Virus record (IMG/VR): IMGVR_UViG_3300028805_000045
Direction: 5' to 3' (one strand)
Length of the DNA stretch: 64,000 nucleotides
Source of the DNA: a virus
Lineage: Duplodnaviria > Heunggongvirae > Uroviricota > Caudoviricetes
Notes under the pieces: generated by a model
What the model saw: the letters and a program-made list of their open reading frames with translations, nothing else
What the model was told of the DNA's origin: nothing
Databases searched by the model: none
Shown: in pieces, positions 1 through 64,000 of the stretch
Numbering within the stretch: position 1 is the first letter of the stretch
How the letters are laid out: the number at the start of each line of letters is the position of its first letter
Made by a program: the position numbers and the translations under genes

Positions 1-446
1 ACGACATATTCTTTAAATTTAGATTGTGCTATTGCTTGAACTATATTTTTATTTCTTTGTTCTTCTAATACTTTTTTCTGTTGTTGTTCTCTTTTATATT
101 TTTTCATTCGCTCCACCATATCAGGAGTTACTAAAGTAATACTTTCACTATAAACTTTATATTTTTCTACATTATAAATGTAATCTAAACAGTCCGCGAT
201 TACTTCATCTGTATAGCCAAATTTATCTTGTATTCTTTGGCGTTCTTTCCAAATACGCGGACCTGGACTTTTCAATTTAAAAATTTCACATACCCTTTGT
301 GAGAAATAATCTCTTGATTGTCGTTCTTTTAAGCATTTCGGACAGTAATTATGTAATACTGTTGAATTTGGTGAAGAATATGAAACCAATTCTTCGCGTC
401 GAAATTCTTCTTTACAAGTATAGCATTTTAGTGTAGCTTTTGGCAA
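1..446 (-). CDS. Zn-ribbon protein (CxxC...CxxC), start probably TTG behind the SD AGGAAGTG; the 3' end runs past the window
   Basis: Open frame with no stops from about 446 down to position 1. Promoter cassette and SD lie upstream; no ATG present, so absent from the ATG-based ORF track. Confidence 0.45.
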   Translation of the reverse strand, partial: MPKATLKCYTCKEEFRREELVSYSSPNSTVLHNYCPKCLKERQSRDYFSQRVCEIFKLKSPGPRIWKERQRIQDKFGYTDEVIADCLDYIYNVEKYKVYSESITLVTPDMVERMKKYKREQQQKKVLEEQRNKNIVQAIAQSKFKEYV

Positions 447-464
447 TATTCTCACTTCCTACTT

Positions 465-506
465 TTATTCTAATAAAAGTATATCATAAATTTGACAAAA
501 AGTCAA
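465..506 (-). promoter_or_regulatory. Promoter cassette copy (TTGACT-N17-TATACT)
   Basis: Motif match; drives the gene at 1..446. Confidence 0.5.
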
Positions 507-509
507 TAA

Positions 510-535
510 AAAAGACCCCATATTAAGGGGTCTGC
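510..535 (-). terminator. Rho-independent terminator
   Basis: Minus-strand hairpin AGACCCC-TTAATAT-GGGGTCT followed by T6. Confidence 0.6.
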
Positions 536-1530
536 ATTAAGTCCTTCATTTCATCTACGAATAATTCTACCAAATCAGTTTGTGAAGGAACGGCTTGACT
601 TAATTTGAAATCTTCAGTTCCAAATACCTTTTTAATAATATCTCGCATAATATTTAGCCGCTGATCTTTTTCTTCATCAGTATTAGCTTTTTCTAAATAT
701 GTCATCCAAATAGTCTTTGCTTCTTCCATAACTTCTTGGAATGGACGAGATTTTACTTGCGCGAACTCGGTATTGTCAGTTACTTGTGCTCCATCTTTTT
801 CTACTGCCATATCAATAGCTTCACCTATTGCATCAACTAATTCTTTATATCCAAATTTAATTTTAGGAGCTAAATATTGATAACGAGAACCAGCAAATAC
901 TGTGGGAGTAGAACGTGTATATAAATACCTTTCCGTTGTACCGTCGTTATTCATTTGAACTTGAAGATAACCAATAATATCTACGATACTATTAATAATT
1001 GTATAAGCATTATTAGGTAAATCAGGAGCTACTGCGGTTATCGAATTTCCATCTTCGTCCTTCATTTCAGTTGGCTTGTCTTTACTATGAGCAATAAATA
1101 AAATACCAAATCCTAGCAAAGTAATTTCACGCCAACATTCAGAAAATTCATTTTTTACCATGCCCCAACCTTGTCCCCAGGGAATGTCTCGTAAATTATC
1201 TACGCTTTCACGCTGACAAATATATTGTTCACATAGCTGCCAAGCAATTGAAGCGGTATCTACAACGATACTATCATACATTTCTTTTGCTTGTGGCTTT
1301 CTTAATTGGCTAAGTACTTTCTTGAAATCTGTCCATCGTAAAATTGGAACACCGCGTATACCAGCCAATGCGTTTGTACCTTGTTCAAAGTTAAGGAATA
1401 ATGCTCTGGGTAACTAAGAACCAAAAGTAGATTTTCCAGTTTTTGGCTATCCATAAATTAGTAAAAATTTTCCTTTTAAATCTCTTGAAATTTTTGAAGG
1501 TTCAAGAGAAAATATATCAATGTTCGCCAT
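523..1530 (-). CDS. Sak4/RecA-like AAA ATPase (phage recombination ATPase) with 2 in-frame TAG codons
   Basis: Start MANIDIFSLEP at 1530. One in-frame TAG interrupts the Walker A segment (LLIYG-TAG-PKTGKSTFGS-TAG-LPRALF). Joins ORF 523..1368. Stop is TAA. Confidence 0.7.
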
Positions 1531-1558
1531 ATTTTACACCTCCTGGAAGTTGAGAATA

Positions 1559-2470
1559 TTATTCCCAACTATATTTACCAGGAGTAGTTGCGGCAGGAGC
1601 AGAAGCAGAAGCAGTTTTATTAGTGCTATTCTTCGCATCAAGTTGTAGCTGTTCAATCTTTGCCTTACGAACATTAAATGCTTTCTTAATTTCAGTAGGA
1701 TCATAAGCAAAATCTTCTTCCTTGCCCTGATCATCACCAGTAGTAATAATTAGTTCACGCACCATACGAGTCGTATCTTCTGGAACATCTTCACCCCAAC
1801 TACTGGTCATTTGTGGCTTAGTTTCAACAGAAGTTACACGAATACGTCCTTTTACCGTAACTGTATCATGAATTTCCCAATTACGTTCGATATATTCTAC
1901 CTTATCAGCACCTTCTACGACGAATTCAAGTACGTCTAGGTTTCCACCATATTGGACTAAACCGCCCTTTACAATTAGACGTCCGGTTGGATCTCCGTCG
2001 CGATCTACTTCGGGATGCTTGTCCATAATAAAAATGTCAAGGGTGAAAGAAGCGACATCCGCGGTAGAACCCTTACCAACGAAAGAAGCACGAACCTGCC
2101 AACCATTAATAAGTTGTCCGCTCTTGGAAACAAAGTTGTTTTCACTTAATACTGCGCCACTAAAACGAACAGTGTCAGCTTCATCAAAGCCAACATTCTG
2201 AGCAGTCTTTAAAGCCTTTAAATCTTGAATACTTTTATAAGCAGGATTCTGAGTTCCTTTTGTAGTAAATTCAGTTGCGAACATACTAACCTGAACTTCG
2301 CTTACCTCTGGAACGGTACTGCCGCCATACATCTAAGTTACACGAACAGTAGCAGTTGCTCTTTCATATGGAGTGCCGCTAGTCTTAGTCTTTCCGGTGG
2401 CAAAAGTTGTGTCTAATAGTTTTCCAACAATATTTACTTTATTTGTAGCTTGTTCATTAATACTTTTCAT
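1559..2470 (-). CDS. Hypothetical protein, possible ssDNA-binding (OB-fold) partner of the Sak4 ATPase; 1 in-frame TAG
   Basis: ATG at 2470 (MKSINEQATNKV...) reads through the TAG at 2333-2335 into ORF 1559..2332. Sits downstream of a perfect TTGACA-N17-TATAAT promoter. Confidence 0.5.
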
Positions 2471-2481
2471 ATATATTCTTT

Positions 2482-2531
2482 CTCCTATATTTTTTTCTTT
2501 TATTATACTTTAATTTCTTTATTATGTCAAA
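2482..2531 (-). promoter_or_regulatory. Promoter cassette copy (TTGACA-N17-TATAAT, perfect sigma-70 consensus)
   Basis: Minus-strand TTGACATAATAAAGAAATTAAAGTATAAT. Confidence 0.6.
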
Positions 2532-2537
2532 TTATAA

Positions 2538-2572
2538 AAGGGCGATCCCATTTGAGGGACCGCCCTCGATAA
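2538..2572 (-). terminator. Rho-independent terminator
   Basis: Minus-strand hairpin AGGGCGGTCCC...GGGATCGCCCT followed by TTTT. Confidence 0.5.
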
Positions 2573-2576
2573 TTTA

Positions 2577-2936
2577 TTAGGCGTTTTCCTTTGCGGCCTT
2601 AGCAGCAGCACGTTCTGCGGCCTTACGAGCCTTTTCTGCTTCCTTAGCAGCAAGCTTTTCAGCAGCTTCAGCAACGGGATCATAAGCTAGTCCCTTCTCA
2701 GTTAGGGTATGATATAGAACCTTCTTAATCTGAGCCTTACGAGTTTCAGTCGCAGGAGTTACAGTTACTTCCTCGGTACGAGTTGTAATTGCATATTCAT
2801 TCTTAATTAGGCCATTTAAACTACCAGTAACAGCGGGAACAGAAATATTTAGCGCATCCGCGATTTCCTACTTAGAAAATTCCTTACCATAATTCTTTTT
2901 TAGATAATTTAAAACTAATTCACTATTGGGGGTCAT
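2577..2936 (-). CDS. Small HTH (winged-helix-like) DNA-binding protein with an Ala/Lys-rich histone-like C-terminal tail; 1 in-frame TAG
   Basis: Manual translation MTPNSELVLNYLKKNYGKEFSK-TAG-EIADALNISVPAVTGSLNGL...AAKAAKENA, ending in TAA. Missed by the ORF track because of the internal TAG. Confidence 0.5.
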
Positions 2937-3257
2937 AATAATCAATCTCCTTTTTCTTTTAAAAATATTTTATTTATATTAAAGTAGTGCGTTATATTTA
3001 TTAATTTTATTTATTAGTATTTTCTTTTCGCCCCACTTTATATACTTATTATACCAAAATTTTATTCAATTGTCAAATACTTATAATTTATTTTCTCTTA
3101 AAATGAGAACTCTGAGGAGAGATTTTCTTTTTCTCTCTTTCTGTAAATATTATATCATGAATTTTTATAAAAGTCAATTATTAGTTTCTTCAATTTTAAA
3201 TAAATTTTCAACTAATAATTTGGCTTCTTCGTCAGTTTTTGTTTCATCAATAATACG

Positions 3258-3584
3258 CTATAATTTAGGAATAACATCAATTCTATAGCCTTGTACTGCT
3301 TTTTGTTCTCCCTTAATTCTATCTTCGATATTTTGAACAGCAATCATTGTACCGACTAATAATTTAGCCCAGTCATTGCGACTTAATGAAGTAAGTTCAA
3401 AATTTTCTTCTCTAATTCGATCATATAGATTAGCATAATCATCTCTCATGATTGATGCTGTTTTTTCTCCATTTTCGTCATGTTTTTCATGATTTAATTC
3501 AATTACGCGTTCTGCTAAAAGTTCATTTGTATGCGCAATCTCTTTAAATAATTTTTCATATCCAGTATTCATATTTATCCTCAC
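3258..3584 (-). CDS. Hypothetical protein
   Basis: 108-aa ORF whose start overlaps the topoisomerase subunit A stop (ATGA). Confidence 0.5.
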   Translation of the reverse strand: MRINMNTGYEKLFKEIAHTNELLAERVIELNHEKHDENGEKTASIMRDDYANLYDRIREENFELTSLSRNDWAKLLVGTMIAVQNIEDRIKGEQKAVQGYRIDVIPKL

Positions 3585-5959
3585 ATAATTTCAATTGTAG
3601 TATTTGAATCACGAGCATCTATAATACGTACTCCGGCAGTTACTCTATTTTGAACGGGAATATCCGCTGTTTCTAGCAAAACTGCTTTATTATTAGCTGA
3701 TACAAAAATATGTTCTTGAGTAATAGGAACCGCATAAACAACAGCAAGATTTTCATCTTTTAGAGCCATAACTTGCGGTCCTTTAACTGCGCGAGAGGTT
3801 TCATTAAAATCTTCAATAGCAGTAATTTTTCCGCGGCCAGAAGAAGTAATAGTTAAAATACCTTTATATTCTATATTAGTTTTAATTAAAGTGGCAGATT
3901 GAATTTTTTCTTCGTTCATAAGTTTAATAGCTTTTACGCCACGAGTAGCTCTACCAGTTTCAGATAATTCTTCTAATTTATAAAAATTATAATTACCGGA
4001 GGAACTAGCAATAAAAATTCTATCTTCATTATCCATTGATAGATAAACGCCAATTAAGGTATCATTTTCTTCAAGTTTTACTGCGGCAACGCCCTTGCGC
4101 GCGCGAGAACCATATTCTTTAATAAGTGACTTTTTAATATAACCGTTTTTGCTTACAGTTACTAAATACTTATAGGCACTAAATGTAGTTGAATCAATTA
4201 ATAAAATAACTCTTTCATTATCTTGTGGCATAATTAATTCATAAATAGAATAATCTTTTCCATATTCTAAATCACTTAGAGAAAAATTATACATTCTTCC
4301 TTTATTTGTAAAGGCAGATACAGTGCCTAAATTAGTAGTATATAAAGTATTAATTAAATTAGCATTTTTCGGAGGCTTAATATTAACTCCTTTTCGTCCT
4401 CGCTTTGCTCCTTGTAAATCTTCTTTTTTAATTAAACGAATTACATTATTATCGAATAACATAATTCCTAATTCTTCTTCTTGAATTTCTTGAGCTTCTT
4501 CTTCAGAAGGTTCAGCAATATTCATAATTTTTGTTCTACGCGTATCCCCATATTTATTAGCAACTTCTTGTAAAATTTTAATTAGTTCATTATCCAAAGC
4601 CGTACTATCATTTAATAAGTGACGATACTCTTCAATTTTTCTATTAAGTTCTTCCCGTTCGTCATTTAATTTAATAGCGTCAATTTTAGTTAATGAGGCA
4701 AGTTTCATAGCTAAAATTGCTTTAGTTTGCTCTTCATTAAAGCCAAATCGACTAATTAATTTTTGAGAAGCTTCAGAAGGGTTTTGAGAACCACGAATAA
4801 TTGCTACAACTTCATCAATAGAAGCTGCCGCCATTATAAGCCCTTCGACTACATTTAATCGCGCGAGAGCTTTATCTAAATCAAATTTAATAATGTTACG
4901 TTCACAAGAACGAATATGATTAATATAAGCATCACACGCTTCACGCCAGCCAAATACTTTTGGAAAACGGCCTTGATCCAACAAAATCATATTTACTGAA
5001 TACCAATTCTCTAATGAAGTATCTTTATAGAGTTTGGTAATCATTTTCTTTGGATTAGCTCCCTTAGAAAGATAAATACGAATATCTGCAATTTTCTTTG
5101 TATGGTCAGTTACTTTTTCAATACCATATGAAGGGTTTTCTTCCGTCAAAGCCGCTAATTGGTCGATAACAGTATTTGTAAAAACACCATAAGGTAATTC
5201 AGTTGCCTGAATCATATTCTGATCTGGATAATAGGTTAATTTCGCTTGCAGGCGAATTGATTCACCTTTTCCATAACGAAGACTTTCTTTTACTGCTTTT
5301 GCGTTTGTAATTGTGCCGCCACAAGCAAAATCAGGAGCACAATAAATATCATTGAAATCTACTGCTGGATTTTGAATAATTTTTATAAGTGCTTCATTTA
5401 CTTCTTTTAAATTAAATTGAGGAACAGAAGTAGCCATTGCTACTGCAATACCTGAACAACCATTTACAATGTTCCAAAATCCAATTGATGGAAATACAGA
5501 AGGAATAAGTTCTGTATCGTCGTAGTTTGAATACCATTGCTCTCCAATAGCATTTTTCTTTAGTCCAGTAAAGAAAAAATCTGCTATTTCACCTGCACGC
5601 ATTTCTACATAACGAGGCGCCGCATGGCTATCAGGAGAAGAAGGATTACCAAAACTACCCTGAACATCTTCTACTGGATAACGATAAGACCAGGGACGAG
5701 CGGCACGAATAAATGTATCGTACATTGCTACATCGCCATGAACATATGATTGCGCCATTGCTGCGGCGACGGATTTCTGTGCCTTCTGCATCTTATCTTT
5801 ATGGGTTAATTTATTAGTGAATTGAGCATACAGTCCTTGACGCAAGCCGATTTTGAGCATATCCCGAACATCGGGAATGGCACGTTCCTGCGCCACAGAT
5901 GCTCCATAGGTCAAGAAAGCATTTTCAATTTGTTTTTGAAAGTCGGTTTCGTAAATCAA
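3581..5959 (-). CDS. Type II DNA topoisomerase subunit A (GyrA/ParC/T4 gp52-like)
   Basis: 792 aa. Carries the GyrA N-terminal signature HGDVAMYDT...RYPVEDVQGSFGN...AAPRYVEMR, including the catalytic Tyr region. Confidence 0.85.
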   Translation of the reverse strand: MIYETDFQKQIENAFLTYGASVAQERAIPDVRDMLKIGLRQGLYAQFTNKLTHKDKMQKAQKSVAAAMAQSYVHGDVAMYDTFIRAARPWSYRYPVEDVQGSFGNPSSPDSHAAPRYVEMRAGEIADFFFTGLKKNAIGEQWYSNYDDTELIPSVFPSIGFWNIVNGCSGIAVAMATSVPQFNLKEVNEALIKIIQNPAVDFNDIYCAPDFACGGTITNAKAVKESLRYGKGESIRLQAKLTYYPDQNMIQATELPYGVFTNTVIDQLAALTEENPSYGIEKVTDHTKKIADIRIYLSKGANPKKMITKLYKDTSLENWYSVNMILLDQGRFPKVFGWREACDAYINHIRSCERNIIKFDLDKALARLNVVEGLIMAAASIDEVVAIIRGSQNPSEASQKLISRFGFNEEQTKAILAMKLASLTKIDAIKLNDEREELNRKIEEYRHLLNDSTALDNELIKILQEVANKYGDTRRTKIMNIAEPSEEEAQEIQEEELGIMLFDNNVIRLIKKEDLQGAKRGRKGVNIKPPKNANLINTLYTTNLGTVSAFTNKGRMYNFSLSDLEYGKDYSIYELIMPQDNERVILLIDSTTFSAYKYLVTVSKNGYIKKSLIKEYGSRARKGVAAVKLEENDTLIGVYLSMDNEDRIFIASSSGNYNFYKLEELSETGRATRGVKAIKLMNEEKIQSATLIKTNIEYKGILTITSSGRGKITAIEDFNETSRAVKGPQVMALKDENLAVVYAVPITQEHIFVSANNKAVLLETADIPVQNRVTAGVRIIDARDSNTTIEIM

Positions 5960-6011
5960 ATTGTTTTCACTTCCTTTTCTTATTTATTGTTAAATATATT
6001 ATTTAAGATTC

Positions 6012-6203
6012 TTAACTGTTTATTTCATTATAAAGTTCTGCTTGTTCTTTTGCCCATTCTTCATAAGGGATCTTTGCTTTTAATAAAGCAATTTCAAGAG
6101 CATATTCTTCATCTAAATAACATCCTTCTCTATTTATAGTTGATAGTCCATCATATGTACAATAAGTAGATTTATTATTTGAACAATTTTTACAATACAT
6201 CAT
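6012..6203 (-). CDS. Small Zn-ribbon protein
   Basis: 63 aa with CKNC...CTY...C motifs; lies downstream of a promoter cassette. Confidence 0.4.
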   Translation of the reverse strand: MMYCKNCSNNKSTYCTYDGLSTINREGCYLDEEYALEIALLKAKIPYEEWAKEQAELYNEINS

Positions 6204-6217
6204 TTTAGTTTTTATCC

Positions 6218-6262
6218 TTTTCTTATTTATTATATTATAACATAAATTTATGTAAAAGTCAA
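6218..6262 (-). promoter_or_regulatory. Promoter cassette copy
   Basis: TTGACT...TATAAT plus the ATATGTAAGAA-type leader. Confidence 0.5.
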
Positions 6263-7200
6263 TTAATTAACCATTTATCAGACATAATATCTTCTAAGCA
6301 TAATTTCTTTAATTGCGTATAAGGGATACGTTTTAATGGGATATTATGTTCTATTGCATAATTTGTTTTTATATCATCACATAATTTAGTATATTCAAAA
6401 TCATTTTTCCAACCAGGATTAAAATGCTGTTTCCCATCATATTCTAACAAAAATTCATTATTTATATAAAAATCATATCGTAAAACCCAATTTTTAGGAG
6501 ATTTACAATCTAAATATTTATGTTGAAATATAAAAGGAATATTGTTTTCATTTAAAATTTTTTTAATCAACTCTTCTCCTTTTGAAGAGGAAAAACAGCC
6601 ACATGAAATTGTGTCTCCTTGTAATAGACATTCAGAAGTTACTGTACATTTATTACCACAATCACATTGACAAAGCCATAAACGCTTACCATGTTTATTA
6701 GAACCAATATGCTCTAATGCAATTAATTTTCCAAATCGTTGGCCCGTTAAATCTTTTCCATTAATCATAGCTGCTTTTTCTTTTTGTAAACATCCACAAC
6801 TTTGTACATGCCCAGATTTTAATTGAAATGATGTAGCATATGCAATTTGTCCGCAATCACATAAACATTTCCATAGAATTTTTTTATCACTATTTCTACT
6901 TCCATCATCTTCTAATACAAGTAAACGATTAAATTTTTGTCCTTCTAAATGGGTATGATTATTCTTTTTTAATTGTGATAATTTATAACAACCACAAGAA
7001 ATTGTGTGTCCTTGACGAATAGATAATCCACTGACACTAAAAATTTTTCCACAATCACATTGACATTTCCAATATGCATGAGGAGCTGTAATGTGATGTA
7101 TTTTTTTATATTCTTTATCTTCTTCTATCACTGTTATATGGCTTTCTGGAACACCATGTTCTTTCATAACCCAACCAGTCATATCTATTTTTTTACCCAT
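6259..7200 (-). CDS. Multi-Zn-finger nuclease-like protein (homing-endonuclease-like, possible PD-(D/E)XK C-terminal domain)
   Basis: 313 aa with three CQCDCG...SCGC zinc-finger repeats. The C-terminal RYDFYI...LLEYDGKQH resembles Vsr/DUF559-type nuclease cores. Sits between the two topoisomerase subunit genes. Confidence 0.45.
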   Translation of the reverse strand: MGKKIDMTGWVMKEHGVPESHITVIEEDKEYKKIHHITAPHAYWKCQCDCGKIFSVSGLSIRQGHTISCGCYKLSQLKKNNHTHLEGQKFNRLLVLEDDGSRNSDKKILWKCLCDCGQIAYATSFQLKSGHVQSCGCLQKEKAAMINGKDLTGQRFGKLIALEHIGSNKHGKRLWLCQCDCGNKCTVTSECLLQGDTISCGCFSSSKGEELIKKILNENNIPFIFQHKYLDCKSPKNWVLRYDFYINNEFLLEYDGKQHFNPGWKNDFEYTKLCDDIKTNYAIEHNIPLKRIPYTQLKKLCLEDIMSDKWLIN

Positions 7201-7207
7201 AGTAACC

Positions 7208-7504
7208 TCAACTATTTAAAATACTAAAATTAATATTTCTCATATTGAAAAATTGATTATTTACTTTTCCAAGAGGCCAATAAATCCAGTCATCTTTCTT
7301 TTTATAAAATCCATGAACATAATTAGACTGATCTATAATTATATATAACTGTTGTTCTGGAAAACAATAATATTCTTTTATCTTATCTCCACAGGCAGTT
7401 TTATCATATAAATCTAAAATTTCTAAGATGTAGTTTGGATTATTTTTATTTTTATTAAGAAAAAATGAATATTCATCTAAATCAAACATTTTTATTTCAT
7501 CCAT
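7208..7504 (-). CDS. Hypothetical protein
   Basis: 98-aa ORF. Confidence 0.4.
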   Translation of the reverse strand: MDEIKMFDLDEYSFFLNKNKNNPNYILEILDLYDKTACGDKIKEYYCFPEQQLYIIIDQSNYVHGFYKKKDDWIYWPLGKVNNQFFNMRNINFSILNS

Positions 7505-9368
7505 TCAAAATACTAAAATCCACATTCTTAAATAAGAACTCACGACGGGGTTCAACATCTTCACCCATTAACATTTTAAGGCTTTCAGCTGCGGCTTCCA
7601 TATCTTTAATAGTAAGTACTTCAAGATGACGTTCAGTAGGATGAAGCATTGAATTTTCCATATCTTCCGCTGTCATTTCACCCAAGCCTTTTTGGCGCCC
7701 TTGCTCCCAATTAGGATATTTTTTACGAAGTTCAGCGAGTTCATTATCATCATAAGCAAATACCCGTTTGTCTCCTTTTGTTAAACGATATAGAGGAGCG
7801 CGTAGCCAACATAGTCTTCCTTCTTTAATAAAGTCTGGCATAAGTACATAAAACATTGTAGCAATTAAGCACATAATGTTATAGCCATCCACGTCAGCAT
7901 CAACTGCAATAGCAACTTTACCATAATTCAATTTCTTGCTGTTATAACGATTCTGAATACCACATCCAAGAGCAAGAATAATATCTGATACTTCCTGATT
8001 TTCAAGACATTCATCAAGTGGATGCTTTAATAGATTTTTAACTTTGCCACGTACAGCATAAAGGGCTTCTGTATTTACATTGCGTGCAGGCATTAGACCG
8101 CCAAGAGCTGAATTACCTTCACAAATAATTAACATTGAATCTTGTCCGTGTTTTTCGCAATCCTTAAACTTATCAGAGGAAGTAATTTTTTGCTTCTTAT
8201 GTTCTATTTCTTTTTTCTCAAAATTAAGAACACCTTGACGTGCTTTCTCGGCTGCAGCTTCAGCTTTCTTATCGCGCGTAAGTAAAGCAATAATTTTATC
8301 AAAATCTTCTCTATTTTTTACAATCCAGTCTTTAATTGCTTCAGTAAAAACAGTTTGAGTATATCCACGAAGCTCTTGATTTTGAATTTTATCTTTTACC
8401 TGATTTTGATATATTGGATGTGGATGTTTAATATTGATAATAGTTACTAACCCTTTACGAATCATATCACTATCAAATGATTCTTTAGACTGGTCATTAA
8501 TAGTGCGCGTAAAAGCAGTTTTCATACCGGTAATTGGAGTACCACCACCGCTATTTAACGCACCATTAGAAAATACATAACTCTTTTCTTTCCCCGCAGT
8601 CCATTGTGCAAAAACTTCAATATCAACATTATCTTCAAAATGTTTACTAGCATAAATATAATTTTTATGTAATGGATTTGAAATTTTCGCTGCGGCAAAA
8701 TCTTTTAAACCATTTTTTGATAAATAAGTAAAACGTTCATCATTACTACCATCAATTAGCATAAAACTAACATTAGGAATAAAATAACTAGTTAACTCTA
8801 ATTCATCTTTTATTCTATTTATATCAAAAGCAGGCGTGGCATCATCAATATGAAAAATATTTTTATCAGGCTTAAAATATATTGTAGTTCCAGTTTCTTT
8901 TGTTTTTCTTACTTGCTTAGCCACTGGATTTTGTGGAATACCGTCTATAAATGTAAGTTCCCATTCTGCTCCATCACGTCGTGTCCATACTGTAAATTGC
9001 TCTGAACAGACGCATACAGTGGAAGCACCAACACCGTGCATACCACGAACACGCGAATAATTTTTAGTATCAAATTTTCCAGAGCTGTGGGCAGAGGTAT
9101 ATAGCTCAATTAGAACTTCTTCGCAATCCTTATTGGGACCATGAGGAACGCCAGCACCTTCGTCAGAAATTGTAATTTCATTGGGCATTACAAGTACTTC
9201 AATTTTATTACCGCGTCCCATAATAGCTTCATCACAGGAATTATTTAAAATTTCAAGAAAACAATTAAAAACCGCATCTTGCCCGTCTGCGCCAATGTAC
9301 ATTCCCGGCGTTGTTCTGGCCGCAGTTCTAAAGTCTCTTATTTGAATTGAATTAGCATCATAAGCCAC
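7497..9368 (-). CDS. Type II DNA topoisomerase subunit B (GyrB/T4 gp39-like ATPase plus Toprim)
   Basis: 623 aa. Has the GHKL ATPase motif EILNNSCDEA, a GKFD motif and the Toprim motif ICEGNSALGG. Confidence 0.85.
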   Translation of the reverse strand: MAYDANSIQIRDFRTAARTTPGMYIGADGQDAVFNCFLEILNNSCDEAIMGRGNKIEVLVMPNEITISDEGAGVPHGPNKDCEEVLIELYTSAHSSGKFDTKNYSRVRGMHGVGASTVCVCSEQFTVWTRRDGAEWELTFIDGIPQNPVAKQVRKTKETGTTIYFKPDKNIFHIDDATPAFDINRIKDELELTSYFIPNVSFMLIDGSNDERFTYLSKNGLKDFAAAKISNPLHKNYIYASKHFEDNVDIEVFAQWTAGKEKSYVFSNGALNSGGGTPITGMKTAFTRTINDQSKESFDSDMIRKGLVTIINIKHPHPIYQNQVKDKIQNQELRGYTQTVFTEAIKDWIVKNREDFDKIIALLTRDKKAEAAAEKARQGVLNFEKKEIEHKKQKITSSDKFKDCEKHGQDSMLIICEGNSALGGLMPARNVNTEALYAVRGKVKNLLKHPLDECLENQEVSDIILALGCGIQNRYNSKKLNYGKVAIAVDADVDGYNIMCLIATMFYVLMPDFIKEGRLCWLRAPLYRLTKGDKRVFAYDDNELAELRKKYPNWEQGRQKGLGEMTAEDMENSMLHPTERHLEVLTIKDMEAAAESLKMLMGEDVEPRREFLFKNVDFSILNG

Positions 9369-9387
9369 TATATCAATCCTCCTTTTC

Positions 9388-9426
9388 TTTACATTTAATT
9401 ATAACATAAATTAAGAAAAAAGTCAA
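9388..9426 (-). promoter_or_regulatory. Promoter cassette copy upstream of the topoisomerase B gene
   Basis: TTGACT-N17-TATAAT. Confidence 0.55.
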
Positions 9427-9433
9427 CTTTTAA

Positions 9434-9970
9434 TTAGTTGACTTCTAATTCTTCAAATATTAAATCTTTTGGCAAAAAGTTTCTACAAAGATAAAAACTT
9501 CCAAAGCTTACCCCTTTTTGAATTTCTTTTTTTTCTACATCTGTATAATAATTAATACGTTTATCAAAGATAAGAGCTTGGCAATCTTTCATAAAAGGAA
9601 AACGTTTTTGTCCTTGTAAAGAAGGAATTGGAAGTAATAAGGCATAAGGTTTATTTAATTCATATAATCGTTTAATAATATCATCTTTAATAGAAAATGG
9701 TGGATTAGAAATAATTACATCATAATATTCTTGTGGTTCATATTCAAAAAAATTATGATTCTCTTCATCATCAATATGCGAATAAATTACTTTATTTCCA
9801 TTTTCTTGTATTAATTTTACGTATTCGCTATCCTTTTTATCAAAAGGACACCATACAATATCAGTCTATTTAATATATTTTAAAATTGGTTTAACTGCAT
9901 AAGCAGGAGTATATACTTCATCTGAAGCTTTATCTGTCTTTGCGGTTAAATATCCTTTATTTAGTGCCAT
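9434..9970 (-). CDS. N6-adenine (Dam-like) DNA methyltransferase with 1 in-frame TAG
   Basis: Manual translation MALNKGYLTAK...KYIK-TAG-TDIVWCPFD...IISNPPFS..., including the NPPF catalytic motif IV. Stop is TAA at 9434. Absent from the ORF track because of the TAG at about 9866. Confidence 0.6.
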
Positions 9971-9975
9971 TATTA

Positions 9976-10638
9976 TTACCTCGCATATTTTAATAATTCT
10001 TTTAAACCATATTTTGTTAAATAAATTGCATAACTTTGATCTGATACATATCTGTTATATTTCTTAGAAAATATCTTTCCGGTTCCGTGTCCAGCGCCCT
10101 TAGTTCGAAATTGTATATAATGTTTTCTTCCATCAGTAGTTGCAATATTTTTTCCATTATTACAATTAATTTTTATTTGAGAAATCGCAAATTGATAATC
10201 TTTATCTAATTGTTCATACCATTTTTTATATCTTGGATTATTTCTATTAATATGTATTGGAGGAAGCGTTTTCCAATTTTTTGGATCAATCGAGGATTTA
10301 TCACAAGGAAGATAAATCCAATTTTCAATTTTTTTCATTGGATAAGTTTGAGTTAAATCAATCGCGTCCATTAAAGAATCAAAAATTTCTGCGATCATAC
10401 AAATTGCCATAGTTTCGTCAGGAGTTCCATCAGATTTAACTTTATTAGTTTTTAATTCTCCGTCAGAAAAATCTAAATGGGCAGAAGATAAATTTAATTT
10501 AAGTACAATAGTTTCTATTAATTGTCCAGTTTTGCCTTTATTTTTAATAATATCTGATAAGTCTTGACCTTCAAAAATTTCAGAAAAAGGCTTATTAGGA
10601 ATTTGATTAATAATATTGTATCCTTCTTGTAAAGTCAT
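9976..10638 (-). CDS. Hypothetical protein immediately upstream of the methyltransferase (possible MutH/Sau3AI-type nuclease; weak)
   Basis: 220 aa. Contains a D...ELK segment (DFSDGELKTNK). Separated from the MTase by only a 6-nt gap. Confidence 0.45.
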   Translation of the reverse strand: MTLQEGYNIINQIPNKPFSEIFEGQDLSDIIKNKGKTGQLIETIVLKLNLSSAHLDFSDGELKTNKVKSDGTPDETMAICMIAEIFDSLMDAIDLTQTYPMKKIENWIYLPCDKSSIDPKNWKTLPPIHINRNNPRYKKWYEQLDKDYQFAISQIKINCNNGKNIATTDGRKHYIQFRTKGAGHGTGKIFSKKYNRYVSDQSYAIYLTKYGLKELLKYAR

Positions 10639-10692
10639 AATATCATCCTTTCTTTTTATAATAAATTATAATGTAATTTTAAAAATAATTAT

Positions 10693-11109
10693 TTAATTCA
10701 TTCTCCATTCACTATCCGCAATATCAATCTTCATCCAATCTTCACTTTTAATGCCACCGCACAACCATTTTTCTTTTAGATTATAATAACATATAATTCT
10801 ATAAGTATCATTCATCTTTTCTTTATAAACTTCATATAATGGCAGCAATGTCCAATCTTTCTTCAATGAAGTAATTTTATCCCAAACGCTATTCATTGTC
10901 CGGTAGCCACGCTTCGTCATTTCTTCGCGCACATAATAGGCATAAGAAATGAAATGGTCATAATCGTAGTCAAGAACAAAATTTACAAGAATGTGATTTG
11001 GAGTTCCATTTTTTTGAATTGCGCCCGCAATTGCTGATAGCTCACGCCATTGTGCTACAAGTTGTTCTCGTGGGAGTGCCGAAATTAAAGAAGTATGCCA
11101 TAACCTCAT
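10693..11109 (-). CDS. denV: Pyrimidine-dimer DNA glycosylase (T4 endonuclease V, DenV-like)
   Basis: MRLWHTSLISALPREQLVAQWRELSAIAGAIQKNG aligns with the T4 endoV N-terminus [33 protein letters not shown]. Confidence 0.75.
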   Translation of the reverse strand: MRLWHTSLISALPREQLVAQWRELSAIAGAIQKNGTPNHILVNFVLDYDYDHFISYAYYVREEMTKRGYRTMNSVWDKITSLKKDWTLLPLYEVYKEKMNDTYRIICYYNLKEKWLCGGIKSEDWMKIDIADSEWRMN

Positions 11110-11330
11110 TAATCACTATCCTCCAAAAAATCTTCAGTATGTATATCAATATTACAATTTGCAAGTTTTTCTAAAGCAGTAGCAATTCTGGCTAAAGTTT
11201 CAATTTTTAATATCTCATGCATACTATCTTGCGATTTTTTAATAATAGCTTTTTTTAAGTCGTCATTAGTTTCAAGATACATTTCTGCAAAAGTTGTATC
11301 AATTTTATGTACCATTTCATACCAAGTCAT
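11109..11330 (-). CDS. Hypothetical protein
   Basis: 73-aa ORF that overlaps the downstream gene by ATGA. Confidence 0.4.
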   Translation of the reverse strand: MTWYEMVHKIDTTFAEMYLETNDDLKKAIIKKSQDSMHEILKIETLARIATALEKLANCNIDIHTEDFLEDSD

Positions 11331-11344
11331 TTTTTTTCTCCTGT

Positions 11345-11902
11345 TTATTCTTGTATTACTTTACAACTAAAAGTAGAAGTATAATTATCTAAAATATTTG
11401 CCGCTCGAGTATTTATTCTATCTGCGAACTGTTCTCTATTCCATTCTTTCAATTCTTCAATTGCTTCTTCAAACGTACATTGATTATTCTTCATATAATC
11501 TAAAATAGATGCTTCGTCAGTTTCCCATTCATAAGTTAATGTATGTTTAATTTTAAATTTCTTTTTTACCATTTGAATTGCTTTTTCAATACATTCTGAT
11601 AATAAATAACAACGTATTGTTGTATCCATCCAGGTACAAGGATTTTTATCTGGGACATTTTTAAATGAAAATCCAAAATCATACATTGCTTCACAAGCAA
11701 GTTTAAAATTTTCACCAATCCATTTTTCACATTCTTCTTCAGTAGCATATCCAGTTTGATTTCCAGTTACTGTATCTTCATTCCAAAGAATATCATTTAA
11801 ATATTCATATAAACTTTCATTAGTTTCCCATTCTTTTAAATTAATTTCTGTACTAATATAATTTAAAATATCATTAACTTCTGCATCTTTATAATCGTAC
11901 AT
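11345..11902 (-). CDS. Hypothetical protein
   Basis: 185-aa ORF. Confidence 0.45.
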   Translation of the reverse strand: MYDYKDAEVNDILNYISTEINLKEWETNESLYEYLNDILWNEDTVTGNQTGYATEEECEKWIGENFKLACEAMYDFGFSFKNVPDKNPCTWMDTTIRCYLLSECIEKAIQMVKKKFKIKHTLTYEWETDEASILDYMKNNQCTFEEAIEELKEWNREQFADRINTRAANILDNYTSTFSCKVIQE

Positions 11903-11905
11903 AAA

Positions 11906-12190
11906 TTATTCCTCCAATGTAGCGGAAAATCCAATTAAATTTTCTCCAAAAGCCCAACGCATAAATTTATCAGCATTATGGATTACAAATTTTTTATGAG
12001 GAAGATAAAGTTCATCGACAAGTACATCATTCCAATCTATAACTTCAACATCAGGGAATCCATAGCTTTTTGCTTTTACACGAAAAGCTTCAGGATTTTC
12101 TGCGGCGATAACAGCATTATTTTCAGCTGCGTATTCAATTAATTGACGTGCTTTACCGGTTTCACGATCACGAATTATTGTTTTCATATT
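11906..12190 (-). CDS. Hypothetical protein; start reassigned to MKTIIRDRE behind the SD AAAGAGG
   Basis: The upstream extension listed in the ORF track would overlap the promoter cassette at 12196-12238. Confidence 0.45.
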   Translation of the reverse strand, partial: NMKTIIRDRETGKARQLIEYAAENNAVIAAENPEAFRVKAKSYGFPDVEVIDWNDVLVDELYLPHKKFVIHNADKFMRWAFGENLIGFSATLEE

Positions 12191-12195
12191 TTTAC

Positions 12196-12238
12196 CTCTT
12201 TTTTCTTTTATTATATCATGAATTTTATAATTTGTCAA
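12196..12238 (-). promoter_or_regulatory. Promoter cassette copy
   Basis: TTGACA-N17-TATAAT plus AAAAGAAAAAAGAGG leader. Confidence 0.55.
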
Positions 12239-12279
12239 ATTATTTATCAGCCGTGACGAAGTCGCGGCTGAAAATTTAT

Positions 12280-12425
12280 AGTTATAATTTATTATGTTTA
12301 ATTTATTATGTTAATTATTATGTTATAGGTAGTAAATTCCTACTTATCAAACCGTAAATCCCTACTTATTAATAAGTAGTAAATTCCTACTTATTAAAGA
12401 AAATTCCTACCTATTAACAGGTAGG
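12280..12425. repeat. Iteron-like direct repeats (AATTCCTACTTAT x4, TATTATGTT x3) plus the perfect palindrome CCTACCTATTAACAGGTAGG; candidate origin or operator array
   Basis: Seen directly in the sequence, immediately upstream of the winged-helix gene 12439..12771. Confidence 0.5.
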
Positions 12426-12438
12426 AATTTTAGACTTG

Positions 12439-12771
12439 TTAAAAGTCCTCAATTTTTTCTATATTTATAGTTATATTGTCATATTCTTTATAACTGATAT
12501 ACCCTAATTCACGCAAATGCTTTTTACAATTTAGATAAGTATCATGGCTCATACCTGTTCTATCAAGTATCCACTTTTCAGAAATACGAAATCCTTGGGG
12601 AGCCTGCCCTAGTAAAATTATTAATAATAATCGTTCATTTGCTTTTAATTTTTTATTAGTTCCAATAGCTTTAATTAATCTATCTGCCACAGCGATTCTT
12701 TGCTCATTATTTGTTTCCCATTTTTCTCCTAATATAATTAATTCAGGAGCATTTCTGCTAATATCTGACAT
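12439..12771 (-). CDS. Winged-helix DNA-binding protein (replication-organizer or regulator-like)
   Basis: 110 aa. GMSHDTYLNCKKHLRELGYI forms an HTH. Sits directly downstream of an iteron-like repeat block. Confidence 0.5.
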   Translation of the reverse strand: MSDISRNAPELIILGEKWETNNEQRIAVADRLIKAIGTNKKLKANERLLLIILLGQAPQGFRISEKWILDRTGMSHDTYLNCKKHLRELGYISYKEYDNITINIEKIEDF

Positions 12772-12788
12772 ACTGACATCCTCCGGGT

Positions 12789-12977
12789 TTAAAACTGTTT
12801 TGCCCGTTCTTTTGCAATAGGAATTGCCGCATGAAGAGAAGGGGAATCTTCAAACCAGTATACATCATACTGCGGTTTTTTAATATTTGGTGATACTTTT
12901 ATAATTTTAAATCCCATTTCTCGTAACGCAGCGGCAAGACGAGGCATATAAATAATATAAAGTCTATGGTCATTCAT
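12789..12977 (-). CDS. Hypothetical protein
   Basis: 62-aa ORF. Confidence 0.4.
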   Translation of the reverse strand: MNDHRLYIIYMPRLAAALREMGFKIIKVSPNIKKPQYDVYWFEDSPSLHAAIPIAKERAKQF

Positions 12978-13149
12978 TTCTCATAACCTCTTCCATTTTT
13001 GTTAACAAAGTCATAGATGGAACTCGTAATTTATTAAATATGCGTCCCAGATGAGTACGGCTACATTGTATTTTTTCAGCCGCGATTTGATAAGTCCATC
13101 CTTTTTGTTTGATAAAATTATAATATTTATCAATTATTTCTTGAATCAT
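12970..13149 (-). CDS. Small XRE-like HTH protein
   Basis: Manual ORF MIQEIIDKYYNFIKQKGWTYQIAAEKIQCSRTHLGRIFNKLRVPSMTLLTKMEEVMRNE, ending in TGA. Confidence 0.4.
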   Translation of the reverse strand: MIQEIIDKYYNFIKQKGWTYQIAAEKIQCSRTHLGRIFNKLRVPSMTLLTKMEEVMRNE

Positions 13150-13222
13150 ATGACGTATTTGGCACCTCCTCGATAAAAAGAAATATTCCTATCATATGAT
13201 AGGTAATATTTCTAAAATAATT

Positions 13223-13504
13223 TTAATTATCTTCTATTGATATTGAATATCCAATACAACTGCCAGGAAGGCTTAAAAGTAATCCTTCAATTTCATCAAT
13301 AAGAATTTTTCGATTACTATAATCATAACTATTACTAAGATATTGATGATATGAAATAATTTCTAAGTCTTTTATTCCATATTTGTTTGCTAATAATTCT
13401 ATATATTTTGGATTACAGCAAACGATTACAGCATTAGTTTCTTTAGCTAAAAGTATAAGGCGTGAAGTTTTTCCAGTAGCACGCTTATCTATTATTTTTA
13501 TCAT
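13223..13504 (-). CDS. Hypothetical P-loop-like protein (ATGKTS)
   Basis: 93-aa ORF. Confidence 0.4.
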   Translation of the reverse strand: MIKIIDKRATGKTSRLILLAKETNAVIVCCNPKYIELLANKYGIKDLEIISYHQYLSNSYDYSNRKILIDEIEGLLLSLPGSCIGYSISIEDN

Positions 13505-13525
13505 AAATAAATATTCTCCTAGTAA

Positions 13526-14842
13526 TCAATCATCTATAGGATGAATTTTTGTGCGTAATCCACAGCACTTTGGTTTTCTATTAACTATTAAGTTCATAAT
13601 AATTCCAATGATCATAGCAAGGCTAACGCCGCTAAAAGAGAAAATACCAAAGTTTGCGGCAAGTCCACCAATACCAATTGTTAAAATTGAAGCAGCGACC
13701 ATTACATTACCAGTATTACTATAATCAATATTACTATTAAGTAATGTATTAAGTCCGCTAAAAGCAATATATCCATAAGCAATTAAACTAACTCCACCAA
13801 AGATACAAGATGGAATACTTTCAAAGAGCGCCATAAGTGGACGGAAGAATGAAGCAAGAATCATCATTCCTGCAGCGACAGCAATAACATATGTACTTCC
13901 AACTTTGCTTACAGCAGTACAACTGATGCTTTCACCATAACTTGTATTTGGTTGGCCACCAATAATTGTACCTATAAAAGAGGCAAAGCCATCACCAAGT
14001 AAAGTACGATGCAAACCAGGGGTTTTAATTAAATCAGTTCCTATTACTGAACTTAAACTCTTATGATCGCCCACATGTTCAATTAAAAGAACAAGTGAAG
14101 TTGGCACAAATAAAATAATAAGTTGTGGAATCCAAGCCCAGTCAAATTCAGTTATATTAGCATTTAAGAAGGCGAACTTAGGAGCTGAGAAAAGAGTTAA
14201 ATTTTCAAAAGCAGAAAAATTAATTAAATGAATACCAAATATTTCAAGAATTAAACATACTATATATCCAGCTGCTAATGCTACTAAAAAAGGAATTGTT
14301 TTTAAAAAGCCTTTTCCATATTTAGCTGTAATTGCAGTAACAAACATAACGAATAAAGCAACAATTACTCCTATAATATTATATTCACCATTTACTTGAA
14401 CATAAGTTGGAGCAAATTTAGCAAGATTGATACCAATTACCATAATGATTGAGCCAACTACAACTGGTGGCAATAATTTATTTAACCAATCTACTCCTGC
14501 ATGTTTAATTGCAATAGCTACTATACAATAAAGTAAAGCAACAATTGCTCCACCAATTATAATGGAAAGATAATTTCCGCCGCTTAGAGCAATTGCTCCC
14601 ATTACAGCAGAAACAGTTCCGCCCGCATTTGAAACAAACATAGGACTTTTAAAGCCAGTTAAAATCAAATATACTAATGTGCCTAATCCCGCGGCCGCCA
14701 TACCCGCGTCAAGCGGAGTACCGCAAATTGTTGAAATTAAAAGTGTTGCGGTTAAAACCGCAAATACCTGTTGAATTGGATATAAAATCCATTCTTTTAA
14801 AGTTTTAGGTTTATCCTAAATATTATAAATCAAATTACTCAT
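13526..14842 (-). CDS. Uracil/xanthine permease (NCS2 family nucleobase transporter) with 1 in-frame TAG near the N-terminus
   Basis: MSNLIYNI-TAG-DKPKTLKEWILYPIQQVFAVLTATLL joins ORF 13526..14701. About 12 predicted TM segments. Carries the NCS2 family-signature LIEHVGDHK...GQPNTSYGE. Confidence 0.7.
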
Positions 14843-15152
14843 TATTAGTATCTCCTATTTTTATTTTTGGTAAAAGAATAGCGGAAAATTCATGTAATTC
14901 TGGTATAGATACTACATATATTCTTTTATATTTACCTATCCATCCTCTTTTTTGTTCTTGTTCTTGTATTTGTTCTTGTCTAGGTGAAACAAATGGATTA
15001 ATAAGAATAGAGTTAATTATTTCCGCTGCAAATTGTGGAGTACAGTATAATATTCCTTCAGTATTATATGTATCCTAAATATAAGCATTTGCATCATGTA
15101 TTAATTCACTATTAAAATGAGAAAAAATGAAAGGAGGAAATTTATTGTTCAT
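14835..15152 (-). CDS. Hypothetical protein with 1 in-frame TAG
   Basis: Manual translation MNNKFPPFIFSHFNSELIHDANAYI-TAG-DTYNTEGILYCTPQFAAEII..., ending in TAA. Confidence 0.4.
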
Positions 15153-15744
15153 TTTTAAATTTCTCCTTTAGAATAGGAATGATTTCATCAAATGAATTGT
15201 GTAACATATGATCTTCCGTTGCCGCTAAAATCATTCCATACAACATCTGGTTGATACTAAAGCTACGACGCCAATCTTTTTCATTTAAATGATTTGTACG
15301 AATGTCAAAATAGTGAGCATAATTTTTTTTATTTAATTGATTATCAATGATAGCTTGCATTTCTTCAAACATTTCTTTATAATCAAAATTACCTTCATAT
15401 TCATGTTCTTCATAAATTTTATTAAGTTTATCAGCCATATATTTCCATCCATAAAGAACTCCCATTTCGCACATCGTACCAATAGCGGATTGTTCAGGAC
15501 ACAATACGGTATAATCACTATTCCAAAGACGCTCAATATCAGCTTCACAAATTTTTTCTGCCAAATGATTATTTTCTTCTTCTGTCATATTGGACTTATC
15601 ATTAATGGATTTATTCTAAACTGGACTATATACTTCACCAGGTATTCCTGCCGCCTTAAACTTATCATATTCTTCTTGGCGCGCAAGGTTTGAGCCATGC
15701 GTCATAATATCGCCGCCTAAGTATCCAAGAGGTCTCTTATTCAT
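15142..15744 (-). CDS. Hypothetical protein with 1 in-frame TAG
   Basis: MNKRPLGYLGGDIMTHGSNLARQEEYDKFKAAGIPGEVYSPV-TAG-NKSINDKSNMTEEENN joins ORF 15142..15588. Confidence 0.45.
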
Positions 15745-15928
15745 CTTTATTCTCCTTATTATTTAAAAATGTCCAAATAATATCATACATATGTGCTTTA
15801 AATTCTTCGGGCTGCTCTTTTAATGGAAGCTGCCACCAAGCAAGGCCAGCATCTGGATGTTGATTAAAATATTCAGTTATTATATCTTCCCAGACCTATG
15901 CTTTATCATATTTTTGTTTGTTCATCAT
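15737..15928 (-). CDS. Small hypothetical protein with 1 in-frame TAG
   Basis: Manual ORF MMNKQKYDKA-TAG-VWEDIITEYFNQHPDAGLAWWQLPLKEQ... Confidence 0.3.
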
Positions 15929-16106
15929 TTTTACTCCTTTTACTAAATATTTGTTCAATACGTAAATCATTGTATTCTTTACGTATTTTTTCTGCCTTTT
16001 CTAAATATTTTACCATACATTCTGGTATAATTATAGGGCCTTTAAAATCTTTATCAGGAATTGATTTTACTTTAAATCCCTGAAACATTCCAATATAATT
16101 ATTCAT
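15906..16106 (-). CDS. Hypothetical protein
   Basis: 66-aa ORF. Confidence 0.4.
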   Translation of the reverse strand: MNNYIGMFQGFKVKSIPDKDFKGPIIIPECMVKYLEKAEKIRKEYNDLRIEQIFSKRSKNDEQTKI

Positions 16107-16279
16107 AGTCTACGTATTCCTGCTTCAACCGCAATATTTATGCATTTCATAACTTTTTCTTGGTATTCTTCAGGCAAAGATTCAATAGTTTTAAAAACAT
16201 AATGAAATTCTTCATATATCATTTCAGCAGCAATTGTTTCTAAAGATTGTAGATATTTTTCAGATATTTGTTTATTCAT
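16103..16279 (-). CDS. Small hypothetical protein
   Basis: Manual ORF MNKQISEKYLQSLETIAAEMIYEEF... sitting downstream of the promoter cassette at 16290-16329. Confidence 0.35.
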   Translation of the reverse strand: MNKQISEKYLQSLETIAAEMIYEEFHYVFKTIESLPEEYQEKVMKCINIAVEAGIRRL

Positions 16280-16289
16280 TTTATTCTCC

Positions 16290-16329
16290 TTTTTCTTTTA
16301 TTATATCATAAAATTTAAAAAAAGTCAAA
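16290..16329 (-). promoter_or_regulatory. Promoter cassette copy
   Basis: Motif match. Confidence 0.5.
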
Positions 16330-16332
16330 AAG

Positions 16333-16360
16333 AAAAGAGGGAGACTTTTGTCTCCCTTAA
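16333..16360 (-). terminator. Rho-independent terminator
   Basis: Minus-strand hairpin AGGGAGAC-AAAA-GTCTCCCT followed by a T-rich run. Confidence 0.55.
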
Positions 16361-17601
16361 TCTAATAAGTCTGCCATCGCAGCAACTTGGCTACGTTCAG
16401 TTTTTAATAAACGTACCATTCCAAATTTATCTTCGCCCGCAAGGCATCTAATCATTTTAGGAATACCGCTCATTGTTTCTTCTTTATAATCACATTGCTT
16501 AACGTCGGCGCAGAAAATTACTTCGCTTCCGCTTGCTATACGACTTAAAATTAATTGAATATTAGAGGCAAGTAAATTTTCTGCTTCATCAACTATAATA
16601 CAAGCATTTTTTAAATCTCTGCCACGAATACTGGTTAAGTGCGCAGGTTCAATTCTACCATCATTTAAATATTCTTCAAACTTTTGAATACCGATATGAT
16701 CTTCAATTTGACGGAGCCATGGCATCTATTTAGCAATTTCATCGCCAGGTAAGGTTCCAAGTTTTCCGGCCCCTTTTACCTCTAAGTTATTTTTAATAAA
16801 AATAATTTTATCAAATCGTCCACACTGTAAGGCATTTAAAGCATAACTTAAAGCTAAATAACTTTTACCAGTACCAAATTTAGCAATACATAATTTTACT
16901 GGTATATCTTGATTTTGTAATAAATCTAAATACATTTTTTGTTCTAAGTTACGTGGCTTAATACGCTCTCCTAATACAGAAACAAATTCTTTATATTTTA
17001 ATGGGCGATAATTTTTTCCAGTCCAGAATAATACGTCTCTTAAATTAGATCCTTCATATATTTCAGCAAATTCATTAGTCTTTGCGTTTAAAATATTCAT
17101 TTCTGGATTAGAATATAATAAAGCGAATTGTTCTTCTGTTGGATAATATTTAGACCATCCACTATAACTATCCTCATAACTATTTTCATTAATTTTATTA
17201 GAATGAAATATTGCATTTAATTCCTTAAAGCGTTTAGCAAATAAATATAAACATACATCACTAGTAATAAAATTAACTTCTACATTATAGGTGGTATTAA
17301 GTAAAATAGCTTCACATAGCAAACGATGGTCATTTATATCAGATAAAAAATTATATTTTTTTAATAGTTTATTTATTTTTCTCTAATCAGCGATTCCATA
17401 AGAAATACTTTTAGATTCTAATATTGTTCTTGCGGCTTTTCTAGCTTTAAATTTAGTTTCTTCATCTTTATTTGCACTAGTTTTAATATTTTCTAATTCG
17501 TTTAAAACTATCATGCTTATATATGAATCAGAGTAATCATTTAATGCGCCATTTAAAACAGCGGAGGTATCTAAAAAATTATACATTTTCGTCACTTCCA
17601 A
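16357..17601 (-). CDS. phoH: PIN-PhoH (YlaK-like) ATPase with 2 in-frame TAG codons
   Basis: ORFs 17383..17601 (PIN N-terminus MEVTKMYNFLDTSAV), 16726..17322 and 16357..16725 join in one frame across 2 TAGs. Walker A is FGTGKSYLAL, Walker B is IIVDEAENL. One TAG sits between GTLPGDEIAK and MPWLRQIEDH. Confidence 0.8.
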
Positions 17602-18187
17602 TTATTACATCTATTAGATTCAACTCTTTCATTTCTTTTGCGGTTAAAAACCATTGATGACGGGTTTTTGAATCATATTGTTCTGCTGTAATATTAGTAT
17701 TTTCAATCATGAAGTTTCTAATATCATTATCAACCTAATCATTAAAAGCCATAATATCGGATGCAGTTTTTGATTCATTGGTAGAAAGAGTAATATATCC
17801 ATCATGAATTAGTCCATATGAAGATGGATAACAATAGCGTGTAATATTCGGATTTTTTCCGCCGGCACATAAAATAACTGCGGCCATTGAAGCCGCATAA
17901 CCTGTTACTATAATATTTATTTTTTTCTTAAAGTTTTTAAGGTAATGTGCTAAGAAGAATCCATTTGATACAGAACCACCAACAGAATTTAAAATTATTG
18001 TAATTGGTTCATCGGAATCATCTTCTTCAAAATCTTTTAGTGGTAAATATACCATTTCTACAATACTATCAGTAATTTCTTGATTTAATAAAATAGTTCT
18101 TTTTTCAAATAGCTAATGATAATATTGATAGGTAATAGGATTCAAATCATTTGGCTATAATAGAGTCAATAGTTCTTCTAAGTCCAT
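17579..18187 (-). CDS. clpP: ClpP-like serine protease (S14) with 3 in-frame TAG codons
   Basis: MDLEELLTLL-TAG-PNDLNPITYQYYH-TAG-LFEKRTILLNQEI...NSVGGSVSNG...GYAASMAAVIL...IMAFND-TAG-VDNDIRN... SD AGGAGG lies upstream. Joins ORF 17735..18055. Confidence 0.75.
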
Positions 18188-18216
18188 AGAGCCTCCTCGT
18201 TGTTCGAGGAACAACT

Positions 18217-19362
18217 TTAATTAATAATTTTTTCTAAAGTACAATCTTCAATATTTAGATCGCCCTTTCTAATTGATTTAATATATGGATGACGAATACT
18301 AAGGCCAATACCATTTTCATCTGCTTGTGCAGTTGAAACCATCATGCCGCCAATTGTCAGTGGGCACATTTTCCATTCTTCAAAATTAGTGGCAAGTTCT
18401 TGTTTCATTTGATCGGTTAAGCCGGCAACTTTACATAATGGAATAATATTTTTATTCTTATCAAATACGCCAACAAAAATTGCACCAGGCCAATGATTCC
18501 AATAGTTTTTAGTTACTGGTTCATAGGCTCCACCAATTTGATATTCTCCAAAATATTCTCCATATAAAAATTCACCAGTACGAGAATTAATCCAATAAGG
18601 CCAATTATTTAATTCTTTTCCAGTATAAGTTTTAGTTGCAGCTTCGACTCCGGTAATAAAACAATCTATATCATTGGAAATTTCTTGTTTTACTTTACAT
18701 GTCTCCCAAGCCGAAGGGCCGCGTTTTCCTGGAATATAAATAGAGGTTTTTTTATAACAAACTGCACCTTCTCCGCCCTTTGAAAAAATATCATTTAAGT
18801 CATCAAAAAAATTATTATCCATTTCATGATATTTAATTTCATAAACGTAAGGAGAATTAATTCGTTTAACTACTTTTGGAATATAAGTAATGCGTTCTTC
18901 TAATGGTACATTCATCATATCTTTTCCATCAAGAGCTAACACATCAAAAATACGCCATTCTAGTTTTTGATCTTTTTGACGAGCAATTGCTTTAGCGTCA
19001 AGACACCGTAGAATTGCGCCAACATCCTTATCAATGCCGCCAGGTAAATAAATTTCTCCAAGAATAACAGTTGTACCATTATTAAAAGCTTTTACCACAT
19101 TATCCCAAAAGAAAACTTTATTTTGAATTTCACCATAAGTTCCAGTTTTCTTGCTAATTCCACGAGTTTGAAGTGCATTTCTTTTAGAAGTAATAACAGC
19201 ACGAGACCAATTGCCATCAAATTTTTCTGACCATAAATAAGTGCCTTGTTCAATCATTTGTTCAAGATGTTGACGTTTAGATTCAGCAGACATTGAGGCT
19301 GCTGGCGCCCAGTATTTCATAGGTTCGCTCGTGAAATAATCAATCATTTTTTTCTCCTTCAT
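18217..19362 (-). CDS. ATP-dependent polynucleotide ligase (nucleotidyltransferase motif I KFDG)
   Basis: 381 aa. Carries SEKFDGNWSRA (KxDG) and the downstream ligase motifs. Confidence 0.65.
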   Translation of the reverse strand: MKEKKMIDYFTSEPMKYWAPAASMSAESKRQHLEQMIEQGTYLWSEKFDGNWSRAVITSKRNALQTRGISKKTGTYGEIQNKVFFWDNVVKAFNNGTTVILGEIYLPGGIDKDVGAILRCLDAKAIARQKDQKLEWRIFDVLALDGKDMMNVPLEERITYIPKVVKRINSPYVYEIKYHEMDNNFFDDLNDIFSKGGEGAVCYKKTSIYIPGKRGPSAWETCKVKQEISNDIDCFITGVEAATKTYTGKELNNWPYWINSRTGEFLYGEYFGEYQIGGAYEPVTKNYWNHWPGAIFVGVFDKNKNIIPLCKVAGLTDQMKQELATNFEEWKMCPLTIGGMMVSTAQADENGIGLSIRHPYIKSIRKGDLNIEDCTLEKIIN

Positions 19363-19918
19363 CTAAAAGTCCAGTTAGTTTAAGAATTATTTCAACTGAT
19401 TCTTCGAGTTCTTTTAAACCAATATTATCGACACAATAATCAAATTCACAATAGTCATCTAGAGAAGTTTCGCTAGGATGATTTAATTGTTCTTCACTAA
19501 AAGCAGGATTAACATATTCTGTTTTATCTTCATTTAAACGTCTAATGCGAATAGAAATAGCATTTGGAAGCCAGTATTTAACTGTTTCAATTTCATTTTC
19601 AAATCGAGCATCTGGAATTAATGCACAATCAAATTCTTCGTAATGATTCATTACTGCTAAAAACTTGGCAATAGTCTCAGCCCAATAGTCAGGAAATTGT
19701 TCTCTGACCAAATTGGTGCCGAGTTTTTGAAGAAGATTTCTCCCGGCTTCATCCTTAATTCCATTCCAATTATAATATTCTTTTGCGTAAAATTTTACAA
19801 GGTCCGCAAAATGAATAATTAAAACATTACAACCAACCGCTTCTAACTTATCTTTAATCATATTAGCAAAAGTATCTTTACCAGAAGCACTTTTACCGCT
19901 TATCAAAATCGTTTCCAT
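19340..19918 (-). CDS. Deoxynucleoside monophosphate kinase (T4 gp1-like P-loop kinase)
   Basis: METILISGKSASGKDTFANMI resembles the T4 dNMP kinase N-terminus. Confidence 0.65.
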   Translation of the reverse strand: METILISGKSASGKDTFANMIKDKLEAVGCNVLIIHFADLVKFYAKEYYNWNGIKDEAGRNLLQKLGTNLVREQFPDYWAETIAKFLAVMNHYEEFDCALIPDARFENEIETVKYWLPNAISIRIRRLNEDKTEYVNPAFSEEQLNHPSETSLDDYCEFDYCVDNIGLKELEESVEIILKLTGLLDEGEKND

Positions 19919-20111
19919 TTAACATTTGCTCCATTCTCATATTAAAATAAAAATTTACAAAATCTCTTTCTTCCTCATCTATACAGGTATTAGTATAATC
20001 ATTTAATATTTTTACTATTGTAGGAAGACTAGAATGTCTTATTGCCATATCAAATATAAATTCCGCCTATTTTTTGGCTCTCTCTGGAACATTTTCAAAA
20101 ATTTCAATCAT
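19917..20111 (-). CDS. Small hypothetical protein with 1 in-frame TAG
   Basis: Manual ORF MIEIFENVPERAKK-TAG-AEFIFDMAIRHSS... Confidence 0.3.
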
Positions 20112-20443
20112 TCTTATGCTCCTTATTATTTTGCGAAATAGCGTTAAAAAAAGCTTGAACTTCTTCTTTTGTTTCCAAAACTAATTTCATTTTTGGTATA
20201 GGAAGACGACGTTCATCATTATCAGGAAATTCATAAATATAATATTTTTCAGGATGCTTTTTATGAGAAGATTCTCCTATAAAAGTACGCTTTCCGCATA
20301 ATTTTTTATTGGTCTTTTTACTATAAATATAAGTAAAGTGATAAATTCCACTCCTTACATTCTCTATTCTTCCGCATCCAGGAATTATCTATTCTATAAA
20401 ACTTTTATAATCCTCTCGGGTTACTTCATAGATACTATTATCC
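20108..20443 (-). CDS. Hypothetical protein with 1 in-frame TAG
   Basis: Manual ORF MDNSIYEVTREDYKSFIE-TAG-IIPGCGRIENVRSGIYHF..., ending in TGA. Confidence 0.35.
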
Positions 20444-20950
20444 ATCTTGACCTCGCCAATTAATTCTTAGTTGTTCTGCGCTATGCTGTGCTAATTCATC
20501 ACATCTTTCATTCCAGTAATCTCCAGAATGTCCAGCAACTTTTTTAAAATCATACCAAAAATTATCAAAGTAAGGAATAATATCGTACCATAAATCTTGA
20601 TTCGCGACTGGTTGTTTATTGGCATTTTTCCAACCATTTGCCATCCAATTTATATACCATTCTTGTAAATAACAATTGACTGCATAAGCAGAATCACTAT
20701 GAATTATTACTTTTTCGCTAGGGCGGCGGATAGAAGACGCATATTTTAAGGCTTCGCGAATTGCTATAAGTTCCATTCGCTGATTTGTGGTTCCATATTC
20801 GCTTCCCGCCGCCTCTTGTAATATTTCTCGATCGCGTATAACAACAAATGCCCACCCTCCAAAAGTCATTGCCTTTCCTACTTTTTTAAGTGAGCCATCA
20901 GTATAAACGTCTAAATTTATAATTCGTTCTTTGCTACGTTTTTCTTCCAT
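20438..20950 (-). CDS. rnhA: Ribonuclease HI
   Basis: Start reassigned to MEEKRSKER behind the SD GGGAGG. Carries the DVYTDGS...TNQRMEL...HSDSAY...HSGDYWNERCDELA catalytic motifs. Confidence 0.85.
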   Translation of the reverse strand: MEEKRSKERIINLDVYTDGSLKKVGKAMTFGGWAFVVIRDREILQEAAGSEYGTTNQRMELIAIREALKYASSIRRPSEKVIIHSDSAYAVNCYLQEWYINWMANGWKNANKQPVANQDLWYDIIPYFDNFWYDFKKVAGHSGDYWNERCDELAQHSAEQLRINWRGQDG

Positions 20951-20961
20951 CTTAATCCTCC

Positions 20962-21004
20962 CTTTTCTTAATATAATTATATCATAAAAAAGAGAGGAAG
21001 TCAA
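20962..21004 (-). promoter_or_regulatory. Promoter cassette copy upstream of rnhA
   Basis: TTGACT-N17-TATAAT. Confidence 0.55.
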
Positions 21005-21007
21005 ATA

Positions 21008-21244
21008 TTATTCTTTATTTTCTTCTTCTTCTTCTTCTAATTTTTCTTCTAGTTTAATTTCAGGTAATCCACCAATAGAAGTTAATAAAGAATATATTGC
21101 TGCAACGCCAGCAGAGCTAAATACCATAGCCCAATTAATTTCACTCATAATTGCTCCTACAGTAATAAGAGAAGCAGCAGTTTGAGCAAAAGTTTTTAGT
21201 GCGCGAACGCCTGCAGCAGCAATCCATTTCTTAAATTTTTCCAT
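21008..21244 (-). CDS. Small membrane protein (holin-like: 2 TM plus an acidic C-terminus)
   Basis: 78 aa with a hydrophobic core and an EEKLEEEEEENKE tail. Confidence 0.45.
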   Translation of the reverse strand: MEKFKKWIAAAGVRALKTFAQTAASLITVGAIMSEINWAMVFSSAGVAAIYSLLTSIGGLPEIKLEEKLEEEEEENKE

Positions 21245-21253
21245 AATATCACC

Positions 21254-21703
21254 TCATTGTTTAGCTCTTAACTCTTCTTCGCTTTCTGGTAAAGCCATTA
21301 TTTCATTATAATAGCGTTCACCCTGTCCATTGCCGCCGAGTTCTTTATGATATACTTCCCATATATTTTCAACTTCTTTTTTTTCGGCAACGGAGGCCCA
21401 TTTCTTTTCAGCTACTAAAATAACTCTCCAATTATGGAGAGTATCGAATAGTTCCATTTTAGTTCCACGCCCTAGAGTTGCTATACGTCCATTAATTTGG
21501 TCTACTCTATTTTCTAAAGAACCAACCTATTTTTTTATAGTGCCAACTTCTGTTTCTAAATTAGTAACGGTAGCATCTATATGATTTATTTGTTCATGGT
21601 TTTTAGTAGAATTTTGAAGAAAAGCTTCAAGTTGTTCATTACGATTTTTCCATTTGTAATAAGCATTAGGAATTTTTTTGAAGAATTCAAGTACCTTGTT
21701 CAT
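21254..21703 (-). CDS. Coiled-coil hypothetical protein with 1 in-frame TAG
   Basis: ORFs 21527..21721 and 21254..21457 join across a TAG. Start is MNKVLEFF behind the SD AGGAGGGG. Confidence 0.4.
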
Positions 21704-21794
21704 ATAATCCCCTCCTAGCAAGGTTATTTCCTTCCTATAAAAAGTAATAATACTGGGGGAGAATTTTGATAAAAAGTTTTTATTAATATTATTA

Positions 21795-21840
21795 AAAATT
21801 TTATAAAAAAATAAAGTGAGTATTTAACTCACTTTATGAT
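21795..21840 (-). terminator. Rho-independent terminator
   Basis: Minus-strand hairpin AAAGTGAGTTAAATACTCACTTT followed by a T-run. Confidence 0.55.
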
Positions 21841-22288
21841 TAGATATTATATAAATAACAGTAGTGTCAATAATATTAGGAATATAAAATATAACATTAC
21901 CTTTTTCAGTTACAGTTCCACATTTTACATAACATTGTTCTTCTGTAGTAATAAAAATTCCATAGACGAAATCTTCATAATCATTATATTTAATTGGCAA
22001 ATTCATTTCTATTGATTCATAGTTTTTTGTTATATATAAAATTAGACTTTCATCAATAGAATAATTATTTCTCCAATTAATTTCAGGCATTGTTTCTTCT
22101 AAAATTTTATAGGGTTCCCAGTATTGTAAATCTAAATTAATTAATTTCTAATCTAAAAAATCAAATTCAATTTCTGGCTAGAAATGATATAATGATCTTA
22201 TAGAAGGAGAAAGAGTTCCTGCAGCATAAGCGTTAAAAGGTATAAATAAAGTAATTAATAATAACATTAAAATAATTAATTTTTTCAT
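21824..22288 (-). CDS. Secreted protein or lipoprotein (signal peptide) with 2 in-frame TAG codons
   Basis: MKKLIILMLLLITLFIPFNAYAAGTLSPSIRSLYHF-TAG-PEIEFDFLD-TAG-KLINLDLQYWEPYKILEETMPEINW joins ORF 21824..22090. Confidence 0.5.
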
Positions 22289-22291
22289 AAA

Positions 22292-23197
22292 TTAATCCTC
22301 CTTGATAATATTATAGGTTTCTTCAACTGTAATTGGTGAATTAGCAATTCCAGTTCTAATGCCAGGAGCATCAAATCGAGTTACATTCATAGTTAAACAA
22401 TTAAGTACGAAGGCGCGTCCAACAAAAGTTATGCCCGTGTCCATATCAATTTTTAACCCACCACGCTTTTCTTTTGCTCCTAGTTTTTCTCCCCAACAAC
22501 ATGGATGAATATTTTTTTCACTTAAATCATTGCCATAAATACCTTTTGGAAGATAAATTGTTGGGGTATGACCATGAATACAAATTCTATCATTAGCCCA
22601 TCCATAGGCAAAATGTTCTCTATCCCAAATTAATTCACGCTCATAAAATATGTCACGGGGCTTGTCGTTATATTCAGCATTATACACTTTTTCAAAAGCT
22701 TCTATTGAACCACCTGCATGACTGAAATCTAAATTTTCATATTTAAAAGTTCGAGGTAAATCTCTTATTTTATCAATAATTTCTTCATCTGCACCATCTA
22801 ATAACCATTCCATTAGAGTAGGTTCACCGCCATTAGATAGATGTAATAGCACCGCTTCATTGCATATATCATTCATAGTACGAATAATTGATTTAGCTCT
22901 ATTTTCATTGCAGGAATGAAGATAATAATATAGTTCATCATTAGCAGAATAACGGCCAATAATAGCGTCAGCAGCATTAACAAACATATCCTCATGATTT
23001 CCATATAGATATACTATCATAGGATCATTAAGTAGTTCTTTCATTATAGTATAACCCTTTGGCCCACGATCAATAGCATCGCCGCCATAAATAATGGTGC
23101 AATTTTCATCTTGTTCTCGACACCATTTACGAATTGCATTAAATAATTCAAGGCGTCCATGAATATCAGTAAAATAAAATACATCGTGCATATCTTT
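22292..23197 (-). CDS. Ser/Thr protein phosphatase (PPP-family metallophosphoesterase, lambda-PPase-like)
   Basis: Start reassigned to MKDMHDVFYFTDIHG. Carries the DIHG...GDAIDRG...GNHE motifs. Confidence 0.75.
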   Translation of the reverse strand, partial: KDMHDVFYFTDIHGRLELFNAIRKWCREQDENCTIIYGGDAIDRGPKGYTIMKELLNDPMIVYLYGNHEDMFVNAADAIIGRYSANDELYYYLHSCNENRAKSIIRTMNDICNEAVLLHLSNGGEPTLMEWLLDGADEEIIDKIRDLPRTFKYENLDFSHAGGSIEAFEKVYNAEYNDKPRDIFYERELIWDREHFAYGWANDRICIHGHTPTIYLPKGIYGNDLSEKNIHPCCWGEKLGAKEKRGGLKIDMDTGITFVGRAFVLNCLTMNVTRFDAPGIRTGIANSPITVEETYNIIKED

Positions 23198-23207
23198 CAT
23201 TCCTTTC

Positions 23208-23244
23208 TTTTTTATTATTATATCATAATTTTTATAGAAAGTCA
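23208..23244 (-). promoter_or_regulatory. Promoter cassette copy upstream of the phosphatase gene
   Basis: Motif match. Confidence 0.5.
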
Positions 23245-23252
23245 AGGAATAA

Positions 23253-25298
23253 TTATAATGAACTTAATTTATTAATAAATTGCTAAAAAGCTGCTAAAAA
23301 GATAATAGTAACTTTTGTCTATGAAGCGCTTTCTGAACCAACAGCTTGCCAGTGTTCTGGTCGAAGTTCTTCGCGATAATATGTTCTGCCAGAGTCTCCA
23401 TGTAGTTTTCCTTCTTTATATTTATTATAAGCTTCATTAGAACTCGGGACATGGATGCTTGCCCTCGCCGCAATTCCAGATTCTACATACTAAGAGGCAG
23501 CGGAAACCGCGTCAGAAACATATGATAATAACATTGAAGCAGGTACGTAAATACCATTTAAATTATATAAATGTATTTGTTTAATATGTGTATTTTTCTA
23601 CGCAACCTAAGCGGCTTCTAGAGCTATGTTATGAACATCATCAAACATTAATAATCCTGCAAATATAGAAAAATAGTCTTCTAATGGGCCCTTGGCTGAT
23701 GCGGCGGCAGCATTAGGAGAAAGGTTAAGAGCTAAGAAATTTAGTAAATCTCTATTAATTACTAATGAAAAATCTTCAATAGAAGCAGTATCCATATAAT
23801 CAATAAAAGAAAGTATATTCATATTTCTCCCATGGAAAGCTCCATCTTTACTTTTCCCTGTTTCAACAGAACTATATAATTTTAAAGTTTCATGGTAAAC
23901 AAATAATTGTTCAGTATCTGAATTTTTTTCTTTTTCAAGTTGTTTTTCTGCTTCTTCAATTAACTAATTAATATTGTTATTCATATCTAATAAGGTTTTT
24001 CTTATATCTCTTAAATTAGACTCAGAATCATCTTTTTTATCTAAAATAACAGAGGATAATTCTTGTCCTATATCTGATATAAGTTGATCATAAAATTCAT
24101 CATTTTGTTCTAATTTATAACCAAAATCATATGTAATTACATCGACAGCAACATTACCTTTAACATTTCTTCCTAAAAGACTTTCAATTAATTCATATAT
24201 GGTTCCATGTTTAGTTTGGGTAGAACCAGATATAGAAAAATTAACTGTCTATAAATCACTATTTAATTTCGTATTTCTTTTTAGACTCTATCTCATTTCT
24301 TTTATTACATTACGAGCGCTTTTTTGTTTTTTATTTCTTGCTGTATAAAGTTTCTAAATTTTTTCCGCTCGCTTATTTAATTCATTAATTTCTGAGGTTT
24401 TGTTAATTCCCAATAATTCTTTAGCATTCTAAACAACTCGTAAAAAATCTATTCCTGCTATATCATTAATGGCTTTTTGAACAGGAGATCGATCCTATTC
24501 TTGCTTTTCTAATTGGTTTATATACTTTTTTTCTATTTCTTCTAATGCAGTATCGGCAATCGTAGATATATCTTTTTTCTTATCATTGAGTTTAATTTCT
24601 TTATCAATTTCTTCTTGTACTCGTGCTTCAATATCTGCTAAAGTAACGGCAGCGATTGCCGCAAAATCTTCCCCTGATTGTATACGAGATGGAATATTCA
24701 TTTTATCTAATATTCTCATAACCATTTGCTATATTTTAACAGAATATTTTTCTTCTGATATATTTTCACTTAAGTTAAAATTACCAGTTAAACGATGTAA
24801 AAACGATTCAATATCTCCAGATAATCTAAACCTATAATCATCTTTTTTATAATTTTCCAAAGTACGTTCATGCTCAAGTATATTAGAGCGAATACGATAT
24901 AATTCTTTTAAATATTTTTCTGTACCACGTCTAGCTTCATTAATTGCAGCAGTAAGCTATGCATAAAATTCATCTGGGTTATTTAAAATTTCTTCTGGGC
25001 CAAATTTATCTAAAAAAGGAAAATCTTTATTAATTTTTTTACTATAAGCTTTTACTACCATAATTTCTTTTTCTCGTTCAGAAACAGCAATATTATAGAG
25101 AAAATCTTTAGCTTGCTTTAATGATTCAACATTTGAAAGGGCTTCTATACCGCCTTTCGCAGCGCTAGTAGCACTATTCCATAAACTTTCTTTTTTTATA
25201 CGAGCTTTTTCAACATTATGACTAGTATTTGTTAAATCGTTAAAATAAGTAAAACCCTGTGCCAAAGCAAAATCAGGTATTCCAAATAACCACGCCAT
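23253..25298 (-). CDS. Large hypothetical protein (about 680 aa, coiled-coil rich) with about 12 in-frame TAG codons
   Basis: Hand-traced frame from MAWLFGIPDFALAQ (SD GGAGGTGA) runs through ORF fragments 24957..25382, 24495..24725 and 23607..23822 to a TAA at 23253. No TAA or TGA occurs in frame. Frame continuity should be rechecked by computer. Confidence 0.4.
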
Positions 25299-25317
25299 AG
25301 CTTCACCTCCAATAAAA

Positions 25318-25342
25318 AAAACGAGCTTATGCTCGTTAAGTA
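25318..25342 (-). terminator. Rho-independent terminator
   Basis: Minus-strand hairpin AACGAGCATAAGCTCGTT followed by T8. Confidence 0.55.
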
Positions 25343-25453
25343 TTTTCAAGTTTATGAATTTTACGCATAATTTTTGCCGCAATTTTCATATTATGAGGAC
25401 CACGACTTAGTAATAGATTATAACGTTGCCGCAGAATGGCGGCTTTTACTTCA

Positions 25454-26401
25454 TTAGTCATCTTTTAATACTCCTTCCATATTTAATAGAGGCATTACAT
25501 TATCAGTACTTACAGTAGGAAGTTTTCCATTCCATTGTTTAATCCAGTAATAATTAATTAGTCCATCGGTTAGAGACTCTGAAATACGCTTATTCATTTC
25601 AGCTTCTTTTTCACCGGCATATAAAGCGGCTTCAGCTTGAATTTTTACTACTTCAAGTTCTGCTTGAGCGGCAATTTTAGCCTTTTCGGCTTCTGCATTA
25701 GCAATAATAACCGCGCGCTTACCAGCAGCTTCTTCTTCCATAGTCATACGTTCTTGTTCAGTTTGCGCTCGCTGCTTTTCTTGAGTAGCTACTTGTTTAG
25801 CTTCAACTGCGGCTTCAAAAGCATCAGTAAAATCTACATTTTCAAGGGCAAGAGAAATTACATTAATACCCTTATCAGTAAGTTCTGTTTTTATAAGTTC
25901 ATAAATTGCGTCAGAAGCAGCTTGACGATTTTCGATTAGATTTTCGGCGGTATAGCGTGCAATTACAATTTTTACATCTTCTTGAATACGAGGAGTTACA
26001 AAAATATTTACATAATCCGTACCAACTTCACGATATAGAATCATAGCAGTAGGCTTATTGATATTAATATTAATTGAGCCTTGAATATCTACTTGCTGAA
26101 TATCTCTGGAAAAAGCTTGTAGACTGAAAGGAACACGCTGTTCACGATTATCCATTTTAATAATATTTTCCCAAGGGGCATGAACGGCTAATCCGGCGTC
26201 GCGAGTTTCATCGTGTACCTTACCAAAGGTGGTTACGATACCAGTATGTCCAGTAGGTACATATGATATGCAAGAAACTACAATTAAAACTATAGATAGA
26301 ACAATTGAGATTGTGCTAATAATACCCTTATATTCTTCAGACATTATTGCGCAAAATAAACCACCTAGTAAAATTAGAACACCAATAACAAATAAAATCA
26401 T
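25454..26401 (-). CDS. SPFH/band-7 (prohibitin/HflC-like) membrane protein
   Basis: N-terminal TM segment plus an SPFH core (TGIVTTFGKVHDE...) and a C-terminal coiled coil. Confidence 0.75.
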   Translation of the reverse strand: MILFVIGVLILLGGLFCAIMSEEYKGIISTISIVLSIVLIVVSCISYVPTGHTGIVTTFGKVHDETRDAGLAVHAPWENIIKMDNREQRVPFSLQAFSRDIQQVDIQGSINININKPTAMILYREVGTDYVNIFVTPRIQEDVKIVIARYTAENLIENRQAASDAIYELIKTELTDKGINVISLALENVDFTDAFEAAVEAKQVATQEKQRAQTEQERMTMEEEAAGKRAVIIANAEAEKAKIAAQAELEVVKIQAEAALYAGEKEAEMNKRISESLTDGLINYYWIKQWNGKLPTVSTDNVMPLLNMEGVLKDD

Positions 26402-26413
26402 TTTAGTCCTCCT

Positions 26414-26788
26414 TTACATACAATCAACAGAATAAGTATCACGAATTTCTTCCCAATCCATTTCTGATAACCCTGAATAGTCGAAATCTGGACGAAGTTC
26501 ATAAATTTGATATTCGCAAGCTTCATTAAGAGCCTCGGCAACCCTGTCTTCATAGATATCATCATAATCTGGATCGTCCGAAGTAATTCCTTCCTCTTGC
26601 ATCTGTTCCCAAACGTCGTTTTCAATTGCTTCCATTATACTACTATATGATTCTATTACTTCGAGTGCAAGTTCAATACCAATACCTTCTGCTTCTTCAT
26701 AGTCAGTACAGTCATGAATTTCCCAATCATACATTCCATGATTAGGACCGTAATTAGCATCATAGCCTACAATTAAATAAGTTTTCAT
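26414..26788 (-). CDS. Acidic hypothetical protein
   Basis: 124-aa ORF. Confidence 0.45.
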   Translation of the reverse strand: MKTYLIVGYDANYGPNHGMYDWEIHDCTDYEEAEGIGIELALEVIESYSSIMEAIENDVWEQMQEEGITSDDPDYDDIYEDRVAEALNEACEYQIYELRPDFDYSGLSEMDWEEIRDTYSVDCM

Positions 26789-26824
26789 ATTTATCTCCTT
26801 AAATGTAAGTAATATTATTATAGA

Positions 26825-27151
26825 TTATTTAATATTTTTTATTTCTCCATAATGTTGAATTTCTTTTTCTATGGTTTTTAAATATTCTTCCTCAACTTTT
26901 TTACTTATAAAATTAAAAAAATTATTTTTTAAACAATAAAGTTCATAAGGACTATTGCAGCCCGCACTTCCATCATTGTTGAAATAGAAGTGCGAGCAAT
27001 TAATACAACCTTTAACTGGCTTTTCTAAAAACTTGTCTCTTTTTTGAATAGCTTCTATATTAGGATGTGTAAAATTATACCAAGAAATTTCAGGAGTCTT
27101 CAATTTCCTGTGCCTCCTCAATATCAGGGGCGGTTGCTTCATCCTTGGCAA
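26825..27151 (-). CDS. Cys-rich hypothetical protein
   Basis: 108-aa ORF. Confidence 0.4.
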   Translation of the reverse strand: MPRMKQPPLILRRHRKLKTPEISWYNFTHPNIEAIQKRDKFLEKPVKGCINCSHFYFNNDGSAGCNSPYELYCLKNNFFNFISKKVEEEYLKTIEKEIQHYGEIKNIK

Positions 27152-28487
27152 TACCTTCCAACACCTTGAAAGAGAAGTTCTTGTGCTTGTACACAGCGAA
27201 GTTAGAACGGTTAAGGATACGGGCCACTACACCTTCGCGCACATGGGTCTTACCGATAGGATCAGGGCCATCGAAATACTTTTCTACCATACGGAGTACG
27301 TATTCACCGGCAGTCATGTTTACAATATCGCCATTATCATCGAGCTTACGCATTTCCTGAGGAATTATGAAAGTCTCAAATTCCATGACGGTATGCACGC
27401 CCATCTGCTCACAACGCTCCTTAATTTGAGTAGGAGAATATTCTACCACGTCGCCATCTTCATTAACCATAGTCATACGATAAACATATACTTCACAACA
27501 AGGAGCCTTGTTAAATTCTACGCCAGGATCAAGGATGTTCTTGGCTTCGTAGCTACCATCCTGCTCACAACCATAAGAGAAAGTAGTTACTGAACCATAT
27601 TGCTTAGTAAATTCAGGGTCTTTTACCTTAGAGTTCTGAACCTGACCCATAATAGGAGCACCATTAGGTCCCTGGAAACCAACGATTTCATAATAAGCAA
27701 CTTCGCCCTTGCGGAGCTTACCATCGAACTTAGCAGCCATAGCTTCACGGAAATCATCAGAGTCATAGAAACCACCAGTACGTTTTCCATCCAGGACTAC
27801 ACGACGAGTACCAGTGATATAACCATACTCCTTATATTCCTTACCATGACGATGGAACAACTTATCAAACCAAGTTTGCTTTACATGCACCAGAGGCAGA
27901 TACCCAGTACGACCAGAAGTGCCGTGCATCTTCAAAGTCAGCTGAACAGTATCACCAGGCTTAAAAGCATTAAGGTTATAAGCCAATTGAGCAGTATCAA
28001 CGTGTTCATAGAAGGTAGGTGCGATGTTGGCCTTAGCCTTCTTAGCAGCCTTAGATCCAGGTGCACCAGGAGTACGAGTCATCTTAGGGATATACTTCTG
28101 GCAGATCAGTTCTCCATTCAGAGTATCAATAGTGTCTCCAACCTTCAGATCAGAAATCTTGCAGAAATCAGCTAAAGAAGTCAATGGCATATAAAGTCCA
28201 TCAGACTTTTCACCGCGAAGCTTAAGAGCCTTAATATTACGCTTATCGGGATCAAGATAACCGCCGCATTGCTTGCCATTTTCATCCTTGCGACGAACAA
28301 GGTCATTTACTTGGCAATAGCGTTCAGATAACTGCCCATCAACAGGAAAATAAATTCCGATGTCTCCAACTTTAGTATTTAAGCTAACGATGGTATCATT
28401 TCCAAAGAAAGTTGCTATTTGTAGACGATCAGCATTAGAATGCTTACGTAGATGTTCAACTCTTACAACAAAACCAGTATAAGACAT
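27090..28487 (-). CDS. ATP-dependent RNA ligase-like protein (N-terminal OB-like domain plus nucleotidyltransferase with a KxHG motif; Rnl2/Rnl5-like)
   Basis: 465 aa. LKMHGTSGRTG is motif I of the KxHG type. An upstream KSDGL segment and a C-terminal NTase fold are also present. Confidence 0.55.
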   Translation of the reverse strand: MSYTGFVVRVEHLRKHSNADRLQIATFFGNDTIVSLNTKVGDIGIYFPVDGQLSERYCQVNDLVRRKDENGKQCGGYLDPDKRNIKALKLRGEKSDGLYMPLTSLADFCKISDLKVGDTIDTLNGELICQKYIPKMTRTPGAPGSKAAKKAKANIAPTFYEHVDTAQLAYNLNAFKPGDTVQLTLKMHGTSGRTGYLPLVHVKQTWFDKLFHRHGKEYKEYGYITGTRRVVLDGKRTGGFYDSDDFREAMAAKFDGKLRKGEVAYYEIVGFQGPNGAPIMGQVQNSKVKDPEFTKQYGSVTTFSYGCEQDGSYEAKNILDPGVEFNKAPCCEVYVYRMTMVNEDGDVVEYSPTQIKERCEQMGVHTVMEFETFIIPQEMRKLDDNGDIVNMTAGEYVLRMVEKYFDGPDPIGKTHVREGVVARILNRSNFAVYKHKNFSFKVLEGIAKDEATAPDIEEAQEIEDS

Positions 28488-28504
28488 ATTTTTTCATTCC
28501 TTTC

Positions 28505-28687
28505 TTAACTATATAAGTCATATCCACTTAATTCGATATCTCCATAAATATCATAACCAATATGTTCTATTTCTGCGCGACCATTAATAGGATAGCCTAC
28601 ACTATCTAGAATATATTCAATGAAAATTTCAACTTTTTTATCATCCGGATAGTGATTAAGCTGTTCACGTAATTCTTTTACAGTCAT
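28505..28687 (-). CDS. Hypothetical protein
   Basis: 60-aa ORF downstream of a promoter cassette. Confidence 0.4.
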   Translation of the reverse strand: MTVKELREQLNHYPDDKKVEIFIEYILDSVGYPINGRAEIEHIGYDIYGDIELSGYDLYS

Positions 28688-28699
28688 TATTATTTCCTC

Positions 28700-28738
28700 T
28701 TTATGAAATAATTATAGCATAATTTTAATTTTAAGTCA
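28700..28738 (-). promoter_or_regulatory. Promoter cassette copy
   Basis: TTGACT-N17-TATAAT. Confidence 0.55.
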
Positions 28739-28978
28739 ATTTTCTGAAGAAATAAACTTTATTATTTTAGAATTATAATATTTATAATTCCAATCTAAAG
28801 TATTAATAATTTGTTTTTCATTTAATTTAATTGGAATCCATTGTGCTGGTTTGCCACATTTTGGACATAAAATTTCTTTAATATAATATTGATTAGACTT
28901 CAATGAATTTATAACTCCATCCACAATCTTCGTCGTTCCATACAAAATATGCTCCTTTTGAATGATCGGCATGTTCAC
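28736..28978 (-). CDS. Hypothetical Zn-ribbon protein (overlaps the next ORF)
   Basis: 80-aa ORF with CPKCGK. Confidence 0.3.
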   Translation of the reverse strand: MNMPIIQKEHILYGTTKIVDGVINSLKSNQYYIKEILCPKCGKPAQWIPIKLNEKQIINTLDWNYKYYNSKIIKFISSEN

Positions 28979-29099
28979 AAATCATTAAATATCCATCATT
29001 AAATGAAGTTGTCCATTCTATTCTTTCAATCATATATACTTCATTTAATAGATAATCTTGCGCGGTATCTAGAAGCCAATCTTTATATTCGTTAGACAT
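28893..29099 (-). CDS. Hypothetical protein
   Basis: 68-aa ORF. Confidence 0.4.
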   Translation of the reverse strand: MSNEYKDWLLDTAQDYLLNEVYMIERIEWTTSFNDGYLMICEHADHSKGAYFVWNDEDCGWSYKFIEV

Positions 29100-29318
29100 T
29101 TATTTCTCCTTAATATAATCTAAAATAGTTTTTAAAGCCTTGCCTAATTCAACATATTCTTCGGTTTGCTTAATATAAGTTGAATCGCGGCCAGCCGCTT
29201 GTTTTAGAATAGCATATTCTTTTTCGACTGTATTCAATCTATCAAAGAGTTCTCGCTGTTGCTTAAGATATTTATCTTTAGCATCGTTATAACCAACAAT
29301 ATAGTTATCATCATCCAT
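29100..29318 (-). CDS. Hypothetical protein
   Basis: 72-aa ORF. Confidence 0.4.
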   Translation of the reverse strand: MDDDNYIVGYNDAKDKYLKQQRELFDRLNTVEKEYAILKQAAGRDSTYIKQTEEYVELGKALKTILDYIKEK

Positions 29319-29587
29319 TAATACAAATCCTCCGAAAATAATTCAGTCGGTAAATTAGTTTTAGGAACAATTTGATTACAATTACAAGCTTCATTATAGG
29401 CTTGAATTCGTGTCATAAATTCATCATGTTCATTTAAAAAACCTTGCTGTAAAATATTATAATCTTTATTTAGCTTATAACCAAATTCTTTTAAAATATA
29501 AAAAGCATCACAATGTCGATGGACAGGAATAATTATTTCTTTATTTTGACGTAAATCCTCAATTTTTACTGCCGCCCGCGTTATCAT
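29318..29587 (-). CDS. Hypothetical protein
   Basis: 89-aa ORF. Confidence 0.4.
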   Translation of the reverse strand: MITRAAVKIEDLRQNKEIIIPVHRHCDAFYILKEFGYKLNKDYNILQQGFLNEHDEFMTRIQAYNEACNCNQIVPKTNLPTELFSEDLY

Positions 29588-29834
29588 TTAATACTCCTTT
29601 CAGAAGGAAAAATTCAGAATGACTACCTACATCATACCAAGTAACATTTTCTTTAAACTGTTCATCAAAATCAGTCCAAGTACGAGTATAATGTACTTTA
29701 AATTTTTTATCTTCTGGTTTTCCTTTATTACAAGTACGAATAAAGGCATCAATAGCAGTATGAACTTCTTTAGAGTTTTTACACCGAGCAATTTCACGGC
29801 GGTCTCCATAGCGATTTTCAAAATATAGAACCAT
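29559..29834 (-). CDS. Hypothetical protein
   Basis: 91-aa ORF. Confidence 0.4.
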   Translation of the reverse strand: MVLYFENRYGDRREIARCKNSKEVHTAIDAFIRTCNKGKPEDKKFKVHYTRTWTDFDEQFKENVTWYDVGSHSEFFLLKGVLNDNAGGSKN

Positions 29835-29843
29835 ACTTACACC

Positions 29844-30197
29844 TCACTTTAATTCACGATTAACGTTATTTAAATGATCACCAATTTTTATTTTATCATA
29901 AATTAGTGGAGTAACATTATACCAAGCTTGATGCTGTCCATCATCACTTTTTACTAATATTGTATAAGAAGCTCCATGATATACAGGGACAGAAATTGAT
30001 TTTCCATTAACTGTTTGAGAACTATAAGAAGTATAAGGAGCATTATAATCTTTATCAATAACATAGCCACTTGTGATAGCAAGTTGTTCTTGATGATTAT
30101 GATAGGCTCCGTAAATAAGAAGGAAGAAAAGTCCAATAACTAAAATTATTCCAATAATAAAGATAAATTCTGGTTTAAAGTGAAATCGTTTTTTCAT
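29844..30197 (-). CDS. Membrane-anchored hypothetical protein
   Basis: 117 aa with an N-terminal TM helix. Confidence 0.45.
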   Translation of the reverse strand: MKKRFHFKPEFIFIIGIILVIGLFFLLIYGAYHNHQEQLAITSGYVIDKDYNAPYTSYSSQTVNGKSISVPVYHGASYTILVKSDDGQHQAWYNVTPLIYDKIKIGDHLNNVNRELK

Positions 30198-30206
30198 TAT
30201 CTCTCC

Positions 30207-30665
30207 TTATTCTTCATCAAATATAAATAATTCAATACCACGGTTTATAAGCGTTTGCCGCTGAGCATCAGTTAAAAAGCCTTCATGATAATAAGTTAAT
30301 TCATCATTGTCTTTATAAACTTTTACATATCCGGTTTGTTCGGCCACACCTTCATAAATTCCAAAACAAGCTAATGCGCAATCGTTATGTTCAAAGTAGC
30401 TGCATCCATAGAATATTCCATCCTTATCTATCCATCCATATGGAGAGTCAGATTTACTTAGATAATATTTTCGTTCAACAGTTTTCCAATCAGATTCTAT
30501 AATCCCATCATCTTCTGTAATAGTGTGAAAATTCCAACCACCAGAACTATTCTCTATTTTAACACGACATCCTGGTTCATATGGCGGATCGTCTATAATT
30601 TCCCAGTAGCCATTGTCCCAAATATGTCCATTGTCACGTTTTTCTAATATATGTAAAAATTTCAT
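30207..30665 (-). CDS. Hypothetical protein
   Basis: 152-aa ORF. Confidence 0.45.
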   Translation of the reverse strand: MKFLHILEKRDNGHIWDNGYWEIIDDPPYEPGCRVKIENSSGGWNFHTITEDDGIIESDWKTVERKYYLSKSDSPYGWIDKDGIFYGCSYFEHNDCALACFGIYEGVAEQTGYVKVYKDNDELTYYHEGFLTDAQRQTLINRGIELFIFDEE

Positions 30666-31514
30666 TTACTTCACCTTACAATAGTATACAACAGTTTGCT
30701 TTACGCCTTTATATTCTTTATGGTCTTTAACTTTCATCCGAAGATGAATAGTTTTTCCTTCTTCAAAACTCTTGCTTGCAGTAGTCCAAACATACACATT
30801 ACCTTCAGCATCTTCCATAATATGCATATGAGACTCACCGTAAGAAGAAGAAACCGCAATATTGCGTTTAATTATTACGTCATGTTCGAGCCAGCTATCT
30901 TTTTCTCCCTGATATTGGCTTTTGCTTTCTCCATAAAGCATAGTATAAACAAGTTTACGAACTTCTTCTTTATCACGAATTTGAAGATCTTCTTTATCTT
31001 CTTCATCGCGCACTTGTTCCCATTTAAGGACATGAAGATAAATTTCGTCAGGAATGTTTGCGGGTTCGCGTCCTGCGGGAATAAACCAACCAAAAAGTTC
31101 GTTATACCATATAGTATGTTCAGGAAGTTCAGTACGCCATTCCTGAATTTTATCATTATCGCCCTGAACAATGGTAATATACCCAAGTTCACCGAACCCC
31201 AAACTATTACGAGCGGCAAATTTAATACGACGAGCTTCATCTTTTTCTGCTTTTGCGGCAGCTCGCTTTTCAGCTGCACGGTCCATATTGGCACGCTGAG
31301 CGTCAGTGTACCAACGCACATTCATTGCTTGAATGCCAGAGCCGCGACATTGAAAGCAAATAGTACCATCCATGGGATTATAAGAATAGTGACCAGAACC
31401 GCCACATCGAGGGCACTTGCCTTTTACGCGCACATACATTTTGCCTTCGGATTCAAAAGGTTCACCAACTTGTTCCATGTTTTCATAAGATTTAGCAACT
31501 GCCATCCTAATCAC
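30666..31514 (-). CDS. Zn-ribbon hypothetical protein
   Basis: 282 aa with CPRCGGSG...CFQCRGSG. Confidence 0.45.
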   Translation of the reverse strand: MIRMAVAKSYENMEQVGEPFESEGKMYVRVKGKCPRCGGSGHYSYNPMDGTICFQCRGSGIQAMNVRWYTDAQRANMDRAAEKRAAAKAEKDEARRIKFAARNSLGFGELGYITIVQGDNDKIQEWRTELPEHTIWYNELFGWFIPAGREPANIPDEIYLHVLKWEQVRDEEDKEDLQIRDKEEVRKLVYTMLYGESKSQYQGEKDSWLEHDVIIKRNIAVSSSYGESHMHIMEDAEGNVYVWTTASKSFEEGKTIHLRMKVKDHKEYKGVKQTVVYYCKVK

Positions 31515-31524
31515 TTTCCTTTCC

Positions 31525-31566
31525 CTTTTCTATAAATATTATATCATAATTTTTATAAAAAGACAA
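31525..31566 (-). promoter_or_regulatory. Promoter cassette copy (-35 variant TTGTCT)
   Basis: Motif match. Confidence 0.5.
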
Positions 31567-31584
31567 GTGATTAATTTTTTAAAA

Positions 31585-31800
31585 TTAATCACTTTCTAGT
31601 TTCCACAAATAAAATTCTTTAATTGACTTTAAAATTTCATCGGGATATTGATCAAAATTATTTGGAGAAGCAATATATATAATATTATCTTTTTTAAAAC
31701 TAGTCATAAAATATGGTTCAGCATTAATAGCTATAATATCTCTAAAATTTTCATAAATTTGATCTAATGTACGCGAACTATTTGCACATTCCCAACTCAT
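31585..31800 (-). CDS. Hypothetical protein
   Basis: 71-aa ORF. Confidence 0.4.
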   Translation of the reverse strand: MSWECANSSRTLDQIYENFRDIIAINAEPYFMTSFKKDNIIYIASPNNFDQYPDEILKSIKEFYLWKLESD

Positions 31801-32375
31801 TTATTAGCCTCCCAAACTTGTTGAATATAACCTGATTTAATTAATTTTTCAGGAGAATTTAAAATTAAATCATTTTCTGCCGCGGCAAGGTCGTGTAAAA
31901 TAATATCTACCATTCGTTTATTAATGGGATTCATAGCTTTATTTCCTTTTTCTCTATCTTTTTCCCACCATTGTAATTCATTATAATAAGAGAAATTTTC
32001 TTCTGAATAGGCGTGAGCGGCCCCAAGAAAATCACATATTAATTCTACAAAATCATTTTTAGGCATAGGATAAATTACAGTTCCTTCGCTAAATTTATCA
32101 GACCAATATGCCCAATGATGACGATTTCGTCCTTTATGATGCAACCAAGCTTCAGAATATCCTTTATCTTGTTTTGCTGCATCAATTGGAGAACTTGTGC
32201 CAACATAGTAGCGAGCAGATTCAAAAAATTCAGTTGGACTATATTTTGATAAATCATGAGTAATTCCTCGCCATGGGATACCTGCAAGAAAGCAATAATG
32301 GCGAACCCATTTGCGGTGTAAACGAATTTTTTTCCAATGTTTTAAAATATTTTTAAAAGTTAATTTCTGGCTCAT
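31797..32375 (-). CDS. HD-domain phosphohydrolase
   Basis: 192 aa with ...HDLSKY... and a run of His residues HHKGRNRHH. Confidence 0.55.
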   Translation of the reverse strand: MSQKLTFKNILKHWKKIRLHRKWVRHYCFLAGIPWRGITHDLSKYSPTEFFESARYYVGTSSPIDAAKQDKGYSEAWLHHKGRNRHHWAYWSDKFSEGTVIYPMPKNDFVELICDFLGAAHAYSEENFSYYNELQWWEKDREKGNKAMNPINKRMVDIILHDLAAAENDLILNSPEKLIKSGYIQQVWEANK

Positions 32376-33246
32376 AGGCTCTCCTTAATCCATTTAAAAA
32401 AAAATAAACTTCAAAAATTTTATATTCAAAACGATTAATGTCATACTTTGCTACATATTCAACTTCTTTTTCTACTTCTGAAACTTTATATTCTTTACCA
32501 AAGTTATTCATATGTTGGCGAATAAATTCATATTGTTTACGACATTCTTCATTATTTGGATACTCGATTTTAGCCTTTCGAGCGATTTGTAAGTCATGTT
32601 CTCGCATATGAAGATATTCAGACACAGGAGCCTGTGGATCCAAATAGCGGTAAAGCATATGTTGTAACCGCAAAGCATGAGCATATTTTTTGCCTTCAGT
32701 CATATTACGTCCATGTAATTGATAAACTGTGCCAACAATAGCATCTACCATATTTTTATAATTAGCATGAGTTAGATAATAAAGCATTACATTATTATCA
32801 TATTCTTTAAAAACATTATAAAAATCTGGTTCATATACTTTATAGTCACTTAAAAAACATTCTACAATATTAGGAGAAGGTTTACGAAGAAGATTTAAAG
32901 CAAGTCGAATGTCCTTAATGTTTAAATGGCTTCCATCTTTCATTTCAACTGTGGTACTTACCATAGGAACACCGGAAATAAAGTCCATATAAGATGGAAG
33001 AACAAATGAATAAGTATCAACATCGCTAGAATCAGTTTCTAGACCATAATTTTGACTGCCTACTAAACATGTCATTAATACAAATTGATAATGATGTTTT
33101 TCTGCCATTAACTTAACTAATTCATGATTAGCTTGTACAGCTTTCATAGTTTCCATATTAGATTCCCTCTTTCTTTTCAAAACGCCACATAAATGTTCCG
33201 TAAGGAGTATTCTTTCTAATAGCGCGAGCAATATGACAGAAAACAT
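32353..33246 (-). CDS. Pol-beta superfamily nucleotidyltransferase (GS-x10-DVD motif)
   Basis: LVGSQNYGLETDSSDVDTY carries the canonical NTase GS...DxD signature. Lies immediately upstream of the HD protein. Confidence 0.55.
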   Translation of the reverse strand: MFSVILLALLERILLTEHLCGVLKRKRESNMETMKAVQANHELVKLMAEKHHYQFVLMTCLVGSQNYGLETDSSDVDTYSFVLPSYMDFISGVPMVSTTVEMKDGSHLNIKDIRLALNLLRKPSPNIVECFLSDYKVYEPDFYNVFKEYDNNVMLYYLTHANYKNMVDAIVGTVYQLHGRNMTEGKKYAHALRLQHMLYRYLDPQAPVSEYLHMREHDLQIARKAKIEYPNNEECRKQYEFIRQHMNNFGKEYKVSEVEKEVEYVAKYDINRFEYKIFEVYFFLNGLRRAYEPEINF

Positions 33247-33781
33247 CTTTTTTAAGAGGAGTTTTCCCGCCAGGTTTAATTGCTTTTAAAATATCTTGAT
33301 ATTCATTAACTAACGTGTCATTATAAAAAAGATTAATTTTATTTTCTGTAAATAATTTTAATAAAATACTTCCTGATTTATTAGGATCGCTGTTAAATTT
33401 TTCAATAAAATCTTCTGTTTGTTCGACACTTTCGATAGAATCTGTTTCTAAATCTGTTTGAGTATATTTGGCATAATCAGTATTTAATTGAACTTCAATC
33501 CAACGTAAATTTTTGATTGAATTATCACGTTTATTACTATTAATATGGTCGATATTATATTTTTCATTTCGTTTTCCGCCGAGCCAAGTATAAGCAACTA
33601 GTCGATGAACGAGCTGCGGGCCTTTATTAGTAAAAACTGTACAATAACCTTTTTTATCTATCCTAATATTTAGGAACTCTTTATTCTGAATAAGCCGTAC
33701 TCGTCCTTGTGTGCTAACCCAGACACCATATTCTTCGTTCTTACGCCAACGTTCGATAGAGAAATGAAAATTAGGAAACAT
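33158..33781 (-). CDS. HNH homing endonuclease
   Basis: HRLVAYTWLGG...IDHINSNKRDNSIKNLRW carries the HNH motif. Confidence 0.7.
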   Translation of the reverse strand: MFPNFHFSIERWRKNEEYGVWVSTQGRVRLIQNKEFLNIRIDKKGYCTVFTNKGPQLVHRLVAYTWLGGKRNEKYNIDHINSNKRDNSIKNLRWIEVQLNTDYAKYTQTDLETDSIESVEQTEDFIEKFNSDPNKSGSILLKLFTENKINLFYNDTLVNEYQDILKAIKPGGKTPLKKDVFCHIARAIRKNTPYGTFMWRFEKKEGI

Positions 33782-33799
33782 AATATCAATCCTTTCATT

Positions 33800-33843
33800 C
33801 TTTCTTACATATATATTATATCAAAAATTTTAAAAAAAATCAA
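33800..33843 (-). promoter_or_regulatory. Promoter cassette copy (-35 variant TTGATT) upstream of the HNH gene
   Basis: Motif match. Confidence 0.5.
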
Positions 33844-33851
33844 GGGTTAGA

Positions 33852-33876
33852 CTTTCATCTAACCCTATATTTTATA
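33852..33876 (-). terminator. Rho-independent terminator
   Basis: Minus-strand hairpin GGGTTAGATGAAAGTCTAACCC followed by a T-run. Confidence 0.5.
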
Positions 33877-33878
33877 AA

Positions 33879-35423
33879 TTATAGAACTGAGTGAATTTCT
33901 TTATATCGCTCACTTAGGAGTTTGTCCATCATGAGGTCAATAGAAGTCTTTCCGCTCATAATCATTTCAAAAGTTACAGGAGAGGCACCGGATACGTAAG
34001 TTACTCCTTGCTTGTCTTGCATAGGCATATTACCATTGGTAACAGTAGCATTGACATTCCAGTAAACTAGCTTAGGCATTTTATAGCCGTAGCTGTTCCA
34101 CTTACGTTCAATGTTTTCCATTAGAGAGCCACTGCCGTTACGGGCATAATAACCACGGCCAACATCAAACTGCATATCACTGATTACGATGATATTTTTA
34201 GGTAAATCTTCTTGACGTAGGTGATTCTTTACCGCAGTATTTAGAATTAAGTCAAAGGTTGCTTCAATGTTAGTATTCTCGCAAAGATTTTGACGATAAA
34301 TACGACTCACCTTATCGCAGAAGTCTACACCAACGGTTTCAATTAGCTGAGGACGAGAACTAAAAGAAATAAAGTGGTTCTTGAAAGGCCCGTTCGCACG
34401 TTCAGCACAGTATAGACCAAGAGAAATAGCAATATCCATAGGACACACGCCACTATTCATCACTGGGGTTGTCATACTGCCACTCGTGTCGATTACGGCA
34501 AGAGCATTAAGAGTAGCTTTATGGAAATAATCAGTTAGATTATCCCAATACTTATTGACGGCTAGACGATTTACATCATTGACTCCGACTTTAAGATCAT
34601 AGTTATTATATCCCCACCAGCCATTGCAGCCATTATGTCCCCATAGTTTGGTTACTTCATGTACTACATCATAAGGATATAGAGTTCCTGCATTAACCTT
34701 AGTGGTTTCATCCTTCATGAATTTCTCATAACGAGCCTTAGTTACGTCATGGCGTGCAAAGGCATTCTTATAAATTAGACCAGCGCGAGAAGGTAGTTTA
34801 TCGAACTCAATTTCATCCCAACGATTTTGAGACATTAGAGTTTCAACAATATTGATACGGGCGCGAAGAGCAGAAAGCATCTTACGATATTCGCGAGGAG
34901 ATAGCCCAAAAGCTTCACGAGTTTTAGTTGCAAGGTCGCGGCTTTCTTGAGAAGAAGTATTCTCACTCTTTAGCCACTTGGCGAGTAGAGAAGGAGTTTT
35001 ACAAGATACGTCAAGCACAGCCTGATTATACATAAACTTAAACATATCCTTTTCTACGCTGGTTCCTACTAGAGAATATAGATCATCCCAACGACCAAAT
35101 TCAGGAATCTGCTTGATTAGGTTCTGCATTTCACGAGGATAATGCTTACCTAGCCAATTAATACAAGCACGGAAGAAATGACGTTCGCCTTGGCCTCCGC
35201 GCACGTCACGAAGATAAAATACGCATTTCAAAGCAAGAGACTTATCTTCTTCATAAGCATTTTTAAATAGTAAGATACAATCTTCTTCAGAAGCATTGCG
35301 CATTGCAGCGCCAGTAGCAAATAGGTCATAGACCTTATTCATGGTGGATTTATAAGTAGTAGCTCCATTGGCGGTAGTAGTAACGTTAGAAACAGTTTTT
35401 AGACCCTTTAGTAATTCATTCAT
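33879..35423 (-). CDS. vWA-domain protein with an N-terminal TROVE-like region (Ro60/Rsr-like)
   Basis: 514 aa. MIDAS motif VIDTSGSM. Size and domain order match Ro60 orthologues. The N-terminal region is unverified. Confidence 0.5.
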   Translation of the reverse strand: MNELLKGLKTVSNVTTTANGATTYKSTMNKVYDLFATGAAMRNASEEDCILLFKNAYEEDKSLALKCVFYLRDVRGGQGERHFFRACINWLGKHYPREMQNLIKQIPEFGRWDDLYSLVGTSVEKDMFKFMYNQAVLDVSCKTPSLLAKWLKSENTSSQESRDLATKTREAFGLSPREYRKMLSALRARINIVETLMSQNRWDEIEFDKLPSRAGLIYKNAFARHDVTKARYEKFMKDETTKVNAGTLYPYDVVHEVTKLWGHNGCNGWWGYNNYDLKVGVNDVNRLAVNKYWDNLTDYFHKATLNALAVIDTSGSMTTPVMNSGVCPMDIAISLGLYCAERANGPFKNHFISFSSRPQLIETVGVDFCDKVSRIYRQNLCENTNIEATFDLILNTAVKNHLRQEDLPKNIIVISDMQFDVGRGYYARNGSGSLMENIERKWNSYGYKMPKLVYWNVNATVTNGNMPMQDKQGVTYVSGASPVTFEMIMSGKTSIDLMMDKLLSERYKEIHSVL

Positions 35424-35489
35424 ATCCTTTTATCTCCTTTTCATCTTAGTCGTTGTCACGACCGTAGGTTTTCTTCTTTATATATTTAT

Positions 35490-35537
35490 TATGCTATTTT
35501 ATATATTTATTATACTATAATTTTTATCTAAAGTCAA
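35490..35537 (-). promoter_or_regulatory. Promoter cassette copy (-10 region partly duplicated) upstream of the vWA gene
   Basis: Motif match. Confidence 0.5.
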
Positions 35538-35839
35538 ATATTATTTTCTACGGGTTCTGGATCTGGAATATCAGCAATTGCTCCGATAGATCTATACTCT
35601 AACGTTAATCCATCTGAGCGTAAAAGTATTACTGTCTGTAACTGTCTATCTTCGCGCTTATATAATGTTCCTAATGTAGTATAATATTCTCCATATGCGC
35701 GAGATAATGCGGTTGAAATGTTATTATTAAATAACTTACTATCAAATACTTTAGGATAACCGGATAAAGTACTATAATTTCCATTAGCATCTACAATTTT
35801 AGCTGATACTTCAAAAATTTCTCGTTTCATAATAAACAC
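35534..35839 (-). CDS. Hypothetical protein
   Basis: 101-aa ORF. Confidence 0.4.
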   Translation of the reverse strand: MFIMKREIFEVSAKIVDANGNYSTLSGYPKVFDSKLFNNNISTALSRAYGEYYTTLGTLYKREDRQLQTVILLRSDGLTLEYRSIGAIADIPDPEPVENNI

Positions 35840-35842
35840 CTC

Positions 35843-36049
35843 TTATATAGTTTTAAAACATAAACATTCAGTTTTTTCAATGTTTGTTTTACAAGTTTTA
35901 TCTTTTAATTTACATTTATAATATCCAGGTTCTTCAATAAATGGAGGATTGGGAATCCATTTACTATACGGACATTCGCTAGGTTTAATTACGTCAACAT
36001 ATTCTTTCATATTAATCTCCTTCAAATGCTGCGGCAAGGCGACCGCCAA
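35843..36049 (-). CDS. Hypothetical protein
   Basis: 68-aa ORF. Confidence 0.35.
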   Translation of the reverse strand: MAVALPQHLKEINMKEYVDVIKPSECPYSKWIPNPPFIEEPGYYKCKLKDKTCKTNIEKTECLCFKTI

Positions 36050-36578
36050 TTAAGTTTCCTGCGGCTATAATTAAAATTTTTAAAAGTGATATGGGGCCAT
36101 GACCGAGAGCCACAAAATAGAAGTAGTCAGCAATAGAGTGATTAAATCCTGCTAGAATAAATGCGGCTACGGCTAATGTGCTAATCCATAATGGAGTTAA
36201 CCTATATGTAGCGATTGTCATTAAAGCTCCACACATAATGCTATTAAATATTAAAGTATCAATTGGAATAGCATCTTTTATCATACCAATCTTTTGTGCG
36301 CCAACAAGTATATTTGGAGAAAAAAACATAACTAAGAGAAAAATAAAATTTACTCCAAGACAGTTATCAATAAAAATCCAAAAGATTTTCATTGGTTTAT
36401 ATGGTGAATTCTTTTTTAAAAAGAATTGAGTTTTTCCTGTATATAAGTCTAGTTGGAATAATCGTATAGCAAGCAAGCCTAATGAAAAACAAATGGCTCC
36501 AATTGTTTTATCTGGAATAGCAACATACATACAGCACCCGAGTCCAATTAGCATTCCAGCAAGGAATGGATTTTTCAT
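36012..36578 (-). CDS. Polytopic membrane protein (FNT-transporter-like segment)
   Basis: 188 aa with 5-6 TM segments and an NHSIADYFYF motif. Confidence 0.45.
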   Translation of the reverse strand: MKNPFLAGMLIGLGCCMYVAIPDKTIGAICFSLGLLAIRLFQLDLYTGKTQFFLKKNSPYKPMKIFWIFIDNCLGVNFIFLLVMFFSPNILVGAQKIGMIKDAIPIDTLIFNSIMCGALMTIATYRLTPLWISTLAVAAFILAGFNHSIADYFYFVALGHGPISLLKILIIAAGNLIGGRLAAAFEGD

Positions 36579-36961
36579 TCAGTTTCAAGCTCCTTTAAGG
36601 CGTTTAAATCATGCTGAAGATTTTGAATATAATGCTTTACTGAGAATACATTATAATCATCCTCATAATCACCGCCATCATGCCGAATAGCAATATACCA
36701 TCCAGGACCATCATAATGATAATAAGCATTTCGAAGCCATGTCTTTTGTTGAAGATATTTTAAATCATCCTCAGATTCTATTTTATAACAATATTCGTAA
36801 TCTTCTGTTGTTAGTAATTCAATATAACACTTTGGAATTTGTTTTTCTGGCATAAGTTCTACTTCATGCTTTTCTGCATCTCGTTTACTTGTAAATGTTT
36901 TTCCATCACTAGTAATATAAACTTTGTATTCTTGTGAACGAACTCGAATTTCCTCTTTCAT
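36575..36961 (-). CDS. Hypothetical protein
   Basis: 128-aa ORF. Confidence 0.45.
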   Translation of the reverse strand: MKEEIRVRSQEYKVYITSDGKTFTSKRDAEKHEVELMPEKQIPKCYIELLTTEDYEYCYKIESEDDLKYLQQKTWLRNAYYHYDGPGWYIAIRHDGGDYEDDYNVFSVKHYIQNLQHDLNALKELETE

Positions 36962-36962
36962 A

Positions 36963-37589
36963 TTATTCTCCTTTCATTGGATAGGTGTATAAATCTTCAA
37001 TTGGAATTTTTAACGATTGTAAATCAAACCAACGTTGACGTATTTCTCCAATAATTTCTTCAATGTTTACTGGTTTACAATCATGACTATCCATTCCTAC
37101 ATGATAACAGAATGGATTGTTAGGATATAAAAAGTTAGCTTGTTGATGAGTATGCCCATGTAAAGCGATTACATGTTGATTAAAATGCTTTTCATCATAA
37201 TTAGCTGTCAATGTTGGATAGTGAGAAAGATAACATGTAATTTTATTGTTATATTTAAACATAGTTGCCCAAGAAGCTTCTGGATTACTAATTAATGAAA
37301 CATTTTTACATTCTTTAGTAATTTCTTCTACTTTCGACCTTGAATCGTGGTTTCCTCGAATCCACCAAATAAAACCATTTAATTTTTTAATATATGCAAT
37401 TGCATCCGCAGTATCTGTCAAAGCCATATCACCAAGATGATAAACAATATCATCTGATTTTACTATACTATTCCATTTTTCTACAATTATTTCATTCATT
37501 TCTCTTACAGAAGAAAATCCGCGGGGACTCCACAAAAATTCTGGCTTATGAGAAAAATGTGTATCACTCGTTAGATAGATTTCACTCAT
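36963..37589 (-). CDS. Calcineurin-like metallophosphoesterase
   Basis: Carries DTHFSH...GDMALTD...GNHD...HGHTHQ motifs. Confidence 0.7.
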   Translation of the reverse strand: MSEIYLTSDTHFSHKPEFLWSPRGFSSVREMNEIIVEKWNSIVKSDDIVYHLGDMALTDTADAIAYIKKLNGFIWWIRGNHDSRSKVEEITKECKNVSLISNPEASWATMFKYNNKITCYLSHYPTLTANYDEKHFNQHVIALHGHTHQQANFLYPNNPFCYHVGMDSHDCKPVNIEEIIGEIRQRWFDLQSLKIPIEDLYTYPMKGE

Positions 37590-38065
37590 ATTTCCAATTC
37601 TCCATCAATAGTAACCATTCCAATTTCACGTTTGTCTTCGTGATTAGGAATAGTAAGCGAAGCGCGCATACGATGAATAACGTTTTCTGGAACTAACGCG
37701 CGGCCTTCACGATTTTTATTATGTTCAATGCAAGTCTCAGCAGAAGCCGTAAAAATTACATAAACAATATTATATTCAGTAAAATCAAGATCAATCGCTG
37801 CGGTTAGCTTTTTACGCGAAGCTGCATTAAGTTGGGTTGCATCAGCAAGTACGTGCTTACCTTCGCTAAGAGCCTGTGCAATTAATTTAGAATAGTGCCG
37901 AAATACTTCTTTTTCGTGAGAAAAATAATCTTCATCTGATTTAATAAACCGAAAACGAATTTCGTCACGAGAAATCCATTTTACAGAATCAGAAGTAAAT
38001 TGCTTCGCAAAGGTAGATTTGCCGCACCCAGGAGCACCGCAAAGAATATATAAAGTAGGCTTCAT
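37586..38065 (-). CDS. P-loop kinase (polynucleotide kinase-like)
   Basis: LYILCGAPGCGKSTFAKQF forms a Walker A. Overlaps the phosphoesterase gene by 4 nt. Confidence 0.6.
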   Translation of the reverse strand: MKPTLYILCGAPGCGKSTFAKQFTSDSVKWISRDEIRFRFIKSDEDYFSHEKEVFRHYSKLIAQALSEGKHVLADATQLNAASRKKLTAAIDLDFTEYNIVYVIFTASAETCIEHNKNREGRALVPENVIHRMRASLTIPNHEDKREIGMVTIDGELEI

Positions 38066-38075
38066 ACTTAATCTC

Positions 38076-38122
38076 CTTTTCTTTTATATAAATATTATAT
38101 AATAATTTATATAATAAGTCAA
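38076..38122 (-). promoter_or_regulatory. Promoter cassette copy upstream of the kinase gene
   Basis: Motif match. Confidence 0.5.
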
Positions 38123-38140
38123 ATAAAAAAGAAGAGGAAA

Positions 38141-38410
38141 TTATTCAATTTCCTCTTCTTCATCGTAATTCATTTCGTCTAATTGACGGCGATCTCGCGG
38201 ACTCCAATTCATTCTTGGCCCATAATGTCCACGATTATTAGTTTTAGTCGCGCATAAATGGCAGGAACAATGAATCTTATTTTTACTGTATTGATGAAGG
38301 TTATCATACCAATCATGTTCCCAACCTTGTGGGGCAGTTTCACGATCAATTCTACGTTTACGAATTGCTTTTTTAAAATCATTATGACGTTTTTCGGCAG
38401 TTGGACGCAT
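38141..38410 (-). CDS. Hypothetical basic protein (start reassigned to MRPTAEKRH so that it does not overlap the tRNA-Ser)
   Basis: The N-terminal 40 aa of ORF-track entry 38141..38533 is a translated tRNA gene. Confidence 0.4.
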   Translation of the reverse strand: MRPTAEKRHNDFKKAIRKRRIDRETAPQGWEHDWYDNLHQYSKNKIHCSCHLCATKTNNRGHYGPRMNWSPRDRRQLDEMNYDEEEEIE

Positions 38411-38435
38411 AGATAACACTTCCTTTATATACAAT

Positions 38436-38524
38436 TGGCGGGCAGAGTAGGATTTGAACCCACGGACGCTCGTCACGCCAACGGTTTTCAAGACCGCCGC
38501 CTTAAGCCACTCGGCCATCTGCCC
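38436..38524 (-). tRNA. tRNA-Ser (anticodon TGA), type II
   Basis: Hand-folded cloverleaf: acceptor GGGCAGA/TCTGCCC, anticodon loop CTTGAAA, long variable arm, T-loop TTCAAAT, G73, CCA encoded. Confidence 0.8.
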
Positions 38525-38533
38525 ATAAAACAA

Positions 38534-38638
38534 GATAGTTATGGAAGGGATTCGAACCCTTGTCTCTTACTTTTTACGGTAAGTGTCTTAGTCCCCTAGA
38601 CAACCTCGGCTAGTATTTGCTGTAAGAGCCGAATAACT
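38534..38638 (-). tRNA. Atypical tRNA-like element
   Basis: D, anticodon (loop CGTAAAA) and T arms are recognisable. It is flanked by the 9-bp inverted repeat GATAGTTAT/ATAACTATC and carries an extra 5' hairpin containing CTCTTACAGCAAA. There is no canonical acceptor stem. Confidence 0.25.
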
Positions 38639-38646
38639 ATCTTAAT

Positions 38647-38721
38647 TGGAGCCGCCGATAGGATTTGAACCTACAACATCTCGCTTACAAGGCGAGCCCA
38701 CTACCATTGTGATACGACGGC
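38647..38721 (-). tRNA. tRNA-Thr (TGT)
   Basis: Acceptor GCCGTCG/CGGCGGC, loop CTTGTAA, CCA encoded. Confidence 0.8.
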
Positions 38722-38797
38722 ATATTTCTAGACTCTTCCATATTAACCATATATGTAATAAAATGTCGGTAAGTATATTGCTGTAAGAGTCATAATT

Positions 38798-39235
38798 TTA
38801 TTTATAAAGTTGAAATTTTTTTGAAATTTTCCAAGCAACTTCATCTGGAAGCGGCTTAAATCCAATACATGTCAATGTTCTTCCAATTCCATTTTCATCA
38901 ATTTTTTCAGGAGTAAGCTCAGTTAAACAAGCATCCCAAATTAAAAAATAATCTTTATTTTCTTTTAATCCAAGTTCTTTTGCTATATTTGTAGCTTTCA
39001 TTAGTTGATTATAATTTTTAGCTTCACATACTGTTTTTGTAAAAACTCCTTTAAACCATTGATCCATTACTTCTTTATCTAATAAAACTGAAACATTATA
39101 TCCAGTTTCATTTTCAATTGCGGGAGTATTACGAATTTGATTTGATATAAAAGCAAAAGAAGCATGTGCTACTTGCGCGGCTAATTTTCCTGCACTCATA
39201 TTTAAATCTTTACGCGCAATAATTATTTGTCTCAT
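38798..39235 (-). CDS. Peptidyl-tRNA hydrolase, PTH2 family
   Basis: IIARKDLNMSAGKLAAQVAHAS matches the PTH2 consensus (VRTDLGMGKGKIAAQCSHAA). Confidence 0.65.
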   Translation of the reverse strand: MRQIIIARKDLNMSAGKLAAQVAHASFAFISNQIRNTPAIENETGYNVSVLLDKEVMDQWFKGVFTKTVCEAKNYNQLMKATNIAKELGLKENKDYFLIWDACLTELTPEKIDENGIGRTLTCIGFKPLPDEVAWKISKKFQLYK

Positions 39236-39424
39236 AAAATCACCATAAGTTCTAGGCTCGTAATTAATTATTAATTTAAAACGCTATCTCTAAGTATTTC
39301 ATAAAATAATTTTTATTACATTTGCTGTAATGAGCCTATGTTTATTTATAAGCAAGATCGTTATATATAATTTATTATCGCCCATCAAATTATCTCCAAT
39401 ATTAATTGCTGTAACGATCTTGAA

Positions 39425-39499
39425 TGGCAGGCGAGGTAGGAATCGAACCTACGTTAGCGGAGTCAAAGTCCGTTGCCTTAGCCGCTTGGCTACTCGCCT
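39425..39499 (-). tRNA. tRNA-Gln (TTG)
   Basis: Acceptor AGGCGAG/CTCGCCT, loop CTTTGAC, T-loop TTCGATT, CCA encoded. Confidence 0.75.
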
Positions 39500-39507
39500 A
39501 TAAGTAA

Positions 39508-39581
39508 TGGGCAAGAAGGGAGTTGAACCCTCAAAACCCAGATTCTTAGTCTGGTACCTATGCCAATTCGGTTACTCGCCC
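39508..39581 (-). tRNA. tRNA with anticodon loop CTAAGAA (anticodon AAG, a Leu codon family; short variable arm, A73)
   Basis: Acceptor GGGCGAG/CTTGCCC and a perfect anticodon stem CCAGA/TCTGG. Position 34 is an unusual A. Confidence 0.55.
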
Positions 39582-39788
39582 TCACTCTCGAACATATCAA
39601 GTAGTTCTTCTTCAGAAAGAACTTGTTCAAGCTCAGAAAGCTGAATATCTACTACGTTTTTAGTCCCATAATATTCAGTAGCTCGCTGAGCGGCTTCTCC
39701 ATAAGAAGTTGCGGCGACAATGCCAGAATCAGTACGAGGTTCATTGTCAATTTCATCCCAGTAATTAATAACGTAGTAATACATTTTC
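39572..39788 (-). CDS. Small acidic hypothetical protein (start reassigned to MKMYYYV so that it does not overlap a tRNA)
   Basis: The N-terminus of ORF-track entry 39572..39931 is a translated tRNA. Confidence 0.4.
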
Positions 39789-39868
39789 ATTCTCCTTTCA
39801 ATACAAGTCACATTTAAAATAGCTGCATTTTTTAGTGCGGTTTTTGTTAAGATTGCTGTTAATGACTT

Positions 39869-39959
39869 TGGCGGGGAGGGTGGGATTCGAACCCACGCAC
39901 CAGTTACCTGGCCTAATTGCTTAGTAGGCAACCCCCTTCAACCACTTGGGTACCTCCCC
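39869..39959 (-). tRNA. Type II (Ser-like, G73) tRNA with anticodon loop CTACTAA (formal anticodon ACT; the loop contains CTA)
   Basis: Acceptor GGGGAGG/CCTCCCC is a perfect stem. Long variable arm. CCA encoded. The acceptor closely resembles that of the CTA tRNA at 43958. Confidence 0.55.
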
Positions 39960-40471
39960 ATATAAGCCGATGTATTAATATTGCGGCAACATTAATACTT
40001 TCTGTATATGCTATATAAAGCCGCGCAATGTATAGGCTATCGGCTTAGCCCATTATAATACGGTTTCGAGGTCGTACACCGAAAACCCCAACATGTTGTT
40101 AGCGTTTTTTATTTTACTCTCACGCTGTTGCGATCGCTATATACCGCACTACGTCTTAGAGGACTTTATTTTGCCGCATTCGGGGCATGAAGTGTTCCGT
40201 TCTAAGAATCTTCTCTCCGCGAATTATGTTCTTTTTATATACCGCAGGAACATAGCTAATTAGCGGTTTCTCCCCTATCTTTCAGCGGCCGACCTACTCA
40301 ATAGGCAAGAAATATATATAAGAAGCGGTGACGTATACTTTGGCCGCAATTTGTTTCTAACAAGAGATTACGTCTCACACTGCCAGTCATCAAGTTCTTT
40401 AGCTTGCTTGACACGGCTCCAAGAGGAAGAAAACACAGTACGACTCATTTTACGCATAATCATCACTTTCC

Positions 40472-40522
40472 TTTCTCTCTTTCTTACATATATATTATAC
40501 TATAAATTTTATTTATAGTCAA
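40472..40522 (-). promoter_or_regulatory. Promoter cassette copy driving an ORF-poor segment and the downstream tRNAs
   Basis: Full cassette including the CTTTCTTACATATATATTATAC leader. Confidence 0.5.
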
Positions 40523-40839
40523 ATATTAATTCCATGAGATTTCATTGCGGATTTTAAAGAATTATTTGTAAGAGTTGTATTAACACTACTACAAGTGGTA
40601 GTAGCTGTATCTCCAGATTTGCATGTTACTTGATTCCACCAAGGATTAGGATCTCCAGTAGATTGCCATGTAATACTAGGAGTAGCAGTAATTTGTGTGC
40701 CGATGCAGTTAATACAAGAGTTCTGCCAAGGAGCCATAATTGCTCCACAAGAAGGGCATTTCCAGCCATATTGAATCGGTAATGAAACTGGTTTATCAGA
40801 ATTAGATTTAACAGTATATGTTGTTGAAGTACTATCCAT
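40519..40839 (-). CDS. Cys-rich small protein
   Basis: 106-aa ORF. Confidence 0.4.
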   Translation of the reverse strand: MDSTSTTYTVKSNSDKPVSLPIQYGWKCPSCGAIMAPWQNSCINCIGTQITATPSITWQSTGDPNPWWNQVTCKSGDTATTTCSSVNTTLTNNSLKSAMKSHGINI

Positions 40840-40841
40840 TT

Positions 40842-41357
40842 TTAATTCTCCTTTAAAAATTTATCTAAAATAGGAACATTGACATTAGAATTAATTACTG
40901 AACCCACTTTTCGTGGTTGATATAAAGCAATAGTTTGTAGAAGATTACGATCAATTCCATAAATTAAGTCATTAATTTCATCTTCAACTTCTGCACGAGG
41001 TCTACAAAAATCTTTATATTCTTCTTTTCGTTTTTCGATTTCAATTAAAGCATTATTTCGAGTTATATCTTCTATTTCAATTGTATATAAGACTTCATCG
41101 TTACGTTGTTTACATTTACAACAAATATAAGTTTCATAGATTTTTATAACTAAACGACCAAGCTGTTTTTCTTTTTCTCGTTTTTTATTAGCTTCATTAT
41201 AATAAACATTCCAAGAAAATATAAAATATGGTGAAGAATCCCACCAAAAATGCTCACATTCTTTTGGAACATAAAGTGTTGGAACTTCTTCTACTTTATT
41301 ATTGTTTTTCTTTTTTGTAAACCAGCTCATTTTATTCTCCTTTAAATGGTAGGGCAT
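40842..41357 (-). CDS. Hypothetical protein
   Basis: 171-aa ORF. Confidence 0.45.
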   Translation of the reverse strand: MPYHLKENKMSWFTKKKNNNKVEEVPTLYVPKECEHFWWDSSPYFIFSWNVYYNEANKKREKEKQLGRLVIKIYETYICCKCKQRNDEVLYTIEIEDITRNNALIEIEKRKEEYKDFCRPRAEVEDEINDLIYGIDRNLLQTIALYQPRKVGSVINSNVNVPILDKFLKEN

Positions 41358-41423
41358 GGTGGAATCGAACCATCCTGACCAGTTTATAAGACTGGCGTAA
41401 TCATACCAATATACGAATGCCCC
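41347..41423 (-). tRNA. tRNA-Ile (TAT)
   Basis: Acceptor GGGGCAT/ATGCCCT, loop CTTATAA, CCA encoded. Confidence 0.7.
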
Positions 41424-41434
41424 ATATAGAGGAA

Positions 41435-41620
41435 TTAATCCTCTTCGCCAAAATAGTCATCTATAGTTTTAGGACTAAAACTTAAAGCAATTGCGAATCG
41501 CCGAAAAAAACTCACTAATTCACTCATAGTTAAATCTTCTGAACAGTGAAAGGTTAAATCTACATCAGGATAATTTTCTGGATAAAATGAAAAACTTAAA
41601 GTTGCATTTTTTTCTTCCAT
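41435..41620 (-). CDS. Hypothetical protein
   Basis: 61-aa ORF. Confidence 0.35.
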   Translation of the reverse strand: MEEKNATLSFSFYPENYPDVDLTFHCSEDLTMSELVSFFRRFAIALSFSPKTIDDYFGEED

Positions 41621-41627
41621 TTTATTT

Positions 41628-41675
41628 CTCCTTTCTTACATATATATTATAACATAATTTTAAATTAAAGTCAAT
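41628..41675 (-). promoter_or_regulatory. Promoter cassette copy
   Basis: Motif match. Confidence 0.5.
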
Positions 41676-41709
41676 TATTTATACGTTCTTCAATTAATAT
41701 AACTTCATT

Positions 41710-41880
41710 CAGACATATGTTCTCCAAAATAATCATACACTATTTGTAAACAATTATCAAACATATCGTTTGCTTTTTCATAGGCACATTGAGTAGTATA
41801 ATCTTTCCCAAAAAAATCGTCATCAGAAATACGTAAATTTTCTAAACGGTCTAATAAATCTGTTACAAACATCATAGCAA
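41710..41880 (-). CDS. Small hypothetical protein
   Basis: Manual 56-aa ORF MMFVTDLLDRLENLRISDDD... Confidence 0.3.
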
Positions 41881-41889
41881 TAATTCTCC

Positions 41890-42210
41890 TTAATAAGAAA
41901 AATGTTTAAAGCATTCTGGTTCTTCTTTTTCAAAAAATCCACCGCGTTCTTCATTCCATTCAAAATAGGTACGACGATCTTTTGTTGCACTATCATAACA
42001 GCCGGGATATAAAGTTAAAATAAATCCGGCTTTAAACATATACTCATGAATATCACACCAATTTTCATGCATAGCGCGAACTGCGGTTTCATATTCATAG
42101 TAAAAGCCTACGTCATCTTGTGTGCCACAATCAGGCCAGCCGCATTCATTTGGTGCAGGAATTTTTGAGAATAAAAGAATACGATAAATGGGCTTTTGAT
42201 CTTTATACAT
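41890..42210 (-). CDS. Hypothetical protein
   Basis: 106-aa ORF. Confidence 0.45.
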   Translation of the reverse strand: MYKDQKPIYRILLFSKIPAPNECGWPDCGTQDDVGFYYEYETAVRAMHENWCDIHEYMFKAGFILTLYPGCYDSATKDRRTYFEWNEERGGFFEKEEPECFKHFSY

Positions 42211-42227
42211 ATTATCACCTTTCTTGA

Positions 42228-42298
42228 AGCTTCATAGAGGAATTGAACCTCTATATAGTGTTTACGAAACACTTATGTTGCCATTACATTAATGAAGC
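42228..42298 (-). tRNA. tRNA-Thr (CGT)
   Basis: Acceptor GCTTCAT/ATGAAGC, loop TTCGTAA, T-loop TTCAATT. CCA is not encoded. Confidence 0.7.
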
Positions 42299-42299
42299 G

Positions 42300-42627
42300 T
42301 TTGATGGCTGATTTTTCTGCTGTCCGCCAGCCATCGGCACATACGTCCGATAAGAACACAGGTTTTTCCGTTGCCTGCCAACCGCCGGCACATTCGTCCG
42401 GTAAGTCTGTCGGATTTTAGGTGTCAGCCCACCGGTAATAATTGTTACCTCAAAATAAGCCAGATATACCAATAACATTTGTATATCTTTAACGACCGGG
42501 CTCACGGCGACCACCTCCTTAAGATTCCCTAGTGGTTCGTCTGGGATACGAGAATTTTCCTTTCCGATTTGGTTCGCGACCCGCTTCGGCGGCAACACCT
42601 TTATACATTCCCATTCTCAAAGGTTAC
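42300..42627 (-). ncRNA. GC-enriched ORF-free segment between two tRNAs, candidate structured RNA
   Basis: Contains a tandem pair of roughly 48-nt repeats (GCCAGCCATCGGCACATACGTCCGATAAG / GCCAACCGCCGGCACATTCGTCCGGTAAG) and a CCGC-UUCG-GCGG tetraloop hairpin. The overlapping ORF 42284..42598 is judged spurious. Confidence 0.3.
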
Positions 42628-42703
42628 TGGTCGGAGTGGTGGGACTTGAACCCACGACTTCTTGATCCCAAATCAAGCACGCTACCAACTGCGCTACACC
42701 CCG
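42628..42703 (-). tRNA. tRNA-Pro (TGG)
   Basis: Acceptor CGGGGTG/CACTCCG, loop TTTGGGA, CCA encoded. Fused directly to the promoter leader. Confidence 0.8.
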
Positions 42704-42736
42704 TTCTTTACATATCTATTATACTATAATTTTAAC
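42702..42736 (-). promoter_or_regulatory. Promoter cassette copy fused directly to tRNA-Pro
   Basis: The leader ...ATATGTAAAGAA runs straight into the tRNA 5' end CGGGGTG. Confidence 0.5.
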
Positions 42737-42743
42737 TAAAAGT

Positions 42744-42814
42744 CAAATATTAAAGCGTCCAGTTGGAGTTGAACCAACTAACAAGGATTTTGCAGACCCT
42801 CTCCCGACCGACGA
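42744..42814 (-). tRNA. tRNA-Cys (GCA)
   Basis: Acceptor GCGTCCA/TGGACGC, loop CTGCAAA, T-loop TTCAACT. Confidence 0.75.
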
Positions 42815-42942
42815 GAATTGGACGCATATGCACAAGATAATAAGCAGTTGACAATCTGCATCTCTTATATTAGTGATAGCTGCCTGTTCTATCCTTTATT
42901 ATCTTATGCTCCGCTCTTTCTACACATGGCAGATGAGTTAAA

Positions 42943-43014
42943 CAGGAAGGTAGGGACTCGAACCCCAATCAACGGTTTTGGAGACCGTCATGCTACCAAT
43001 TGCACCACCGACCT
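42943..43014 (-). tRNA. tRNA-Trp (CCA), imperfect acceptor
   Basis: Perfect anticodon stem ACGGT/ACCGT with loop CTCCAAA. T-loop TTCGAGT. The acceptor has 2 mismatches. Confidence 0.55.
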
Positions 43015-43251
43015 ATGATATGATAGGTTGATCCTGGTGTTTCCTCTTTTAAATACGACAAACTTGAATAAAATTTCCAGTTTCTATTCTTAAAAATTAC
43101 CGTATCCCTATCTAACGACATTTCAGCCGCTGTTTACAGTTCTACTGCCTTTCGGAATAAACAGCAATCCCCTGGTGGCATGGGTTGGTAACGATCCAAC
43201 CTATGTGGATTTTCAGTCCACTGCTAATCCGTCTCAGCTACCGTGCCATAA

Positions 43252-43339
43252 TGGGTGGAAAGACAGGACTTGAACCTGCACTTCTCTAATGAGAAATCGG
43301 GGCCACAACCCGACGCGTATACCATTTCGCCACTTACCA
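43252..43339 (-). tRNA. Type II tRNA with anticodon loop TTGTGGC (anticodon GTG, His-type; C73)
   Basis: Acceptor TGGTAAG/CTTTCCA (1 mismatch). Long variable arm TTCTCATTAGAGAA. CCA encoded. Confidence 0.45.
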
Positions 43340-43350
43340 CATATATCTAA

Positions 43351-43422
43351 TGCGAGTGGTGGGAATTGAACCCACTGTACCTTGATTAAAAGTCAAGTGC
43401 CTTACCGGTTGGCTACACTCGC
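43351..43422 (-). tRNA. tRNA-Lys (TTT)
   Basis: Acceptor GCGAGTG/CACTCGC, loop CTTTTAA. Confidence 0.8.
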
Positions 43423-43425
43423 ATA

Positions 43426-43501
43426 TGGAGCTGAGGACGGGACTTGAACCCGTGGTCTTGCGCTTACCAAGCGCACGCTTTACCAACTAAGCTACGACAG
43501 C
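43426..43501 (-). tRNA. tRNA-Thr (GGT)
   Basis: Loop TTGGTAA and T-loop TTCAAGT. The acceptor has 2 internal mismatches. CCA encoded. Confidence 0.65.
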
Positions 43502-43503
43502 AT

Positions 43504-43620
43504 TGGAGCAAGTACACGGATTTGAATCGCGGATACTGTGATTAATGGTGGAAGACCCAAGATTCAAACTTGGCCCTACTTGCGCGAGTATGTGCCTTCA
43601 CTACACCAATCTCCCAAGTC
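43504..43620 (-). tRNA. Degenerate tRNA-like sequence
   Basis: Acceptor GCAAGTA/TACTTGC and a T-loop TTCAAAT are present but no anticodon arm can be folded. Confidence 0.2.
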
Positions 43621-43785
43621 ACATGCTTTTCCAACTAAACTAATGGCGCATATAAATCACATCCATTCTCCCGATTCTCCAAATGGAACCTATCCACCGT
43701 AATTAACTTTTCATTAATTACCCTTATAGCGTCAACGAAGGATATAGACTATTTTATTGATCGTACTTTTATCTCATGTGATTAA

Positions 43786-43859
43786 TGGAGCAAGTAGCGG
43801 GAATTGAACCCGCGACGTCTGCATGGCAAGCAGAAGTTTTACCGCTAAACTATACCTGC
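43786..43859 (-). tRNA. tRNA-Gly (GCC)
   Basis: Acceptor GCAGGTA/TACTTGC, loop TTGCCAT, CCA encoded. Confidence 0.8.
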
Positions 43860-43865
43860 ATAAAC

Positions 43866-43955
43866 TAGACCATTTAATTTATAGGAATCGAACCTATTCA
43901 AAAATTTTTTACAGAAATTTTTTTTAACCAAAATTAATTGCCGAAATGGTCTATA
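43866..43955 (-). tRNA. AT-rich tRNA-like element (loop CTGTAAA, i.e. GTA)
   Basis: Outer stem TAGACCATTT/AAATGGTCTA and T-arm ATAGG-TTCGATT-CCTAT, with an AATTT/AAATT stem bearing a CTGTAAA loop. The spacing is non-canonical. Confidence 0.2.
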
Positions 43956-43957
43956 AT

Positions 43958-44047
43958 TGGCGGGGGAGCTCGGATTTGAACCGAGAATGACGCCCTCAGA
44001 AGGCCCAGGTTTTAGAGACCTGCGTGTTGCCGTTACACCACTCCCCT
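43958..44047 (-). tRNA. Amber suppressor tRNA, anticodon CTA; type II scaffold (long variable arm), Ser-like
   Basis: Anticodon stem CAGGT/ACCTG with loop CTCTAAA (CTA = revcomp of plus 44013-44015). T-arm CTCGG-TTCAAAT-CCGAG. 3' end is ...CTCCCCCGCCA. The loop flanks GGTCT.CTAAAACC resemble this phage's tRNA-Ser(TGA) (GGTCTTGAAAACC) and the E. coli serU/supD Ser tRNA. Confidence 0.75.
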
Positions 44048-44050
44048 TTA

Positions 44051-44184
44051 TGGTGGGCGAGGACAGGATTTGAACCTGCGAAGCTTTCGCCTTGGATTTA
44101 CAGTCCATTAAGTAGCTGTTAGAACCTCAATTACTAGATTCATTTTATCGGTTCCAATGTCTTTGACCACTTGACTACTCGCCC
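44051..44184 (-). tRNA. tRNA-Tyr (GTA)-like gene interrupted by a roughly 48-nt insertion at the 5' side of the anticodon loop
   Basis: Perfect acceptor GGGCGAG/CTCGCCC, A73, CCA. Loop CTGTAAA. The insert ACCGATAAAATGAATCTAGTAATTGAGGTTCTAACAGCTACTTAA is flanked by the direct repeat TGGA. Confidence 0.45.
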
Positions 44185-44263
44185 ATATGAGAGTTTTGAA
44201 CACCAAACTCACAACGGTTGCCTTAGGGTAGTAACTTTCCTGCGACTCAGCTCGCAACACTAT

Positions 44264-44349
44264 TGGTGGGCCGCGGTGGAATCGAACCACCTGAGTCATT
44301 GACAGCTGATTTACAGTCAGCGCCGCTTCCATATACGGTATACCGACCC
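44264..44349 (-). tRNA. tRNA-Tyr (GTA), type II
   Basis: Anticodon stem GCTGA/TCAGC, loop CTGTAAA, long variable arm, T-loop TTCGATT, A73, CCA encoded. Confidence 0.75.
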
Positions 44350-44422
44350 ATAAATAACACGACGACTTCTAACTAAATAAATCCCTAATTTATTGTTAAA
44401 ATTATTGCTGTAATCGTCGTAA

Positions 44423-44498
44423 TGGTCTCCCGTGAAGGATTTGAACCCTCATTAATAGATCCGTAGTCTATTGTCCTATTCCGTTAGACGAACGGGAG
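44423..44498 (-). tRNA. tRNA-Arg (ACG)
   Basis: Acceptor CTCCCGT/ACGGGAG, stem ATAGA/TCTAT, loop CTACGGA. Confidence 0.8.
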
Positions 44499-44744
44499 AT
44501 ACAAGAAGCGTTTTTACGCTTCTAGAAACTTTTTGCACGCTAGTGCATAAGATGTTATTGGGCCACGCGCGTCCCACCGCCCTGTTTTAAATTGATTATT
44601 GGTTATCATTCGATCTTTCGATCTCCCAAGTTCTCAATTTAATCATGCGCCAAAGCCTTGTCCGCCCTAGTTAATGTTGAGAATCGCCGTATATAGTACT
44701 GTTCGTGGTGGCGCCTTACATCCATATAACTATATATCCCACGC

Positions 44745-44787
44745 TCTCAACATATTTATTATACTATAATTTTAGAATAAAGTCAAA
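44745..44787 (-). promoter_or_regulatory. Promoter cassette copy
   Basis: Motif match. Confidence 0.5.
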
Positions 44788-44789
44788 TA

Positions 44790-45104
44790 TCAGTATTCTT
44801 TGTATCCATAATGAGTAAGTAATTGCCGCATATTCTGCACACCAACAGGATTCATGCTATGAATATGAAAACCAACAAGTGGAATTTGATGTTCTACAAT
44901 ATATTTACAAATATCATATCCAGAACCATCAAGTCCAATATCATGGTCAAGGTCAATGAAAATTTCATCATTTTTCGTACAACAATCTAATATATCAATT
45001 GTACTATGATAATCTCGGCATACCTGAACTTGGTATTGATTACTTTTTAATATGTTAGCCCAAGTACATTCACGAATATCATCTATATAAATGTAAATTT
45101 TCAT
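44790..45104 (-). CDS. Hypothetical protein
   Basis: 104-aa ORF. Confidence 0.45.
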   Translation of the reverse strand: MKIYIYIDDIRECTWANILKSNQYQVQVCRDYHSTIDILDCCTKNDEIFIDLDHDIGLDGSGYDICKYIVEHQIPLVGFHIHSMNPVGVQNMRQLLTHYGYKEY

Positions 45105-45109
45105 ATTAT

Positions 45110-46270
45110 ATTCTCCTTTAATTTATAAAATGCCAAGCGTTTCAGGCTCTTTTTAACGGTTTCTGTGTTTCCGTATTCACGCATAGTCCATTAGTACCAT
45201 GGGCTTTTGGACTCACCCTATGTAGCTGACAGTATTTCAACTTCCCCACTCATAAGGGATGGTCGATATTTTTATACCGCATCATCCACTCTGCGGTTTA
45301 AATTTTTGCGGGTGTAGATTTTCACTACACATGATAAATAAGTGAATTGGCCGAGTTCTTCTTATTTATCATAGTTACTTTTTGAAGCATTTGCTCTTAT
45401 CTTCTGGAGAAGCACCCTAACACTATGTGTCTACTGATACAATGCACTTTGCATTAACATTGCCACTGTATCCGCTACAGATTATTGAACAATCAAATGA
45501 TTGTTTTTTAATTCTGCTTGCGTTTATTCCACCACCGCAAATATTATTTATATAGCACAAAACCTAAGACACCAAAGATTAGAAAAACGCATCCGCATCA
45601 TCCACTCTGCGGTTTGACGAGAAATTCTTCCCATCTGCTAAAATGCCCCTTACTCTTATTTCTTTAGTATAAAAGACACTTTGTTTAACAATTACTGCGA
45701 CCTTCGCCGTACCTCATAATTCTTCTTGAATATTATGCTACTATTGAAAACCGGGCTGTGGCATAAGTAGCGACCTTATACCATCCGATTCCCGCGCCTA
45801 GCGCCGAGAATAGAGAGGATTGTTTACCTCTAAGTTTCACCCAAACCATTCAGCAGAAATTCATATCTGTATTTGTATTTCTATTTACATACAAATTTCT
45901 GTCTTGGGCTACTCCAACCGCAAACCTTACTTATATGCCATTTCTGGCTTTCATCGACATAGCGACTTGTGGTTTTTCCAGAGTTTGTATTGGCTACCAC
46001 CCCAATACCTTATCTGGATTTGGCCTGGCTCTTAACCTGGCTTCCTATTGTGTCGCCGTAAGGAATCGTGCATTTTCAAGCGAATTACTTGGCGCATACT
46101 CTTAACATTTGGAGTTTCTCCGCTATCGCTAACTATTACTAGTTTTGCGGCCGCACTTGCCTAGTATCCCGGGCAGTAGTGTATGGCTGTTATTCAAGTA
46201 TCCCAAGCTGCGTGGTTAGCGCATCTTCACTTGGTTCATAATTGCTAAACAAAATGTCTTTTACATTTCG
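45110..46270 (-). ncRNA. About 1.15 kb of GC-enriched, ORF-free sequence downstream of a promoter cassette: candidate long structured RNA(s) or an acquired element
   Basis: No ORF of at least 60 aa on the minus strand. A duplicated 23-mer CCGCATCATCCACTCTGCGGTTT occurs twice. Two hairpins covary: GTGTAG-ATTTTCA-CTACAC versus GTGTGG-ATTTTCA-CCACAC. Confidence 0.3.
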
Positions 46271-46274
46271 TTTT

Positions 46275-46319
46275 CCTTTCTTACATATTTATTATATCAT
46301 AGATTTTGAAGAAAGTCAA
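46275..46319 (-). promoter_or_regulatory. Promoter cassette copy driving the 1.15-kb ORF-free region
   Basis: Motif match. Confidence 0.5.
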
Positions 46320-46507
46320 ATATTTAGGTGTGGATTTTCACCACACATACGAGCTTTATTCTCCATGATTCCAAGTTTTATGTCCTCTCCGACTGGAACC
46401 GCTTTTTCGGCGCGTAGTCTCAACCCTCGCATGCTCGCCAACCGTCAACTGCTGCATCCTCATGGATTTGTATTTACGTCTACATATTCCGCCACTAAAT
46501 ATTTGAA

Positions 46508-46585
46508 TGGTGTCCAGTAAAGGATTTGAACCTTCAAAAACATGGGCCTAAACCATGCGCGTCTGCCAAATTGCGCCAACTGGAC
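46508..46585 (-). tRNA. tRNA-Leu (TAG), short variable arm, A73
   Basis: Acceptor GTCCAGT/ACTGGAC, stem CATGG/CCATG, loop TTTAGGC. Confidence 0.65.
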
Positions 46586-46664
46586 ATAATTCGCTTCTAT
46601 TCAGTTTTTCTTTTTTTTCCACAATTTGCTAAAAGAGTCGTATGAAGCGATAACAGTAGACTTT

Positions 46665-46740
46665 GGTATCCTCGGTGGGAGTCGGACCCACAGAACTTCG
46701 GGTTTGAGCCGAATACATATGCCAATTCTGTTACGAGGAC
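46665..46740 (-). tRNA. tRNA-Leu (CAA), short variable arm, A73
   Basis: Acceptor GTCCTCG/CGAGGAT, loop CTCAAAC, T-loop TCCGACT. Confidence 0.65.
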
Positions 46741-46746
46741 ATAAAA

Positions 46747-46824
46747 TGGTAGCGAGAATGGGATTCGAACCCACACTACAGAGATTTTAAGTCTCTTGAC
46801 TCTGCCAAATTGGTCTACCTCGCC
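46747..46824 (-). tRNA. tRNA-Leu (TAA), short variable arm, A73
   Basis: Stem AGAGA/TCTCT, loop CTTAAAA. The acceptor has 2 G-U pairs. Confidence 0.65.
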
Positions 46825-47000
46825 ATATTGCTACTATTAACCGTCGTAGCCACGTGCTCCCCAGGTACGCATTATTAAGAGGCGCGGGCAAGTCTATTAA
46901 AACTAGACACGCTTATCTTCCCGGAGCCGACCCGGTGCCTTTTTACTGCAATTCCAAAAATAGCTTGTTCTTTAAGAAAATTTGCTGACGTGTCTCGGCT

Positions 47001-47074
47001 TGGAGCGATATGCGGGACTCGAACCCGCGTCACCGGCTTGGAAGGCCAGGGCACTACCGCTATACCAATACCGC
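47001..47074 (-). tRNA. tRNA-Gly (TCC)
   Basis: Acceptor GCGGTAT/ATATCGC, loop CTTCCAA, T-loop TTCGAGT. Confidence 0.75.
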
Positions 47075-47105
47075 ATTTGCCTATTTAACCCAATAGGCCA
47101 AGAAA

Positions 47106-47182
47106 GTGGTCGCAACACCTGGACTTGAACCAGGGACTTTCATCTTATCAGGATGACACGCTGACCAACTGCGTCATGTTGC
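47106..47182 (-). tRNA. tRNA-Ile (GAT)
   Basis: Acceptor CGCAACA/TGTTGCG, loop CTGATAA. Confidence 0.8.
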
Positions 47183-47183
47183 G

Positions 47184-47411
47184 TTAAGATTTTTTAGCAA
47201 TAAATTTCATTTCAATTTTAGTATTAGCAGGAATAGAATATGAAAGAAAATAATTGTCGGGAAGAGAACACATAATGCTAGAACCTTCAATTGTAAAACA
47301 ATTAATACAATCTTCATGGCCTCGCTGTTTCAAAGTATCTATTAACCAATTATAAATAGACTTAACAAATTCAGTTTTCGTGGCTTGAATAGATAATTCT
47401 TTCTTTTCCAT
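47184..47411 (-). CDS. Hypothetical protein
   Basis: 75-aa ORF downstream of a promoter cassette. Confidence 0.4.
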   Translation of the reverse strand: MEKKELSIQATKTEFVKSIYNWLIDTLKQRGHEDCINCFTIEGSSIMCSLPDNYFLSYSIPANTKIEMKFIAKKS

Positions 47412-47429
47412 AAAATCATTTCCTTTCTC

Positions 47430-47469
47430 TTGATATATTTATTATATCAAAAAATCTTAAAAAAGTCAA
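47430..47469 (-). promoter_or_regulatory. Promoter cassette copy
   Basis: Motif match. Confidence 0.5.
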
Positions 47470-47475
47470 ATATAC

Positions 47476-47530
47476 AAGACCCGCTATAAACGCGCCCGGC
47501 CATCGGGCATCTTTCCCCATAATGGGGAAA
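47476..47530 (-). terminator. Tandem hairpins (terminator-like) that follow a truncated T-arm-like sequence
   Basis: Minus-strand hairpins CTTTCCCC-ATTAT-GGGGAAAG and GCCCG-ATGGC-CGGGC. The upstream GTTAG-TTCGATT-CTAAC looks like an orphan T-arm. Confidence 0.35.
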
Positions 47531-47594
47531 GGTTAGAATCGAACTAACTATCACGTGCTCTCTATGCAAAAGAAGAATTGCTGACAGGTCTTAA

Positions 47595-47668
47595 TGGCGG
47601 CCGATGAGAGAATTGAACTCCCCTGGGGTGGTTAACAGCCACCTGCCAAACCACTTGGCGAATCGGCC
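47595..47668 (-). tRNA. tRNA-Asn (GTT)
   Basis: Acceptor GGCCGAT/ATCGGCC, stem GGTGG/CCACC, loop CTGTTAA. Confidence 0.8.
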
Positions 47669-47689
47669 ATACGAAAGGGATTTCTCCCT

Positions 47690-47730
47690 TTCAACATATT
47701 TATTATAGCATAATTTTAAATAAGAGTCAA
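47690..47730 (-). promoter_or_regulatory. Promoter cassette copy upstream of tRNA-Asn
   Basis: Motif match. Confidence 0.5.
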
Positions 47731-47733
47731 ATA

Positions 47734-48288
47734 TTAGGGCCACTCGCCTAATGGCTTACCAAGATTTGCACGCTCAACATTAGTATTATAGAAAACACCT
47801 TCTGTTGCTGGGCCAGTTAGAACTTCTTCTGCAATATCTTGATATAGAGTACTAATAATACCATGACAATCGTTTAGATTATCTGCGGCAAACTGCACTA
47901 CGCAATTATTAAATACGACGTAAGTTGTACCAATCCACTGATAACCTTCTTCAGCAGGACAAACAGAGTATGCATAAGCAGGATTACCTTTGAATGCAGT
48001 ATCAAATAGTTCAACCTTACTGGTAAAGGCGCGATTAGTTGGAGTTCCATCAATCATAATTTTTAGTTTAACATTGCCAAAACCTACTTCTTCTGGCAAA
48101 ATTTGCTGTAAAGCCGCGACTTTATCGCCGTTATTACAAGCAAGAACTACTGTTGGATGTTCGCCACTAAAATCAACATTGAAAGCAATTAGAGGATCTC
48201 CGTCAAATAGAGCTTCTAATTTTCTTACTGTAATCGTCCAAGGTGGTAGAATTTTTAATCTTACATTATTCATTTCAGTATACCTCAT
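47734..48288 (-). CDS. Hypothetical protein
   Basis: 184-aa ORF. Confidence 0.45.
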   Translation of the reverse strand: MRYTEMNNVRLKILPPWTITVRKLEALFDGDPLIAFNVDFSGEHPTVVLACNNGDKVAALQQILPEEVGFGNVKLKIMIDGTPTNRAFTSKVELFDTAFKGNPAYAYSVCPAEEGYQWIGTTYVVFNNCVVQFAADNLNDCHGIISTLYQDIAEEVLTGPATEGVFYNTNVERANLGKPLGEWP

Positions 48289-48299
48289 AAATTAGAATA

Positions 48300-50440
48300 G
48301 CAGTAGGTTGCTAGCCACACATCAGAGTCAAATAAAAACTAGACAGACTTATATACATTCTATCCATTGAACTATTAGCCGCGTAAGCGACTAAGTGAGA
48401 TTCGAACTCACATCCCTTGTTATACAGACAAATTAAGAAAATATTGCTGACCTGTCTAAATGGTGCGGCAAATAGCACTCTAAGCTATACATCATTATAG
48501 GGACGTCTCCGTAAACTATAAGGTGTCTCTCACGTAAGCATTACTTTGGTCGCTTACTGGTTGCCACATATAAAGCCGAGCACACCCTCGGCGTGGGTTA
48601 TTAGGGCTGTTATCCTTATAAGGGATACATTTTTTCAACTCCATTACAGGCACCCTACTATTAGAGATTATAGTGTGTAACCGCACACTTACTTACTTCG
48701 CCTGTCTTTTTATTATAGTCTGCCGCTAAGCCGCATGCTACATATCATATTTGATTATGAAGTATTGCTTAGAAAGTTCATTCATAAGCACTTCTCCCAA
48801 ATACGCCAGTAGTAGTTTAGTAAAAATCCGTGTTTTCCGCAGACTTGCATCGTAAAGGAGGCGATGCGAATGGCGGCCCCAGCGGGTTATGATCCCGCGA
48901 TCTCGGCGGTGACAGCGCCGTATTCTAACCAGCTGAACTATGGGGTCATATAGATAGTCTTTAAAGCTAAAGGCTTACGTCATAATCTCACATTGGCATT
49001 ACATATTTATACTGCTGAAGCCACATTTGATCTCAAAGCACGATGGTACCCACATCCGGGAACGATCCGGAATTTTCACCTTGAAAGGGTGACGAACTAA
49101 CCAATTATTCGATGCGGGCATAATTCCAGTGTTGGCGCACCGGAACGACGAGATGCAGTTGACTAGTTATTATTGCGCCAACAATAATAACAACGAATTT
49201 TTAATTTCTATGTTTGTCTTTCATCAACTTTATCTCTCACGTTTTTACACAGATACGTGTCAACTGTTTGCTCTTCATTGGAATCGAACCAATCCTACTC
49301 GGTGGTATATCCGGGCGTGCCTTCCACTACACTATCAGGGCATATAGGCGTTTGATAACCCAGGTTGCGCCCAAACTCTGGGCATGTGTTGTACTTTCAC
49401 ATGATGAAAATGCGGCGACCACATAAACCGCGTTCAAGAGATTCAGGTCATGACTCCCTTCTCTTGGAAGAGCACTAGGATTCCCTTCCCATTTTCATTT
49501 TACTATACTGCGTCAGAATGCTGTTCCTACATTCATTGTTAAGGGTTAGCTTTCACCCTAACCGTTTACAGCGGTCGCATTTTAGCCTACACAATGTGAC
49601 GGGTGCGGAGGGCCCTTCCACCGCTTTTCTGATTTGTTAACAATCAGTAAGGACTTCACCCATTACTTTCCTTCCATCCCGTTTTTCGGCCGTTGTACTT
49701 CTTACGTGGTACATCACGCTTGCCTGATATTCTTCCAATTTAACGCGCAAGTCCGCTAAATTTCCTATTGGTCTCAGTGGAATAGGACGCTGCTTCGATT
49801 TTTTGTTTAGGCCAGAAATCAAGACAACTGGCACTTTTGACTATCGAGGTGGCCCATATATTAGAAACCTGCACTAATATGGCGATTCTTCTAATATACG
49901 TATCTCAATCTGGTCTTCGTCCATCCCCACTTCCCGTTTCCGAAGTGTAGCGCACCATCAACTACGAGTGTGACGGAAACTCACATTTCTTCTTTTACGT
50001 CCTTACTGTTTGGACTTGGCTGTTCTTCAAACTCCATTTAACCCATTCTTCCTAGCGTGTGGTCTAAAGCTTCTTAACCTTAGTTTTTCAAAACTTACAC
50101 GCTAATTACGGCATTTGGGCACCTAATAGGCGCAATGATTTGCGCATTGCTTTAAGCTCCCTTAGCACCGATGCTCTGCCTGACTACCAGAGCTACAGCA
50201 GTCTGGCCCTGCTTGCCGACATCGTTATTTTATATACCGCGAACGATGTGCGGTTGCGCTCTCCAGTGGCCGCCTTCGAGCGGGGCTAGATTCTAAGTGC
50301 ATCAGAGTTTTTTGACACCGTGGCCTTCCTCCGCCACCGCCGGGAGTCGAACCCGGGCAGCGTCGTTACCTTTTCGCCCTAACATCACTACGTCGATGTT
50401 TCTCACCTTGAACGAATACCTTCTAACGGTCTGGTATCAA
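48300..50440 (-). ncRNA. About 2.1 kb GC-enriched, essentially ORF-free island holding one tRNA-Asp, orphan tRNA-like arms and repeated hairpins
   Basis: Only scattered short ORFs. The 14-mer GGTCATGACTCCC(T/G) recurs at 49441 and 50791. An orphan T-arm lies at about 48409-48425 and a GCCC..-type 5' half at about 49262-49345. Confidence 0.3.
48871..48947 (-). tRNA. tRNA-Asp (GTC)
   Basis: Stem CGGCG/CGCCG, loop CTGTCAC, T-arm GCGGG-ATCATAA-CCCGC. The acceptor has 1 mismatch. CCA encoded. Confidence 0.6.
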
Positions 50441-50444
50441 CCGT

Positions 50445-50520
50445 TGGTCGCGGGCCTGGGAGTCGAACCCAGTCCTTGAGGCTTATGAGGCCCATGACTT
50501 AACCGCTTGTCCTGTCCGCG
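50445..50520 (-). tRNA. tRNA-Met (CAT), or Ile2
   Basis: Loop CTCATAA, T-arm CTGGG-TTCGACT-CCCAG. The acceptor has 1 mismatch. Fused to the promoter leader. Confidence 0.65.
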
Positions 50521-50524
50521 ATAC

Positions 50525-50573
50525 TCTCTCTTTCTTACATAATTATTATATCATAATTTTTGTTTTAAGTCAA
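50525..50573 (-). promoter_or_regulatory. Promoter cassette copy fused to tRNA-Met
   Basis: Minus-strand TTGACTTAAAACAAAAATTATGATATAATAATTATGTAAGAAAG. Confidence 0.55.
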
Positions 50574-50584
50574 ATAACTAGACT

Positions 50585-50625
50585 CGAAATTTCATGCTCT
50601 ACCTCTTGAGCTACTCACGCTATTG
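50585..50625 (-). pseudogene. 5' tRNA fragment (acceptor plus D-arm) abutting a promoter cassette
   Basis: GCGTGAG-TA-GCTC-AAGAGGTA-GAGC... is followed directly by the TTGACT -35 element. Confidence 0.35.
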
Positions 50626-50684
50626 CATAAGATGGGAGTTGAACCCACGACACTGAAAGTGTTGTTTGCTGTAAGAGTCTATAA

Positions 50685-50757
50685 TGCGCACTGCTGGACT
50701 CGAACCAACGACGTCTTGCTTGTAAGGCAAGCCTTCTCCCAACTGAAGTAAGCGCGC
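50685..50757 (-). tRNA. tRNA-Val (TAC)
   Basis: Acceptor GCGCGCT/AGTGCGC, stem CTTGC/GCAAG, loop CTTACAA. Confidence 0.7.
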
Positions 50758-50900
50758 ACGCGTGCAACATCCATATTACGGTCATGTTTCAACCTTTAAC
50801 GAGTTGATGCTGCCAGTATCTCGGGAAAGAGATCGGGTCATGACTCCCGTTTTTCAGATTTCTCCTACTTTGTCGTCTCCCAGTCATCCTCGCGACATTC

Positions 50901-50975
50901 TGGTACTCCACCAGGGAATCGAACCCTGAATCCACTGATTAAGAGTCAGTTGCATTACCATTGTGCTAGTGGAAT
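50901..50975 (-). tRNA. tRNA-Lys (CTT)
   Basis: Stem ACTGA/TCAGT, loop CTCTTAA, T-arm CAGGG-TTCGATT-CCCTG, CCA encoded. Confidence 0.75.
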
Positions 50976-51232
50976 ATAAATCTCACAATTTACCATTCCA
51001 TATGCCCTTATGTTCTGGTCGTAGGGAATTGGTGAGTTTCTACCCTACTGTTTCCTCCTCAACGGGCGAGGTGTCCGGCGTACTCTCTGGTGGCCGCGTT
51101 TCACCTTTTGGGAGTTGCCGCTCCCGCACTACTTGCGGCAACAAGTAGATTGGCATATAAAGACTTCTTGCGTTTAGGGACTCCAAGGCTTGCGCATCGC
51201 CGGTTTACAGTCCGTTCAGTCATTCGGACAAA

Positions 51233-51308
51233 TGGTGGAGCTAATGAGATTCGAACTCACTACTTCTTCCTTGCAAGGGAAGCACTCTACCAACTGAGTT
51301 ATAGCCCC
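51233..51308 (-). tRNA. tRNA-Ala (TGC) with a G3-U70 pair
   Basis: Acceptor GGGGCTA/TAGCTCC, loop CTTGCAA, CCA encoded. Confidence 0.8.
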
Positions 51309-51526
51309 ATTTTATAAATTATCATTCTTTTATTGTCAATTTGACCTGGATTATATTTACGAAGAAAGTTTCCAAACTCATAATCATAGAATAAATAATT
51401 ACAAGTAGGACAACGAAAAGAATAATAATCTCCATCACGGTCGAGGCGATTTGAAGTCTTAACTTCAGTTTTAGACTTTACAATTACATGTAGACATTGC
51501 GGGCACCGAAACGGATACATTTTCAT
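51299..51526 (-). CDS. Small Zn-ribbon protein
   Basis: 75 aa with CPQC...CPTC. Confidence 0.45.
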   Translation of the reverse strand: MKMYPFRCPQCLHVIVKSKTEVKTSNRLDRDGDYYSFRCPTCNYLFYDYEFGNFLRKYNPGQIDNKRMIIYKMGL

Positions 51527-51534
51527 TTCTTTCC

Positions 51535-51582
51535 CTTCTTTCTTACATATTTATTATATCATAATTTTTAAGAGAAGTCAAA
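51535..51582 (-). promoter_or_regulatory. Promoter cassette copy
   Basis: Motif match. Confidence 0.5.
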
Positions 51583-51587
51583 TTCTT

Positions 51588-51761
51588 ATTATTTTAATGT
51601 TTACAATTTCAACCCTGGTCAAGTCAAAACCAATATTACGAATATAATTAAAAACTTCTTTTTTTGAAGGTTTTTTAGAATAGAGAACTACAAAATCTCG
51701 GGTCATTTCTCCATATTTCAATGATACTATACACCGCCAGTTCTCTTTCTGCATTTTTCTT
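51588..51761 (-). CDS. Small hypothetical protein
   Basis: Manual 57-aa ORF MQKENWRCIVSLKYGEM... Confidence 0.3.
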
Positions 51762-51808
51762 CCCCTTTCTTACATAAAAATTATAACATAATTTTATTTT
51801 TAAGTCAA
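51760..51808 (-). promoter_or_regulatory. Promoter cassette copy
   Basis: Motif match. Confidence 0.5.
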
Positions 51809-51812
51809 ATAA

Positions 51813-52010
51813 TTATTTTTTTGAAGTTCGATAATCTTCACGAGAATGAATGGTGTTTTGATATTTACATTCGGGACAATAAATATATTGTTCATAATCC
51901 CATTGACAATGATTATTCTGAATATCACTATCTTCAAAAGTAAAAACGCATTCACAATTCTTACAAGTCATTTGGTAAGGAGCATGCCCATGTTTAATAA
52001 CTTTAATCAT
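51813..52010 (-). CDS. Small Zn-ribbon protein
   Basis: 65 aa with CKNC...CPEC. Confidence 0.45.
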   Translation of the reverse strand: MIKVIKHGHAPYQMTCKNCECVFTFEDSDIQNNHCQWDYEQYIYCPECKYQNTIHSREDYRTSKK

Positions 52011-52153
52011 CGTAACATTCTACCTCGATTCCCATCTGTTCACAAAAAGTACTTTCAACTTCATACCAGGTATCACGAGAAATATACTCTTCTTCCATTT
52101 CTTCAATAGTACGATCACAAAGGAAATCATCAAGATAATCAGGCATTTTCTCA
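52010..52153 (-). CDS. Small acidic hypothetical protein
   Basis: Manual 47-aa ORF MPDYLDDFLCDRTIEEMEEEY... that overlaps the next gene by ATGA. Confidence 0.3.
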
Positions 52154-52159
52154 TCCTCC

Positions 52160-52203
52160 CTCTTTACATAAAAATTATATCATAATTTTAGTACAAAGTC
52201 AAG
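52160..52203 (-). promoter_or_regulatory. Promoter cassette copy
   Basis: Motif match. Confidence 0.5.
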
Positions 52204-52214
52204 AAAAAATCCAT

Positions 52215-52650
52215 ACTAAATTTCAAGTAAATCGACTATATAAGATTGGGTGTCTTTAATCTCTCACTATCAATTTAGTATGGATAGTGCAATTAATATT
52301 CGCGTAATATCAATTGCGGCCGCATATCTCACAGTTGCCGCGACTGGCAATAGTGCTTATATCGAAAGCAATCCGAGCGGATTCTCGCGCCGTATTCTCC
52401 GCGCCCACTTGGTTAAGGTAGTCAGCTCCTTCCAACTTTCATTCTCGAAAAAGTTGGCCTACGTCGTAGTATTACTCCGGATTAATTTACATGGCTACGA
52501 GCTCATGGCGGTTATTAACGCAAACCAAGCCCCGGCGCTTACTTTATTCTCCGCTCCCCTCGCTAGCAGGTTCGCGGGCGGGATGAAATAAGAAAACCCT
52601 TAGTTGTAAAAAGTCCTATCGGGTTGCGCATTGTAAAGAGGCGTGATAGG
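52215..52650 (-). ncRNA. GC-enriched ORF-free segment, candidate structured RNA
   Basis: Begins with the 12-bp inverted repeat CCATACTAAATT...AATTTAGTATGG. The plus-strand ORF 52250..52591 is judged spurious. Confidence 0.25.
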
Positions 52651-52656
52651 CTCTTA

Positions 52657-52733
52657 CTGGTACTCCCTCTGGGATTCTAACCCAGGACACCGGACTTAGA
52701 AGGACCGTGCTCTATACAACTGAGCTAAGGGAG
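52657..52733 (-). tRNA. tRNA-Arg (TCT)
   Basis: Acceptor GCTCCCT/AGGGAGT, loop CTTCTAA, T-arm CTGGG-TTAGAAT-CCCAG, CCA encoded. Confidence 0.7.
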
Positions 52734-52773
52734 CATATAAAAGGGTTGATTACGGCTCAACCCAAGCCATCAA

Positions 52774-53118
52774 TTAAAGAAAATTTTTGAAGAAAGGATC
52801 AAAAATATCAAATAAAGCGGGTACGTTCTTTACCCCATCGGTTGAAAAATGGAAAGTACCGTACTTTTTACAGAAAGCTTCAAGTTTTTCTCTATAAGCT
52901 GACTGTGCTTTATTAGCCGCTTCTAGCGCTGCGGTAACTTCTGCCGCCATAGCCTTACGCTCTGCGGCTTCCTTTTCTTTCTTTTCCTTTTCTTCTGCGG
53001 CTTTACGTTCTGCACGAATACGCTGACGATTTTCTTCTTCTTTTGCTTCGAATTCTGCTTGCTGGCAAGCTTCAACAGAATCAAATAGTTTGTTTAATTT
53101 TTCGCTATAAAACTTCAT
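52774..53118 (-). CDS. Lys/Glu-rich coiled-coil protein
   Basis: 114-aa ORF downstream of a promoter cassette. Confidence 0.45.
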   Translation of the reverse strand: MKFYSEKLNKLFDSVEACQQAEFEAKEEENRQRIRAERKAAEEKEKKEKEAAERKAMAAEVTAALEAANKAQSAYREKLEAFCKKYGTFHFSTDGVKNVPALFDIFDPFFKNFL

Positions 53119-53189
53119 ATAAGTTCCTCTCCTTATAATTTATGTAGTTCCTATCCTACATATTTAATATTATTAGAATGGGATTTTCC

Positions 53190-53234
53190 CTTTCTAACAA
53201 TATTATTATATCATAAAAAATTAAAAAAGTCAAA
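53190..53234 (-). promoter_or_regulatory. Promoter cassette copy
   Basis: Motif match. Confidence 0.5.
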
Positions 53235-53239
53235 TATTT

Positions 53240-53636
53240 ATTTCAACCCATCCATAAACACCTGGTTCCCATACATTATTTGCGATAGTATTTTCCCAAG
53301 TTTTTCCATTATGAGTTACTTTATCTCCAATCTAATATGGATTTGTGCTATCTGGCTATTCCCATTCAGGAATTACATTTTCATCTGGAATTAGTACTTT
53401 AGCCCATAGGCTTGGAGCAGAAAGTGGGTCCCAATTTGGTTGTGGTATATGTGTCTATAAACATTTGTATAAAATACCATTATATCGAACTCGTGTATCT
53501 TTTTCATAATTATCTTCATTTGCGTGCCACTCTGGAAATAATTGTACGGCTTCAATTGCATCAGCATCATCTAAAGAAATAGCGGCTTTTTCAATATAAG
53601 GGCGCAATTTACGAGCAAGTTCTATTAAGGTCATAG
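53240..53636 (-). CDS. Hypothetical protein with 3 in-frame TAG codons
   Basis: Manual ORF MTLIELARKLRPYIEKAAISLDDADA...KCL-TAG-THIPQPNWDPL... that overlaps the upstream gene by ATGA. Confidence 0.35.
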
Positions 53637-53637
53637 G

Positions 53638-53904
53638 TTACTCCACCCCCAATAAAATTTTTGCCGCGGTGAGTTCTTCTTGTAAATTAGCAATAGCTTT
53701 AGAATTTTCTTCATTCATTAATTGAATGTATTCGTCTTTAGTATATCCAGTATAATCATATTCAAACCCGTTAATTACATGTTCATCTATTTCTTTTTCA
53801 AAAGGAATAATGTTTTTTGCAGTAAAAACCATAGAATCAGTTATTTCAATTTCTTGAGGATATTCAAATGATTGAATTTTACCATAATTAATCATACTAA
53901 TCAC
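53638..53904 (-). CDS. Hypothetical protein
   Basis: 88-aa ORF. Confidence 0.4.
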   Translation of the reverse strand: MISMINYGKIQSFEYPQEIEITDSMVFTAKNIIPFEKEIDEHVINGFEYDYTGYTKDEYIQLMNEENSKAIANLQEELTAAKILLGVE

Positions 53905-53957
53905 CCCTCAAATTTTGCTTTCCATTTATTTATATTTGCAGTATAAATATCATTTTT

Positions 53958-55946
53958 CTAAGGAATATACATTAAATTCGCGCCAAAGGAATATTTAGAA
54001 TATGTAATTTCTCGATCGCATCCATAATAAAATGGCCCTGCGCTATCTTCACTTTCCCAAGTTCCGCCAATCACTACACAATTAGTTCCATTTAAATTTG
54101 CTTTAGACCAAAAGTTATCTCCTACTGGCAAAGCACTATTGGCAGAAGCACATTCAGCTGGCATAAATACCCAATCATACTTATCATTGCCATATCCCAT
54201 TGCAGAAACCCATGAATGCATAGTAGGAAGTTTAAATCCTACACTTTCATAATTATTATCTACAGTAGTATAGTTATAATTAAAGTTTTTACAAATATAT
54301 GGATATCCGCCTTCATCATTGCCTTGTCCATAAATATTGATTCCGCCAATAAAATGCCAAATGTTACCCCAAGGATTTTCTATGCCACGATAAGATATTG
54401 CTCTTTTTCCAGAAGTATCATAAGAAGTATATTCACCATTTATTTCAGAAATGGTTGTTTGGGCTACTCCGGTATTATTGCCAAGTGATGCGGTTGAACC
54501 TGTCAATGAAGCACAATTTGTATTATAAACAGCTGGAATATTTATTATTCCAGACTCTATTCCATTTTGAATATTTAATTGTCCAAATTCTACCATTTCT
54601 AACATTTGATTTGCGCTTTCAACTGCCATATTTGTTATATGCCATCCATTTCCTCGATTTTTTGCTAATTGTTCAGCATTAATTATTGTAAGACTACTAG
54701 TAGAATTACTACTAACTGGTTTAGCATTAGCAACTGATGAAAGCTTATCATTAGCAAAATCAATAGTTATAGTAGAAGTAGTATTATAATTATTATTGGA
54801 AAAATCATAAACACTTCCTTGATAAGCTGGTAATAATACATAATCAACTTCAACATTGTCTTCATTTATAAATAAAGGATGTACTTTAAAACCCGATTTT
54901 TTTTGAGTAGATAAAATTATATTTTCTTTTTTAATAATATTACCACTTTCAAGTCCGGTCATATTAATTGGGATTCTCTAGTAATAAAATTTTGGTTGAT
55001 ATACCATAACTTGTCCATTACTTCCATCATCAGCATAATTAGAATCTCCATAAAATGCGGTTATTGTTCCATCGTCTGTTACGTTACAACGCATACGTCC
55101 GCCATACATGGAATAAGAATCGAAATTAGCTCCTGCTGTTTTATTTTCTGCGTCCTATATTCTAGTAAAGGATTTATTTACATAGTCTATCTATAATCCT
55201 ATTGTTCCACTTATATTATATGTACCAGTATTAATAAGTGCCGCAATAATATCCTATTCTGAGGTTGAACCTGCAATTGGTTTACCATCTGGGCCAATAA
55301 TTATAATATTACCTGCGTCATCAATTGAGAAACTTCCAATTGTTCCGCCGCCAGTGGAAGGGATTTGTGCAATTTTATTTTCAAGTTCAGTTTTTATTGA
55401 AGTTATATATTCTTTGATAGCTTTTTGTGTCATTGAACCATCTTCATTGTTTCCTGAACTAGTATAATTTTTTTCTATATCATATGAAGTAGAGCTACCA
55501 TTTTTAGTAATGGTCGCACGTTTAATTTTGGCATTACTTGTATTAGCATCTGATATAGTTACATTTGCGGCAGTATTTTGAATTGCCGTAGATAATTCAG
55601 TATAATTGTCTGCCATTGTAGTTTCTAAAGAATCAATATCTGTCTGTACTGGAACTAATGCTTCTTGAATTTTATCTTCAACAATTTCATTAGTAAGAGC
55701 CGCGGCGGCAGACGTAAAATCTGTTTTTAAATTATCGAAGTCATCTGCAATTGCTTCTGCCCTTGTCTAAGCTTCTTGTGCGGCTTCATTTGCGGCTTGA
55801 GCGGCAGCATTAGCATCCTAAGCATCTTGTAGAATTGCAGCCACTTCATTGGCTTGCGCCATAGCAGCTTTAGCTTGTCGTACAAGTGTTTCGGTTTCTC
55901 CTGTAAATGACTTTTTTGAGGCTAAAATAATATCAATAATATCCAT
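53958..55946 (-). CDS. Tail fibre protein (N-terminal coiled coil, Ser/Thr/Asn/Gly-rich C-terminus) with about 8 in-frame TAG codons
   Basis: Hand-traced single frame from MDIIDIILASKK (SD AAGGAGG) joins ORFs 55254..55616 and 53958..54962 across TAGs. The stop is TAA. Confidence 0.5.
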
Positions 55947-55960
55947 TATTCAATACCTCC

Positions 55961-56173
55961 TTATACTCGTTTCCAAGTCTTATTGCTTTTTCCTAAATAA
56001 AACGTTAATTCATTGTTATTATCTTCATCTTCTAATACAACGCAGACTGAACCTAAAGTAATATATCTAGGATCAATTCGTTTTTTATCTTCTGCGGTGT
56101 CACAAAAATGTGTATATGTTATAACATTATCTTGTGAACCGCGCTGTGTCATAATATTTGCCATATCTATCAC
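55961..56173 (-). CDS. Hypothetical protein
   Basis: 70-aa ORF. Confidence 0.4.
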   Translation of the reverse strand: MIDMANIMTQRGSQDNVITYTHFCDTAEDKKRIDPRYITLGSVCVVLEDEDNNNELTFYLGKSNKTWKRV

Positions 56174-56212
56174 CTCAAAAGAAAAGGAGCGAAATTAATC
56201 GCTCCTTATCAT

Positions 56213-56557
56213 TTATTCTTCACTTTGTTCAGGTTCTACTCTTTTATTAATTTTATTTATGTTAATATAAGCAGTAGAATTATTATTATTGTATATATTA
56301 GAATTAAGACTGGTGATGTATAAATCTTCTGCGAAGGTTAAAGTAACTATTTCTTCATCTTGTCCGTTTAGAATTTTTAGACTTTCAATACGGACATTTT
56401 CAAAGAATTTTGCGCTTGATAGTGAGCTTAAAGAAACGTTTAATCCAATTGATTCAGAATGTTGAGAATAATTATCAATTCCCATTGTTGCTGAATAATT
56501 CATTTCATTAGCTTCAATAAGATGGGTGTCGTCGTTGTTTAAAATAATTTTAATCAT
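56213..56557 (-). CDS. Hypothetical protein (tail-associated by context)
   Basis: 114-aa ORF behind the SD AGGAGG. Confidence 0.45.
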   Translation of the reverse strand: MIKIILNNDDTHLIEANEMNYSATMGIDNYSQHSESIGLNVSLSSLSSAKFFENVRIESLKILNGQDEEIVTLTFAEDLYITSLNSNIYNNNNSTAYININKINKRVEPEQSEE

Positions 56558-56570
56558 AATAAATTCCTCC

Positions 56571-57805
56571 TATTATTGTGGTTTATATATTGCTCTGACA
56601 TTGAAAGCAGAGTAACTGTTTGCATTAGAAGCACTTCTAGTGCCACTACACCAGCAACCACCAAAAATATTTCCACTATACCAATATGGCGTTCTATGAC
56701 TCCAAATAGTTTGTCCTTCAATTTTAGTATACTGAAAACCTGAATAAGTTTGATTAGTATATTCATATGGGGTTGGATCACTATAATAACCTACATTCGA
56801 ACTATAAGGAAAAAATATATAATCATTTTGTGCAGATGCAGATGTATTTATTATATTATAATGATATGTTACTTGTCCAGGAATGATGTCATTTGGAATC
56901 GTATGCTATTCAAGAATTGTATATCCTTGAAGTTCACTGGTACTAGCGGGAATGGTATTAGTAATAGCTTGCTTAAAAGAATGATTTGTTGATTTTTTAT
57001 CTATATAAAAATAAGAGTGCGCAAGGCAAGTACTAAATGGAGAAGTAAATAGTCCTTCAATACCATAATAATATAAAATATTATTAGCTTTAAAACAAGA
57101 TAAAAATCCGTTTTGTACAGCACTTTGGTTAGTACATCCAGTTGTATACTGAGTAATATAGCTATCTGTACTATTACTATTATTCCATTTATCAGTTCCT
57201 TGTTCTATTAAAAAAAGTAATTGTAAAGCACTATATACTTCTATAGACATAACTTCATAATTATTGCTAAGTCCAGTAATTGCATCATTAATTGTTTTTC
57301 CATTAGTATAATTGTAGTTATCAACTGTATTATACTTTATTTGTAATCCACTACTTGATTTATTATTACTGTTTAAATAATATTTAGAAATATATACTCC
57401 TGAACCAGGATGTAATTTAAATCCAGGATATTTTGAAGAAGGAGGCTTTCTATTTGCTATGTACATATAGTAATCCTAACCTTCTTTTATTGCTTTATAA
57501 TAAAACTTTGGTAAATAAACATAAAGATTGTTATTTGCATTATCAAGGTCATCTCTACTATTAACTCTAGTAATATTATTCTATTCATTAATATTATAAG
57601 TTAGCATTTTTTTCCATGGAGAAAAGTTTTTATATATAGTTGTATCATCAGCGTCACCGGCATTAACATAATTATTTGGATCCTAATTATTAGTATTGGA
57701 AGAATTGGGTAAAAGTTTAAAATAATTACTACTACTAGTATTCCATTTTATTCCAAATATACTTAATTCTTCTGTACTTAAAGTTGAAAATAAATTTAAA
57801 ATCAT
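56571..57805 (-). CDS. Tail-associated protein with about 4 in-frame TAG codons
   Basis: Hand-traced frame from MILNLFSTLST joins ORF 56906..57466 and ends ...AIYKPQ followed by TAA. Confidence 0.45.
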
Positions 57806-59572
57806 TAACTTACTTGAACTCCTTTTATCTAAACTATTGTTATGGGAATATTCTCAGTAGGAGGTTCTCCAAATGCTGTTGCAACAATAGTTGTTCCATT
57901 TGATCGTGTAAATTCTAACCCTGCAGAAACAATAGCGGTATGAACGCCTTCAGTAGCAGTACCTTGCGGGCCAATTATTAAAGTGTCAGTTGCGTCACTA
58001 TTAATTGTAATATTCTATGTATATATACCGTTAGTAGCATTCCAACCACTACTAGTTAATGTTTTATTATAACTTTTTATATTTGCAGCCTCTAAATCTT
58101 TACTTGCATGGCCTGTAACGTTTGCTTCAATTCCACCAGGAACTTTCATTAAACCAGTTGAAGGATTAAGAGTTGGAACTTTGGTGATATCATCCCATAC
58201 AACACCATATATAGTATTAGTAGAGCTGCCATCCGTTTCAGTAGTTCCTATACCGCCCGTGGTTGTTATTTTTGTACGACTTACTAATAATGGATAATCC
58301 CCATTATATCCACTCTTTTGCCTATAAACACGAAGTCCATAATTAATACCTGAATCATACTATGTAATTAGACGCCAGCATCCATGTGCTGTTGCACGAG
58401 CATTAGAAGCGATTATACTAGTACCACTTACTGCGCCATATACACTACATGTTGCGGCACTATCATATCTTAATGTAATAGACATGTTGTTATTAAACCA
58501 GTTCTATAATCTTGAGCCATTACTATGAATGATTGGATGATATGTAGTACCATTGTCTAATGATAACCAAGTACCATAGTCATGTGCGGCACTAGGGATT
58601 TTAACAGTAACTATATCTCCATCTATTGGTTCTATACCAGCATTATATTTCCAGGATGCAGGACGATAACGTGGGTTTGCTGAGGCACCTAAGTCTGATG
58701 CAGTAACACCAGTACCATCAGTTATTGTCGGAGAATTAATAGCTTTTGCAGAAAGTTGAATCGCGCCATTTAGATACTAAATATATGCTTTTTCTGTTGT
58801 TATATTTGTATTAAAAGCCAACTTACCAGTTAAACCAATTGCGCCCGCGGCGTATAATTTATAAGTATTCTATGTTGCATTTGTATCGCCGAGCTATAAA
58901 TTATTGTACTAATTAAAACGAGCAATTTCAGCACTCGCTTGCTAAATGACTATACTCGCACCACTCGCCCTATTTAAAAATAGTGTGCTACCGCTACTAA
59001 TTGTTAATGTCTTTCCCGCAGTATCTGGAGAAAGAGTAATATCAGCTCCAACGGCGCCAGTAACTTTTAAGCCGCGAGAAGCCATTGCACCTGTACCATT
59101 ACCCACAATAACACAATCAGCTGTAAAAGTTGTCGCCCCAGTGCCACCGCGTCCAACTCCTAATGTACCAGAAGTTAGCTTACTTGTTGATAAATTAGGA
59201 ATGTCATCTGCAGTTAAACTACGAAATGTTGGGGCGGCATTCGAGTCAGAGGTTCCTGCTGGCCCAGCGAGCACTGTATTATGGGTCTAAGCTACAAATG
59301 AAATAGTTGTATTTAATGAAGAGGTTTGAGCAGTATTTACACTAGACTAAAGTGGAGAGGCGGCCTGTACTCGTACACTAGTTACACCAGAATTACCCCA
59401 AAATATATTAGTGCCATTTGTTTTTAAAACCTATCCATTAGTTCCCGCCCCATAAACTGCTTCAGTATCAGAAGTAGAAGCAATTATTGTCTAAATTCGT
59501 GCTGATTCTGAAAGAATAGTATTAGTTACCTAAAGATTACCAGTAACCAATGTATCTTTTAACTAAGCCATA
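57805..59572 (-). CDS. Tail fibre protein with about 13 in-frame TAG codons
   Basis: Hand-traced frame from MA-TAG-LKDTLVTGNL joins ORF 58942..59274 and ends in TAA, overlapping the next start (TAATG). Confidence 0.45.
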
Positions 59573-59583
59573 TATTCACCTCC

Positions 59584-61647
59584 TTACATTTCTATAAAAT
59601 CTTTGGCGATTATTTGACCGTCGCGTACAAAAGATACTTTTTGATTTATCCATGAGTTTGAATCTATAATTCGATTATAAAATTGTCCTTTTCGAGTTAT
59701 TTTAACTGGAGAAGGGGTCATTAATGGGGTGGAATTAATTGAAAATACTTTATTTTGATTATTAGTATCATTAGGTAAATCAGAATAACGATATGATATT
59801 ACAATCATTCCATAAGCAGCATTTTTAGCTTCATATGGTATTACTAATGTTTTTTCAGTAGCCTCACAAATTTTAGGAGAAGTAATACTACTCTATGTAA
59901 GAGTATCATTAAGTATTGACAATGATTGCAATGAAATTGTTTTTATTAAATTATCATTGTTATCATAAATTTCTAAATAACTTTGATAATAATAGTTTTT
60001 AACAAAATGAGTAGTGCTAACTTGACGATAATAGTTACCTGTCCTACTCCATTTTGAACTGGTGTATTGAGCATCTATAGGTATAATTGAAATAGCAGGA
60101 GAATGTATAATATATTCATTTGCTCCCTGAAAATAAAATTTATTATATTTTTTAGTATATTCTACGACAGATAAATACTTAGTTTTTTGACTTGGAGCAA
60201 TAGTGCCAACGACGGAATATTCTGTTACGATACCACTAGAACTAGTAATATCAGCAGTATCATTTACTTGATAAGATTGATTAAATTGAGTTCCTTGAGT
60301 ATTTTCATTCTATTCTATAAATTCAACCGCATGAATATTATTCAAATTATCTATTCTCATACTATTATTATACAACAATTTTATGTCATTGTCAAGTAAT
60401 GGAGTACAATAAATTCTGACATCACTTATATTGCCCACTTGATCAGTACTCTGTGGTTCATTTTGACTTGCCTTTGCTTCTCCTGAAATTACTAAAGGAG
60501 TATTATTTGCATATTTAATTGTATCTAATGAAAAAGTAACTTCCGTACTAGTTTTTTCTATTCCATCTATATAAATTTTAACGGAAGTTCCATCAAAGAC
60601 TCCAGTAAACATATGCCAACCATTTGTTAAACTAGTATGATCTATTGCGCTACGCGCTATTTTGTAACCACCTATATTTGTTAAATATACTGGGAATTGT
60701 ATTCCATATGTAGTGCCGCCATATTCAAAATTCCATCCTCCGCCTTGTGTACAAGAAATGGGATTTCCCCATGTAGTCCATTTTGTCCATAAGTTTACTG
60801 TCATCTATTCTTTAGGTAGCCAGTCTCCACTCTATCTTGGAGAAATTGCATACTATTCATTAGTAAAATTTGTAGAAGTTGAATATCGTGCGGTATTAGT
60901 ATCTGTTGTGCCGCCGATAATATTTAAGTAATTCCCATATCCACTTGCGTCAGAAACTCGCCCGTCCATAATAGATTCTTTAGTAAAAGTCCAATGAGCA
61001 ATTAATCCTTGTGATATTTCTTTTACTTCAAGTGGACTTAGACAATGATCATAAATGCGGACGTCATTTAATGAACAAGCTGGTTTATAGTTGTTATTTG
61101 TTCCCGGTACATCCCAATTAAATATAGATATTTTTGTAGCTATTGCATGATTTGTATAACTCTAAGTTAATTCTGATTTTCCGTCTACCCATAACTAGAA
61201 TTCTTTTTTAGTATTATCATATGTTAAAGCTAAATGATGCCATTCATTTTTTATATTAGTAGTACCATAATAAGTATAATATGTACGAGAGCTTCCATTT
61301 CCTGTACTGCAACATATACGATAATCATCCGTAGAAATCTATTTGACATTAATGCCAAATCCAGATTTATTTGCTGTAGAATGATTGCTGACTAATCCGT
61401 TAGCAGTATTCCCAACCGTTTCTGTAACTTTTGCCCAGCAACAAATAGATAAATCCTTATCGAGTAAAACAGTAGCATCTGAAGAAATATCTCCTGCAGT
61501 TTTTATATTGGGTCTACAATAACAGTTTCCAATTTTCCCTTCATTATTAATTATAATAGTAGAAGAATTAGAATTAATAAATTGTAAATTTGAACACCCT
61601 AAATTCCTTAAATCCCCATTTAAAGGAAGCCAAACCTGTAAACTCAT
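59584..61647 (-). CDS. Tail fibre or receptor-binding protein with a lectin/LamG-like domain and about 8 in-frame TAG codons
   Basis: Start MSLQVWLPLNGDL behind the SD AGGAGG. Joins ORFs 61339..61647, 60310..60804 and 59584..59808 across TAGs. Confidence 0.45.
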
Positions 61648-61717
61648 TTATTTTCCTCCTTTTACTCATATATATTAAAAATATGAGAGATATAAAATAT
61701 ATCTCTCATATTTATTA

Positions 61718-64000
61718 CTAAAATATAAAATCTAAACAGTTATCTGTTTCATTATATTCTATTGATACATGTTCATTTACTATATGAGTCTCTGCATGTA
61801 AAGTATGTGCATATAAATTTCCTTGTCCCATAATATAAGCGTTAGTAGTACCCCCAGCAGTAACTGCGACGTTAGCACTTGTAGGTTCATTCTGAGAGCC
61901 CATCAAATAATATTGAGTTGTAGTATCAGAAATTAATTTATAATCTACTTTTGTATTAGTATTAATCCAAGGAACGTTTACAAATGGCACTCCATTTATA
62001 TCTGTCTCAATTGCATAATAACGTCCCGGAGTGCTAGTTCTACTTTGAATTGCAGGAGGAGTGGTTGCGTAAGTACTATGAGAAGCTGTAATTTTTCCAG
62101 TTGTAGAATATAACGGATTAATTCCACCGAGTGTTGTTGAAGAGGCTTCATTTAGAGTTACATTACCTGATGATACTGATAATCCAGTTCCAAAACTTGC
62201 TACACCTAAAGCTGAAGCAGTAGCAGTAGGTAAATCTTCTGCTGTCGGTTTCGCCATTGCTTTAACCTTAACTGCAGAGCCATTTATCGTTAATATGGTT
62301 GCTTCCGCGCCCCATGATAAGGTCGGGACAGTGTTTGGAATTGTTGTATTCCCGGTATCTAATATGACTCTCCAGTCTTTTGCACTATTATTCACAACTG
62401 AACGGTGTAATAAATTTTCATTATTAGGAGACATAAAAATATCATGGAAGTATGTTGAACTCCAATAAACACGTATTGTCTAGATATTCGCTTTTGTTGT
62501 ATGAGAAGTATAATCCGCTGGATAACTCCATAATTTATAACTATTACTGGATCCCTCATAAGCATTCCCATCCGCAGAACCAACCGTTGGCTAACCCGAA
62601 TAATACTATAAACCACTTGTATTTTCTGTTGCGCTAGACGCGAGTAAATTTGCTTTAGTCGCTGTTGTAGCATTACCACTAAATGTTGTAGCAACAACAG
62701 TACCATTATCTTTAATAGTGAATAAATCTGTATATGAAGTACCACCATTAGTAGACTACTAGAATGTAAATACAGCAGTATTCGTTGTACTATCATCTGT
62801 GATTGTTATACGTTGTCTATATGTATCACTATTCCAATCTAAAATATTTGCGGTTGGAAATATTAAATTACCATTTATTGTTGTCGCGCCGTTTAAACGT
62901 GAAGCTCCTTTAACATCCAATACATAATTTGTTAAATCTGCATCACTATATTTGGAATTTAAACCTAAACGACTAAAGTATCCTGGAATGCTTGTGCCAC
63001 TAGAGGAAAGAAAGTAAAACCCATCAATATCTTGTTTTGCATAGATTCTGTCAACATTTCTTAAATATCCATTGTCATCTATACTTATTGAACTGGTTTG
63101 AATAGTTCTTCCGTTTGTCCCATTAAATCTCACAATTGCATTATTAGTAGAAGTTGTAGAAGAACTAGTCACATATCCTGAGTTATTATTAAACTCATTT
63201 AAATCAGTTGGGCGTCCAGATATATTTTCCCATGCTACACTTGTAGCACTACCAGCAGAAGTAGCATAAGGTACAGTAAAAGCACTACTAGTTTTCCCAC
63301 CGGCAGTAATAGTTACCTAATTGGCATTACTGGTGCTTGCCTAGATAGATGGATTATTTGCTAAATTGGTCGCGGTAGTAGCTGTATCAGCATTACCTTT
63401 AAAAGCTGCAGCGTATACATTCCCTTCAACTTCTAGCCATGCGGGAGAAGCACTAGTTCCACCTATAAGTTTTAACCCCGCGGGGTAACGATAACTATCC
63501 AAATCAGTATAAATTAAATGTACTGGTTGTGTTCCTGTATTTTCCTAAAATGTAATACGTGGATTTGTACTTGCTGCAGTCATTGTAGCTGTTGTTTCTC
63601 CGCCCAATACAATATTATGGAATGGGTTAGCAGTAGTACCAAGAGCAACAGTTTGATTACCTTTAATATCTCCAGTCATCGTTCCACCTGATAGAGGAAG
63701 CGCATACGAAGAATAATTGGTCGCGTTTAGAACAATACTGCCATTAATTTTTACATGATTATCATCTTTTGCTCTAAAACTTAGCCCCCAATAATTTGAT
63801 AAACAAATCCATTGACGTGTAACGGTAGAACCCCCACTAGTTTCCTCCACATCAAAGCCACCAAGTCCATACCAGCTAGCTCCATCAGAATTGTTGTCAT
63901 TATCTGAAGTAGTCCATTGTAATTTTCTCGCGGCTGAAGAATAAATTTTACCAGTCATATTGCCGCCTGCAAGTGGCAAGTAATCACCTAATGCTGCCTA
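61718..64000 (-). CDS. Tail fibre protein with a repeated LPLSGGTMTG motif; 5' end upstream of the window; multiple in-frame TAG codons
   Basis: ORFs 63545..63979, 62759..63172 and 61718..62434 join in one frame across TAGs. LPLAGGNMTG and LPLSGGTMTG are the conserved phage tail-fibre motif. Confidence 0.5.

What the first reader, a model, noticed from the sequence alone, without database searches (positions are those of the whole stretch)
465..53234. A conserved promoter-plus-leader cassette of about 45 nt is repeated about 25 times and drives genes, tRNAs and non-coding islands
Minus-strand consensus: TTGACTT, 16-17 nt (usually containing AAAATTATGA), TATAAT, then AAATATGTAAGAAAGG leading into the SD and start codon. 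Several copies are perfect sigma-70 consensus promoters (for example TTGACA-N17-TATAAT at 2482-2531). The same cassette sits immediately upstream of tRNA-Pro, tRNA-Met and tRNA-Asn with the tRNA fused to the leader. It also sits in front of ORF-free GC-rich segments (44745, 46275), which implies that these are transcribed. A canonical -35/-10 architecture argues against a Bacteroidota host, which uses the TTTG / TAnnTTTG promoter type. It fits a low-GC Firmicutes-type or other sigma-A/sigma-70 host, unlike the crAss-like phages that share TAG recoding.
Basis: seen in the sequence. Interest (0 to 1): 0.65.

Follow-up and report, generated by a model that had tools for sequence, protein, structure and literature searches.

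The report
Repeated host-type promoters in a rumen phage
The repeated 45-nt element is real: it is a set of 27 near-perfect Gram-positive-type housekeeping promoters, each with a very short purine-rich leader, that drive the non-structural genes, the tRNA island and a ROOL RNA of an uncultured TAG-recoded phage; this is a well-known kind of phage promoter, seen here in an unusually clean and clade-wide form.

Summary
Confirmed. TTGAC-N18-TATAAT occurs 25 times, all on the minus (coding) strand, against 0.8 expected. A weight matrix finds 28 sites of at least 22 bits, none on the plus strand and none scoring 10-22 bits. Twenty-seven are intergenic and sit 14-27 nt (sometimes about 80 nt) upstream of a start codon or 8-27 nt upstream of a tRNA or ROOL 5' end. 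The 28th (60395) is a coding-sequence coincidence.

Every conserved sub-block matches a recognised sigma-70/sigma-A core-promoter element: TTGACT, T-tract, A-tract, TRTG extended -10, TATAAT, AT-rich discriminator, Y-R-Y start 7 nt downstream, and an 85% purine initial transcript that runs into the Shine-Dalgarno sequence.

Related rumen/gut phages show the same cassette. Around topoisomerase II there are 425 sites on the gene strand and 0 opposite in 1.25 Mb. Downstream of the tail gene there are 66 sites in 138 kb; in the TAG-recoded structural block upstream there are 4 in 157 kb.

One "ORF-free GC-rich segment" is a ROOL RNA (323 bits). The other begins with a conserved 5' hairpin ahead of tRNA-Arg.

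The closest known analogue is the early/middle promoters of Herelleviridae. A Bacillota host is favoured and a Bacteroidota host disfavoured. This is a new member of a known kind. The unexpected detail is a module-specific split between G-start and A-start cassettes.

The parts
462..506 (-). Cassette (TTGACT-17-TATACT, A-start). Drives an ORF that starts at GTG about 455 and runs to the window edge. A terminator-like hairpin lies just upstream.
2486..2530 (-). Cassette (perfect TTGACA-17-TATAAT, A-start). Follows a strong terminator hairpin. Drives the 303-aa ORF 2470-1559 and then the Sak4-like gene 1530-523.
3032..3076 (-). Cassette (TTGACA), in tandem with 3177. Drives the 122-aa ORF 2945-2577 (+96).
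3133..3177 (-). Cassette, 101 nt upstream of the 3076 copy. No ORF lies before the next promoter.
6218..6262 (-). Cassette. The TGA stop of the upstream HNH gene lies inside the -35. Drives a 63-aa ORF and then the topoisomerase II subunit 5959-3581.
9382..9426 (-). Cassette driving the topoisomerase II large subunit 9368-7497. An orthologous promoter is present in 51 of 76 related loci.
12194..12238 (-). Cassette (TTGACA, A-start) driving a 93-aa ORF from 12187. A hairpin lies upstream.
16284..16328 (-). Cassette (A-start), preceded by a terminator hairpin. Drives a 58-aa ORF.
20960..21004 (-). Cassette driving RNase H (20950-20438).
23201..23245 (-). Cassette immediately after the TAG-rich 709-aa ORF 25382-23253. 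Drives the phosphatase-like gene that ends at 22292.
28695..28739 (-). Cassette. The upstream TGA stop lies inside the -35. Drives a 60-aa ORF and then RNA ligase 28487-27090.
31522..31566 (-). Cassette (TTGTCT-17-TATAAT) driving the 282-aa ORF 31514-30666.
33799..33843 (-). Cassette (TTGATT-17-TATAAT, G-start, full GTAAGAAAG leader) driving the HNH endonuclease 33781-33158.
35493..35537 (-). Cassette. The upstream TGA stop lies inside the -35. Drives the Ro-like RNA-binding protein 35423-33879 (+79).
38078..38122 (-). Cassette after a 15-bp terminator hairpin. Drives polynucleotide kinase 38065-37586 and phosphoesterase 37589-36963.
40478..40522 (-). Cassette (G-start). The upstream TGA stop lies inside the -35. 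Only short ORFs lie downstream.
41630..41674 (-). Cassette (G-start, full leader) driving a 61-aa ORF and then tRNA-Ile(TAT).
42702..42746 (-). Cassette fused to tRNA-Pro(TGG) 42703-42628, with an 8-nt leader.
44742..44786 (-). Cassette driving a 253-nt ORF-free RNA. Downstream follow tRNA-Arg, tRNA-Tyr and the CTA suppressor tRNA.
44499..44751 (-). ORF-free structured leader RNA. Its 5' hairpin begins at the predicted +1 and is conserved in L001 (with a compensatory G-C to A-U change) and in L011 (93% identity).
43958..44047 (-). Amber-suppressor tRNA (anticodon CTA, 90 nt, long variable arm). It lies in the tRNA run downstream of the 44786 cassette.
   Evidence: in relative L077 a cassette sits 8 nt upstream of its CTA tRNA
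46275..46319 (-). Cassette driving ROOL RNA. The predicted start at 46284 is 26 nt upstream of the ROOL 5' end.
45678..46258 (-). ROOL RNA (Rfam RF03087), full-length match.
   Evidence: 323.2 bits, gathering score 99.1
47425..47469 (-). Cassette (A-start). The upstream TGA stop lies inside the -35. Drives a 75-aa ORF and then tRNA-Ile and tRNA-Gly.
47686..47730 (-). Cassette driving tRNA-Asn 47668-47595 through a 27-nt hairpin leader.
50529..50573 (-). Cassette driving tRNA-Met(CAT) 50520-50445, with an 18-nt leader.
51537..51581 (-). Cassette (G-start, full leader) driving a 75-aa ORF and then tRNA-Ala.
51764..51808 (-). Cassette (G-start, full leader) driving a 58-aa ORF.
52158..52202 (-). 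Cassette (G-start) driving the 113-aa ORF 52154-51813.
53189..53233 (-). First cassette after the structural block. The upstream TGA stop lies inside the -35. Has a hairpin leader and drives the 114-aa ORF 53118-52774. A promoter at the equivalent position is conserved in most of the 16 relatives examined.
53901..63979 (-). TAG-recoded structural block (tail protein, virion structural protein). It lacks cassettes. The hexamer match at 60395-60367 is a coding coincidence.

Best explanation
The cassettes are strong housekeeping-sigma (sigma-A/sigma-70) promoters read by the host RNA polymerase. Each is fused to a minimal 5' leader. Together they form about 27 short, co-oriented transcription units that express the phage's non-structural programme: replication and nucleotide-metabolism genes, an RNA-repair set, about 33 tRNAs including the amber suppressor, and ROOL RNA.

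Each conserved block is a recognised core-promoter element. In order they are an AT-rich -35-proximal flank, TTGACT, a T-tract, an A-tract (AAAATT), a TRTG extended -10, TATAAT, an AT-rich discriminator, and a Y-R-Y start element with the purine 7 nt after the -10. The 'leader' is the purine-rich initial transcribed region. In coding units it merges directly into the Shine-Dalgarno sequence. In RNA units it is replaced or followed by a 5' hairpin, or by the mature tRNA 8-27 nt downstream, presumably trimmed by RNase P.

The TAG-recoded structural genes carry no such promoters. They must therefore be transcribed by another route and can only be translated once the suppressor tRNA, which is under cassette control, has accumulated.

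Shown: the sequence architecture, strand and position statistics, and clade-wide positional conservation. Inferred: recognition by host sigma-A, the exact start sites, and timing.
For: Statistics: 25 exact and 28 PWM sites, all on the minus strand, 0 on the plus strand, with 0.8 expected. A generic sigma-70 scanner scores all 13 cassettes in the region it scanned (36-55.9 kb) at 11 of 12 hexamer positions, and these are the only 11/12 matches it finds there.

Architecture: the spacer is 17 nt in all 28 sites; TRTG is present in 16, TG in 21 and Y-R-Y at +7 in 18; the initial transcript is 85% purine against 54% for the strand. These match published features of Firmicutes promoters: TRTG, a start 7 bp after the -10, the YRY start element, an AT-rich discriminator, an AG-rich initial transcribed region and a four-region spacer (PMC12641261).

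Placement: 27 of 28 sites are intergenic, and in 6 the upstream gene's TGA stop lies inside TTGAC. Start codons lie 14-27 nt (a few about 80-96 nt) after the predicted start, and tRNA or ROOL 5' ends lie 8-27 nt after it.

Conservation: there are 425 sites on the gene strand and 0 opposite in 1.245 Mb of 80 related loci. An orthologous promoter sits upstream of topoisomerase II in 51 of 76 loci, down to 53% protein identity. ROOL is preceded by the same cassette in L001 and L011. There are 66 sites in 138 kb downstream of the tail gene against 4 in 157 kb of the structural block.

Gene content: the driven genes are topoisomerase II, Sak4, RNase H, PNK, RNA ligase, a Ro-like protein and similar; the cassette-free genes are tail and virion proteins with 4-15 in-frame TAG codons.

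Experimental precedent: Herelleviridae early/middle promoters are TTGACW-17-TRTGN-TATANT and are read by host RNA polymerase. Their tRNAs and GOLLD/ROOL-like long RNAs are transcribed from the same region (PMC10383478).
Against: There are no transcript 5'-end data, so the start sites and promoter activity are predictions. The host is unknown and uncultured, and no close relative exists among 50,697 deposited phage records. Some genes with 1-3 TAG codons (Sak4-like, PhoH-like) lie downstream of cassettes, so 'cassette = unrecoded early gene' is a tendency and not a rule. The leader GTAAGAAAGG is kept in front of ROOL and tRNA-Met, where no ribosome binding is needed. Promoter function alone does not fully explain that. 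Only 10 kb of the structural block lies in the window, so its own promoter was not identified.
Confidence: 0.85

Rival explanations
1. The sites are promoters, but they are read by a phage-encoded sigma factor or RNA polymerase whose specificity mimics the housekeeping consensus. They are not read by unmodified host holoenzyme.
For: The motif is more uniform than typical host promoters: there is a gap with no sites between 10 and 22 bits. It is shared by a whole phage clade. Most of the genome lies outside the window, so such a factor cannot be excluded.
Against: Both hexamers, the spacing, TRTG and the start element are exactly the host housekeeping type. From general knowledge, known phage sigma factors (SPO1 gp28, gp33/34) recognise clearly different motifs. 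No sigma, anti-sigma or RNA polymerase family was found among the 40 ORFs scanned against PHROGs. The same extended string occurs on long (300-460 kb) Clostridia MAG contigs.
Confidence: 0.06
2. The cassette is primarily a mobile or recombinogenic regulatory repeat, like the promoter-early-stem-loop (PeSL) cassettes of T4-type phages. In that case its copy number would reflect spread by duplication and module shuffling rather than independent selection for promoter strength.
For: The entire intergenic region is often just the cassette. The leader is retained in front of non-coding targets. About 8 copies follow a terminator-like hairpin. Cassette copies cross-hit each other in BLAST within and between genomes.
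Against: Upstream hairpins are not enriched over random positions (Mann-Whitney p = 0.21). The non-contact spacer positions 8-12 differ freely between copies, which argues against recent duplication. Orthologous copies stay in place across 53-91% protein identity.
Confidence: 0.08
3. On top of promoter function, the conserved region from the discriminator into the leader (ATAT-G-TAAGAAAGG) is a separate regulatory signal. It could be an operator for a phage or host regulator, or an RNA 5'-end element that stabilises or marks transcripts, for example a Shine-Dalgarno-like 5' stabiliser of the Bacillus type.
For: The exact leader is kept where translation is irrelevant: ROOL in three phages and tRNA-Met. 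The G-start leader class is confined to the tRNA/ncRNA island in the window (12 of 15 against 0 of 12, p = 3.7e-5) and predominates in the corresponding loci of relatives (25 of 30, against 10% G around topoisomerase II). Non-coding units start with 5' hairpins.
Against: An AG-rich initial transcribed region and an AT-rich discriminator are generic for Firmicutes promoters (PMC12641261). No candidate regulator was identified. The leader varies in length and sequence in the A-start class.
Confidence: 0.2
4. The matches are a chance or compositional effect of an AT-rich genome.
For: The genome is 31% G+C, and loose sigma-70 matches (9-10 of 12 positions) are no commoner than in shuffles: 83 against 67 +/- 8.
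Against: There are 25 exact matches against 0.8 expected, and none of 100 shuffles exceeds 3. The strand asymmetry is total. The sites are intergenic and conserved by position. Only the 60395 site is explained by coincidence.
Confidence: 0.01

Closest known systems
Early/middle promoters of Herelleviridae (Staphylococcus phage K/Kayvirus; SPO1-like phages of Bacillota)
   Same: The consensus is -35 TTGACW, a 17-bp spacer, a TRTGN extension and -10 TATANT, read by host RNA polymerase. These promoters control most genes other than late structural ones. tRNA genes and GOLLD/ROOL-like long RNAs are transcribed from the same region (PMC10383478). The window shows all of these sequence features.
   Different: There is no detectable sequence relationship: the best hit among deposited phages is 30-33% protein identity. 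The Herelleviridae late motif TGTTATATTA is not enriched here (22 against 20.9 expected). This phage recodes TAG in its structural genes and carries the suppressor tRNA in the cassette-driven tRNA island.
Sigma-A promoters of Bacillus subtilis and other Firmicutes with the -16 region TRTGn (Voskuil & Chambliss 1998/2002; Helmann 1995, cited in PMC3113569; cross-phylum analysis in PMC12641261)
   Same: The hexamers, the 17-nt spacer, TRTG, the AT-rich discriminator, a purine start 7 nt downstream in a YRY context, the AG-rich initial transcript and the four-region spacer.
   Different: The phage copies are far closer to consensus and to each other than a host promoter population: 25 of 28 have TTGAC and 27 of 28 have TATAAT exactly. 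They are packed so tightly that the upstream stop codon can lie inside the -35.
PeSL mobile early-promoter/stem-loop cassettes of T4-type phages
   Same: A repeated early promoter of 50-70 nt that fills intergenic gaps between small genes in one orientation.
   Different: A stem-loop partner is present at only about 8 of 28 copies and is not enriched. The copies are conserved by position and not shuffled.
Bacteroidota sigma-ABfr promoters (TTTG at -33, TAnnTTTG at -7), used by the hosts of crAss-like phages
   Same: Both phage groups recode TAG in late genes (10.1101/2021.08.26.457843).
   Different: The Bacteroidota motif is not enriched in the window (1 match against 4.2 expected). Shine-Dalgarno sequences are used at 79% of starts.

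Membership tests
Sigma-70/sigma-A housekeeping promoter (Firmicutes type) | A -35 hexamer close to TTGACA and a -10 hexamer close to TATAAT | tested here: met
   25 of 28 sites have TTGAC[T/A] exactly and 27 of 28 have TATAAT exactly.
Sigma-70/sigma-A housekeeping promoter (Firmicutes type) | Hexamer spacing of 17 +/- 1 bp | tested here: met
   All 28 sites have 17 bp, although 15-19 was allowed in the search.
Sigma-70/sigma-A housekeeping promoter (Firmicutes type) | Extended -10 / -16 region (TGn or TRTGn) | tested here: met
   In the window TRTG is present in 16 of 28 and TG in 21 of 28. In 376 unique sites from relatives the figures are 52% and 68%.
Sigma-70/sigma-A housekeeping promoter (Firmicutes type) | Located upstream of, and co-oriented with, genes | tested here: met
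   27 of 28 sites are intergenic, all are on the coding strand, and start codons or RNA 5' ends lie 8-96 nt after the predicted start.
Sigma-70/sigma-A housekeeping promoter (Firmicutes type) | Primary transcripts start about 7 nt downstream of the -10 | not testable with these tools
   Only the sequence context could be checked: a purine at +7 in 27 of 28 sites and YRY in 18 of 28. No RNA data were available.
Sigma-70/sigma-A housekeeping promoter (Firmicutes type) | Recognition by the host holoenzyme | not testable with these tools
   This needs in vitro transcription or infection experiments. The host is unknown.
Bacteroidota-type promoter (TTTG / TAnnTTTG) | Enrichment of TTTG-N(17-23)-TAnnTTTG upstream of genes | tested here: not met
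   1 match against 4.23 expected.
PeSL-like mobile promoter/stem-loop cassette | A stem-loop physically coupled to each promoter copy | tested here: not met
   Upstream folding energies do not differ from random positions (p = 0.21). About 8 of 28 copies have a clear hairpin.
Herelleviridae late promoter | The TGTTATATTA -10-like motif upstream of structural genes | tested here: not met
   22 matches with at most 1 mismatch against 20.9 expected, and none placed upstream of the structural genes.
ROOL RNA (Rfam RF03087), the target of the 46319 cassette | A covariance-model score above the curated gathering threshold over the full model | tested here: met
   323.2 bits against a threshold of 99.1, covering model positions 1-574. 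Relatives score 318 and 323 bits.

The most novel reading that the evidence does not exclude
The cassettes fall into two classes, conserved across the clade and specific to genome modules. They differ in the predicted initiating nucleotide and the initial transcript. G-start 'ATAT-G-TAAGAAAGG' promoters serve the tRNA, suppressor-tRNA and ROOL island. A-start promoters serve the replication and nucleotide-metabolism genes. If the split is functional, there are two possible mechanisms. One is sensing of the initiating NTP, as at Firmicutes rRNA/tRNA promoters, which start with GTP. The other is a factor that reads the discriminator or leader. Either way, the phage would couple stable-RNA output, and with it the timing of the UAG code switch that licenses late-protein synthesis, to host nucleotide or growth state, separately from its replication genes.
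Probability: 0.2. Interest if true: 0.6.

Novelty: new member of a known kind. Interest (0 to 1): 0.33.

Why it matters
It gives a ready-made, high-confidence transcription map for an uncultured clade of roughly 160-190 kb rumen/gut phages with TAG recoding. The map specifies which genes host polymerase can read on entry (replication, RNA repair, tRNAs, suppressor tRNA, ROOL) and which it cannot (the recoded structural block). It predicts the primary 5' end of a phage ROOL RNA, an RNA whose structure is known but whose function is not. It provides an annotation-free marker of host type (Bacillota-like, not Bacteroidota) and of the coding strand for metagenomic phage contigs. It also shows that the amber suppressor tRNA lies in the cassette-driven tRNA island, and that in one relative (L077) a cassette sits 8 nt upstream of the suppressor itself. 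That is the wiring expected if recoding times late gene expression.

Tried and rejected
(1) Chance or AT-richness: rejected.
(2) Close cultured relatives to borrow annotation from: none. Megablast of 25 kb found nothing, and the best tblastn hit was 33% identity.
(3) An obligatory terminator/stem-loop partner (PeSL-like): not enriched.
(4) A Herelleviridae-type late promoter motif: not enriched.
(5) A de novo late promoter in the structural block: the intergenic gaps are too few and too short, with only a 67-nt gap carrying a terminator before 61647.
(6) Copies lacking a -35 (a PWM of the -10 half only): only five weak extras, the best placed at 10693.
(7) The 60395 site as an internal promoter: it encodes the conserved peptide LLDxDIKxLYN, and the same codons recur in relatives L333, L334 and L373, so its conservation is explained by the protein.
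(8) The Bacteroidota promoter motif: not enriched.
(9) Host assignment from MAG titles. It is therefore only indicative.
(10) An Rfam E-value search of the tRNA island for the 44.5-44.75 kb and 45.1-45.7 kb ORF-free stretches: no family matched.
(11) Three ORFs listed as starting with TTG at 23245, 21004 and 12238 are artefacts. The TTG is the first three bases of the -35.

Full report
**Observation.** The pattern TTGAC-N(16-20)-TATAAT occurs 25 times in the 64-kb window. Every copy has a 17-nt hexamer spacer and every copy is on the minus strand. Dinucleotide-preserving shuffles give a mean of 0.8 and never more than 3. A weight matrix covering positions -8 to +29 relative to the first T of the -35 finds 28 minus-strand sites scoring 22.8-41 bits. 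It finds no plus-strand site above 10 bits and nothing between 10 and 22 bits, so the family is discrete. The three added sites differ by one hexamer base each: 33843, 31566 and 506. A generic sigma-70 scanner run on 36-55.9 kb scores all 13 cassettes there at 11 of 12 hexamer positions, and nothing else reaches that score. All long ORFs are also on the minus strand.

**Anatomy.** Column statistics give the consensus a-T-t-A-a-T-A-T | TTGACTTt | 4-5 free positions | aAAAaTT | ATG n | TATAAT | A-a-a-T-a-T | R | T-A-A-r-r-A-r-G-G. Each block corresponds to a described core-promoter element:
- the -35 hexamer;
- a thymine tract just after the -35, a low-information stretch, and a second A/T tract;
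- the G-containing extended -10 (TRTG in 16 of 28 sites, TG in 21 of 28);
- the -10 hexamer;
- an AT-rich discriminator;
- a pyrimidine-purine-pyrimidine start element with the purine exactly 7 nt after the -10 (18 of 28 sites);
- an initial transcribed region that is 85% purine, against 54% for the strand as a whole.

A 2025 cross-phylum study reports the same set for Firmicutes promoters: TRTG, a start centred 7 bp after the -10, the YRY start element, AT- or AG-rich discriminators in Terrabacteria, AG-rich initial transcripts in Firmicutes, and a four-region spacer whose composition tunes strength. It notes Bacteroides as the exception (PMC12641261). The 'promoter-plus-leader cassette' is therefore a complete, near-ideal housekeeping promoter, and not a promoter plus a separate element of unknown kind.

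**Placement.** Twenty-seven of the 28 sites are intergenic. In six of them the TGA stop of the upstream gene is the TGA inside TTGAC, and in several more the stop lies within 3-7 nt of the -35. The cassette is therefore often the whole intergenic region. Taking the purine 7 nt after the -10 as +1, start codons with Shine-Dalgarno sequences follow after 14-27 nt in most units and after about 80-96 nt in three. RNA targets are closer still: tRNA-Pro at +8, tRNA-Met(CAT) at +18, tRNA-Asn at +27 and ROOL at +26. About eight copies follow a terminator-like hairpin, but hairpins are not enriched overall (p = 0.21).

**The 'ORF-free GC-rich segments'.** The segment after the 46319 cassette is a full-length ROOL RNA (RF03087, 323 bits, gathering score 99). 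The segment after the 44786 cassette is a 253-nt structured leader (z = -3.2). Its first hairpin starts at the predicted +1. It is conserved in relative L001 with a compensatory G-C to A-U change, and in L011 at 93% identity. It precedes tRNA-Arg, tRNA-Tyr and the CTA suppressor tRNA. Other non-coding units likewise begin with 5' hairpins.

**What is driven and what is not.** The window shows real TAG recoding. ORFs between 63979 and 53901, and ORF 25382-23253, carry 4-15 in-frame TAG codons and become 410-754 aa long only if TAG is read as sense. Those that could be named are a tail protein and a virion structural protein. Cassette-driven genes are both topoisomerase II subunits, a Sak4-like annealing protein, PhoH, RNase H, a dNMP kinase, polynucleotide kinase, a phosphoesterase, RNA ligase, a nucleotidyltransferase, a Ro-like RNA-binding protein, HNH endonucleases and many small ORFs. 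They also include about 33 tRNAs. The 10-kb structural block contains only the 60395 match. That site lies inside a 687-aa ORF, lacks TRTG and the leader, and spells L-L-D-N-D-I-K-L-L-Y-N. The same peptide and codons recur in relatives L333, L334 and L373, so it is a coding coincidence.

**Relatives.** No deposited phage is close. IMG/VR, however, holds a large clade, mostly from rumen metagenomes, with contigs up to 189 kb.
- In 80 loci around topoisomerase II (53-91% protein identity; 1.245 Mb) the window's matrix finds 425 sites on the gene strand and none on the other strand.
- An orthologous promoter sits 52-75 nt before the topoisomerase start in 51 of 76 loci.
- In 16 loci around the tail gene there are 4 sites in 157 kb on the structural side (three of them the coding coincidence). 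On the far side there are 66 sites in 138 kb, beginning at a conserved position equivalent to 53233.
- ROOL in L001 and L011 is preceded by the same cassette and the leader GTAAGAAAGGrAAAC.
- In L077 a cassette sits 8 nt before the CTA suppressor tRNA.
- The extended string TTGACTT-N6-AAAATTATGnTATAAT occurs in more than 118 viral stretches, where less than one is expected by my rough estimate. Neighbouring promoters that were not part of that search pattern share the architecture.

**Mechanism.** The best-supported reading is that host RNA polymerase with its housekeeping sigma initiates at about 27 strong promoters. These express the non-structural programme and the stable RNAs from many short units. 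The structural genes need another route for transcription, and need the suppressor tRNA for translation. This matches the proposal that recoding delays late protein synthesis (10.1101/2021.08.26.457843; that paper does not treat promoters). It also matches the experimentally mapped programme of Herelleviridae, whose early/middle promoters are TTGACW-17-TRTGN-TATANT and whose tRNAs and GOLLD/ROOL-like RNAs are transcribed alongside them (PMC10383478). Recognition by host sigma-A, the start sites and the timing are inferences.

**Host.** Four lines of evidence favour a Bacillota-type host over Bacteroidota.
- Promoter type: the Bacteroidota motif is not enriched.
- Shine-Dalgarno use: 45 of 57 starts against 8% at random positions. 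That Bacteroidota rarely use Shine-Dalgarno sequences is from general knowledge.
- The families present: ROOL and skipping-rope RNAs, described from rumen and Firmicutes-associated data (PMC5737381).
- A scan of 185,579 species genomes: by my manual tally of record titles, about 85 of the 120 returned stretches are Bacillota, mainly Ruminococcus, Oscillospiraceae and other Clostridia, and none are Bacteroidales.

**An unexpected detail.** The predicted +1 base is G in 12 of 15 cassettes between 33.8 and 53.2 kb (the tRNA/ncRNA island). It is never G in the 12 cassettes below 32 kb (Fisher p = 3.7e-5). Relatives repeat this: 25 of 30 are G in tRNA-island loci, against 10% G and 75% A around topoisomerase II. 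In B. subtilis, rRNA promoters start with GTP and respond to its concentration (PMC3113569). However, the position -5 thymine noted in that work is an adenine here, and consensus promoters tend to be insensitive to the initiating NTP. I therefore rate a functional split at about 0.2.

**Verdict.** The element is a new member of a well-known kind: strong host-type early/middle phage promoters of Gram-positive architecture. Its value lies in the clean transcription map it gives for an uncultured recoded phage clade, and in defining the promoter of a phage ROOL RNA.

Noticed in passing
window 45678-46258 (-): A full-length ROOL RNA (323 bits) sits inside a phage tRNA island, with its own consensus promoter and a 26-nt predicted leader. 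The same arrangement is seen in L001 (5403-5987) and L011 (3148-3722).
   Followed up: yes
window 42836-42903 (-) and 52614-52650 (-): A skipping-rope RNA (53.8 bits) lies between tRNA-Trp and tRNA-Cys. An abiF-motif RNA (44.2 bits) lies just after tRNA-Arg(TCT). Both score above their Rfam gathering thresholds.
   Followed up: no
window 50568-50668 (-) and 33879-35423 (-): There is a weak Y RNA-like (YrlA) match: 35 bits, below the gathering score of 69, E = 1.3e-4. The phage also encodes a Ro-like (phrog_850) protein. The element is 87% conserved in L048 and L057. This may be a phage Ro/Y-RNA pair.
   Followed up: partly
window 43958-44047 (-): The amber-suppressor tRNA (CTA) is 90 nt long, with a long variable arm and an apparent G discriminator. 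That is Ser-like architecture, not Gln-like. TAG may therefore not encode Gln here. This was not tested against protein alignments.
   Followed up: partly
window 45130-45677 (-): A 548-nt ORF-free stretch between ROOL and the next gene folds better than shuffles (z = -3.0). It contains two exact copies of CCGCAGAGTGGATGATGCGG, 316 nt apart. It is absent from the syntenic relative L001 and matches no Rfam family.
   Followed up: partly
window 27090-38065 (-): An RNA-repair gene set lies next to the tRNA island: polynucleotide kinase, phosphoesterase, RNA ligase, a nucleotidyltransferase and a Ro-like protein. It looks like a tRNA-repair toolkit against host anticodon nucleases.
   Followed up: partly
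window 53233, 47469, 40522, 35537, 28739, 6262 (-35 starts): The upstream gene's TGA stop codon is embedded in the TTGAC of the -35 hexamer, so gene end and promoter overlap by 4 nt.
   Followed up: yes
window 23245, 21004, 12238: Mechanical ORF calls start at the TTG of the -35 hexamer. These N-terminal extensions are artefacts. The real starts are the ATG codons after the Shine-Dalgarno sequence.
   Followed up: yes
window 6259-7200 (-) and 33158-33781 (-): An HNH/homing-endonuclease gene sits between the two topoisomerase II subunit genes. A second lies after the Ro-like gene and is driven by its own cassette.
   Followed up: no
window 60367-60395 (-): A perfect TTGACA-17-TATAAT lies inside the virion structural gene. 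It is generated by the codons for LLDNDIKLLYN, a motif conserved in relatives L333, L334 and L373.
   Followed up: yes
L314 (URLJ01000001.1), L237/L278 (JAGCPW010000095.1), L298, L299, L203: Several 130-185 kb contigs filed in bacterial MAGs (Mollicutes, Eubacterium, Acutalibacteraceae, Ruminococcus) look like binned phage genomes. L237/L278 and L298 carry tRNA arrays, and L203, L299 and L237/L278 carry multiple cassette-type promoters. L314 is homologous to this window (28 tblastx hits).
   Followed up: partly
L011 1871-2055; L079 3557-3701; L006 189-254: Relatives' tRNA islands also hold a group I intron (58 bits), a cow-rumen-3 RNA (115 bits) and a cow-rumen-4 RNA (68 bits).
   Followed up: no
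window 1530-523, 17601-16357, 18214-17579 (-): Some non-structural genes (Sak4-like, PhoH-like, ClpP-like protease) carry 2-3 in-frame TAG codons, so recoding is not strictly confined to the structural block.
   Followed up: partly

Follow-up and report, generated by a model that had tools for sequence, protein, structure and literature searches.

Introduction

The crAss-like phages use genetic code 15, in which TAG is translated as Gln (Yutin et al., 2021, PMC7886860), and this assignment has been proven by proteomics (Peters et al., 2022, PMC9523058). Among large gut phages, the TAG-recoded clades Agate, Sapphire, Jade and Lak have predicted Firmicutes or Bacteroidetes hosts; Lak was assigned code 15, and a model of late-gene recoding was presented (Borges et al., 10.1101/2021.08.26.457843). 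The human gut phage phAss-1 of the proposed Phassvirus (~136 kb) has a probable Clostridia host and reads TAG as Gln in 41 ORFs (Babkin et al., 2023, PMC10607447). Earlier papers have thus described late-gene recoding of TAG to Gln in large phages with predicted Firmicutes or Clostridia hosts (Borges 2022; Babkin 2023, PMC10607447). The phage described here is a further example of this known gut-phage recoding, and the recoding as such is not new.

We analysed a stretch of 64,000 nucleotides (the window) from the IMG/VR virus record IMGVR_UViG_3300028805_000045 (Caudoviricetes). The window is very probably part of a large tailed rumen phage that uses code 15, with TAG read as Gln and with TAA and TGA as the only terminators. 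In common with the crAss-like phages, it has a phage-encoded tRNA-CUA, a probable Gln reading of TAG, and TAGs concentrated in structural genes beside standard-code-compatible blocks, whereas its lineage is unrelated. With the clades of Borges et al. it shares a large genome, an animal-gut or rumen origin, recoded structural genes in several modules, variably recoded replication genes, a recoding density that differs among relatives, and a suppressor tRNA with no synthetase found (here, within the window). It differs from them in that the window has no RF2 and the holin is not recoded. The sizes, habitats and recoding patterns of Agate, Sapphire and Jade are compatible with those of the window phage. 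phAss-1 likewise has suppressor tRNA-CTA genes and lacks a dedicated synthetase, but its suppressor genes number three against the one found in the window; no sequence similarity of the window was detected to the deposited phage records, a collection that possibly lacks phAss-1.

Results and discussion

TAG as a sense codon

Within credible genes of the 64-kb window, 91 TAG codons are in frame, all on the minus strand, as are all the genes given below. The original prediction held that TAG is reassigned to a sense codon, and named several genes as examples. The Sak4-type AAA_24 ATPase (523-1530) contains two TAGs (1447-1449 and 1414-1416), one of them within the Walker A segment as predicted, and the joined protein reads LLIYG-X-PKTGKSTFGS-X-LPRALF, where X is TAG. 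The Pfam domain AAA_24 covers residues 22-217 of this protein, TAGs included. The PIN-PhoH ATPase (16357-17601) is cut by two TAGs (17383-17385 and 16726-16728), which are spanned by PIN_4 (residues 16-118) and PhoH (209-396). The ClpP-family protease (17579-18214) has the three TAGs expected (18155-18157, 18113-18115 and 17735-17737), and CLP_protease runs over them from residue 19 to 197. In the NCS2/Xan_ur permease (13526-14842), the single TAG is codon 9 (14816-14818), and the N-terminus is kept in relatives. The methyltransferase predicted to be Dam-like is an N6-adenine methyltransferase-like protein with an NPPF motif (9434-9970); it has one in-frame TAG (9866-9868), and its Pfam hits are below the cut-off. 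One TAG each is also present in a 303-aa protein with no Pfam hit (1559-2470; TAG at 2333-2335) and in a nucleoside 2-deoxyribosyltransferase-like protein (15142-15744; TAG at 15616-15618).

The heaviest recoding outside the tail block is found in a 709-aa protein with no assigned function and no PHROG match (23253-25382), which contains 13 TAGs. It is aligned with its counterpart in the close relative L001 in one alignment of 707 residues with 92.8% identity, passing through the 13 TAGs of the window and 12 TAGs of L001. Near the tail genes, a protein with two CBM_5_12 domains (53230-53634) has three TAGs (53455-53457, 53356-53358 and 53332-53334). The tail-fibre genes of the original prediction span 53901-63979 and carry 7, 4, 15, 8 and 9 TAGs. 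They encode a tail protein (PHROG 5302; 53901-55946), its paralogue with a weak match to the same PHROG (56573-57805), a tail-fibre-like protein with 15 TAGs against 7 CAA/CAG (57805-59571), a virion structural protein (PHROG 26670; 59584-61647) and a second tail-fibre-like protein, whose 5' end is beyond or near the window edge (61715-63979). The final TAG of the last gene (61718-61720) adjoins its TAA terminator.

When TAG was treated as sense, the coverage of the minus strand by ORFs rose from 0.654 to 0.842, whereas it was 0.679 with TGA as sense. The 95 ORFs end with TAA (67) or TGA (28), as the original prediction had noted for the genes inspected. Under code 11, 18 ORFs terminate in TAG, and at least 50 further codons follow in 14 of them. 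Reading on past such a TAG, a TAA or TGA is reached after a median of 181 codons, compared with 6 codons past the true ends of TGA genes and 16 codons past those of TAA genes (Mann-Whitney p=4e-5 versus TAG). The four short extensions are a TAG-TAA gene end, an extension supported by homologues, a spurious ORF over a tRNA, and an extension of 27 codons. No gene needs TAG as a terminator. The stops inside the tblastn alignments of the relatives are 416 TAG, versus 12 TAA and 5 TGA. These results show that the read-through is limited to TAG and that TAA and TGA stay terminators.

Under table 11 the genes appear fragmented, and this appearance is all that favours regarding the TAGs as damage, that is, as the result of prophage decay, pseudogenes, or errors in sequencing or assembly, with the ORFs being independent or dead. 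However, the genes are interrupted only by TAG and never by TAA, TGA or a frameshift, and single-frame alignments pass through the junctions. Pfam domains are unbroken across the TAGs. Of the 25 window TAGs aligned with L001, 17 are common to both, and the two samples are independent. Among the sampled rumen contigs that are related, most show the same TAG pattern, and an identical protein is present on contigs of two other public assemblies. Damage is effectively refuted, and its probability is negligible. Domains cross the TAGs, the junctions are in frame and every named example holds up; TAG is confirmed as a sense codon in the window genes.

Relatives and lineage

The relatives come from the rumen as contigs of 165-190 kb, which carry ~30 tRNAs, gyrase and an RNA-repair module, and most of the sampled members of this phage family are TAG-recoded as well. 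By megablast, the window has no DNA match in 50,697 phage records. The best matches of its PhoH in cultured phages, at 33% identity or less, are in Lactococcus, Clostridium and Bacillus phages. Membership of Crassvirales was rejected on these two results. Lak megaphages have genomes of ~540 kb and Prevotella as the host. Judged via the relatives, contigs of 165-190 kb that carry the same genes, membership of Lak was rejected too. The lineage is neither crAss-like nor Lak, as had been suggested originally. The window genes include no terminase. They also lack a release factor and an aminoacyl-tRNA synthetase, which counts against the proposed explanation.

Amino acid read at TAG

The amino acid was assigned from DNA-level comparisons only. 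Counts from the protein database were excluded as partly circular, since this database renders TAG as Q for some contigs. Opposite the window TAGs, L001 has 17 TAG, 5 Gln and 3 other residues; opposite the L001 TAGs, the window has 17 TAG and 9 Gln. The codons of the relatives that face window TAGs are led by CAA (143), TAG (78), CAG (71) and GAA (56). In the reverse direction, the window residue facing a TAG of the relatives is Gln in 87 of 313 cases, compared with a background of 2.9%, which is about a ninefold enrichment. As for single genes, both TAGs of the PIN-PhoH ATPase are opposite CAA/CAG Gln codons in the relatives L002-L004. In the CBM_5_12 protein, Gln is opposite the first and second TAGs in 27/35 and 26/35 relatives, respectively. 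In these alignments, TAG positions are shown to interchange with CAA and CAG within the phage family.

Over 44 TAG columns, Gln gives the best likelihood, 15.0 log-likelihood units above the runner-up, which is Ser, and leaving out any single gene does not displace it as the best fit. Only 7 columns are available against phages whose sampled loci look like standard code, and the Gln lead of 0.6 units there is nearly uninformative. Against Gln, the homologues of ClpP and of the CBM domain in the PDB do not have this residue at the TAG positions. The original prediction had left open which residue would align with TAG. The alignments support Gln, and code 15 would then be shared with the crAss-like phages and with Lak as assigned by Borges et al.

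TAG might be a sense codon and yet be read as Ser, or as another residue such as Tyr or Leu. Ser is the second-best residue in the likelihood test, and it faces one of the three ClpP TAGs in L002-L004, the other two being opposite Gln. Nevertheless, it lies 15 units behind Gln. CAA and CAG are jointly the commonest codons facing the window TAGs, and Ser is not enriched at the TAGs of the relatives (17/313, 5.4%, versus a background of 6.9%). The structure of the suppressor tRNA also bears on Ser, as described below.

Distribution of TAG along the window

According to the original prediction, TAG is reassigned throughout the window. This wording is overstated, because the use of TAG is modular. 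There are 33 in-frame TAGs at 0.5-25.4 kb, none at 25.4-39.3 kb, 12 in the tRNA-array block and 46 in the tail block. Expressed as TAG/(TAG+CAA+CAG), the TAG share of Gln positions falls from 0.35 in the tail block to 0.13 in the replication block and 0.00 in the RNA-repair block, and the share in the last differs from those of the tail block (Fisher p 6e-16) and the replication block (2e-6). The TAG-free, code-neutral block (25454-39235, minus strand, ~14 kb) contains 22 genes with 123 CAA/CAG codons and no TAG. Among them are genes for SPFH, an RNA-ligase-like protein, DUF5662, RlaP, an HNH endonuclease, DUF2828/DUF7788, a formate/nitrite-transporter-like protein, a metallophosphatase, an AAA_33 kinase and PTH2. 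These results show that the recoding is concentrated in tail and virion genes, with standard-code-compatible genes elsewhere.

The host bacterium itself might read TAG as an amino acid, so that the phage simply matches its host with no code switch. TAGs occur beyond the late genes in replication-type genes (Sak4, PhoH and ClpP), which would suit such a host. On the other hand, the phage brings its own tRNA-CUA. The 22 genes free of TAG despite 123 Gln codons fit a need to be readable in the standard code. The nearest bacterial homologues of the permease are in ordinary Clostridia MAGs, and they point only loosely to a Clostridia host. A recoded host is very unlikely.

For a phage that switches the code in a standard-code host, the following course is proposed, with early and late classes taken from gene function alone. 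The TAG-free genes would be translatable by the naive host on phage entry. The TAG-rich late genes would give full-length protein only after the suppressor has built up. The recoding may thus act as a timer for the virion genes, as in the model of Borges et al.

The holin gene (21008-21244) has no TAG and a single Gln codon. Other clades show a preference for recoding lysis genes, and the TAG-free holin counts against the proposed explanation; it weighs little because only one Gln codon is present.

Suppressor tRNA

Suppressor tRNAs with the anticodon CUA are frequent, though not universal, in phages of code 15. A tRNA with this anticodon, which had been predicted in the window, is present on the minus strand at 43958-44047 (90 nt; ARAGORN; Rfam tRNA 52.1 bits). 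It belongs to an array of ~32 tRNA genes for nearly all amino acids (38436-52734, minus strand), which also contains ROOL, skipping-rope and abiF RNAs. The acceptor end has an A1.C72 mismatch, G2-C71, G3-C70, the discriminator G73 and an encoded CCA. The body has a type-I D stem of 4 bp and a variable region of 20 nt with a stem-loop (extra arm). By its extra arm, it differs from the tRNA-CUA genes of 75 nt on other IMG/VR phage contigs. The phage tRNA-Gln(UUG) of the array (39425-39499, minus strand) also has G73, together with A1-U72.

ARAGORN labels the tRNA-CUA as Pyl, from the anticodon only. Pyrrolysine decoding was rejected: the variable region has 20 nt, against the very short variable loop of a pylT-type tRNA, the D arm is normal, and the TAG columns fit Gln, with Lys ~16 to 23 log-likelihood units worse. 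No pylS or pylBCD-type genes were found among the annotated window ORFs.

Several features of the tRNA-CUA resemble tRNA-Ser. Its closest match among the window tRNAs is tRNA-Ser(UGA) (64/90 identities), and the stem-loop variable region stands together with G73 and G2-C71; the E. coli amber tRNA-Ser (supD) likewise has a long arm and G73. However, the D arm is of type I and not Ser-like. In supD, changes at 1-72 and 3-70 switch the identity to Gln (cited in Giege and Eriani 2023, PMC9976931). The same paper gives G1-C72 as an antideterminant of the indirect Gln pathway. The pair 1:72 is broken in the tRNA-CUA, which is the kind of change known to shift an amber tRNA-Ser to Gln. Together with the alignments, these features make a reading of TAG as Ser, or as another residue, very unlikely. 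A Ser-inserting suppressor of the supD type was rejected: the arm and G73 are present, but Ser is unenriched at TAGs and 1:72 is unpaired.

For the Gln reading, the acceptor features of the tRNA-CUA fit Gln identity even though the arm is Ser-like. This phage tRNA is the likely decoder of TAG. A host enzyme would charge it with Gln, either GlnRS, or GluRS followed by an amidotransferase, because there is no stable 1:72 pair and G2-C71, G73 and U35 of the anticodon are present. We infer the timing model and this charging route for the present phage. The engineered supD likewise combines a long extra arm with Gln insertion at amber codons owing to its acceptor-end features, a combination that the window tRNA may share. 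Unlike the engineered supD, the window tRNA occurs naturally and is encoded by a phage; it has a D arm that is not Ser-like and an extra arm with a conserved loop of its own, and its charging is predicted from sequence.

An identical copy of the tRNA-CUA is held at the syntenic place by the relative L006. The family, collected from rumen and gut metagenomes, comprises 21 distinct sequences. Position 1:72 is unpaired in ~15/21 and otherwise weakly paired, and no member has G-C there. All sequences keep G2-C71 except that of L122, which has a G-U wobble, and G73 is found in ~16 of 21. The extra arm is a conserved stem-loop with the loop TTCTGAG and a covarying stem. No prior description of this extra-arm family was found in a limited literature search. 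The odd suppressor tRNA family is a more original lead than the recoding as such.

In one relative, a group I intron interrupts the tRNA-CUA within the anticodon, separating positions 35 and 36. It is a tentative idea, of rather low confidence, that the extra arm could offer a phage factor a handle or shield the tRNA from host enzymes, with the intron as a gate, giving a new layer of control over the code switching of phages. If the intron acts as a gate, the code switch of this relative would depend on splicing.

Organization of the window

The window is 64 kb long with a G+C content of 34%, and nearly all of its genes lie on the minus strand. They fall into four blocks, described here along the direction of transcription from coordinate 64000 to 1. 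The tail-gene block (63979–53230, minus strand) contains matches to the PHROG 5302 tail proteins and the PHROG 26670 virion protein, and one protein with two CBM_5_12 domains. The tRNA array of about 14 kb (52734–38436, minus strand) contains 31 tRNAs detected by ARAGORN and two more detected by Rfam. Three other structured RNAs are located in the array, all on the minus strand: a full-length ROOL RNA (45678–46258; RF03087, 323 bits, model positions 1–574), which is 93.6% identical to the copy in the syntenic relative L006, a skipping-rope RNA (42836–42903; RF02924, 53.8 bits) and an abiF RNA motif (52614–52650; RF03085, 44.2 bits).

The third block (39235–25454, minus strand) is composed of RNA-repair and miscellaneous genes, with DUF5662 and SPFH proteins among the products. 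A complete-looking RNA/tRNA repair kit adjoins the tRNA array. It consists of the peptidyl-tRNA hydrolase PTH2 (38798–39235), a metallophosphatase and an AAA_33 kinase (36963–38065), a DUF2828/DUF7788 protein (33879–35423), RlaP (32353–33246), an RNA-ligase-like protein (27090–28487) and a cREC_REC cyclic-phosphate-processing receiver domain (44790–45104), and is free of TAG throughout (25454–39235 and 44790–45104). An HNH_3 homing-endonuclease gene is located between the DUF2828 and RlaP genes (33158–33781, minus strand), as annotated from the identical region in the loci L192 and L193.

The fourth block (25382–523, minus strand) is devoted to replication, nucleotide metabolism and lysis. Its first part encodes a 709-aa protein without known function, a metallophosphatase, an r1t-type holin, RNase H, a dNMP kinase, an ATP-dependent ligase and ClpP, and the rest encodes PIN-PhoH, a nucleoside deoxyribosyltransferase, an NCS2 permease, a pyrimidine-dimer glycosylase, GyrB, GyrA and a Sak4-type ATPase. 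The relative L001 carries, at several separate places, at least four paralogous copies or fragments of a 313-aa window protein that lacks a Pfam match (6259–7200, minus strand; 36–47% identity, six fragments), which may represent a mobile or repeated gene family. Every large ORF of the window was accounted for, and no release factor, synthetase or terminase was found among them.

TAG is read as a sense codon

The original prediction held that TAG is a sense codon, and the genes it named as examples are all present as described, with TAG in frame in long minus-strand ORFs that stop only at TAA or TGA. The possibility that the pieces are independent proteins was checked with Pfam. The domains span the TAG codons in AAA_24 (residues 22–217), PhoH (209–396), PIN_4 (16–118) and CLP_protease (19–197). 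With TAG as sense, greedy ORF coverage of the minus strand rose from 0.654 under table 11 to 0.842, versus only 0.679 with TGA as sense. TAA as sense also raised the coverage, to 0.79, but this control is invalid because TAA is the main terminator and the ORFs fuse. We therefore relied on TGA as sense, read-through lengths and homology. The median read-on past a table-11 'stop' is 181 codons at TAG, against 6 at TGA and 16 at TAA (p = 4e-5).

Pseudogenes, frameshifts or sequencing errors could also split genes. The 709-aa protein aligns with its L001 counterpart as one 707-residue stretch with 92.8% identity, crossing 13 TAGs of the window and 12 of L001, so the junctions are in frame, as had been proposed. 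Over all related loci, the in-frame stops inside the alignments are TAG in 416 cases, TAA in 12 and TGA in 5. According to the unbroken junctions and the dominance of TAG, pseudogenes and sequencing errors are excluded.

No gene requires TAG as its terminator, in agreement with the original prediction: the 95 ORFs end with TAA (67) or TGA (28). A TAG near the gene end was observed in four cases: in the last tail-fibre gene, before an extension of 19 codons shared by homologues, in a spurious ORF over the suppressor tRNA and before an extension of 27 codons. The last tail-fibre gene ends with …F-I-F-TAG-TAA (61718–61723, minus strand), a sense TAG followed at once by the terminator; it could equally be a tandem stop used before the suppressor is expressed.

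Thus, table 11 mis-annotates the window and most of its rumen relatives (ORF coverage about 65%, against 84% under code 15). As every tail gene is fragmented and coverage is low under table 11, gene calling must use code 15.

Uneven use of TAG

The original prediction placed the reassignment throughout the window. The sense reading stands, but the use of TAG is uneven between the blocks and falls to zero in 25454–39235. The tail genes contain 46 TAG and 85 CAA or CAG codons, so that TAG occupies a 0.35 share of the Gln positions; one tail-fibre gene has 15 TAG versus 7 CAA/CAG. The share is 0.13 in the replication block (33 TAG, 223 CAA+CAG), where the 709-aa protein alone holds 13 of the 33 TAGs, and 0.18 in the small ORFs within the tRNA array (12 TAG, 53 CAA+CAG), some of which are conserved in relatives. 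The 22 genes of the RNA-repair block have 123 CAA or CAG and no TAG (share 0.00), and this block is readable under both codes. The Fisher p value against the RNA-repair block is 6e-16 for the tail genes and 2e-6 for the replication block. The holin also has no TAG, yet it has just one Gln codon. The usual module gradient is seen, with the tail genes at the top, the replication genes lower and the RNA-repair block at zero.

Relatives and habitat

No DNA match was detected by megablast among 50,697 deposited phage records, and a first IMG/VR scan with a PhoH homologue gave no close relative. The PhoH proteins of cultured phages show at most 33% identity. Metagenome relatives are abundant: homologues of PhoH and the tail proteins are found on contigs of 165–190 kb, and contigs of two other public assemblies hold a protein identical to one of the window. 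The relatives' samples include the sheep rumen runs SRR873602 and SHIW14, and many of the IMG/VR contigs look like ruminant metagenomes, as judged from their IDs alone. Samples in which this phage is present include JGI 3300024486, ENA ERZ27256871 and SRR11487843. Among bacteria, the phage permease is closest (36–40% identity) to homologues in ruminant MAGs of Lachnospiraceae, Oscillospiraceae and further Clostridia, a weak pointer to a host among the Clostridia.

Most tail-region family loci of at least 12 kb gain 25–55 points of ORF coverage with TAG as sense. A few of them (L064, L074 and L081) have a standard-code look. Two other relatives, L002 and L118, were wrongly taken as standard-code; they contain in-frame TAG in their ClpP or PhoH genes at a lower density, and an estimate of the frequency of TAG terminators in relatives that relied on their status is discarded for this reason.

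Assignment of the amino acid

Both TAG columns of PhoH and several of the tail proteins are mostly Q in database homologues. The Gln counts from such homologues are very high (83/120, 76/120 and 109/120), but they are partly circular and were set aside. In a large protein collection, the protein P0119 shows Q at six positions where its contig, L118 (10001–11239), has TAG, and the contig look-up flag 'translates_to_query: no' is the sign of such pretranslation. As public databases translate TAG as Q on some contigs, residue inference from their proteins is circular, and the assignment must be made at the DNA level. Tblastn under table 11 was therefore used, in which a Q of the subject is a genuine CAA or CAG.

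Opposite the window TAGs, the close relative L001 has 17 TAG, 5 Gln and 3 other residues, and opposite the L001 TAGs, the window has 17 TAG, 9 Gln and 2 others. A substitution profile was built from the same alignments, using subjects of at most 85% identity and equally weighted columns. Over 44 TAG columns Gln gives the best fit, 15.0 log-likelihood units ahead of Ser, and it remains the best when any single gene is left out. The codons facing the window TAGs in relatives are CAA (143), TAG (78), CAG (71) and GAA (56). Since two mutations separate CAA from TAG, mutational neighbourhood by itself does not explain these counts. In the reverse direction, 313 cases of TAGs in relatives are informative; 87 of them face Gln of the window (Gln background 2.9%) and 17 face Ser (Ser background 6.9%). 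In distant loci of standard-code look, the lead of Gln is 0.6 units over only seven columns. The PDB homologues of ClpP and of the CBM domain vary at the TAG positions (E, R, S, T, V) and hence give no help on the residue. The ARAGORN label of the suppressor tRNA is pyrrolysine, which is rejected on the tRNA shape, the lack of pyl genes among the annotated ORFs and the residues at the TAG columns. We consider it highly probable that TAG encodes Gln in the window.

TAG is read as Gln by crAss-like phages in standard-code hosts (PMC7886860), with proteomic validation (PMC9523058), and by Lak megaphages (10.1101/2021.08.26.457843). The phage studied here is neither crAss-like nor Lak, in line with the suggestion of a different lineage. 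Six further TAG-to-Gln clades have been described, including large phages predicted to infect Firmicutes, in which structural modules are recoded, replication genes are variably so, and the code differs among close relatives; suppressor tRNAs occur in about 40% of the genomes and synthetases are rare (10.1101/2021.08.26.457843). A 136-kb phage group, probably on Clostridia, is another example (PMC10607447). The window shows the same signature as the further clades, and agrees with the known TAG-to-Gln phages on every feature tested. Its recoding is thus a further case of a described phenomenon, known in several phage groups, and a rumen lineage that probably infects Clostridia joins them. Annotation tools now predict code 15 automatically, with a rise in coding capacity like the one seen here, from about 67% to 90% (PMC11210395).

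The suppressor tRNA

The tRNA-CUA noted in the original prediction is encoded at 43958–44047 (minus strand, 90 nt), with the anticodon CUA in a normal 7-nt loop, CUCUAAA. Its body has a type I 4-bp D stem, a standard T arm, an encoded CCA and the discriminator G73, and its variable region of 20 nt contains a stem-loop. At the acceptor end, an A1·C72 mismatch lies atop G2–C71 and G3–C70. The 'Pyl' label of ARAGORN comes from the anticodon only. An identical gene is present at the same array position in L006 (IMG/VR contig 3300021400_000113, 166.7 kb, about 86% DNA identity), the only match when the D arm and anticodon arm were searched for exactly, whatever the anticodon.

Pattern searching in metagenomes gave a family of 21 distinct members (including L006, L122 and L133–L175). 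Position 1:72 is a mismatch (A·C, U·U, C·U or C·A) in about 15 members, a weak A–U or U–A pair in six and a G·U wobble in one, and never G–C. G2–C71 is present in all members but one, which has a G–U wobble, and G73 in about 16. Covariation is seen at the first pair of the extra-arm stem (GC 10, UA 6, CG 1, AU 1); the extra-arm loop was part of the search pattern, and its conservation is therefore no evidence. The phage's own tRNA-Gln(UUG) likewise has A1–U72 and G73.

The elements read by E. coli GlnRS are U35, the acceptor stem and base 73, and amber suppressors are easily glutaminylated; in E. coli experiments, an amber tRNA-Ser was converted from Ser to Gln by changes at base pairs 1–72 and 3–70, and in the indirect GluRS/amidotransferase route G1–C72 is an antideterminant (PMC9976931). 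The suppressor resembles a long-armed scaffold whose acceptor end is of the glutamine type, and charging with glutamine is predicted from these features. With such an acceptor end, the Ser-like arm and the Gln signal of the proteins would no longer conflict. The phage would borrow the glutamine-charging system of the host via the acceptor-end features of the suppressor.

An origin of the suppressor from the neighbouring tRNA-Tyr through one change in the anticodon, the supF route, was considered, and no convincing similarity was observed.

In the close relative L121 (IMGVR_UViG_3300021254_000037, about 11050–11316), a group I intron of about 175 nt splits the gene syntenic with the suppressor. 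It separates anticodon positions 35 and 36 and has G as its last base (…GGTCTCT, intron, AAAACC…). The intron scores 48.4 bits against Rfam Intron_gpI, just under the gathering score of 50 bits (E = 5.6e-11). The split gene is not called by ARAGORN, and the window copy has no intron. A limited literature search found no description of the family with its extra arm, unpaired 1:72 and L121 intron. The suppressor tRNA family is the more original part of the case and deserves a separate follow-up. It is also the more useful lead, as a natural long-armed tRNA that offers a concrete, testable route to glutamine charging by the host.

Other tRNA-like elements

A distinct 75-nt tRNA-CUA, which shares the anticodon arm CAGGTCTCTAAAACCTG with the suppressor and has a G1·U72 wobble and G73, is present in other phage contigs of 55–148 kb (L007, L012, L016, L017, L021, L022, L026, L027 and about 20 further IMG/VR loci, mostly of sample 3300045988). 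ARAGORN misses most of these copies.

A tRNA-Tyr(GUA)-like gene (44050–44186, minus strand; GGGCGAG…CTCGCCCACCA) has a long variable arm and A73, and its D and anticodon arms are separated by an insertion of about 48 nt. In the window it was called neither by ARAGORN nor by Rfam at the gathering threshold, and it is conserved in L121 (10765–10893, 29.7 bits against the Rfam tRNA model). The 'tRNA-Tyr(gta)' of ARAGORN (43873–43937, minus strand) is 65 nt long with 17% G+C and without a D arm, and is flanked by a 10-bp inverted repeat, TAGACCATTT…AAATGGTCTA (about 43860–43955). L121 conserves both the element and the repeat, with an Rfam tRNA score of 27 bits, under the threshold; the element may be genuinely tRNA-like and not a false positive.

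The wobble base is A in three minus-strand tRNAs, Ser(ACU) (39869–39959), Leu(AAG) (39508–39581) and Arg(ACG) (44423–44498). Of these, bacteria usually have only the Arg(ACG) type. The Ser(ACU) and Leu(AAG) tRNAs recur in L006 and L121.

What the first reader, a model, noticed from the sequence alone, without database searches (positions are those of the whole stretch)
3581..64000. In-frame TAG density rises steeply from replication genes to tail-fibre genes
The two topoisomerase genes (about 4.2 kb) contain no TAG. Middle genes such as Sak4, PhoH, ClpP, the permease and the MTase carry one to three each. The tail-fibre cluster at 53.9-64 kb carries roughly 8-13 per gene, and the 23253..25298 gene carries about 12. 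This fits the proposal that recoded stop codons gate translation of late or lytic genes until the suppressor tRNA accumulates. Here it can be quantified within a single contig.
Basis: partly seen in the sequence, partly recalled or inferred. Interest (0 to 1): 0.75.

Follow-up and report, generated by a model that had tools for sequence, protein, structure and literature searches.

The report
Amber codons mark late phage genes
This is part of a large gut or rumen phage that reads the stop codon TAG as glutamine, keeping TAG out of its early genes and using it freely in tail genes, a pattern already described in other phages.

Summary
With TAG read as sense, both topoisomerase II genes have 0 TAG. 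Sak4, PhoH, ClpP, the permease and the MTase have 1-3. The five large tail/virion genes have 4-15, and 23253-25298 has 13.

The pattern is a mosaic of gene classes, not a positional gradient. This block holds the tRNA array, including the tRNA(CUA) suppressor.

TAG encodes Gln: relatives have CAA or CAG opposite the window's TAGs. No gene ends in TAG.

The partition survives normalising for Gln content. It is conserved in recoded relatives and is unrelated to protein conservation. It also tracks 24 near-consensus sigma-70 promoters, which are absent from the TAG-rich genes. The TAG-rich genes are not pseudogenes.

In late genes TAG simply replaces CAG at the genome's neutral C-to-T bias. The signal is therefore purging from early genes, not enrichment in late ones.

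This matches published descriptions of code-15 phages, so it is a new member of a known kind.

Two side observations may be new. TAGs in sparsely recoded genes cluster near the 5' end. The suppressor tRNA carries an extra arm resembling a Gln anticodon loop.

The parts
43958..44047 (-). Suppressor tRNA(CUA), 90 nt. It has Gln-like acceptor features: A1 opposite C72 (mismatch), G2-C71, G3-C70, G10 and G73. An extra hairpin in the variable region has the loop UUCUGAG.
   Evidence: ARAGORN, Rfam tRNA at 52 bits, fold, comparison with relatives.
25336..53118 (-). TAG-free block of 36 ORFs (5200 codons, 165 Gln codons, 0 TAG). It contains an SPFH-like protein, RNA ligase, nucleotidyltransferase, Ro-like RNA-binding protein, phosphoesterase, polynucleotide kinase, PTH2, about 33 tRNAs and ROOL RNA.
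   Evidence: Orthologs in recoded relatives are also TAG-free.
53230..64000 (-). TAG-rich tail/virion cluster with 47 TAG in 3527 codons (36% of Gln codons). It includes a tail protein (phrog_5302), a Laminin_G_3 virion protein and a CBM_5_12 protein. The last gene runs off the window.
   Evidence: It has no in-frame TAA or TGA (chance P = 1e-16 to 1e-30).
23253..25298 (-). Isolated TAG-rich gene of unknown function: 13 TAG, 42% of Gln codons. It is preceded by an intrinsic terminator (25320-25337) and has no sigma-70-like promoter.
   Evidence: It has 33 homologs, including full-length ones on contigs of about 180-195 kb. No family or fold assignment was obtained.
3581..9302 (-). Two topoisomerase II subunit genes (3581-5860 and 7497-9302), separated mainly by an HNH homing endonuclease gene (6259-7200). 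All have 0 TAG.
   Evidence: In recoded relatives, 0/29 and 1/38 orthologs carry TAG.
13526..22288 (-). Sparsely recoded genes with 0-3 TAG each (14 TAG in class C, 13.5-23.2 kb; 16% of Gln codons). They include the permease, nucleoside deoxyribosyltransferase, PhoH and ClpP-like protease. TAG-free genes are interleaved: DNA ligase, dNMP kinase and RNase H.
   Evidence: The TAGs are 5'-biased.
523..3572 (-). Sak4-like annealing protein (2 TAG, one inside the Walker A motif), an SSB-like gene and two small genes (1 TAG each).
53205..53233 (-). Near-consensus sigma-70 promoter (TTGACT-17-TATAAT with an extended -10). It lies exactly at the boundary between the tail cluster and the TAG-free block. 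It is one of 24 such sites, all on the minus strand and intergenic, between 2.5 and 53.2 kb.
44758..44786 (-). Sigma-70-like promoter upstream of tRNA-Arg, tRNA-Tyr and the suppressor tRNA.
23217..23245 (-). Sigma-70-like promoter immediately downstream of the TAG-rich gene 23253-25298. It starts a unit whose first gene (22292-23200) has 0 TAG.

Best explanation
The window comes from a phage that uses genetic code 15 (TAG = Gln). It belongs to a family of roughly 165-190 kb genomes found in rumen and gut metagenomes.

Decoding TAG depends on a phage tRNA(CUA), which must accumulate and outcompete host release factor 1. Genes that must be translated before or without that tRNA are kept free of TAG by purifying selection. 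These are the tRNA and RNA-repair block that contains the suppressor itself, topoisomerase II, DNA ligase, RNase H and dNMP kinase. Most of them sit directly behind host-type sigma-70 promoters.

Virion genes and one unknown gene lack such promoters. In them TAG behaves as an ordinary Gln codon that has almost completely replaced CAG.

An intermediate set tolerates 1-3 TAGs, preferentially near the 5' end. This is what one expects if these genes are translated while suppression is still incomplete.

Full-length yield falls roughly as (suppression efficiency) to the power of the TAG count. Genes with 7-15 TAGs therefore cannot be made until suppression is efficient.

Shown here: the counts, TAG = Gln, selection against TAG in one gene set, conservation across relatives, and the promoter association. 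Inferred: expression timing, competition with RF1, and any adaptive gating role.
For: - TAG = Gln. Opposite the window's TAGs, relatives have CAA 184, CAG 180 and TAG 48 of about 1150 aligned cells. Two conserved Gln columns in 53230-53634 are Q in 33/43 and 35/44 relatives and TAG in 7 and 5. TAG in relatives falls opposite window Q about 5-10 times more often than opposite any other residue.
- No gene ends in TAG: 57 end in TAA and 27 in TGA.
- Class differences are all significant after Gln normalisation.
- Block E has 0/53 TAG among TAG+CAG, although the same C/T synonymous choice in Leu codons is 0.68-0.71 T. Late genes give 0.84-0.93, against 0.87-1.0 for Leu.
- In recoded relatives, topo II orthologs carry TAG in 0/29 and 1/38 cases and the RNA ligase, PNK and Ro-like genes in 0. 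PhoH orthologs carry it in 92% and the tail protein in 92%.
- There are 24 near-consensus sigma-70 promoters, all on the minus strand and intergenic. None lies upstream of a TAG-rich gene, and the promoter-proximal gene is TAG-free in 18 of 20 units that contain an ORF.
- The suppressor tRNA lies in the TAG-free block behind such a promoter.
- 5' bias of TAG in sparsely recoded genes: mean relative position 0.27 against 0.565 for CAA/CAG (p = 4e-5). In 14 of 15 genes the mean is below 0.5 (p = 1e-3). The bias is replicated at independent columns in relatives (0.30 against 0.50, p = 4e-6). It is absent in late genes.
- The published model is the same.
Against: - No expression data exist. 'Early' rests on promoter resemblance and gene function only.
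- Some genes directly behind consensus promoters carry TAG (2577-2936, 1559-2470, Sak4), and TAG-bearing genes share promoter-defined units with TAG-free genes. Transcription class and TAG class therefore do not coincide cleanly.
- No release factor or aminoacyl-tRNA synthetase gene was seen in the window.
- Late-gene TAG use does not exceed neutral expectation, except perhaps in 57805-59571 (68%). Gating may therefore be a by-product rather than a selected function.
- The function of the outlier gene 23253-25298 is unknown, so it cannot be used as a test.
Confidence: 0.7

Rival explanations
1. Actively selected gate. TAG codons are positively selected in late and lysis-related genes, and placed 5' in middle genes, specifically to block premature synthesis.
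For: - Gene 57805-59571 uses TAG for 15 of 22 Gln codons, and the tail cluster is heterogeneous (chi-square p = 0.008).
- The 5' placement of TAG in sparsely recoded genes would abort translation cheaply.
- Borges et al. report a few preferentially recoded lysis and tail families.
Against: - Overall, TAG/(TAG+CAG) in late genes equals the neutral C-to-T synonymous bias measured on Leu codons.
- TAG is only 36-42% of Gln codons in late genes.
- TAG positions in late genes are uniform.
- No lysis genes were identified in the window.
- The 5' bias can also be explained by avoiding harmful near-full-length truncations, or by the general enrichment of rare codons at 5' ends.
Confidence: 0.2
2. Mosaic ancestry. 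The TAG-free blocks were acquired recently from standard-code phages or hosts and have not yet accumulated TAG.
For: Block 25.3-53.1 kb has higher G+C and a different synonymous usage. CAG is 32% of CAA+CAG there, against about 10% in the tail cluster. Leu TTR share is 0.68-0.71, against 0.83-1.0 in classes B, C, D and F.
Against: - Orthologs of these genes are present and TAG-free in many recoded relatives at 35-89% identity, so TAG absence is long-standing.
- TAG-free and TAG-bearing genes alternate within the same promoter-defined units.
- TAG share is unrelated to protein divergence (rho = -0.06, p = 0.73).
Confidence: 0.05
3. Artefact or decay. The TAG-rich ORFs are pseudogenes, or the differences merely reflect amino-acid or base composition.
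For: Under the standard code these ORFs look fragmented.
Against: - The ORFs run 410-761 codons with no TAA or TGA (chance 1e-16 to 1e-30).
- Homologs are conserved across 80 loci and 33 proteins.
- Differences persist per Gln codon.
- Out-of-frame TAG trinucleotide density is similar in all classes (9.7-15.7 per kb).
- Strong Shine-Dalgarno sites precede the called starts of most TAG-bearing genes.
Confidence: 0.02

Closest known systems
Code-15 (TAG to Gln) alternatively coded gut phages with multiple recoded modules, as described by Borges et al. (bioRxiv 10.1101/2021.08.26.457843: the Lak, Jade, Sapphire and Agate type of organisation)
   Same: Structural genes use in-frame TAG. Use in DNA-replication genes is variable or absent. 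A suppressor tRNA is encoded in standard-code-compatible sequence. Recoded modules are spread over a large genome. The proposed role is timing of late proteins.
   Different: Clade membership was not tested, because there is no terminase in the window. No RF2 or aaRS 'code-change module' was seen here. No lysis cassette was identified. Strong Shine-Dalgarno sites suggest a Firmicutes-like host (inference).
Block-wise 'dual-coded' crAss-like genomes (Mgcod preprint 10.1101/2022.06.29.495998; Yutin et al. 2021, PMC7886860, cited in it)
   Same: Early genes are compatible with both codes: they have no in-frame TAG and no TAG terminators. [quoted passage not shown]
   Different: In crAss-like phages the code switch coincides with a strand switch and there are two large blocks. 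Here every gene is on one strand. TAG-free and TAG-bearing genes interleave, down to single genes within promoter-defined units.
E. coli supE-type amber suppressor tRNA-Gln(CUA) and bacterial Gln identity rules (review PMC9976931)
   Same: The phage tRNA(CUA) has G73, a weak or A-U first pair, G2-C71, G3-C70 and G10. These match the bacterial Gln identity set.
   Different: The phage tRNA carries an additional hairpin of about 15-20 nt in the variable region. Its 7-nt loop reads YU-CUG-AR (once CU-UUG-AA), so it contains a Gln anticodon. I found no description of this in the papers searched.

Membership tests
Genetic code 15 phage (TAG reassigned to Gln) | In-frame TAG inside conserved protein-coding genes that have no other in-frame stops | tested here: met
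   86 in-frame TAGs in minus-strand ORFs of at least 55 codons. One lies inside the Walker A motif of Sak4, and others lie within PHROG or Pfam-matched regions. There is no TAA or TGA in ORFs of up to 761 codons.
Genetic code 15 phage (TAG reassigned to Gln) | TAG positions align with glutamine in homologs | tested here: met
   Of about 1150 aligned cells, CAA accounts for 184, CAG for 180 and TAG for 48. The next most frequent residue is Asn at 107. Conserved Q columns are TAG in the window.
Genetic code 15 phage (TAG reassigned to Gln) | Phage-encoded suppressor tRNA with anticodon CUA | tested here: met
   Window 43958-44047. Relatives carry 13 tRNA(CUA) genes in loci fetched independently by protein homology.
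Genetic code 15 phage (TAG reassigned to Gln) | TAG not used as a terminator | tested here: met
   None of the 59 genes without in-frame TAG ends at TAG. All called stops are TAA (57) or TGA (27). For genes with in-frame TAG this holds by construction of the gene calling.
Genetic code 15 phage (TAG reassigned to Gln) | Peptides with Gln at TAG positions (proteomic proof, as in PMC9523058) | not testable with these tools
   Needs metaproteomics of the source sample.
Early/late code partition (Borges et al.; Mgcod) | Structural genes recoded; genes for early functions free of the recoded stop | tested here: met
   Tail/virion cluster: 36% of Gln codons are TAG. Topo II, ligase, RNase H and the RNA-repair/tRNA block: 0. 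The pattern is conserved in relatives.
Early/late code partition (Borges et al.; Mgcod) | Code switch coincides with a switch of coding strand (crAss-like type) | tested here: not met
   All supported genes are on the minus strand.
Early/late code partition (Borges et al.; Mgcod) | Lysis genes preferentially recoded | tested here: inconclusive
   No endolysin, holin or spanin was recognised among the 52 proteins scanned. The TAG-rich gene 23253-25298 remains unassigned.
Early/late code partition (Borges et al.; Mgcod) | Temporal order: the suppressor is expressed before the recoded genes are translated | not testable with these tools
   Only indirect evidence: a sigma-70-like promoter lies 0.7 kb upstream of the suppressor, and none precedes a TAG-rich gene.
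Named clades of Borges et al. (Jade, Sapphire, Agate, etc.) | Placement in the large-terminase phylogeny | not tested
   No terminase gene in the window.

The most novel reading that the evidence does not exclude
Two features of this phage family may be undescribed parts of how code 15 is implemented.

(1) The amber suppressor is a tRNA-Gln-like molecule with an added variable-region hairpin. Its 7-nt loop displays a Gln anticodon (CUG, once UUG) flanked by U33-like and A37-like bases. This would be an 'anticodon decoy'. It could restore recognition by GlnRS, or by non-discriminating GluRS plus GatCAB, which the CUA anticodon has lost at position 36.

(2) Genes translated while suppression is still partial keep their few TAGs near the 5' end. 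This gives a three-tier, dose-dependent translational programme rather than a simple early/late switch.
Probability: 0.3. Interest if true: 0.75.

Novelty: new member of a known kind. Interest (0 to 1): 0.4.

Why it matters
The finding itself adds a well-quantified example to an established picture: phages that reassign TAG keep it out of early genes. It extends that picture to a large, uncultured rumen/gut phage family. In this family the partition operates gene by gene on a single strand and lines up with host-type promoters.

Its practical value is for annotation. Standard-code gene calling would shatter the tail genes.

It also bears on the open question of whether recoding is a regulatory device. 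The internal control with Leu codons suggests that the selected feature is purging of TAG from early genes, not enrichment in late genes.

If the side observations hold, they would give testable handles on how a suppressor tRNA keeps glutamine identity and on how partial suppression shapes genes. These observations are the extra Gln-anticodon-like arm on the suppressor and the 5' clustering of TAG in sparsely recoded genes.

Tried and rejected
- Megablast of 25-kb halves of the window against GenBank phages found no match.
- A scan of IMG/VR for relatives of the 23253-25298 protein found none. The large protein database gave 33 unannotated homologs. PHROG and Pfam gave no hit. The AlphaFold model was of moderate quality (pLDDT 69). 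Foldseek against PDB and BFVD gave only one unnamed viral protein and helical-bundle noise. Its function is unresolved.
- I first suspected TAG = Ser, Leu or Tyr because the suppressor has a long variable region and G73. I rejected this because conserved Gln columns align with TAG, and Ser is only 5% of aligned cells.
- Evolutionary-rate explanation: rejected (rho = -0.06).
- Base following TAG compared with that following CAA/CAG: no significant difference (p = 0.16).
- Plus-strand ORFs in the tRNA block carrying TAG: there is no protein-level support. The hits coincide with conserved RNA genes such as ROOL.
- The generic promoter and terminator scans are barely above shuffled expectation overall. 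Only the top-scoring promoter class (11-12 of 12 matches, 17-nt spacer) is informative.
- Looking up the window's own contig gave only short ENA and Logan contigs without context.


Full report
**What the window is**

The window has 33% G+C. Essentially all supported genes lie on the minus strand, so transcription runs from 64000 towards 1.

ARAGORN finds 31 tRNA genes between 38.4 and 52.7 kb. One of them is a tRNA with anticodon CUA at 43958-44047. Rfam adds two more tRNAs, a full-length ROOL RNA, a skipping-rope RNA and an abiF motif.

Treating TAG as sense raises coverage by ORFs of at least 100 codons from 0.66 to 0.82. It also joins fragments into ORFs of 410-761 codons.

PHROG and Pfam scans gave these assignments:
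- Sak4
- two topoisomerase II subunits separated by an HNH endonuclease
- a DNA methyltransferase
- a permease-like protein
- nucleoside deoxyribosyltransferase
- PhoH
- a Clp-type protease
- ATP-dependent DNA ligase
- dNMP kinase
- RNase H
- a NinI-like phosphatase
- an SPFH-like protein
- RNA ligase
- a nucleotidyltransferase
- a Ro-like RNA-binding protein
- a phosphoesterase
- polynucleotide kinase
- PTH2
- at 53.2-64 kb, a CBM_5_12 protein, a tail protein and a Laminin_G_3 virion protein

No GenBank phage is close at the DNA level. IMG/VR holds many relatives on contigs of 165-190 kb. Their sample series, together with the ROOL RNA, point to rumen or gut metagenomes; this origin is my inference and was not checked against sample metadata.

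**Checking the observation**

In-frame TAG counts per gene:

| Gene or cluster | In-frame TAG |
|---|---|
| Topoisomerase II subunit, 3581-5860 | 0 |
| Topoisomerase II subunit, 7497-9302 | 0 |
| Sak4 | 2 |
| MTase | 1 |
| Permease | 1 |
| PhoH | 2 |
| ClpP | 3 |
| 23253-25298 | 13 |
| Tail cluster genes, 53230 to 64000 | 3, 0, 7, 0, 0, 4, 15, 8, at least 10 |

The distribution is far from uniform. The Monte Carlo p-value is 1e-5 per codon and 1e-3 per Gln-type codon.

This stretch has 36 ORFs, 5200 codons and 165 CAA/CAG codons. The pattern is therefore a mosaic of classes, not a positional gradient.

TAG share of Gln codons by class:

| Class | Region | TAG share of Gln codons |
|---|---|---|
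| A | 0.5-3.6 kb | 0.13 |
| B | 3.6-13.5 kb | 0.01 |
| C | 13.5-23.2 kb | 0.16 |
| D | gene 23253-25298 | 0.42 |
| E | 25.3-53.1 kb | 0 |
| F | tail cluster, 53.2-64 kb | 0.36 |

All relevant pairwise Fisher tests are significant. Classes D and F do not differ from each other.

**Which amino acid TAG encodes**

I aligned the window's proteins by tblastn to 177 related loci. Opposite the window's TAG codons the relatives have CAA 184 times, CAG 180 times and TAG 48 times, out of about 1150 cells. Asn (107) is the next most frequent residue.

Two conserved columns of the 53230-53634 protein are Q in 33/43 and 35/44 relatives, and TAG in 7 and 5. Conversely, TAG in relatives falls opposite window Q about 5-10 times more often than opposite any other residue.

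TAG is therefore Gln, which is genetic code 15. None of the 59 genes without in-frame TAG ends in TAG; all called stops are TAA (57) or TGA (27). Even the 'early' genes are thus compatible with TAG being sense.

- *Normalisation.* The differences persist per Gln codon.
- *Base composition.* Out-of-frame TAG trinucleotides are similarly frequent in all classes (9.7-15.7 per kb).
- *Pseudogenes.* The TAG-rich ORFs contain no TAA or TGA over 410-761 codons. The off-frame density of those codons is 8.6%, so the chance probability is 1e-16 to 1e-30. Most are preceded by strong Shine-Dalgarno sites and are conserved in dozens of relatives.
- *Evolutionary rate.* Across 31 gene families in recoded relatives, TAG share is uncorrelated with protein identity (rho = -0.06, p = 0.73). 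Poorly conserved genes such as 11345-11902 and 37586-38065 are TAG-free in every ortholog.

**Conservation of the partition**

Among loci that show recoding:

| Gene family | Orthologs carrying TAG |
|---|---|
| Topoisomerase II subunits | 0/29 and 1/38 |
| DNA ligase, dNMP kinase, RNase H, phosphatase, RNA ligase, Ro-like protein, phosphoesterase, PNK | none |
| PhoH | 92% (mean 3.9 TAG) |
| Tail protein | 92% (mean 3.4 TAG) |
| Sak4 | 50% |

The family also contains members with no TAG use at all: 26 loci with more than 1500 aligned codons. This agrees with published reports that genetic code varies within clades.

**Promoters**

A k-mer search of intergenic regions revealed a strong motif, TTGACTT-N-AAAATTATGATATAAT. 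It is a near-perfect sigma-70 promoter with a 17-nt spacer and an extended -10.

There are 24 intergenic copies, all on the minus strand, between 2.5 and 53.2 kb. A 25th match inside a tail gene lacks the extended features.

How the promoters relate to the TAG classes:
- One promoter lies exactly at the boundary between the tail cluster and the TAG-free block (53205-53233).
- One lies directly after the TAG-rich gene 23253-25298 (23217-23245).
- One lies 0.7 kb upstream of the suppressor tRNA (44758-44786).
- Eleven lie between 40.5 and 52.2 kb, within the tRNA array.
- None precedes a TAG-rich gene.
- Gene 23253-25298 instead follows an intrinsic terminator.

The promoter-proximal gene is TAG-free in 18 of the 20 promoter-defined units that contain an ORF.

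The correspondence is not perfect. Sak4, the SSB-like gene and 2577-2936 carry TAG behind consensus promoters. TAG-bearing and TAG-free genes also share units. That consensus host-type promoters mark early genes is an inference from well-studied virulent phages, not a result obtained here.

**Is TAG enriched in late genes or purged from early ones?**

CAG and TAG differ by a synonymous first-position C/T change under this code. Leu codons (CTR and TTR) offer the same change as an internal control:

| Gene set | TAG/(TAG+CAG) | TTA/(TTA+CTA) | TTG/(TTG+CTG) |
|---|---|---|---|
| Late genes (classes D and F) | 0.84-0.93 | 0.87-0.92 | 1.0 |
| Block E (25.3-53.1 kb) | 0/53 | 0.68 | 0.71 |

In late genes TAG has replaced CAG to just the extent that mutation bias predicts. 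In block E the Leu ratios show that TAG is strongly selected against.

Only 57805-59571 (15 TAG of 22 Gln codons) stands out within the tail cluster (heterogeneity p = 0.008).

The evidence therefore supports dependence of TAG-bearing genes on the suppressor. It does not show that TAG was selected in late genes as a gate.

**An intermediate tier with 5'-biased TAGs**

In the 15 sparsely recoded genes of the window, the 20 TAGs have a mean relative position of 0.27. CAA/CAG codons in the same genes average 0.565 (Mann-Whitney p = 4e-5). In 14 of 15 genes the mean position is below 0.5 (p = 1e-3).

Most of the called starts have Shine-Dalgarno sites, and no SD-preceded start lies downstream of any of these TAGs. 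Several of these TAGs lie inside conserved domains.

The bias recurs in relatives at columns that are not TAG in the window. For 45 such columns the mean is 0.30, against 0.50 for Gln columns (p = 4e-6). It is absent in PhoH orthologs, which are heavily recoded, and in late genes.

The likely meaning is that, when suppression is incomplete, early termination is cheaper or safer than producing near-full-length truncations. General 5' enrichment of slowly decoded codons is an alternative explanation. I did not find this bias described in the papers I read.

**How it most likely works**

The suppressor is transcribed by host RNA polymerase from strong promoters, together with about 30 other tRNAs. 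It sits in a block that also encodes tRNA repair and quality-control functions: RNA ligase, PNK, a nucleotidyltransferase and PTH2.

As the suppressor accumulates it competes with release factor 1 at UAG. Full-length yield scales roughly as s to the power n, where s is suppression efficiency and n the number of TAGs:

| Suppression efficiency (s) | Yield, 1-3 TAGs | Yield, 7-15 TAGs |
|---|---|---|
| 0.3 | 0.3 to 0.03 | 2e-4 to 1e-8 |
| 0.95 | 0.95 to 0.86 | 0.7 to 0.46 |

This gives a graded, dose-dependent delay. The steps involving timing and RF1 competition are inferred.

**The suppressor tRNA is unusual**

It is 90 nt long. Its acceptor features match the bacterial Gln identity set: a mismatched or A-U first pair, G2-C71, G3-C70, G10 and G73 (identity rules from PMC9976931).

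It also carries an extra hairpin in the variable region. I examined loci fetched only by protein homology, which avoids ascertainment bias. There, 12 of 13 tRNA(CUA) genes are 88-95 nt long. In all 12 the extra loop contains a Gln anticodon followed by A:
- YUCUGAR in nine
- CUCUGAC in one
- GGCUGAC in one
- CUUUGAA in one

A motif scan of IMG/VR returned 80 further stretches on contigs up to 434 kb, yielding 48 unique tRNAs. The two closing base pairs of the loop are formed in 48/48. The second pair shows C-G to G-C covariation. Most host loci gain coding coverage under code 15.

A plausible, untested reading is that the arm mimics the tRNA-Gln anticodon loop. It could compensate for the loss of G36 in the CUA anticodon. 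Literature searches found no description of this.

**Comparison with what is known, and verdict**

The defining features of a code-15 phage with an early/late code partition are met. The strand-switch feature of crAss-like genomes is not. Lysis genes were not found. Clade placement was not tested.

The finding is a new member of a known kind. It is a clean, quantified and family-wide example, but not a surprise to specialists.

Interest for the finding as stated is moderate. The 5' bias and the extra-arm suppressor are the parts worth following up.

Noticed in passing
window 43958-44047 (-); also L001 21728-21817, L013 12794-12886, L018 14731-14818, L024 13059-13147, L030 8123-8211, L034 12686-12773; L178-L255: The amber suppressor tRNAs of this family are 88-95 nt long. 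They carry an extra variable-region hairpin whose 7-nt loop holds a Gln anticodon (CUG, once UUG) followed by A. The acceptor stem has Gln-like identity elements. This may be an anticodon decoy for GlnRS or for GluRS plus GatCAB. It is widespread in IMG/VR: at least 80 stretches and 48 unique sequences.
   Followed up: partly
window 523-22288, sparsely recoded genes; relatives L098-L177: In genes with only 1-3 TAGs, the TAGs cluster in the 5' third (mean relative position 0.27, against 0.565 for CAA/CAG). The bias recurs at independent columns in relatives. It is absent in heavily recoded genes.
   Followed up: partly
window 45678-46258 (-): Full-length ROOL RNA (Rfam RF03087, 323 bits) inside the tRNA array, 33 nt downstream of a sigma-70-like promoter at 46291-46319.
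   Followed up: no
window 50568-50668 (-) and 33879-35423 (-): A sub-threshold YrlA (Y RNA-like) match (35 bits, E = 2e-4) overlaps the sigma-70-like promoter at 50545-50573. The same block encodes a Ro-like RNA-binding protein (phrog_850, E = 2e-133). Together they suggest a phage Ro/Y-RNA pair.
   Followed up: no
window 42836-42903 (-) and 52614-52650 (-): Skipping-rope RNA (54 bits) and an abiF RNA motif (44 bits) lie among the tRNA genes.
   Followed up: no
window about 44060-44185 (-): A tRNA-Tyr(GUA)-like gene has an insertion of about 47 nt between positions 31 and 32 of the anticodon arm. Neither ARAGORN nor Rfam calls it. It lies between tRNA-Tyr and the suppressor. It could carry an intron-like insertion or be a pseudogene. 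ARAGORN also reports an unusually long tRNA-His (88 nt, 43252-43339).
   Followed up: no
window 6259-7200 (-): An HNH homing-endonuclease gene sits between the two topoisomerase II subunit genes. It has 0 TAG here but carries TAG in 45% of orthologs in recoded relatives. This resembles the recoded intron endonuclease noted by Borges et al.
   Followed up: partly
window 2.5-53.2 kb, e.g. 51766-51776, 51539-51549, 41632-41642: Of the 24 near-identical sigma-70-like promoters, six are followed 3 nt after the -10 box by the conserved sequence TATGTAAGAAA (the seventh copy lies 3 nt after a 10/12 promoter-like site at 33815-33843). This may be a shared initial transcribed region or leader. Several promoters have no ORF downstream (52202, 47730, 44786) and probably drive RNA genes.
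   Followed up: partly
window 25336-53118: The TAG-free block has a distinct synonymous codon usage. CAG is 32% of CAA+CAG, against about 10% in the tail cluster. The Leu TTR share is 0.68-0.71, against 0.83-1.0 in classes B, C, D and F. G+C is also higher. This could reflect adaptation of early genes to the host tRNA pool or a different history.
   Followed up: no
window 23253-25298 (-): A conserved 681-aa, largely helical protein with 13 TAGs has no family, fold or name in any library. Full-length homologs occur on contigs of about 180-195 kb. In the window it sits between an SPFH-like gene and a phosphatase gene, directly after a terminator.
   Followed up: yes
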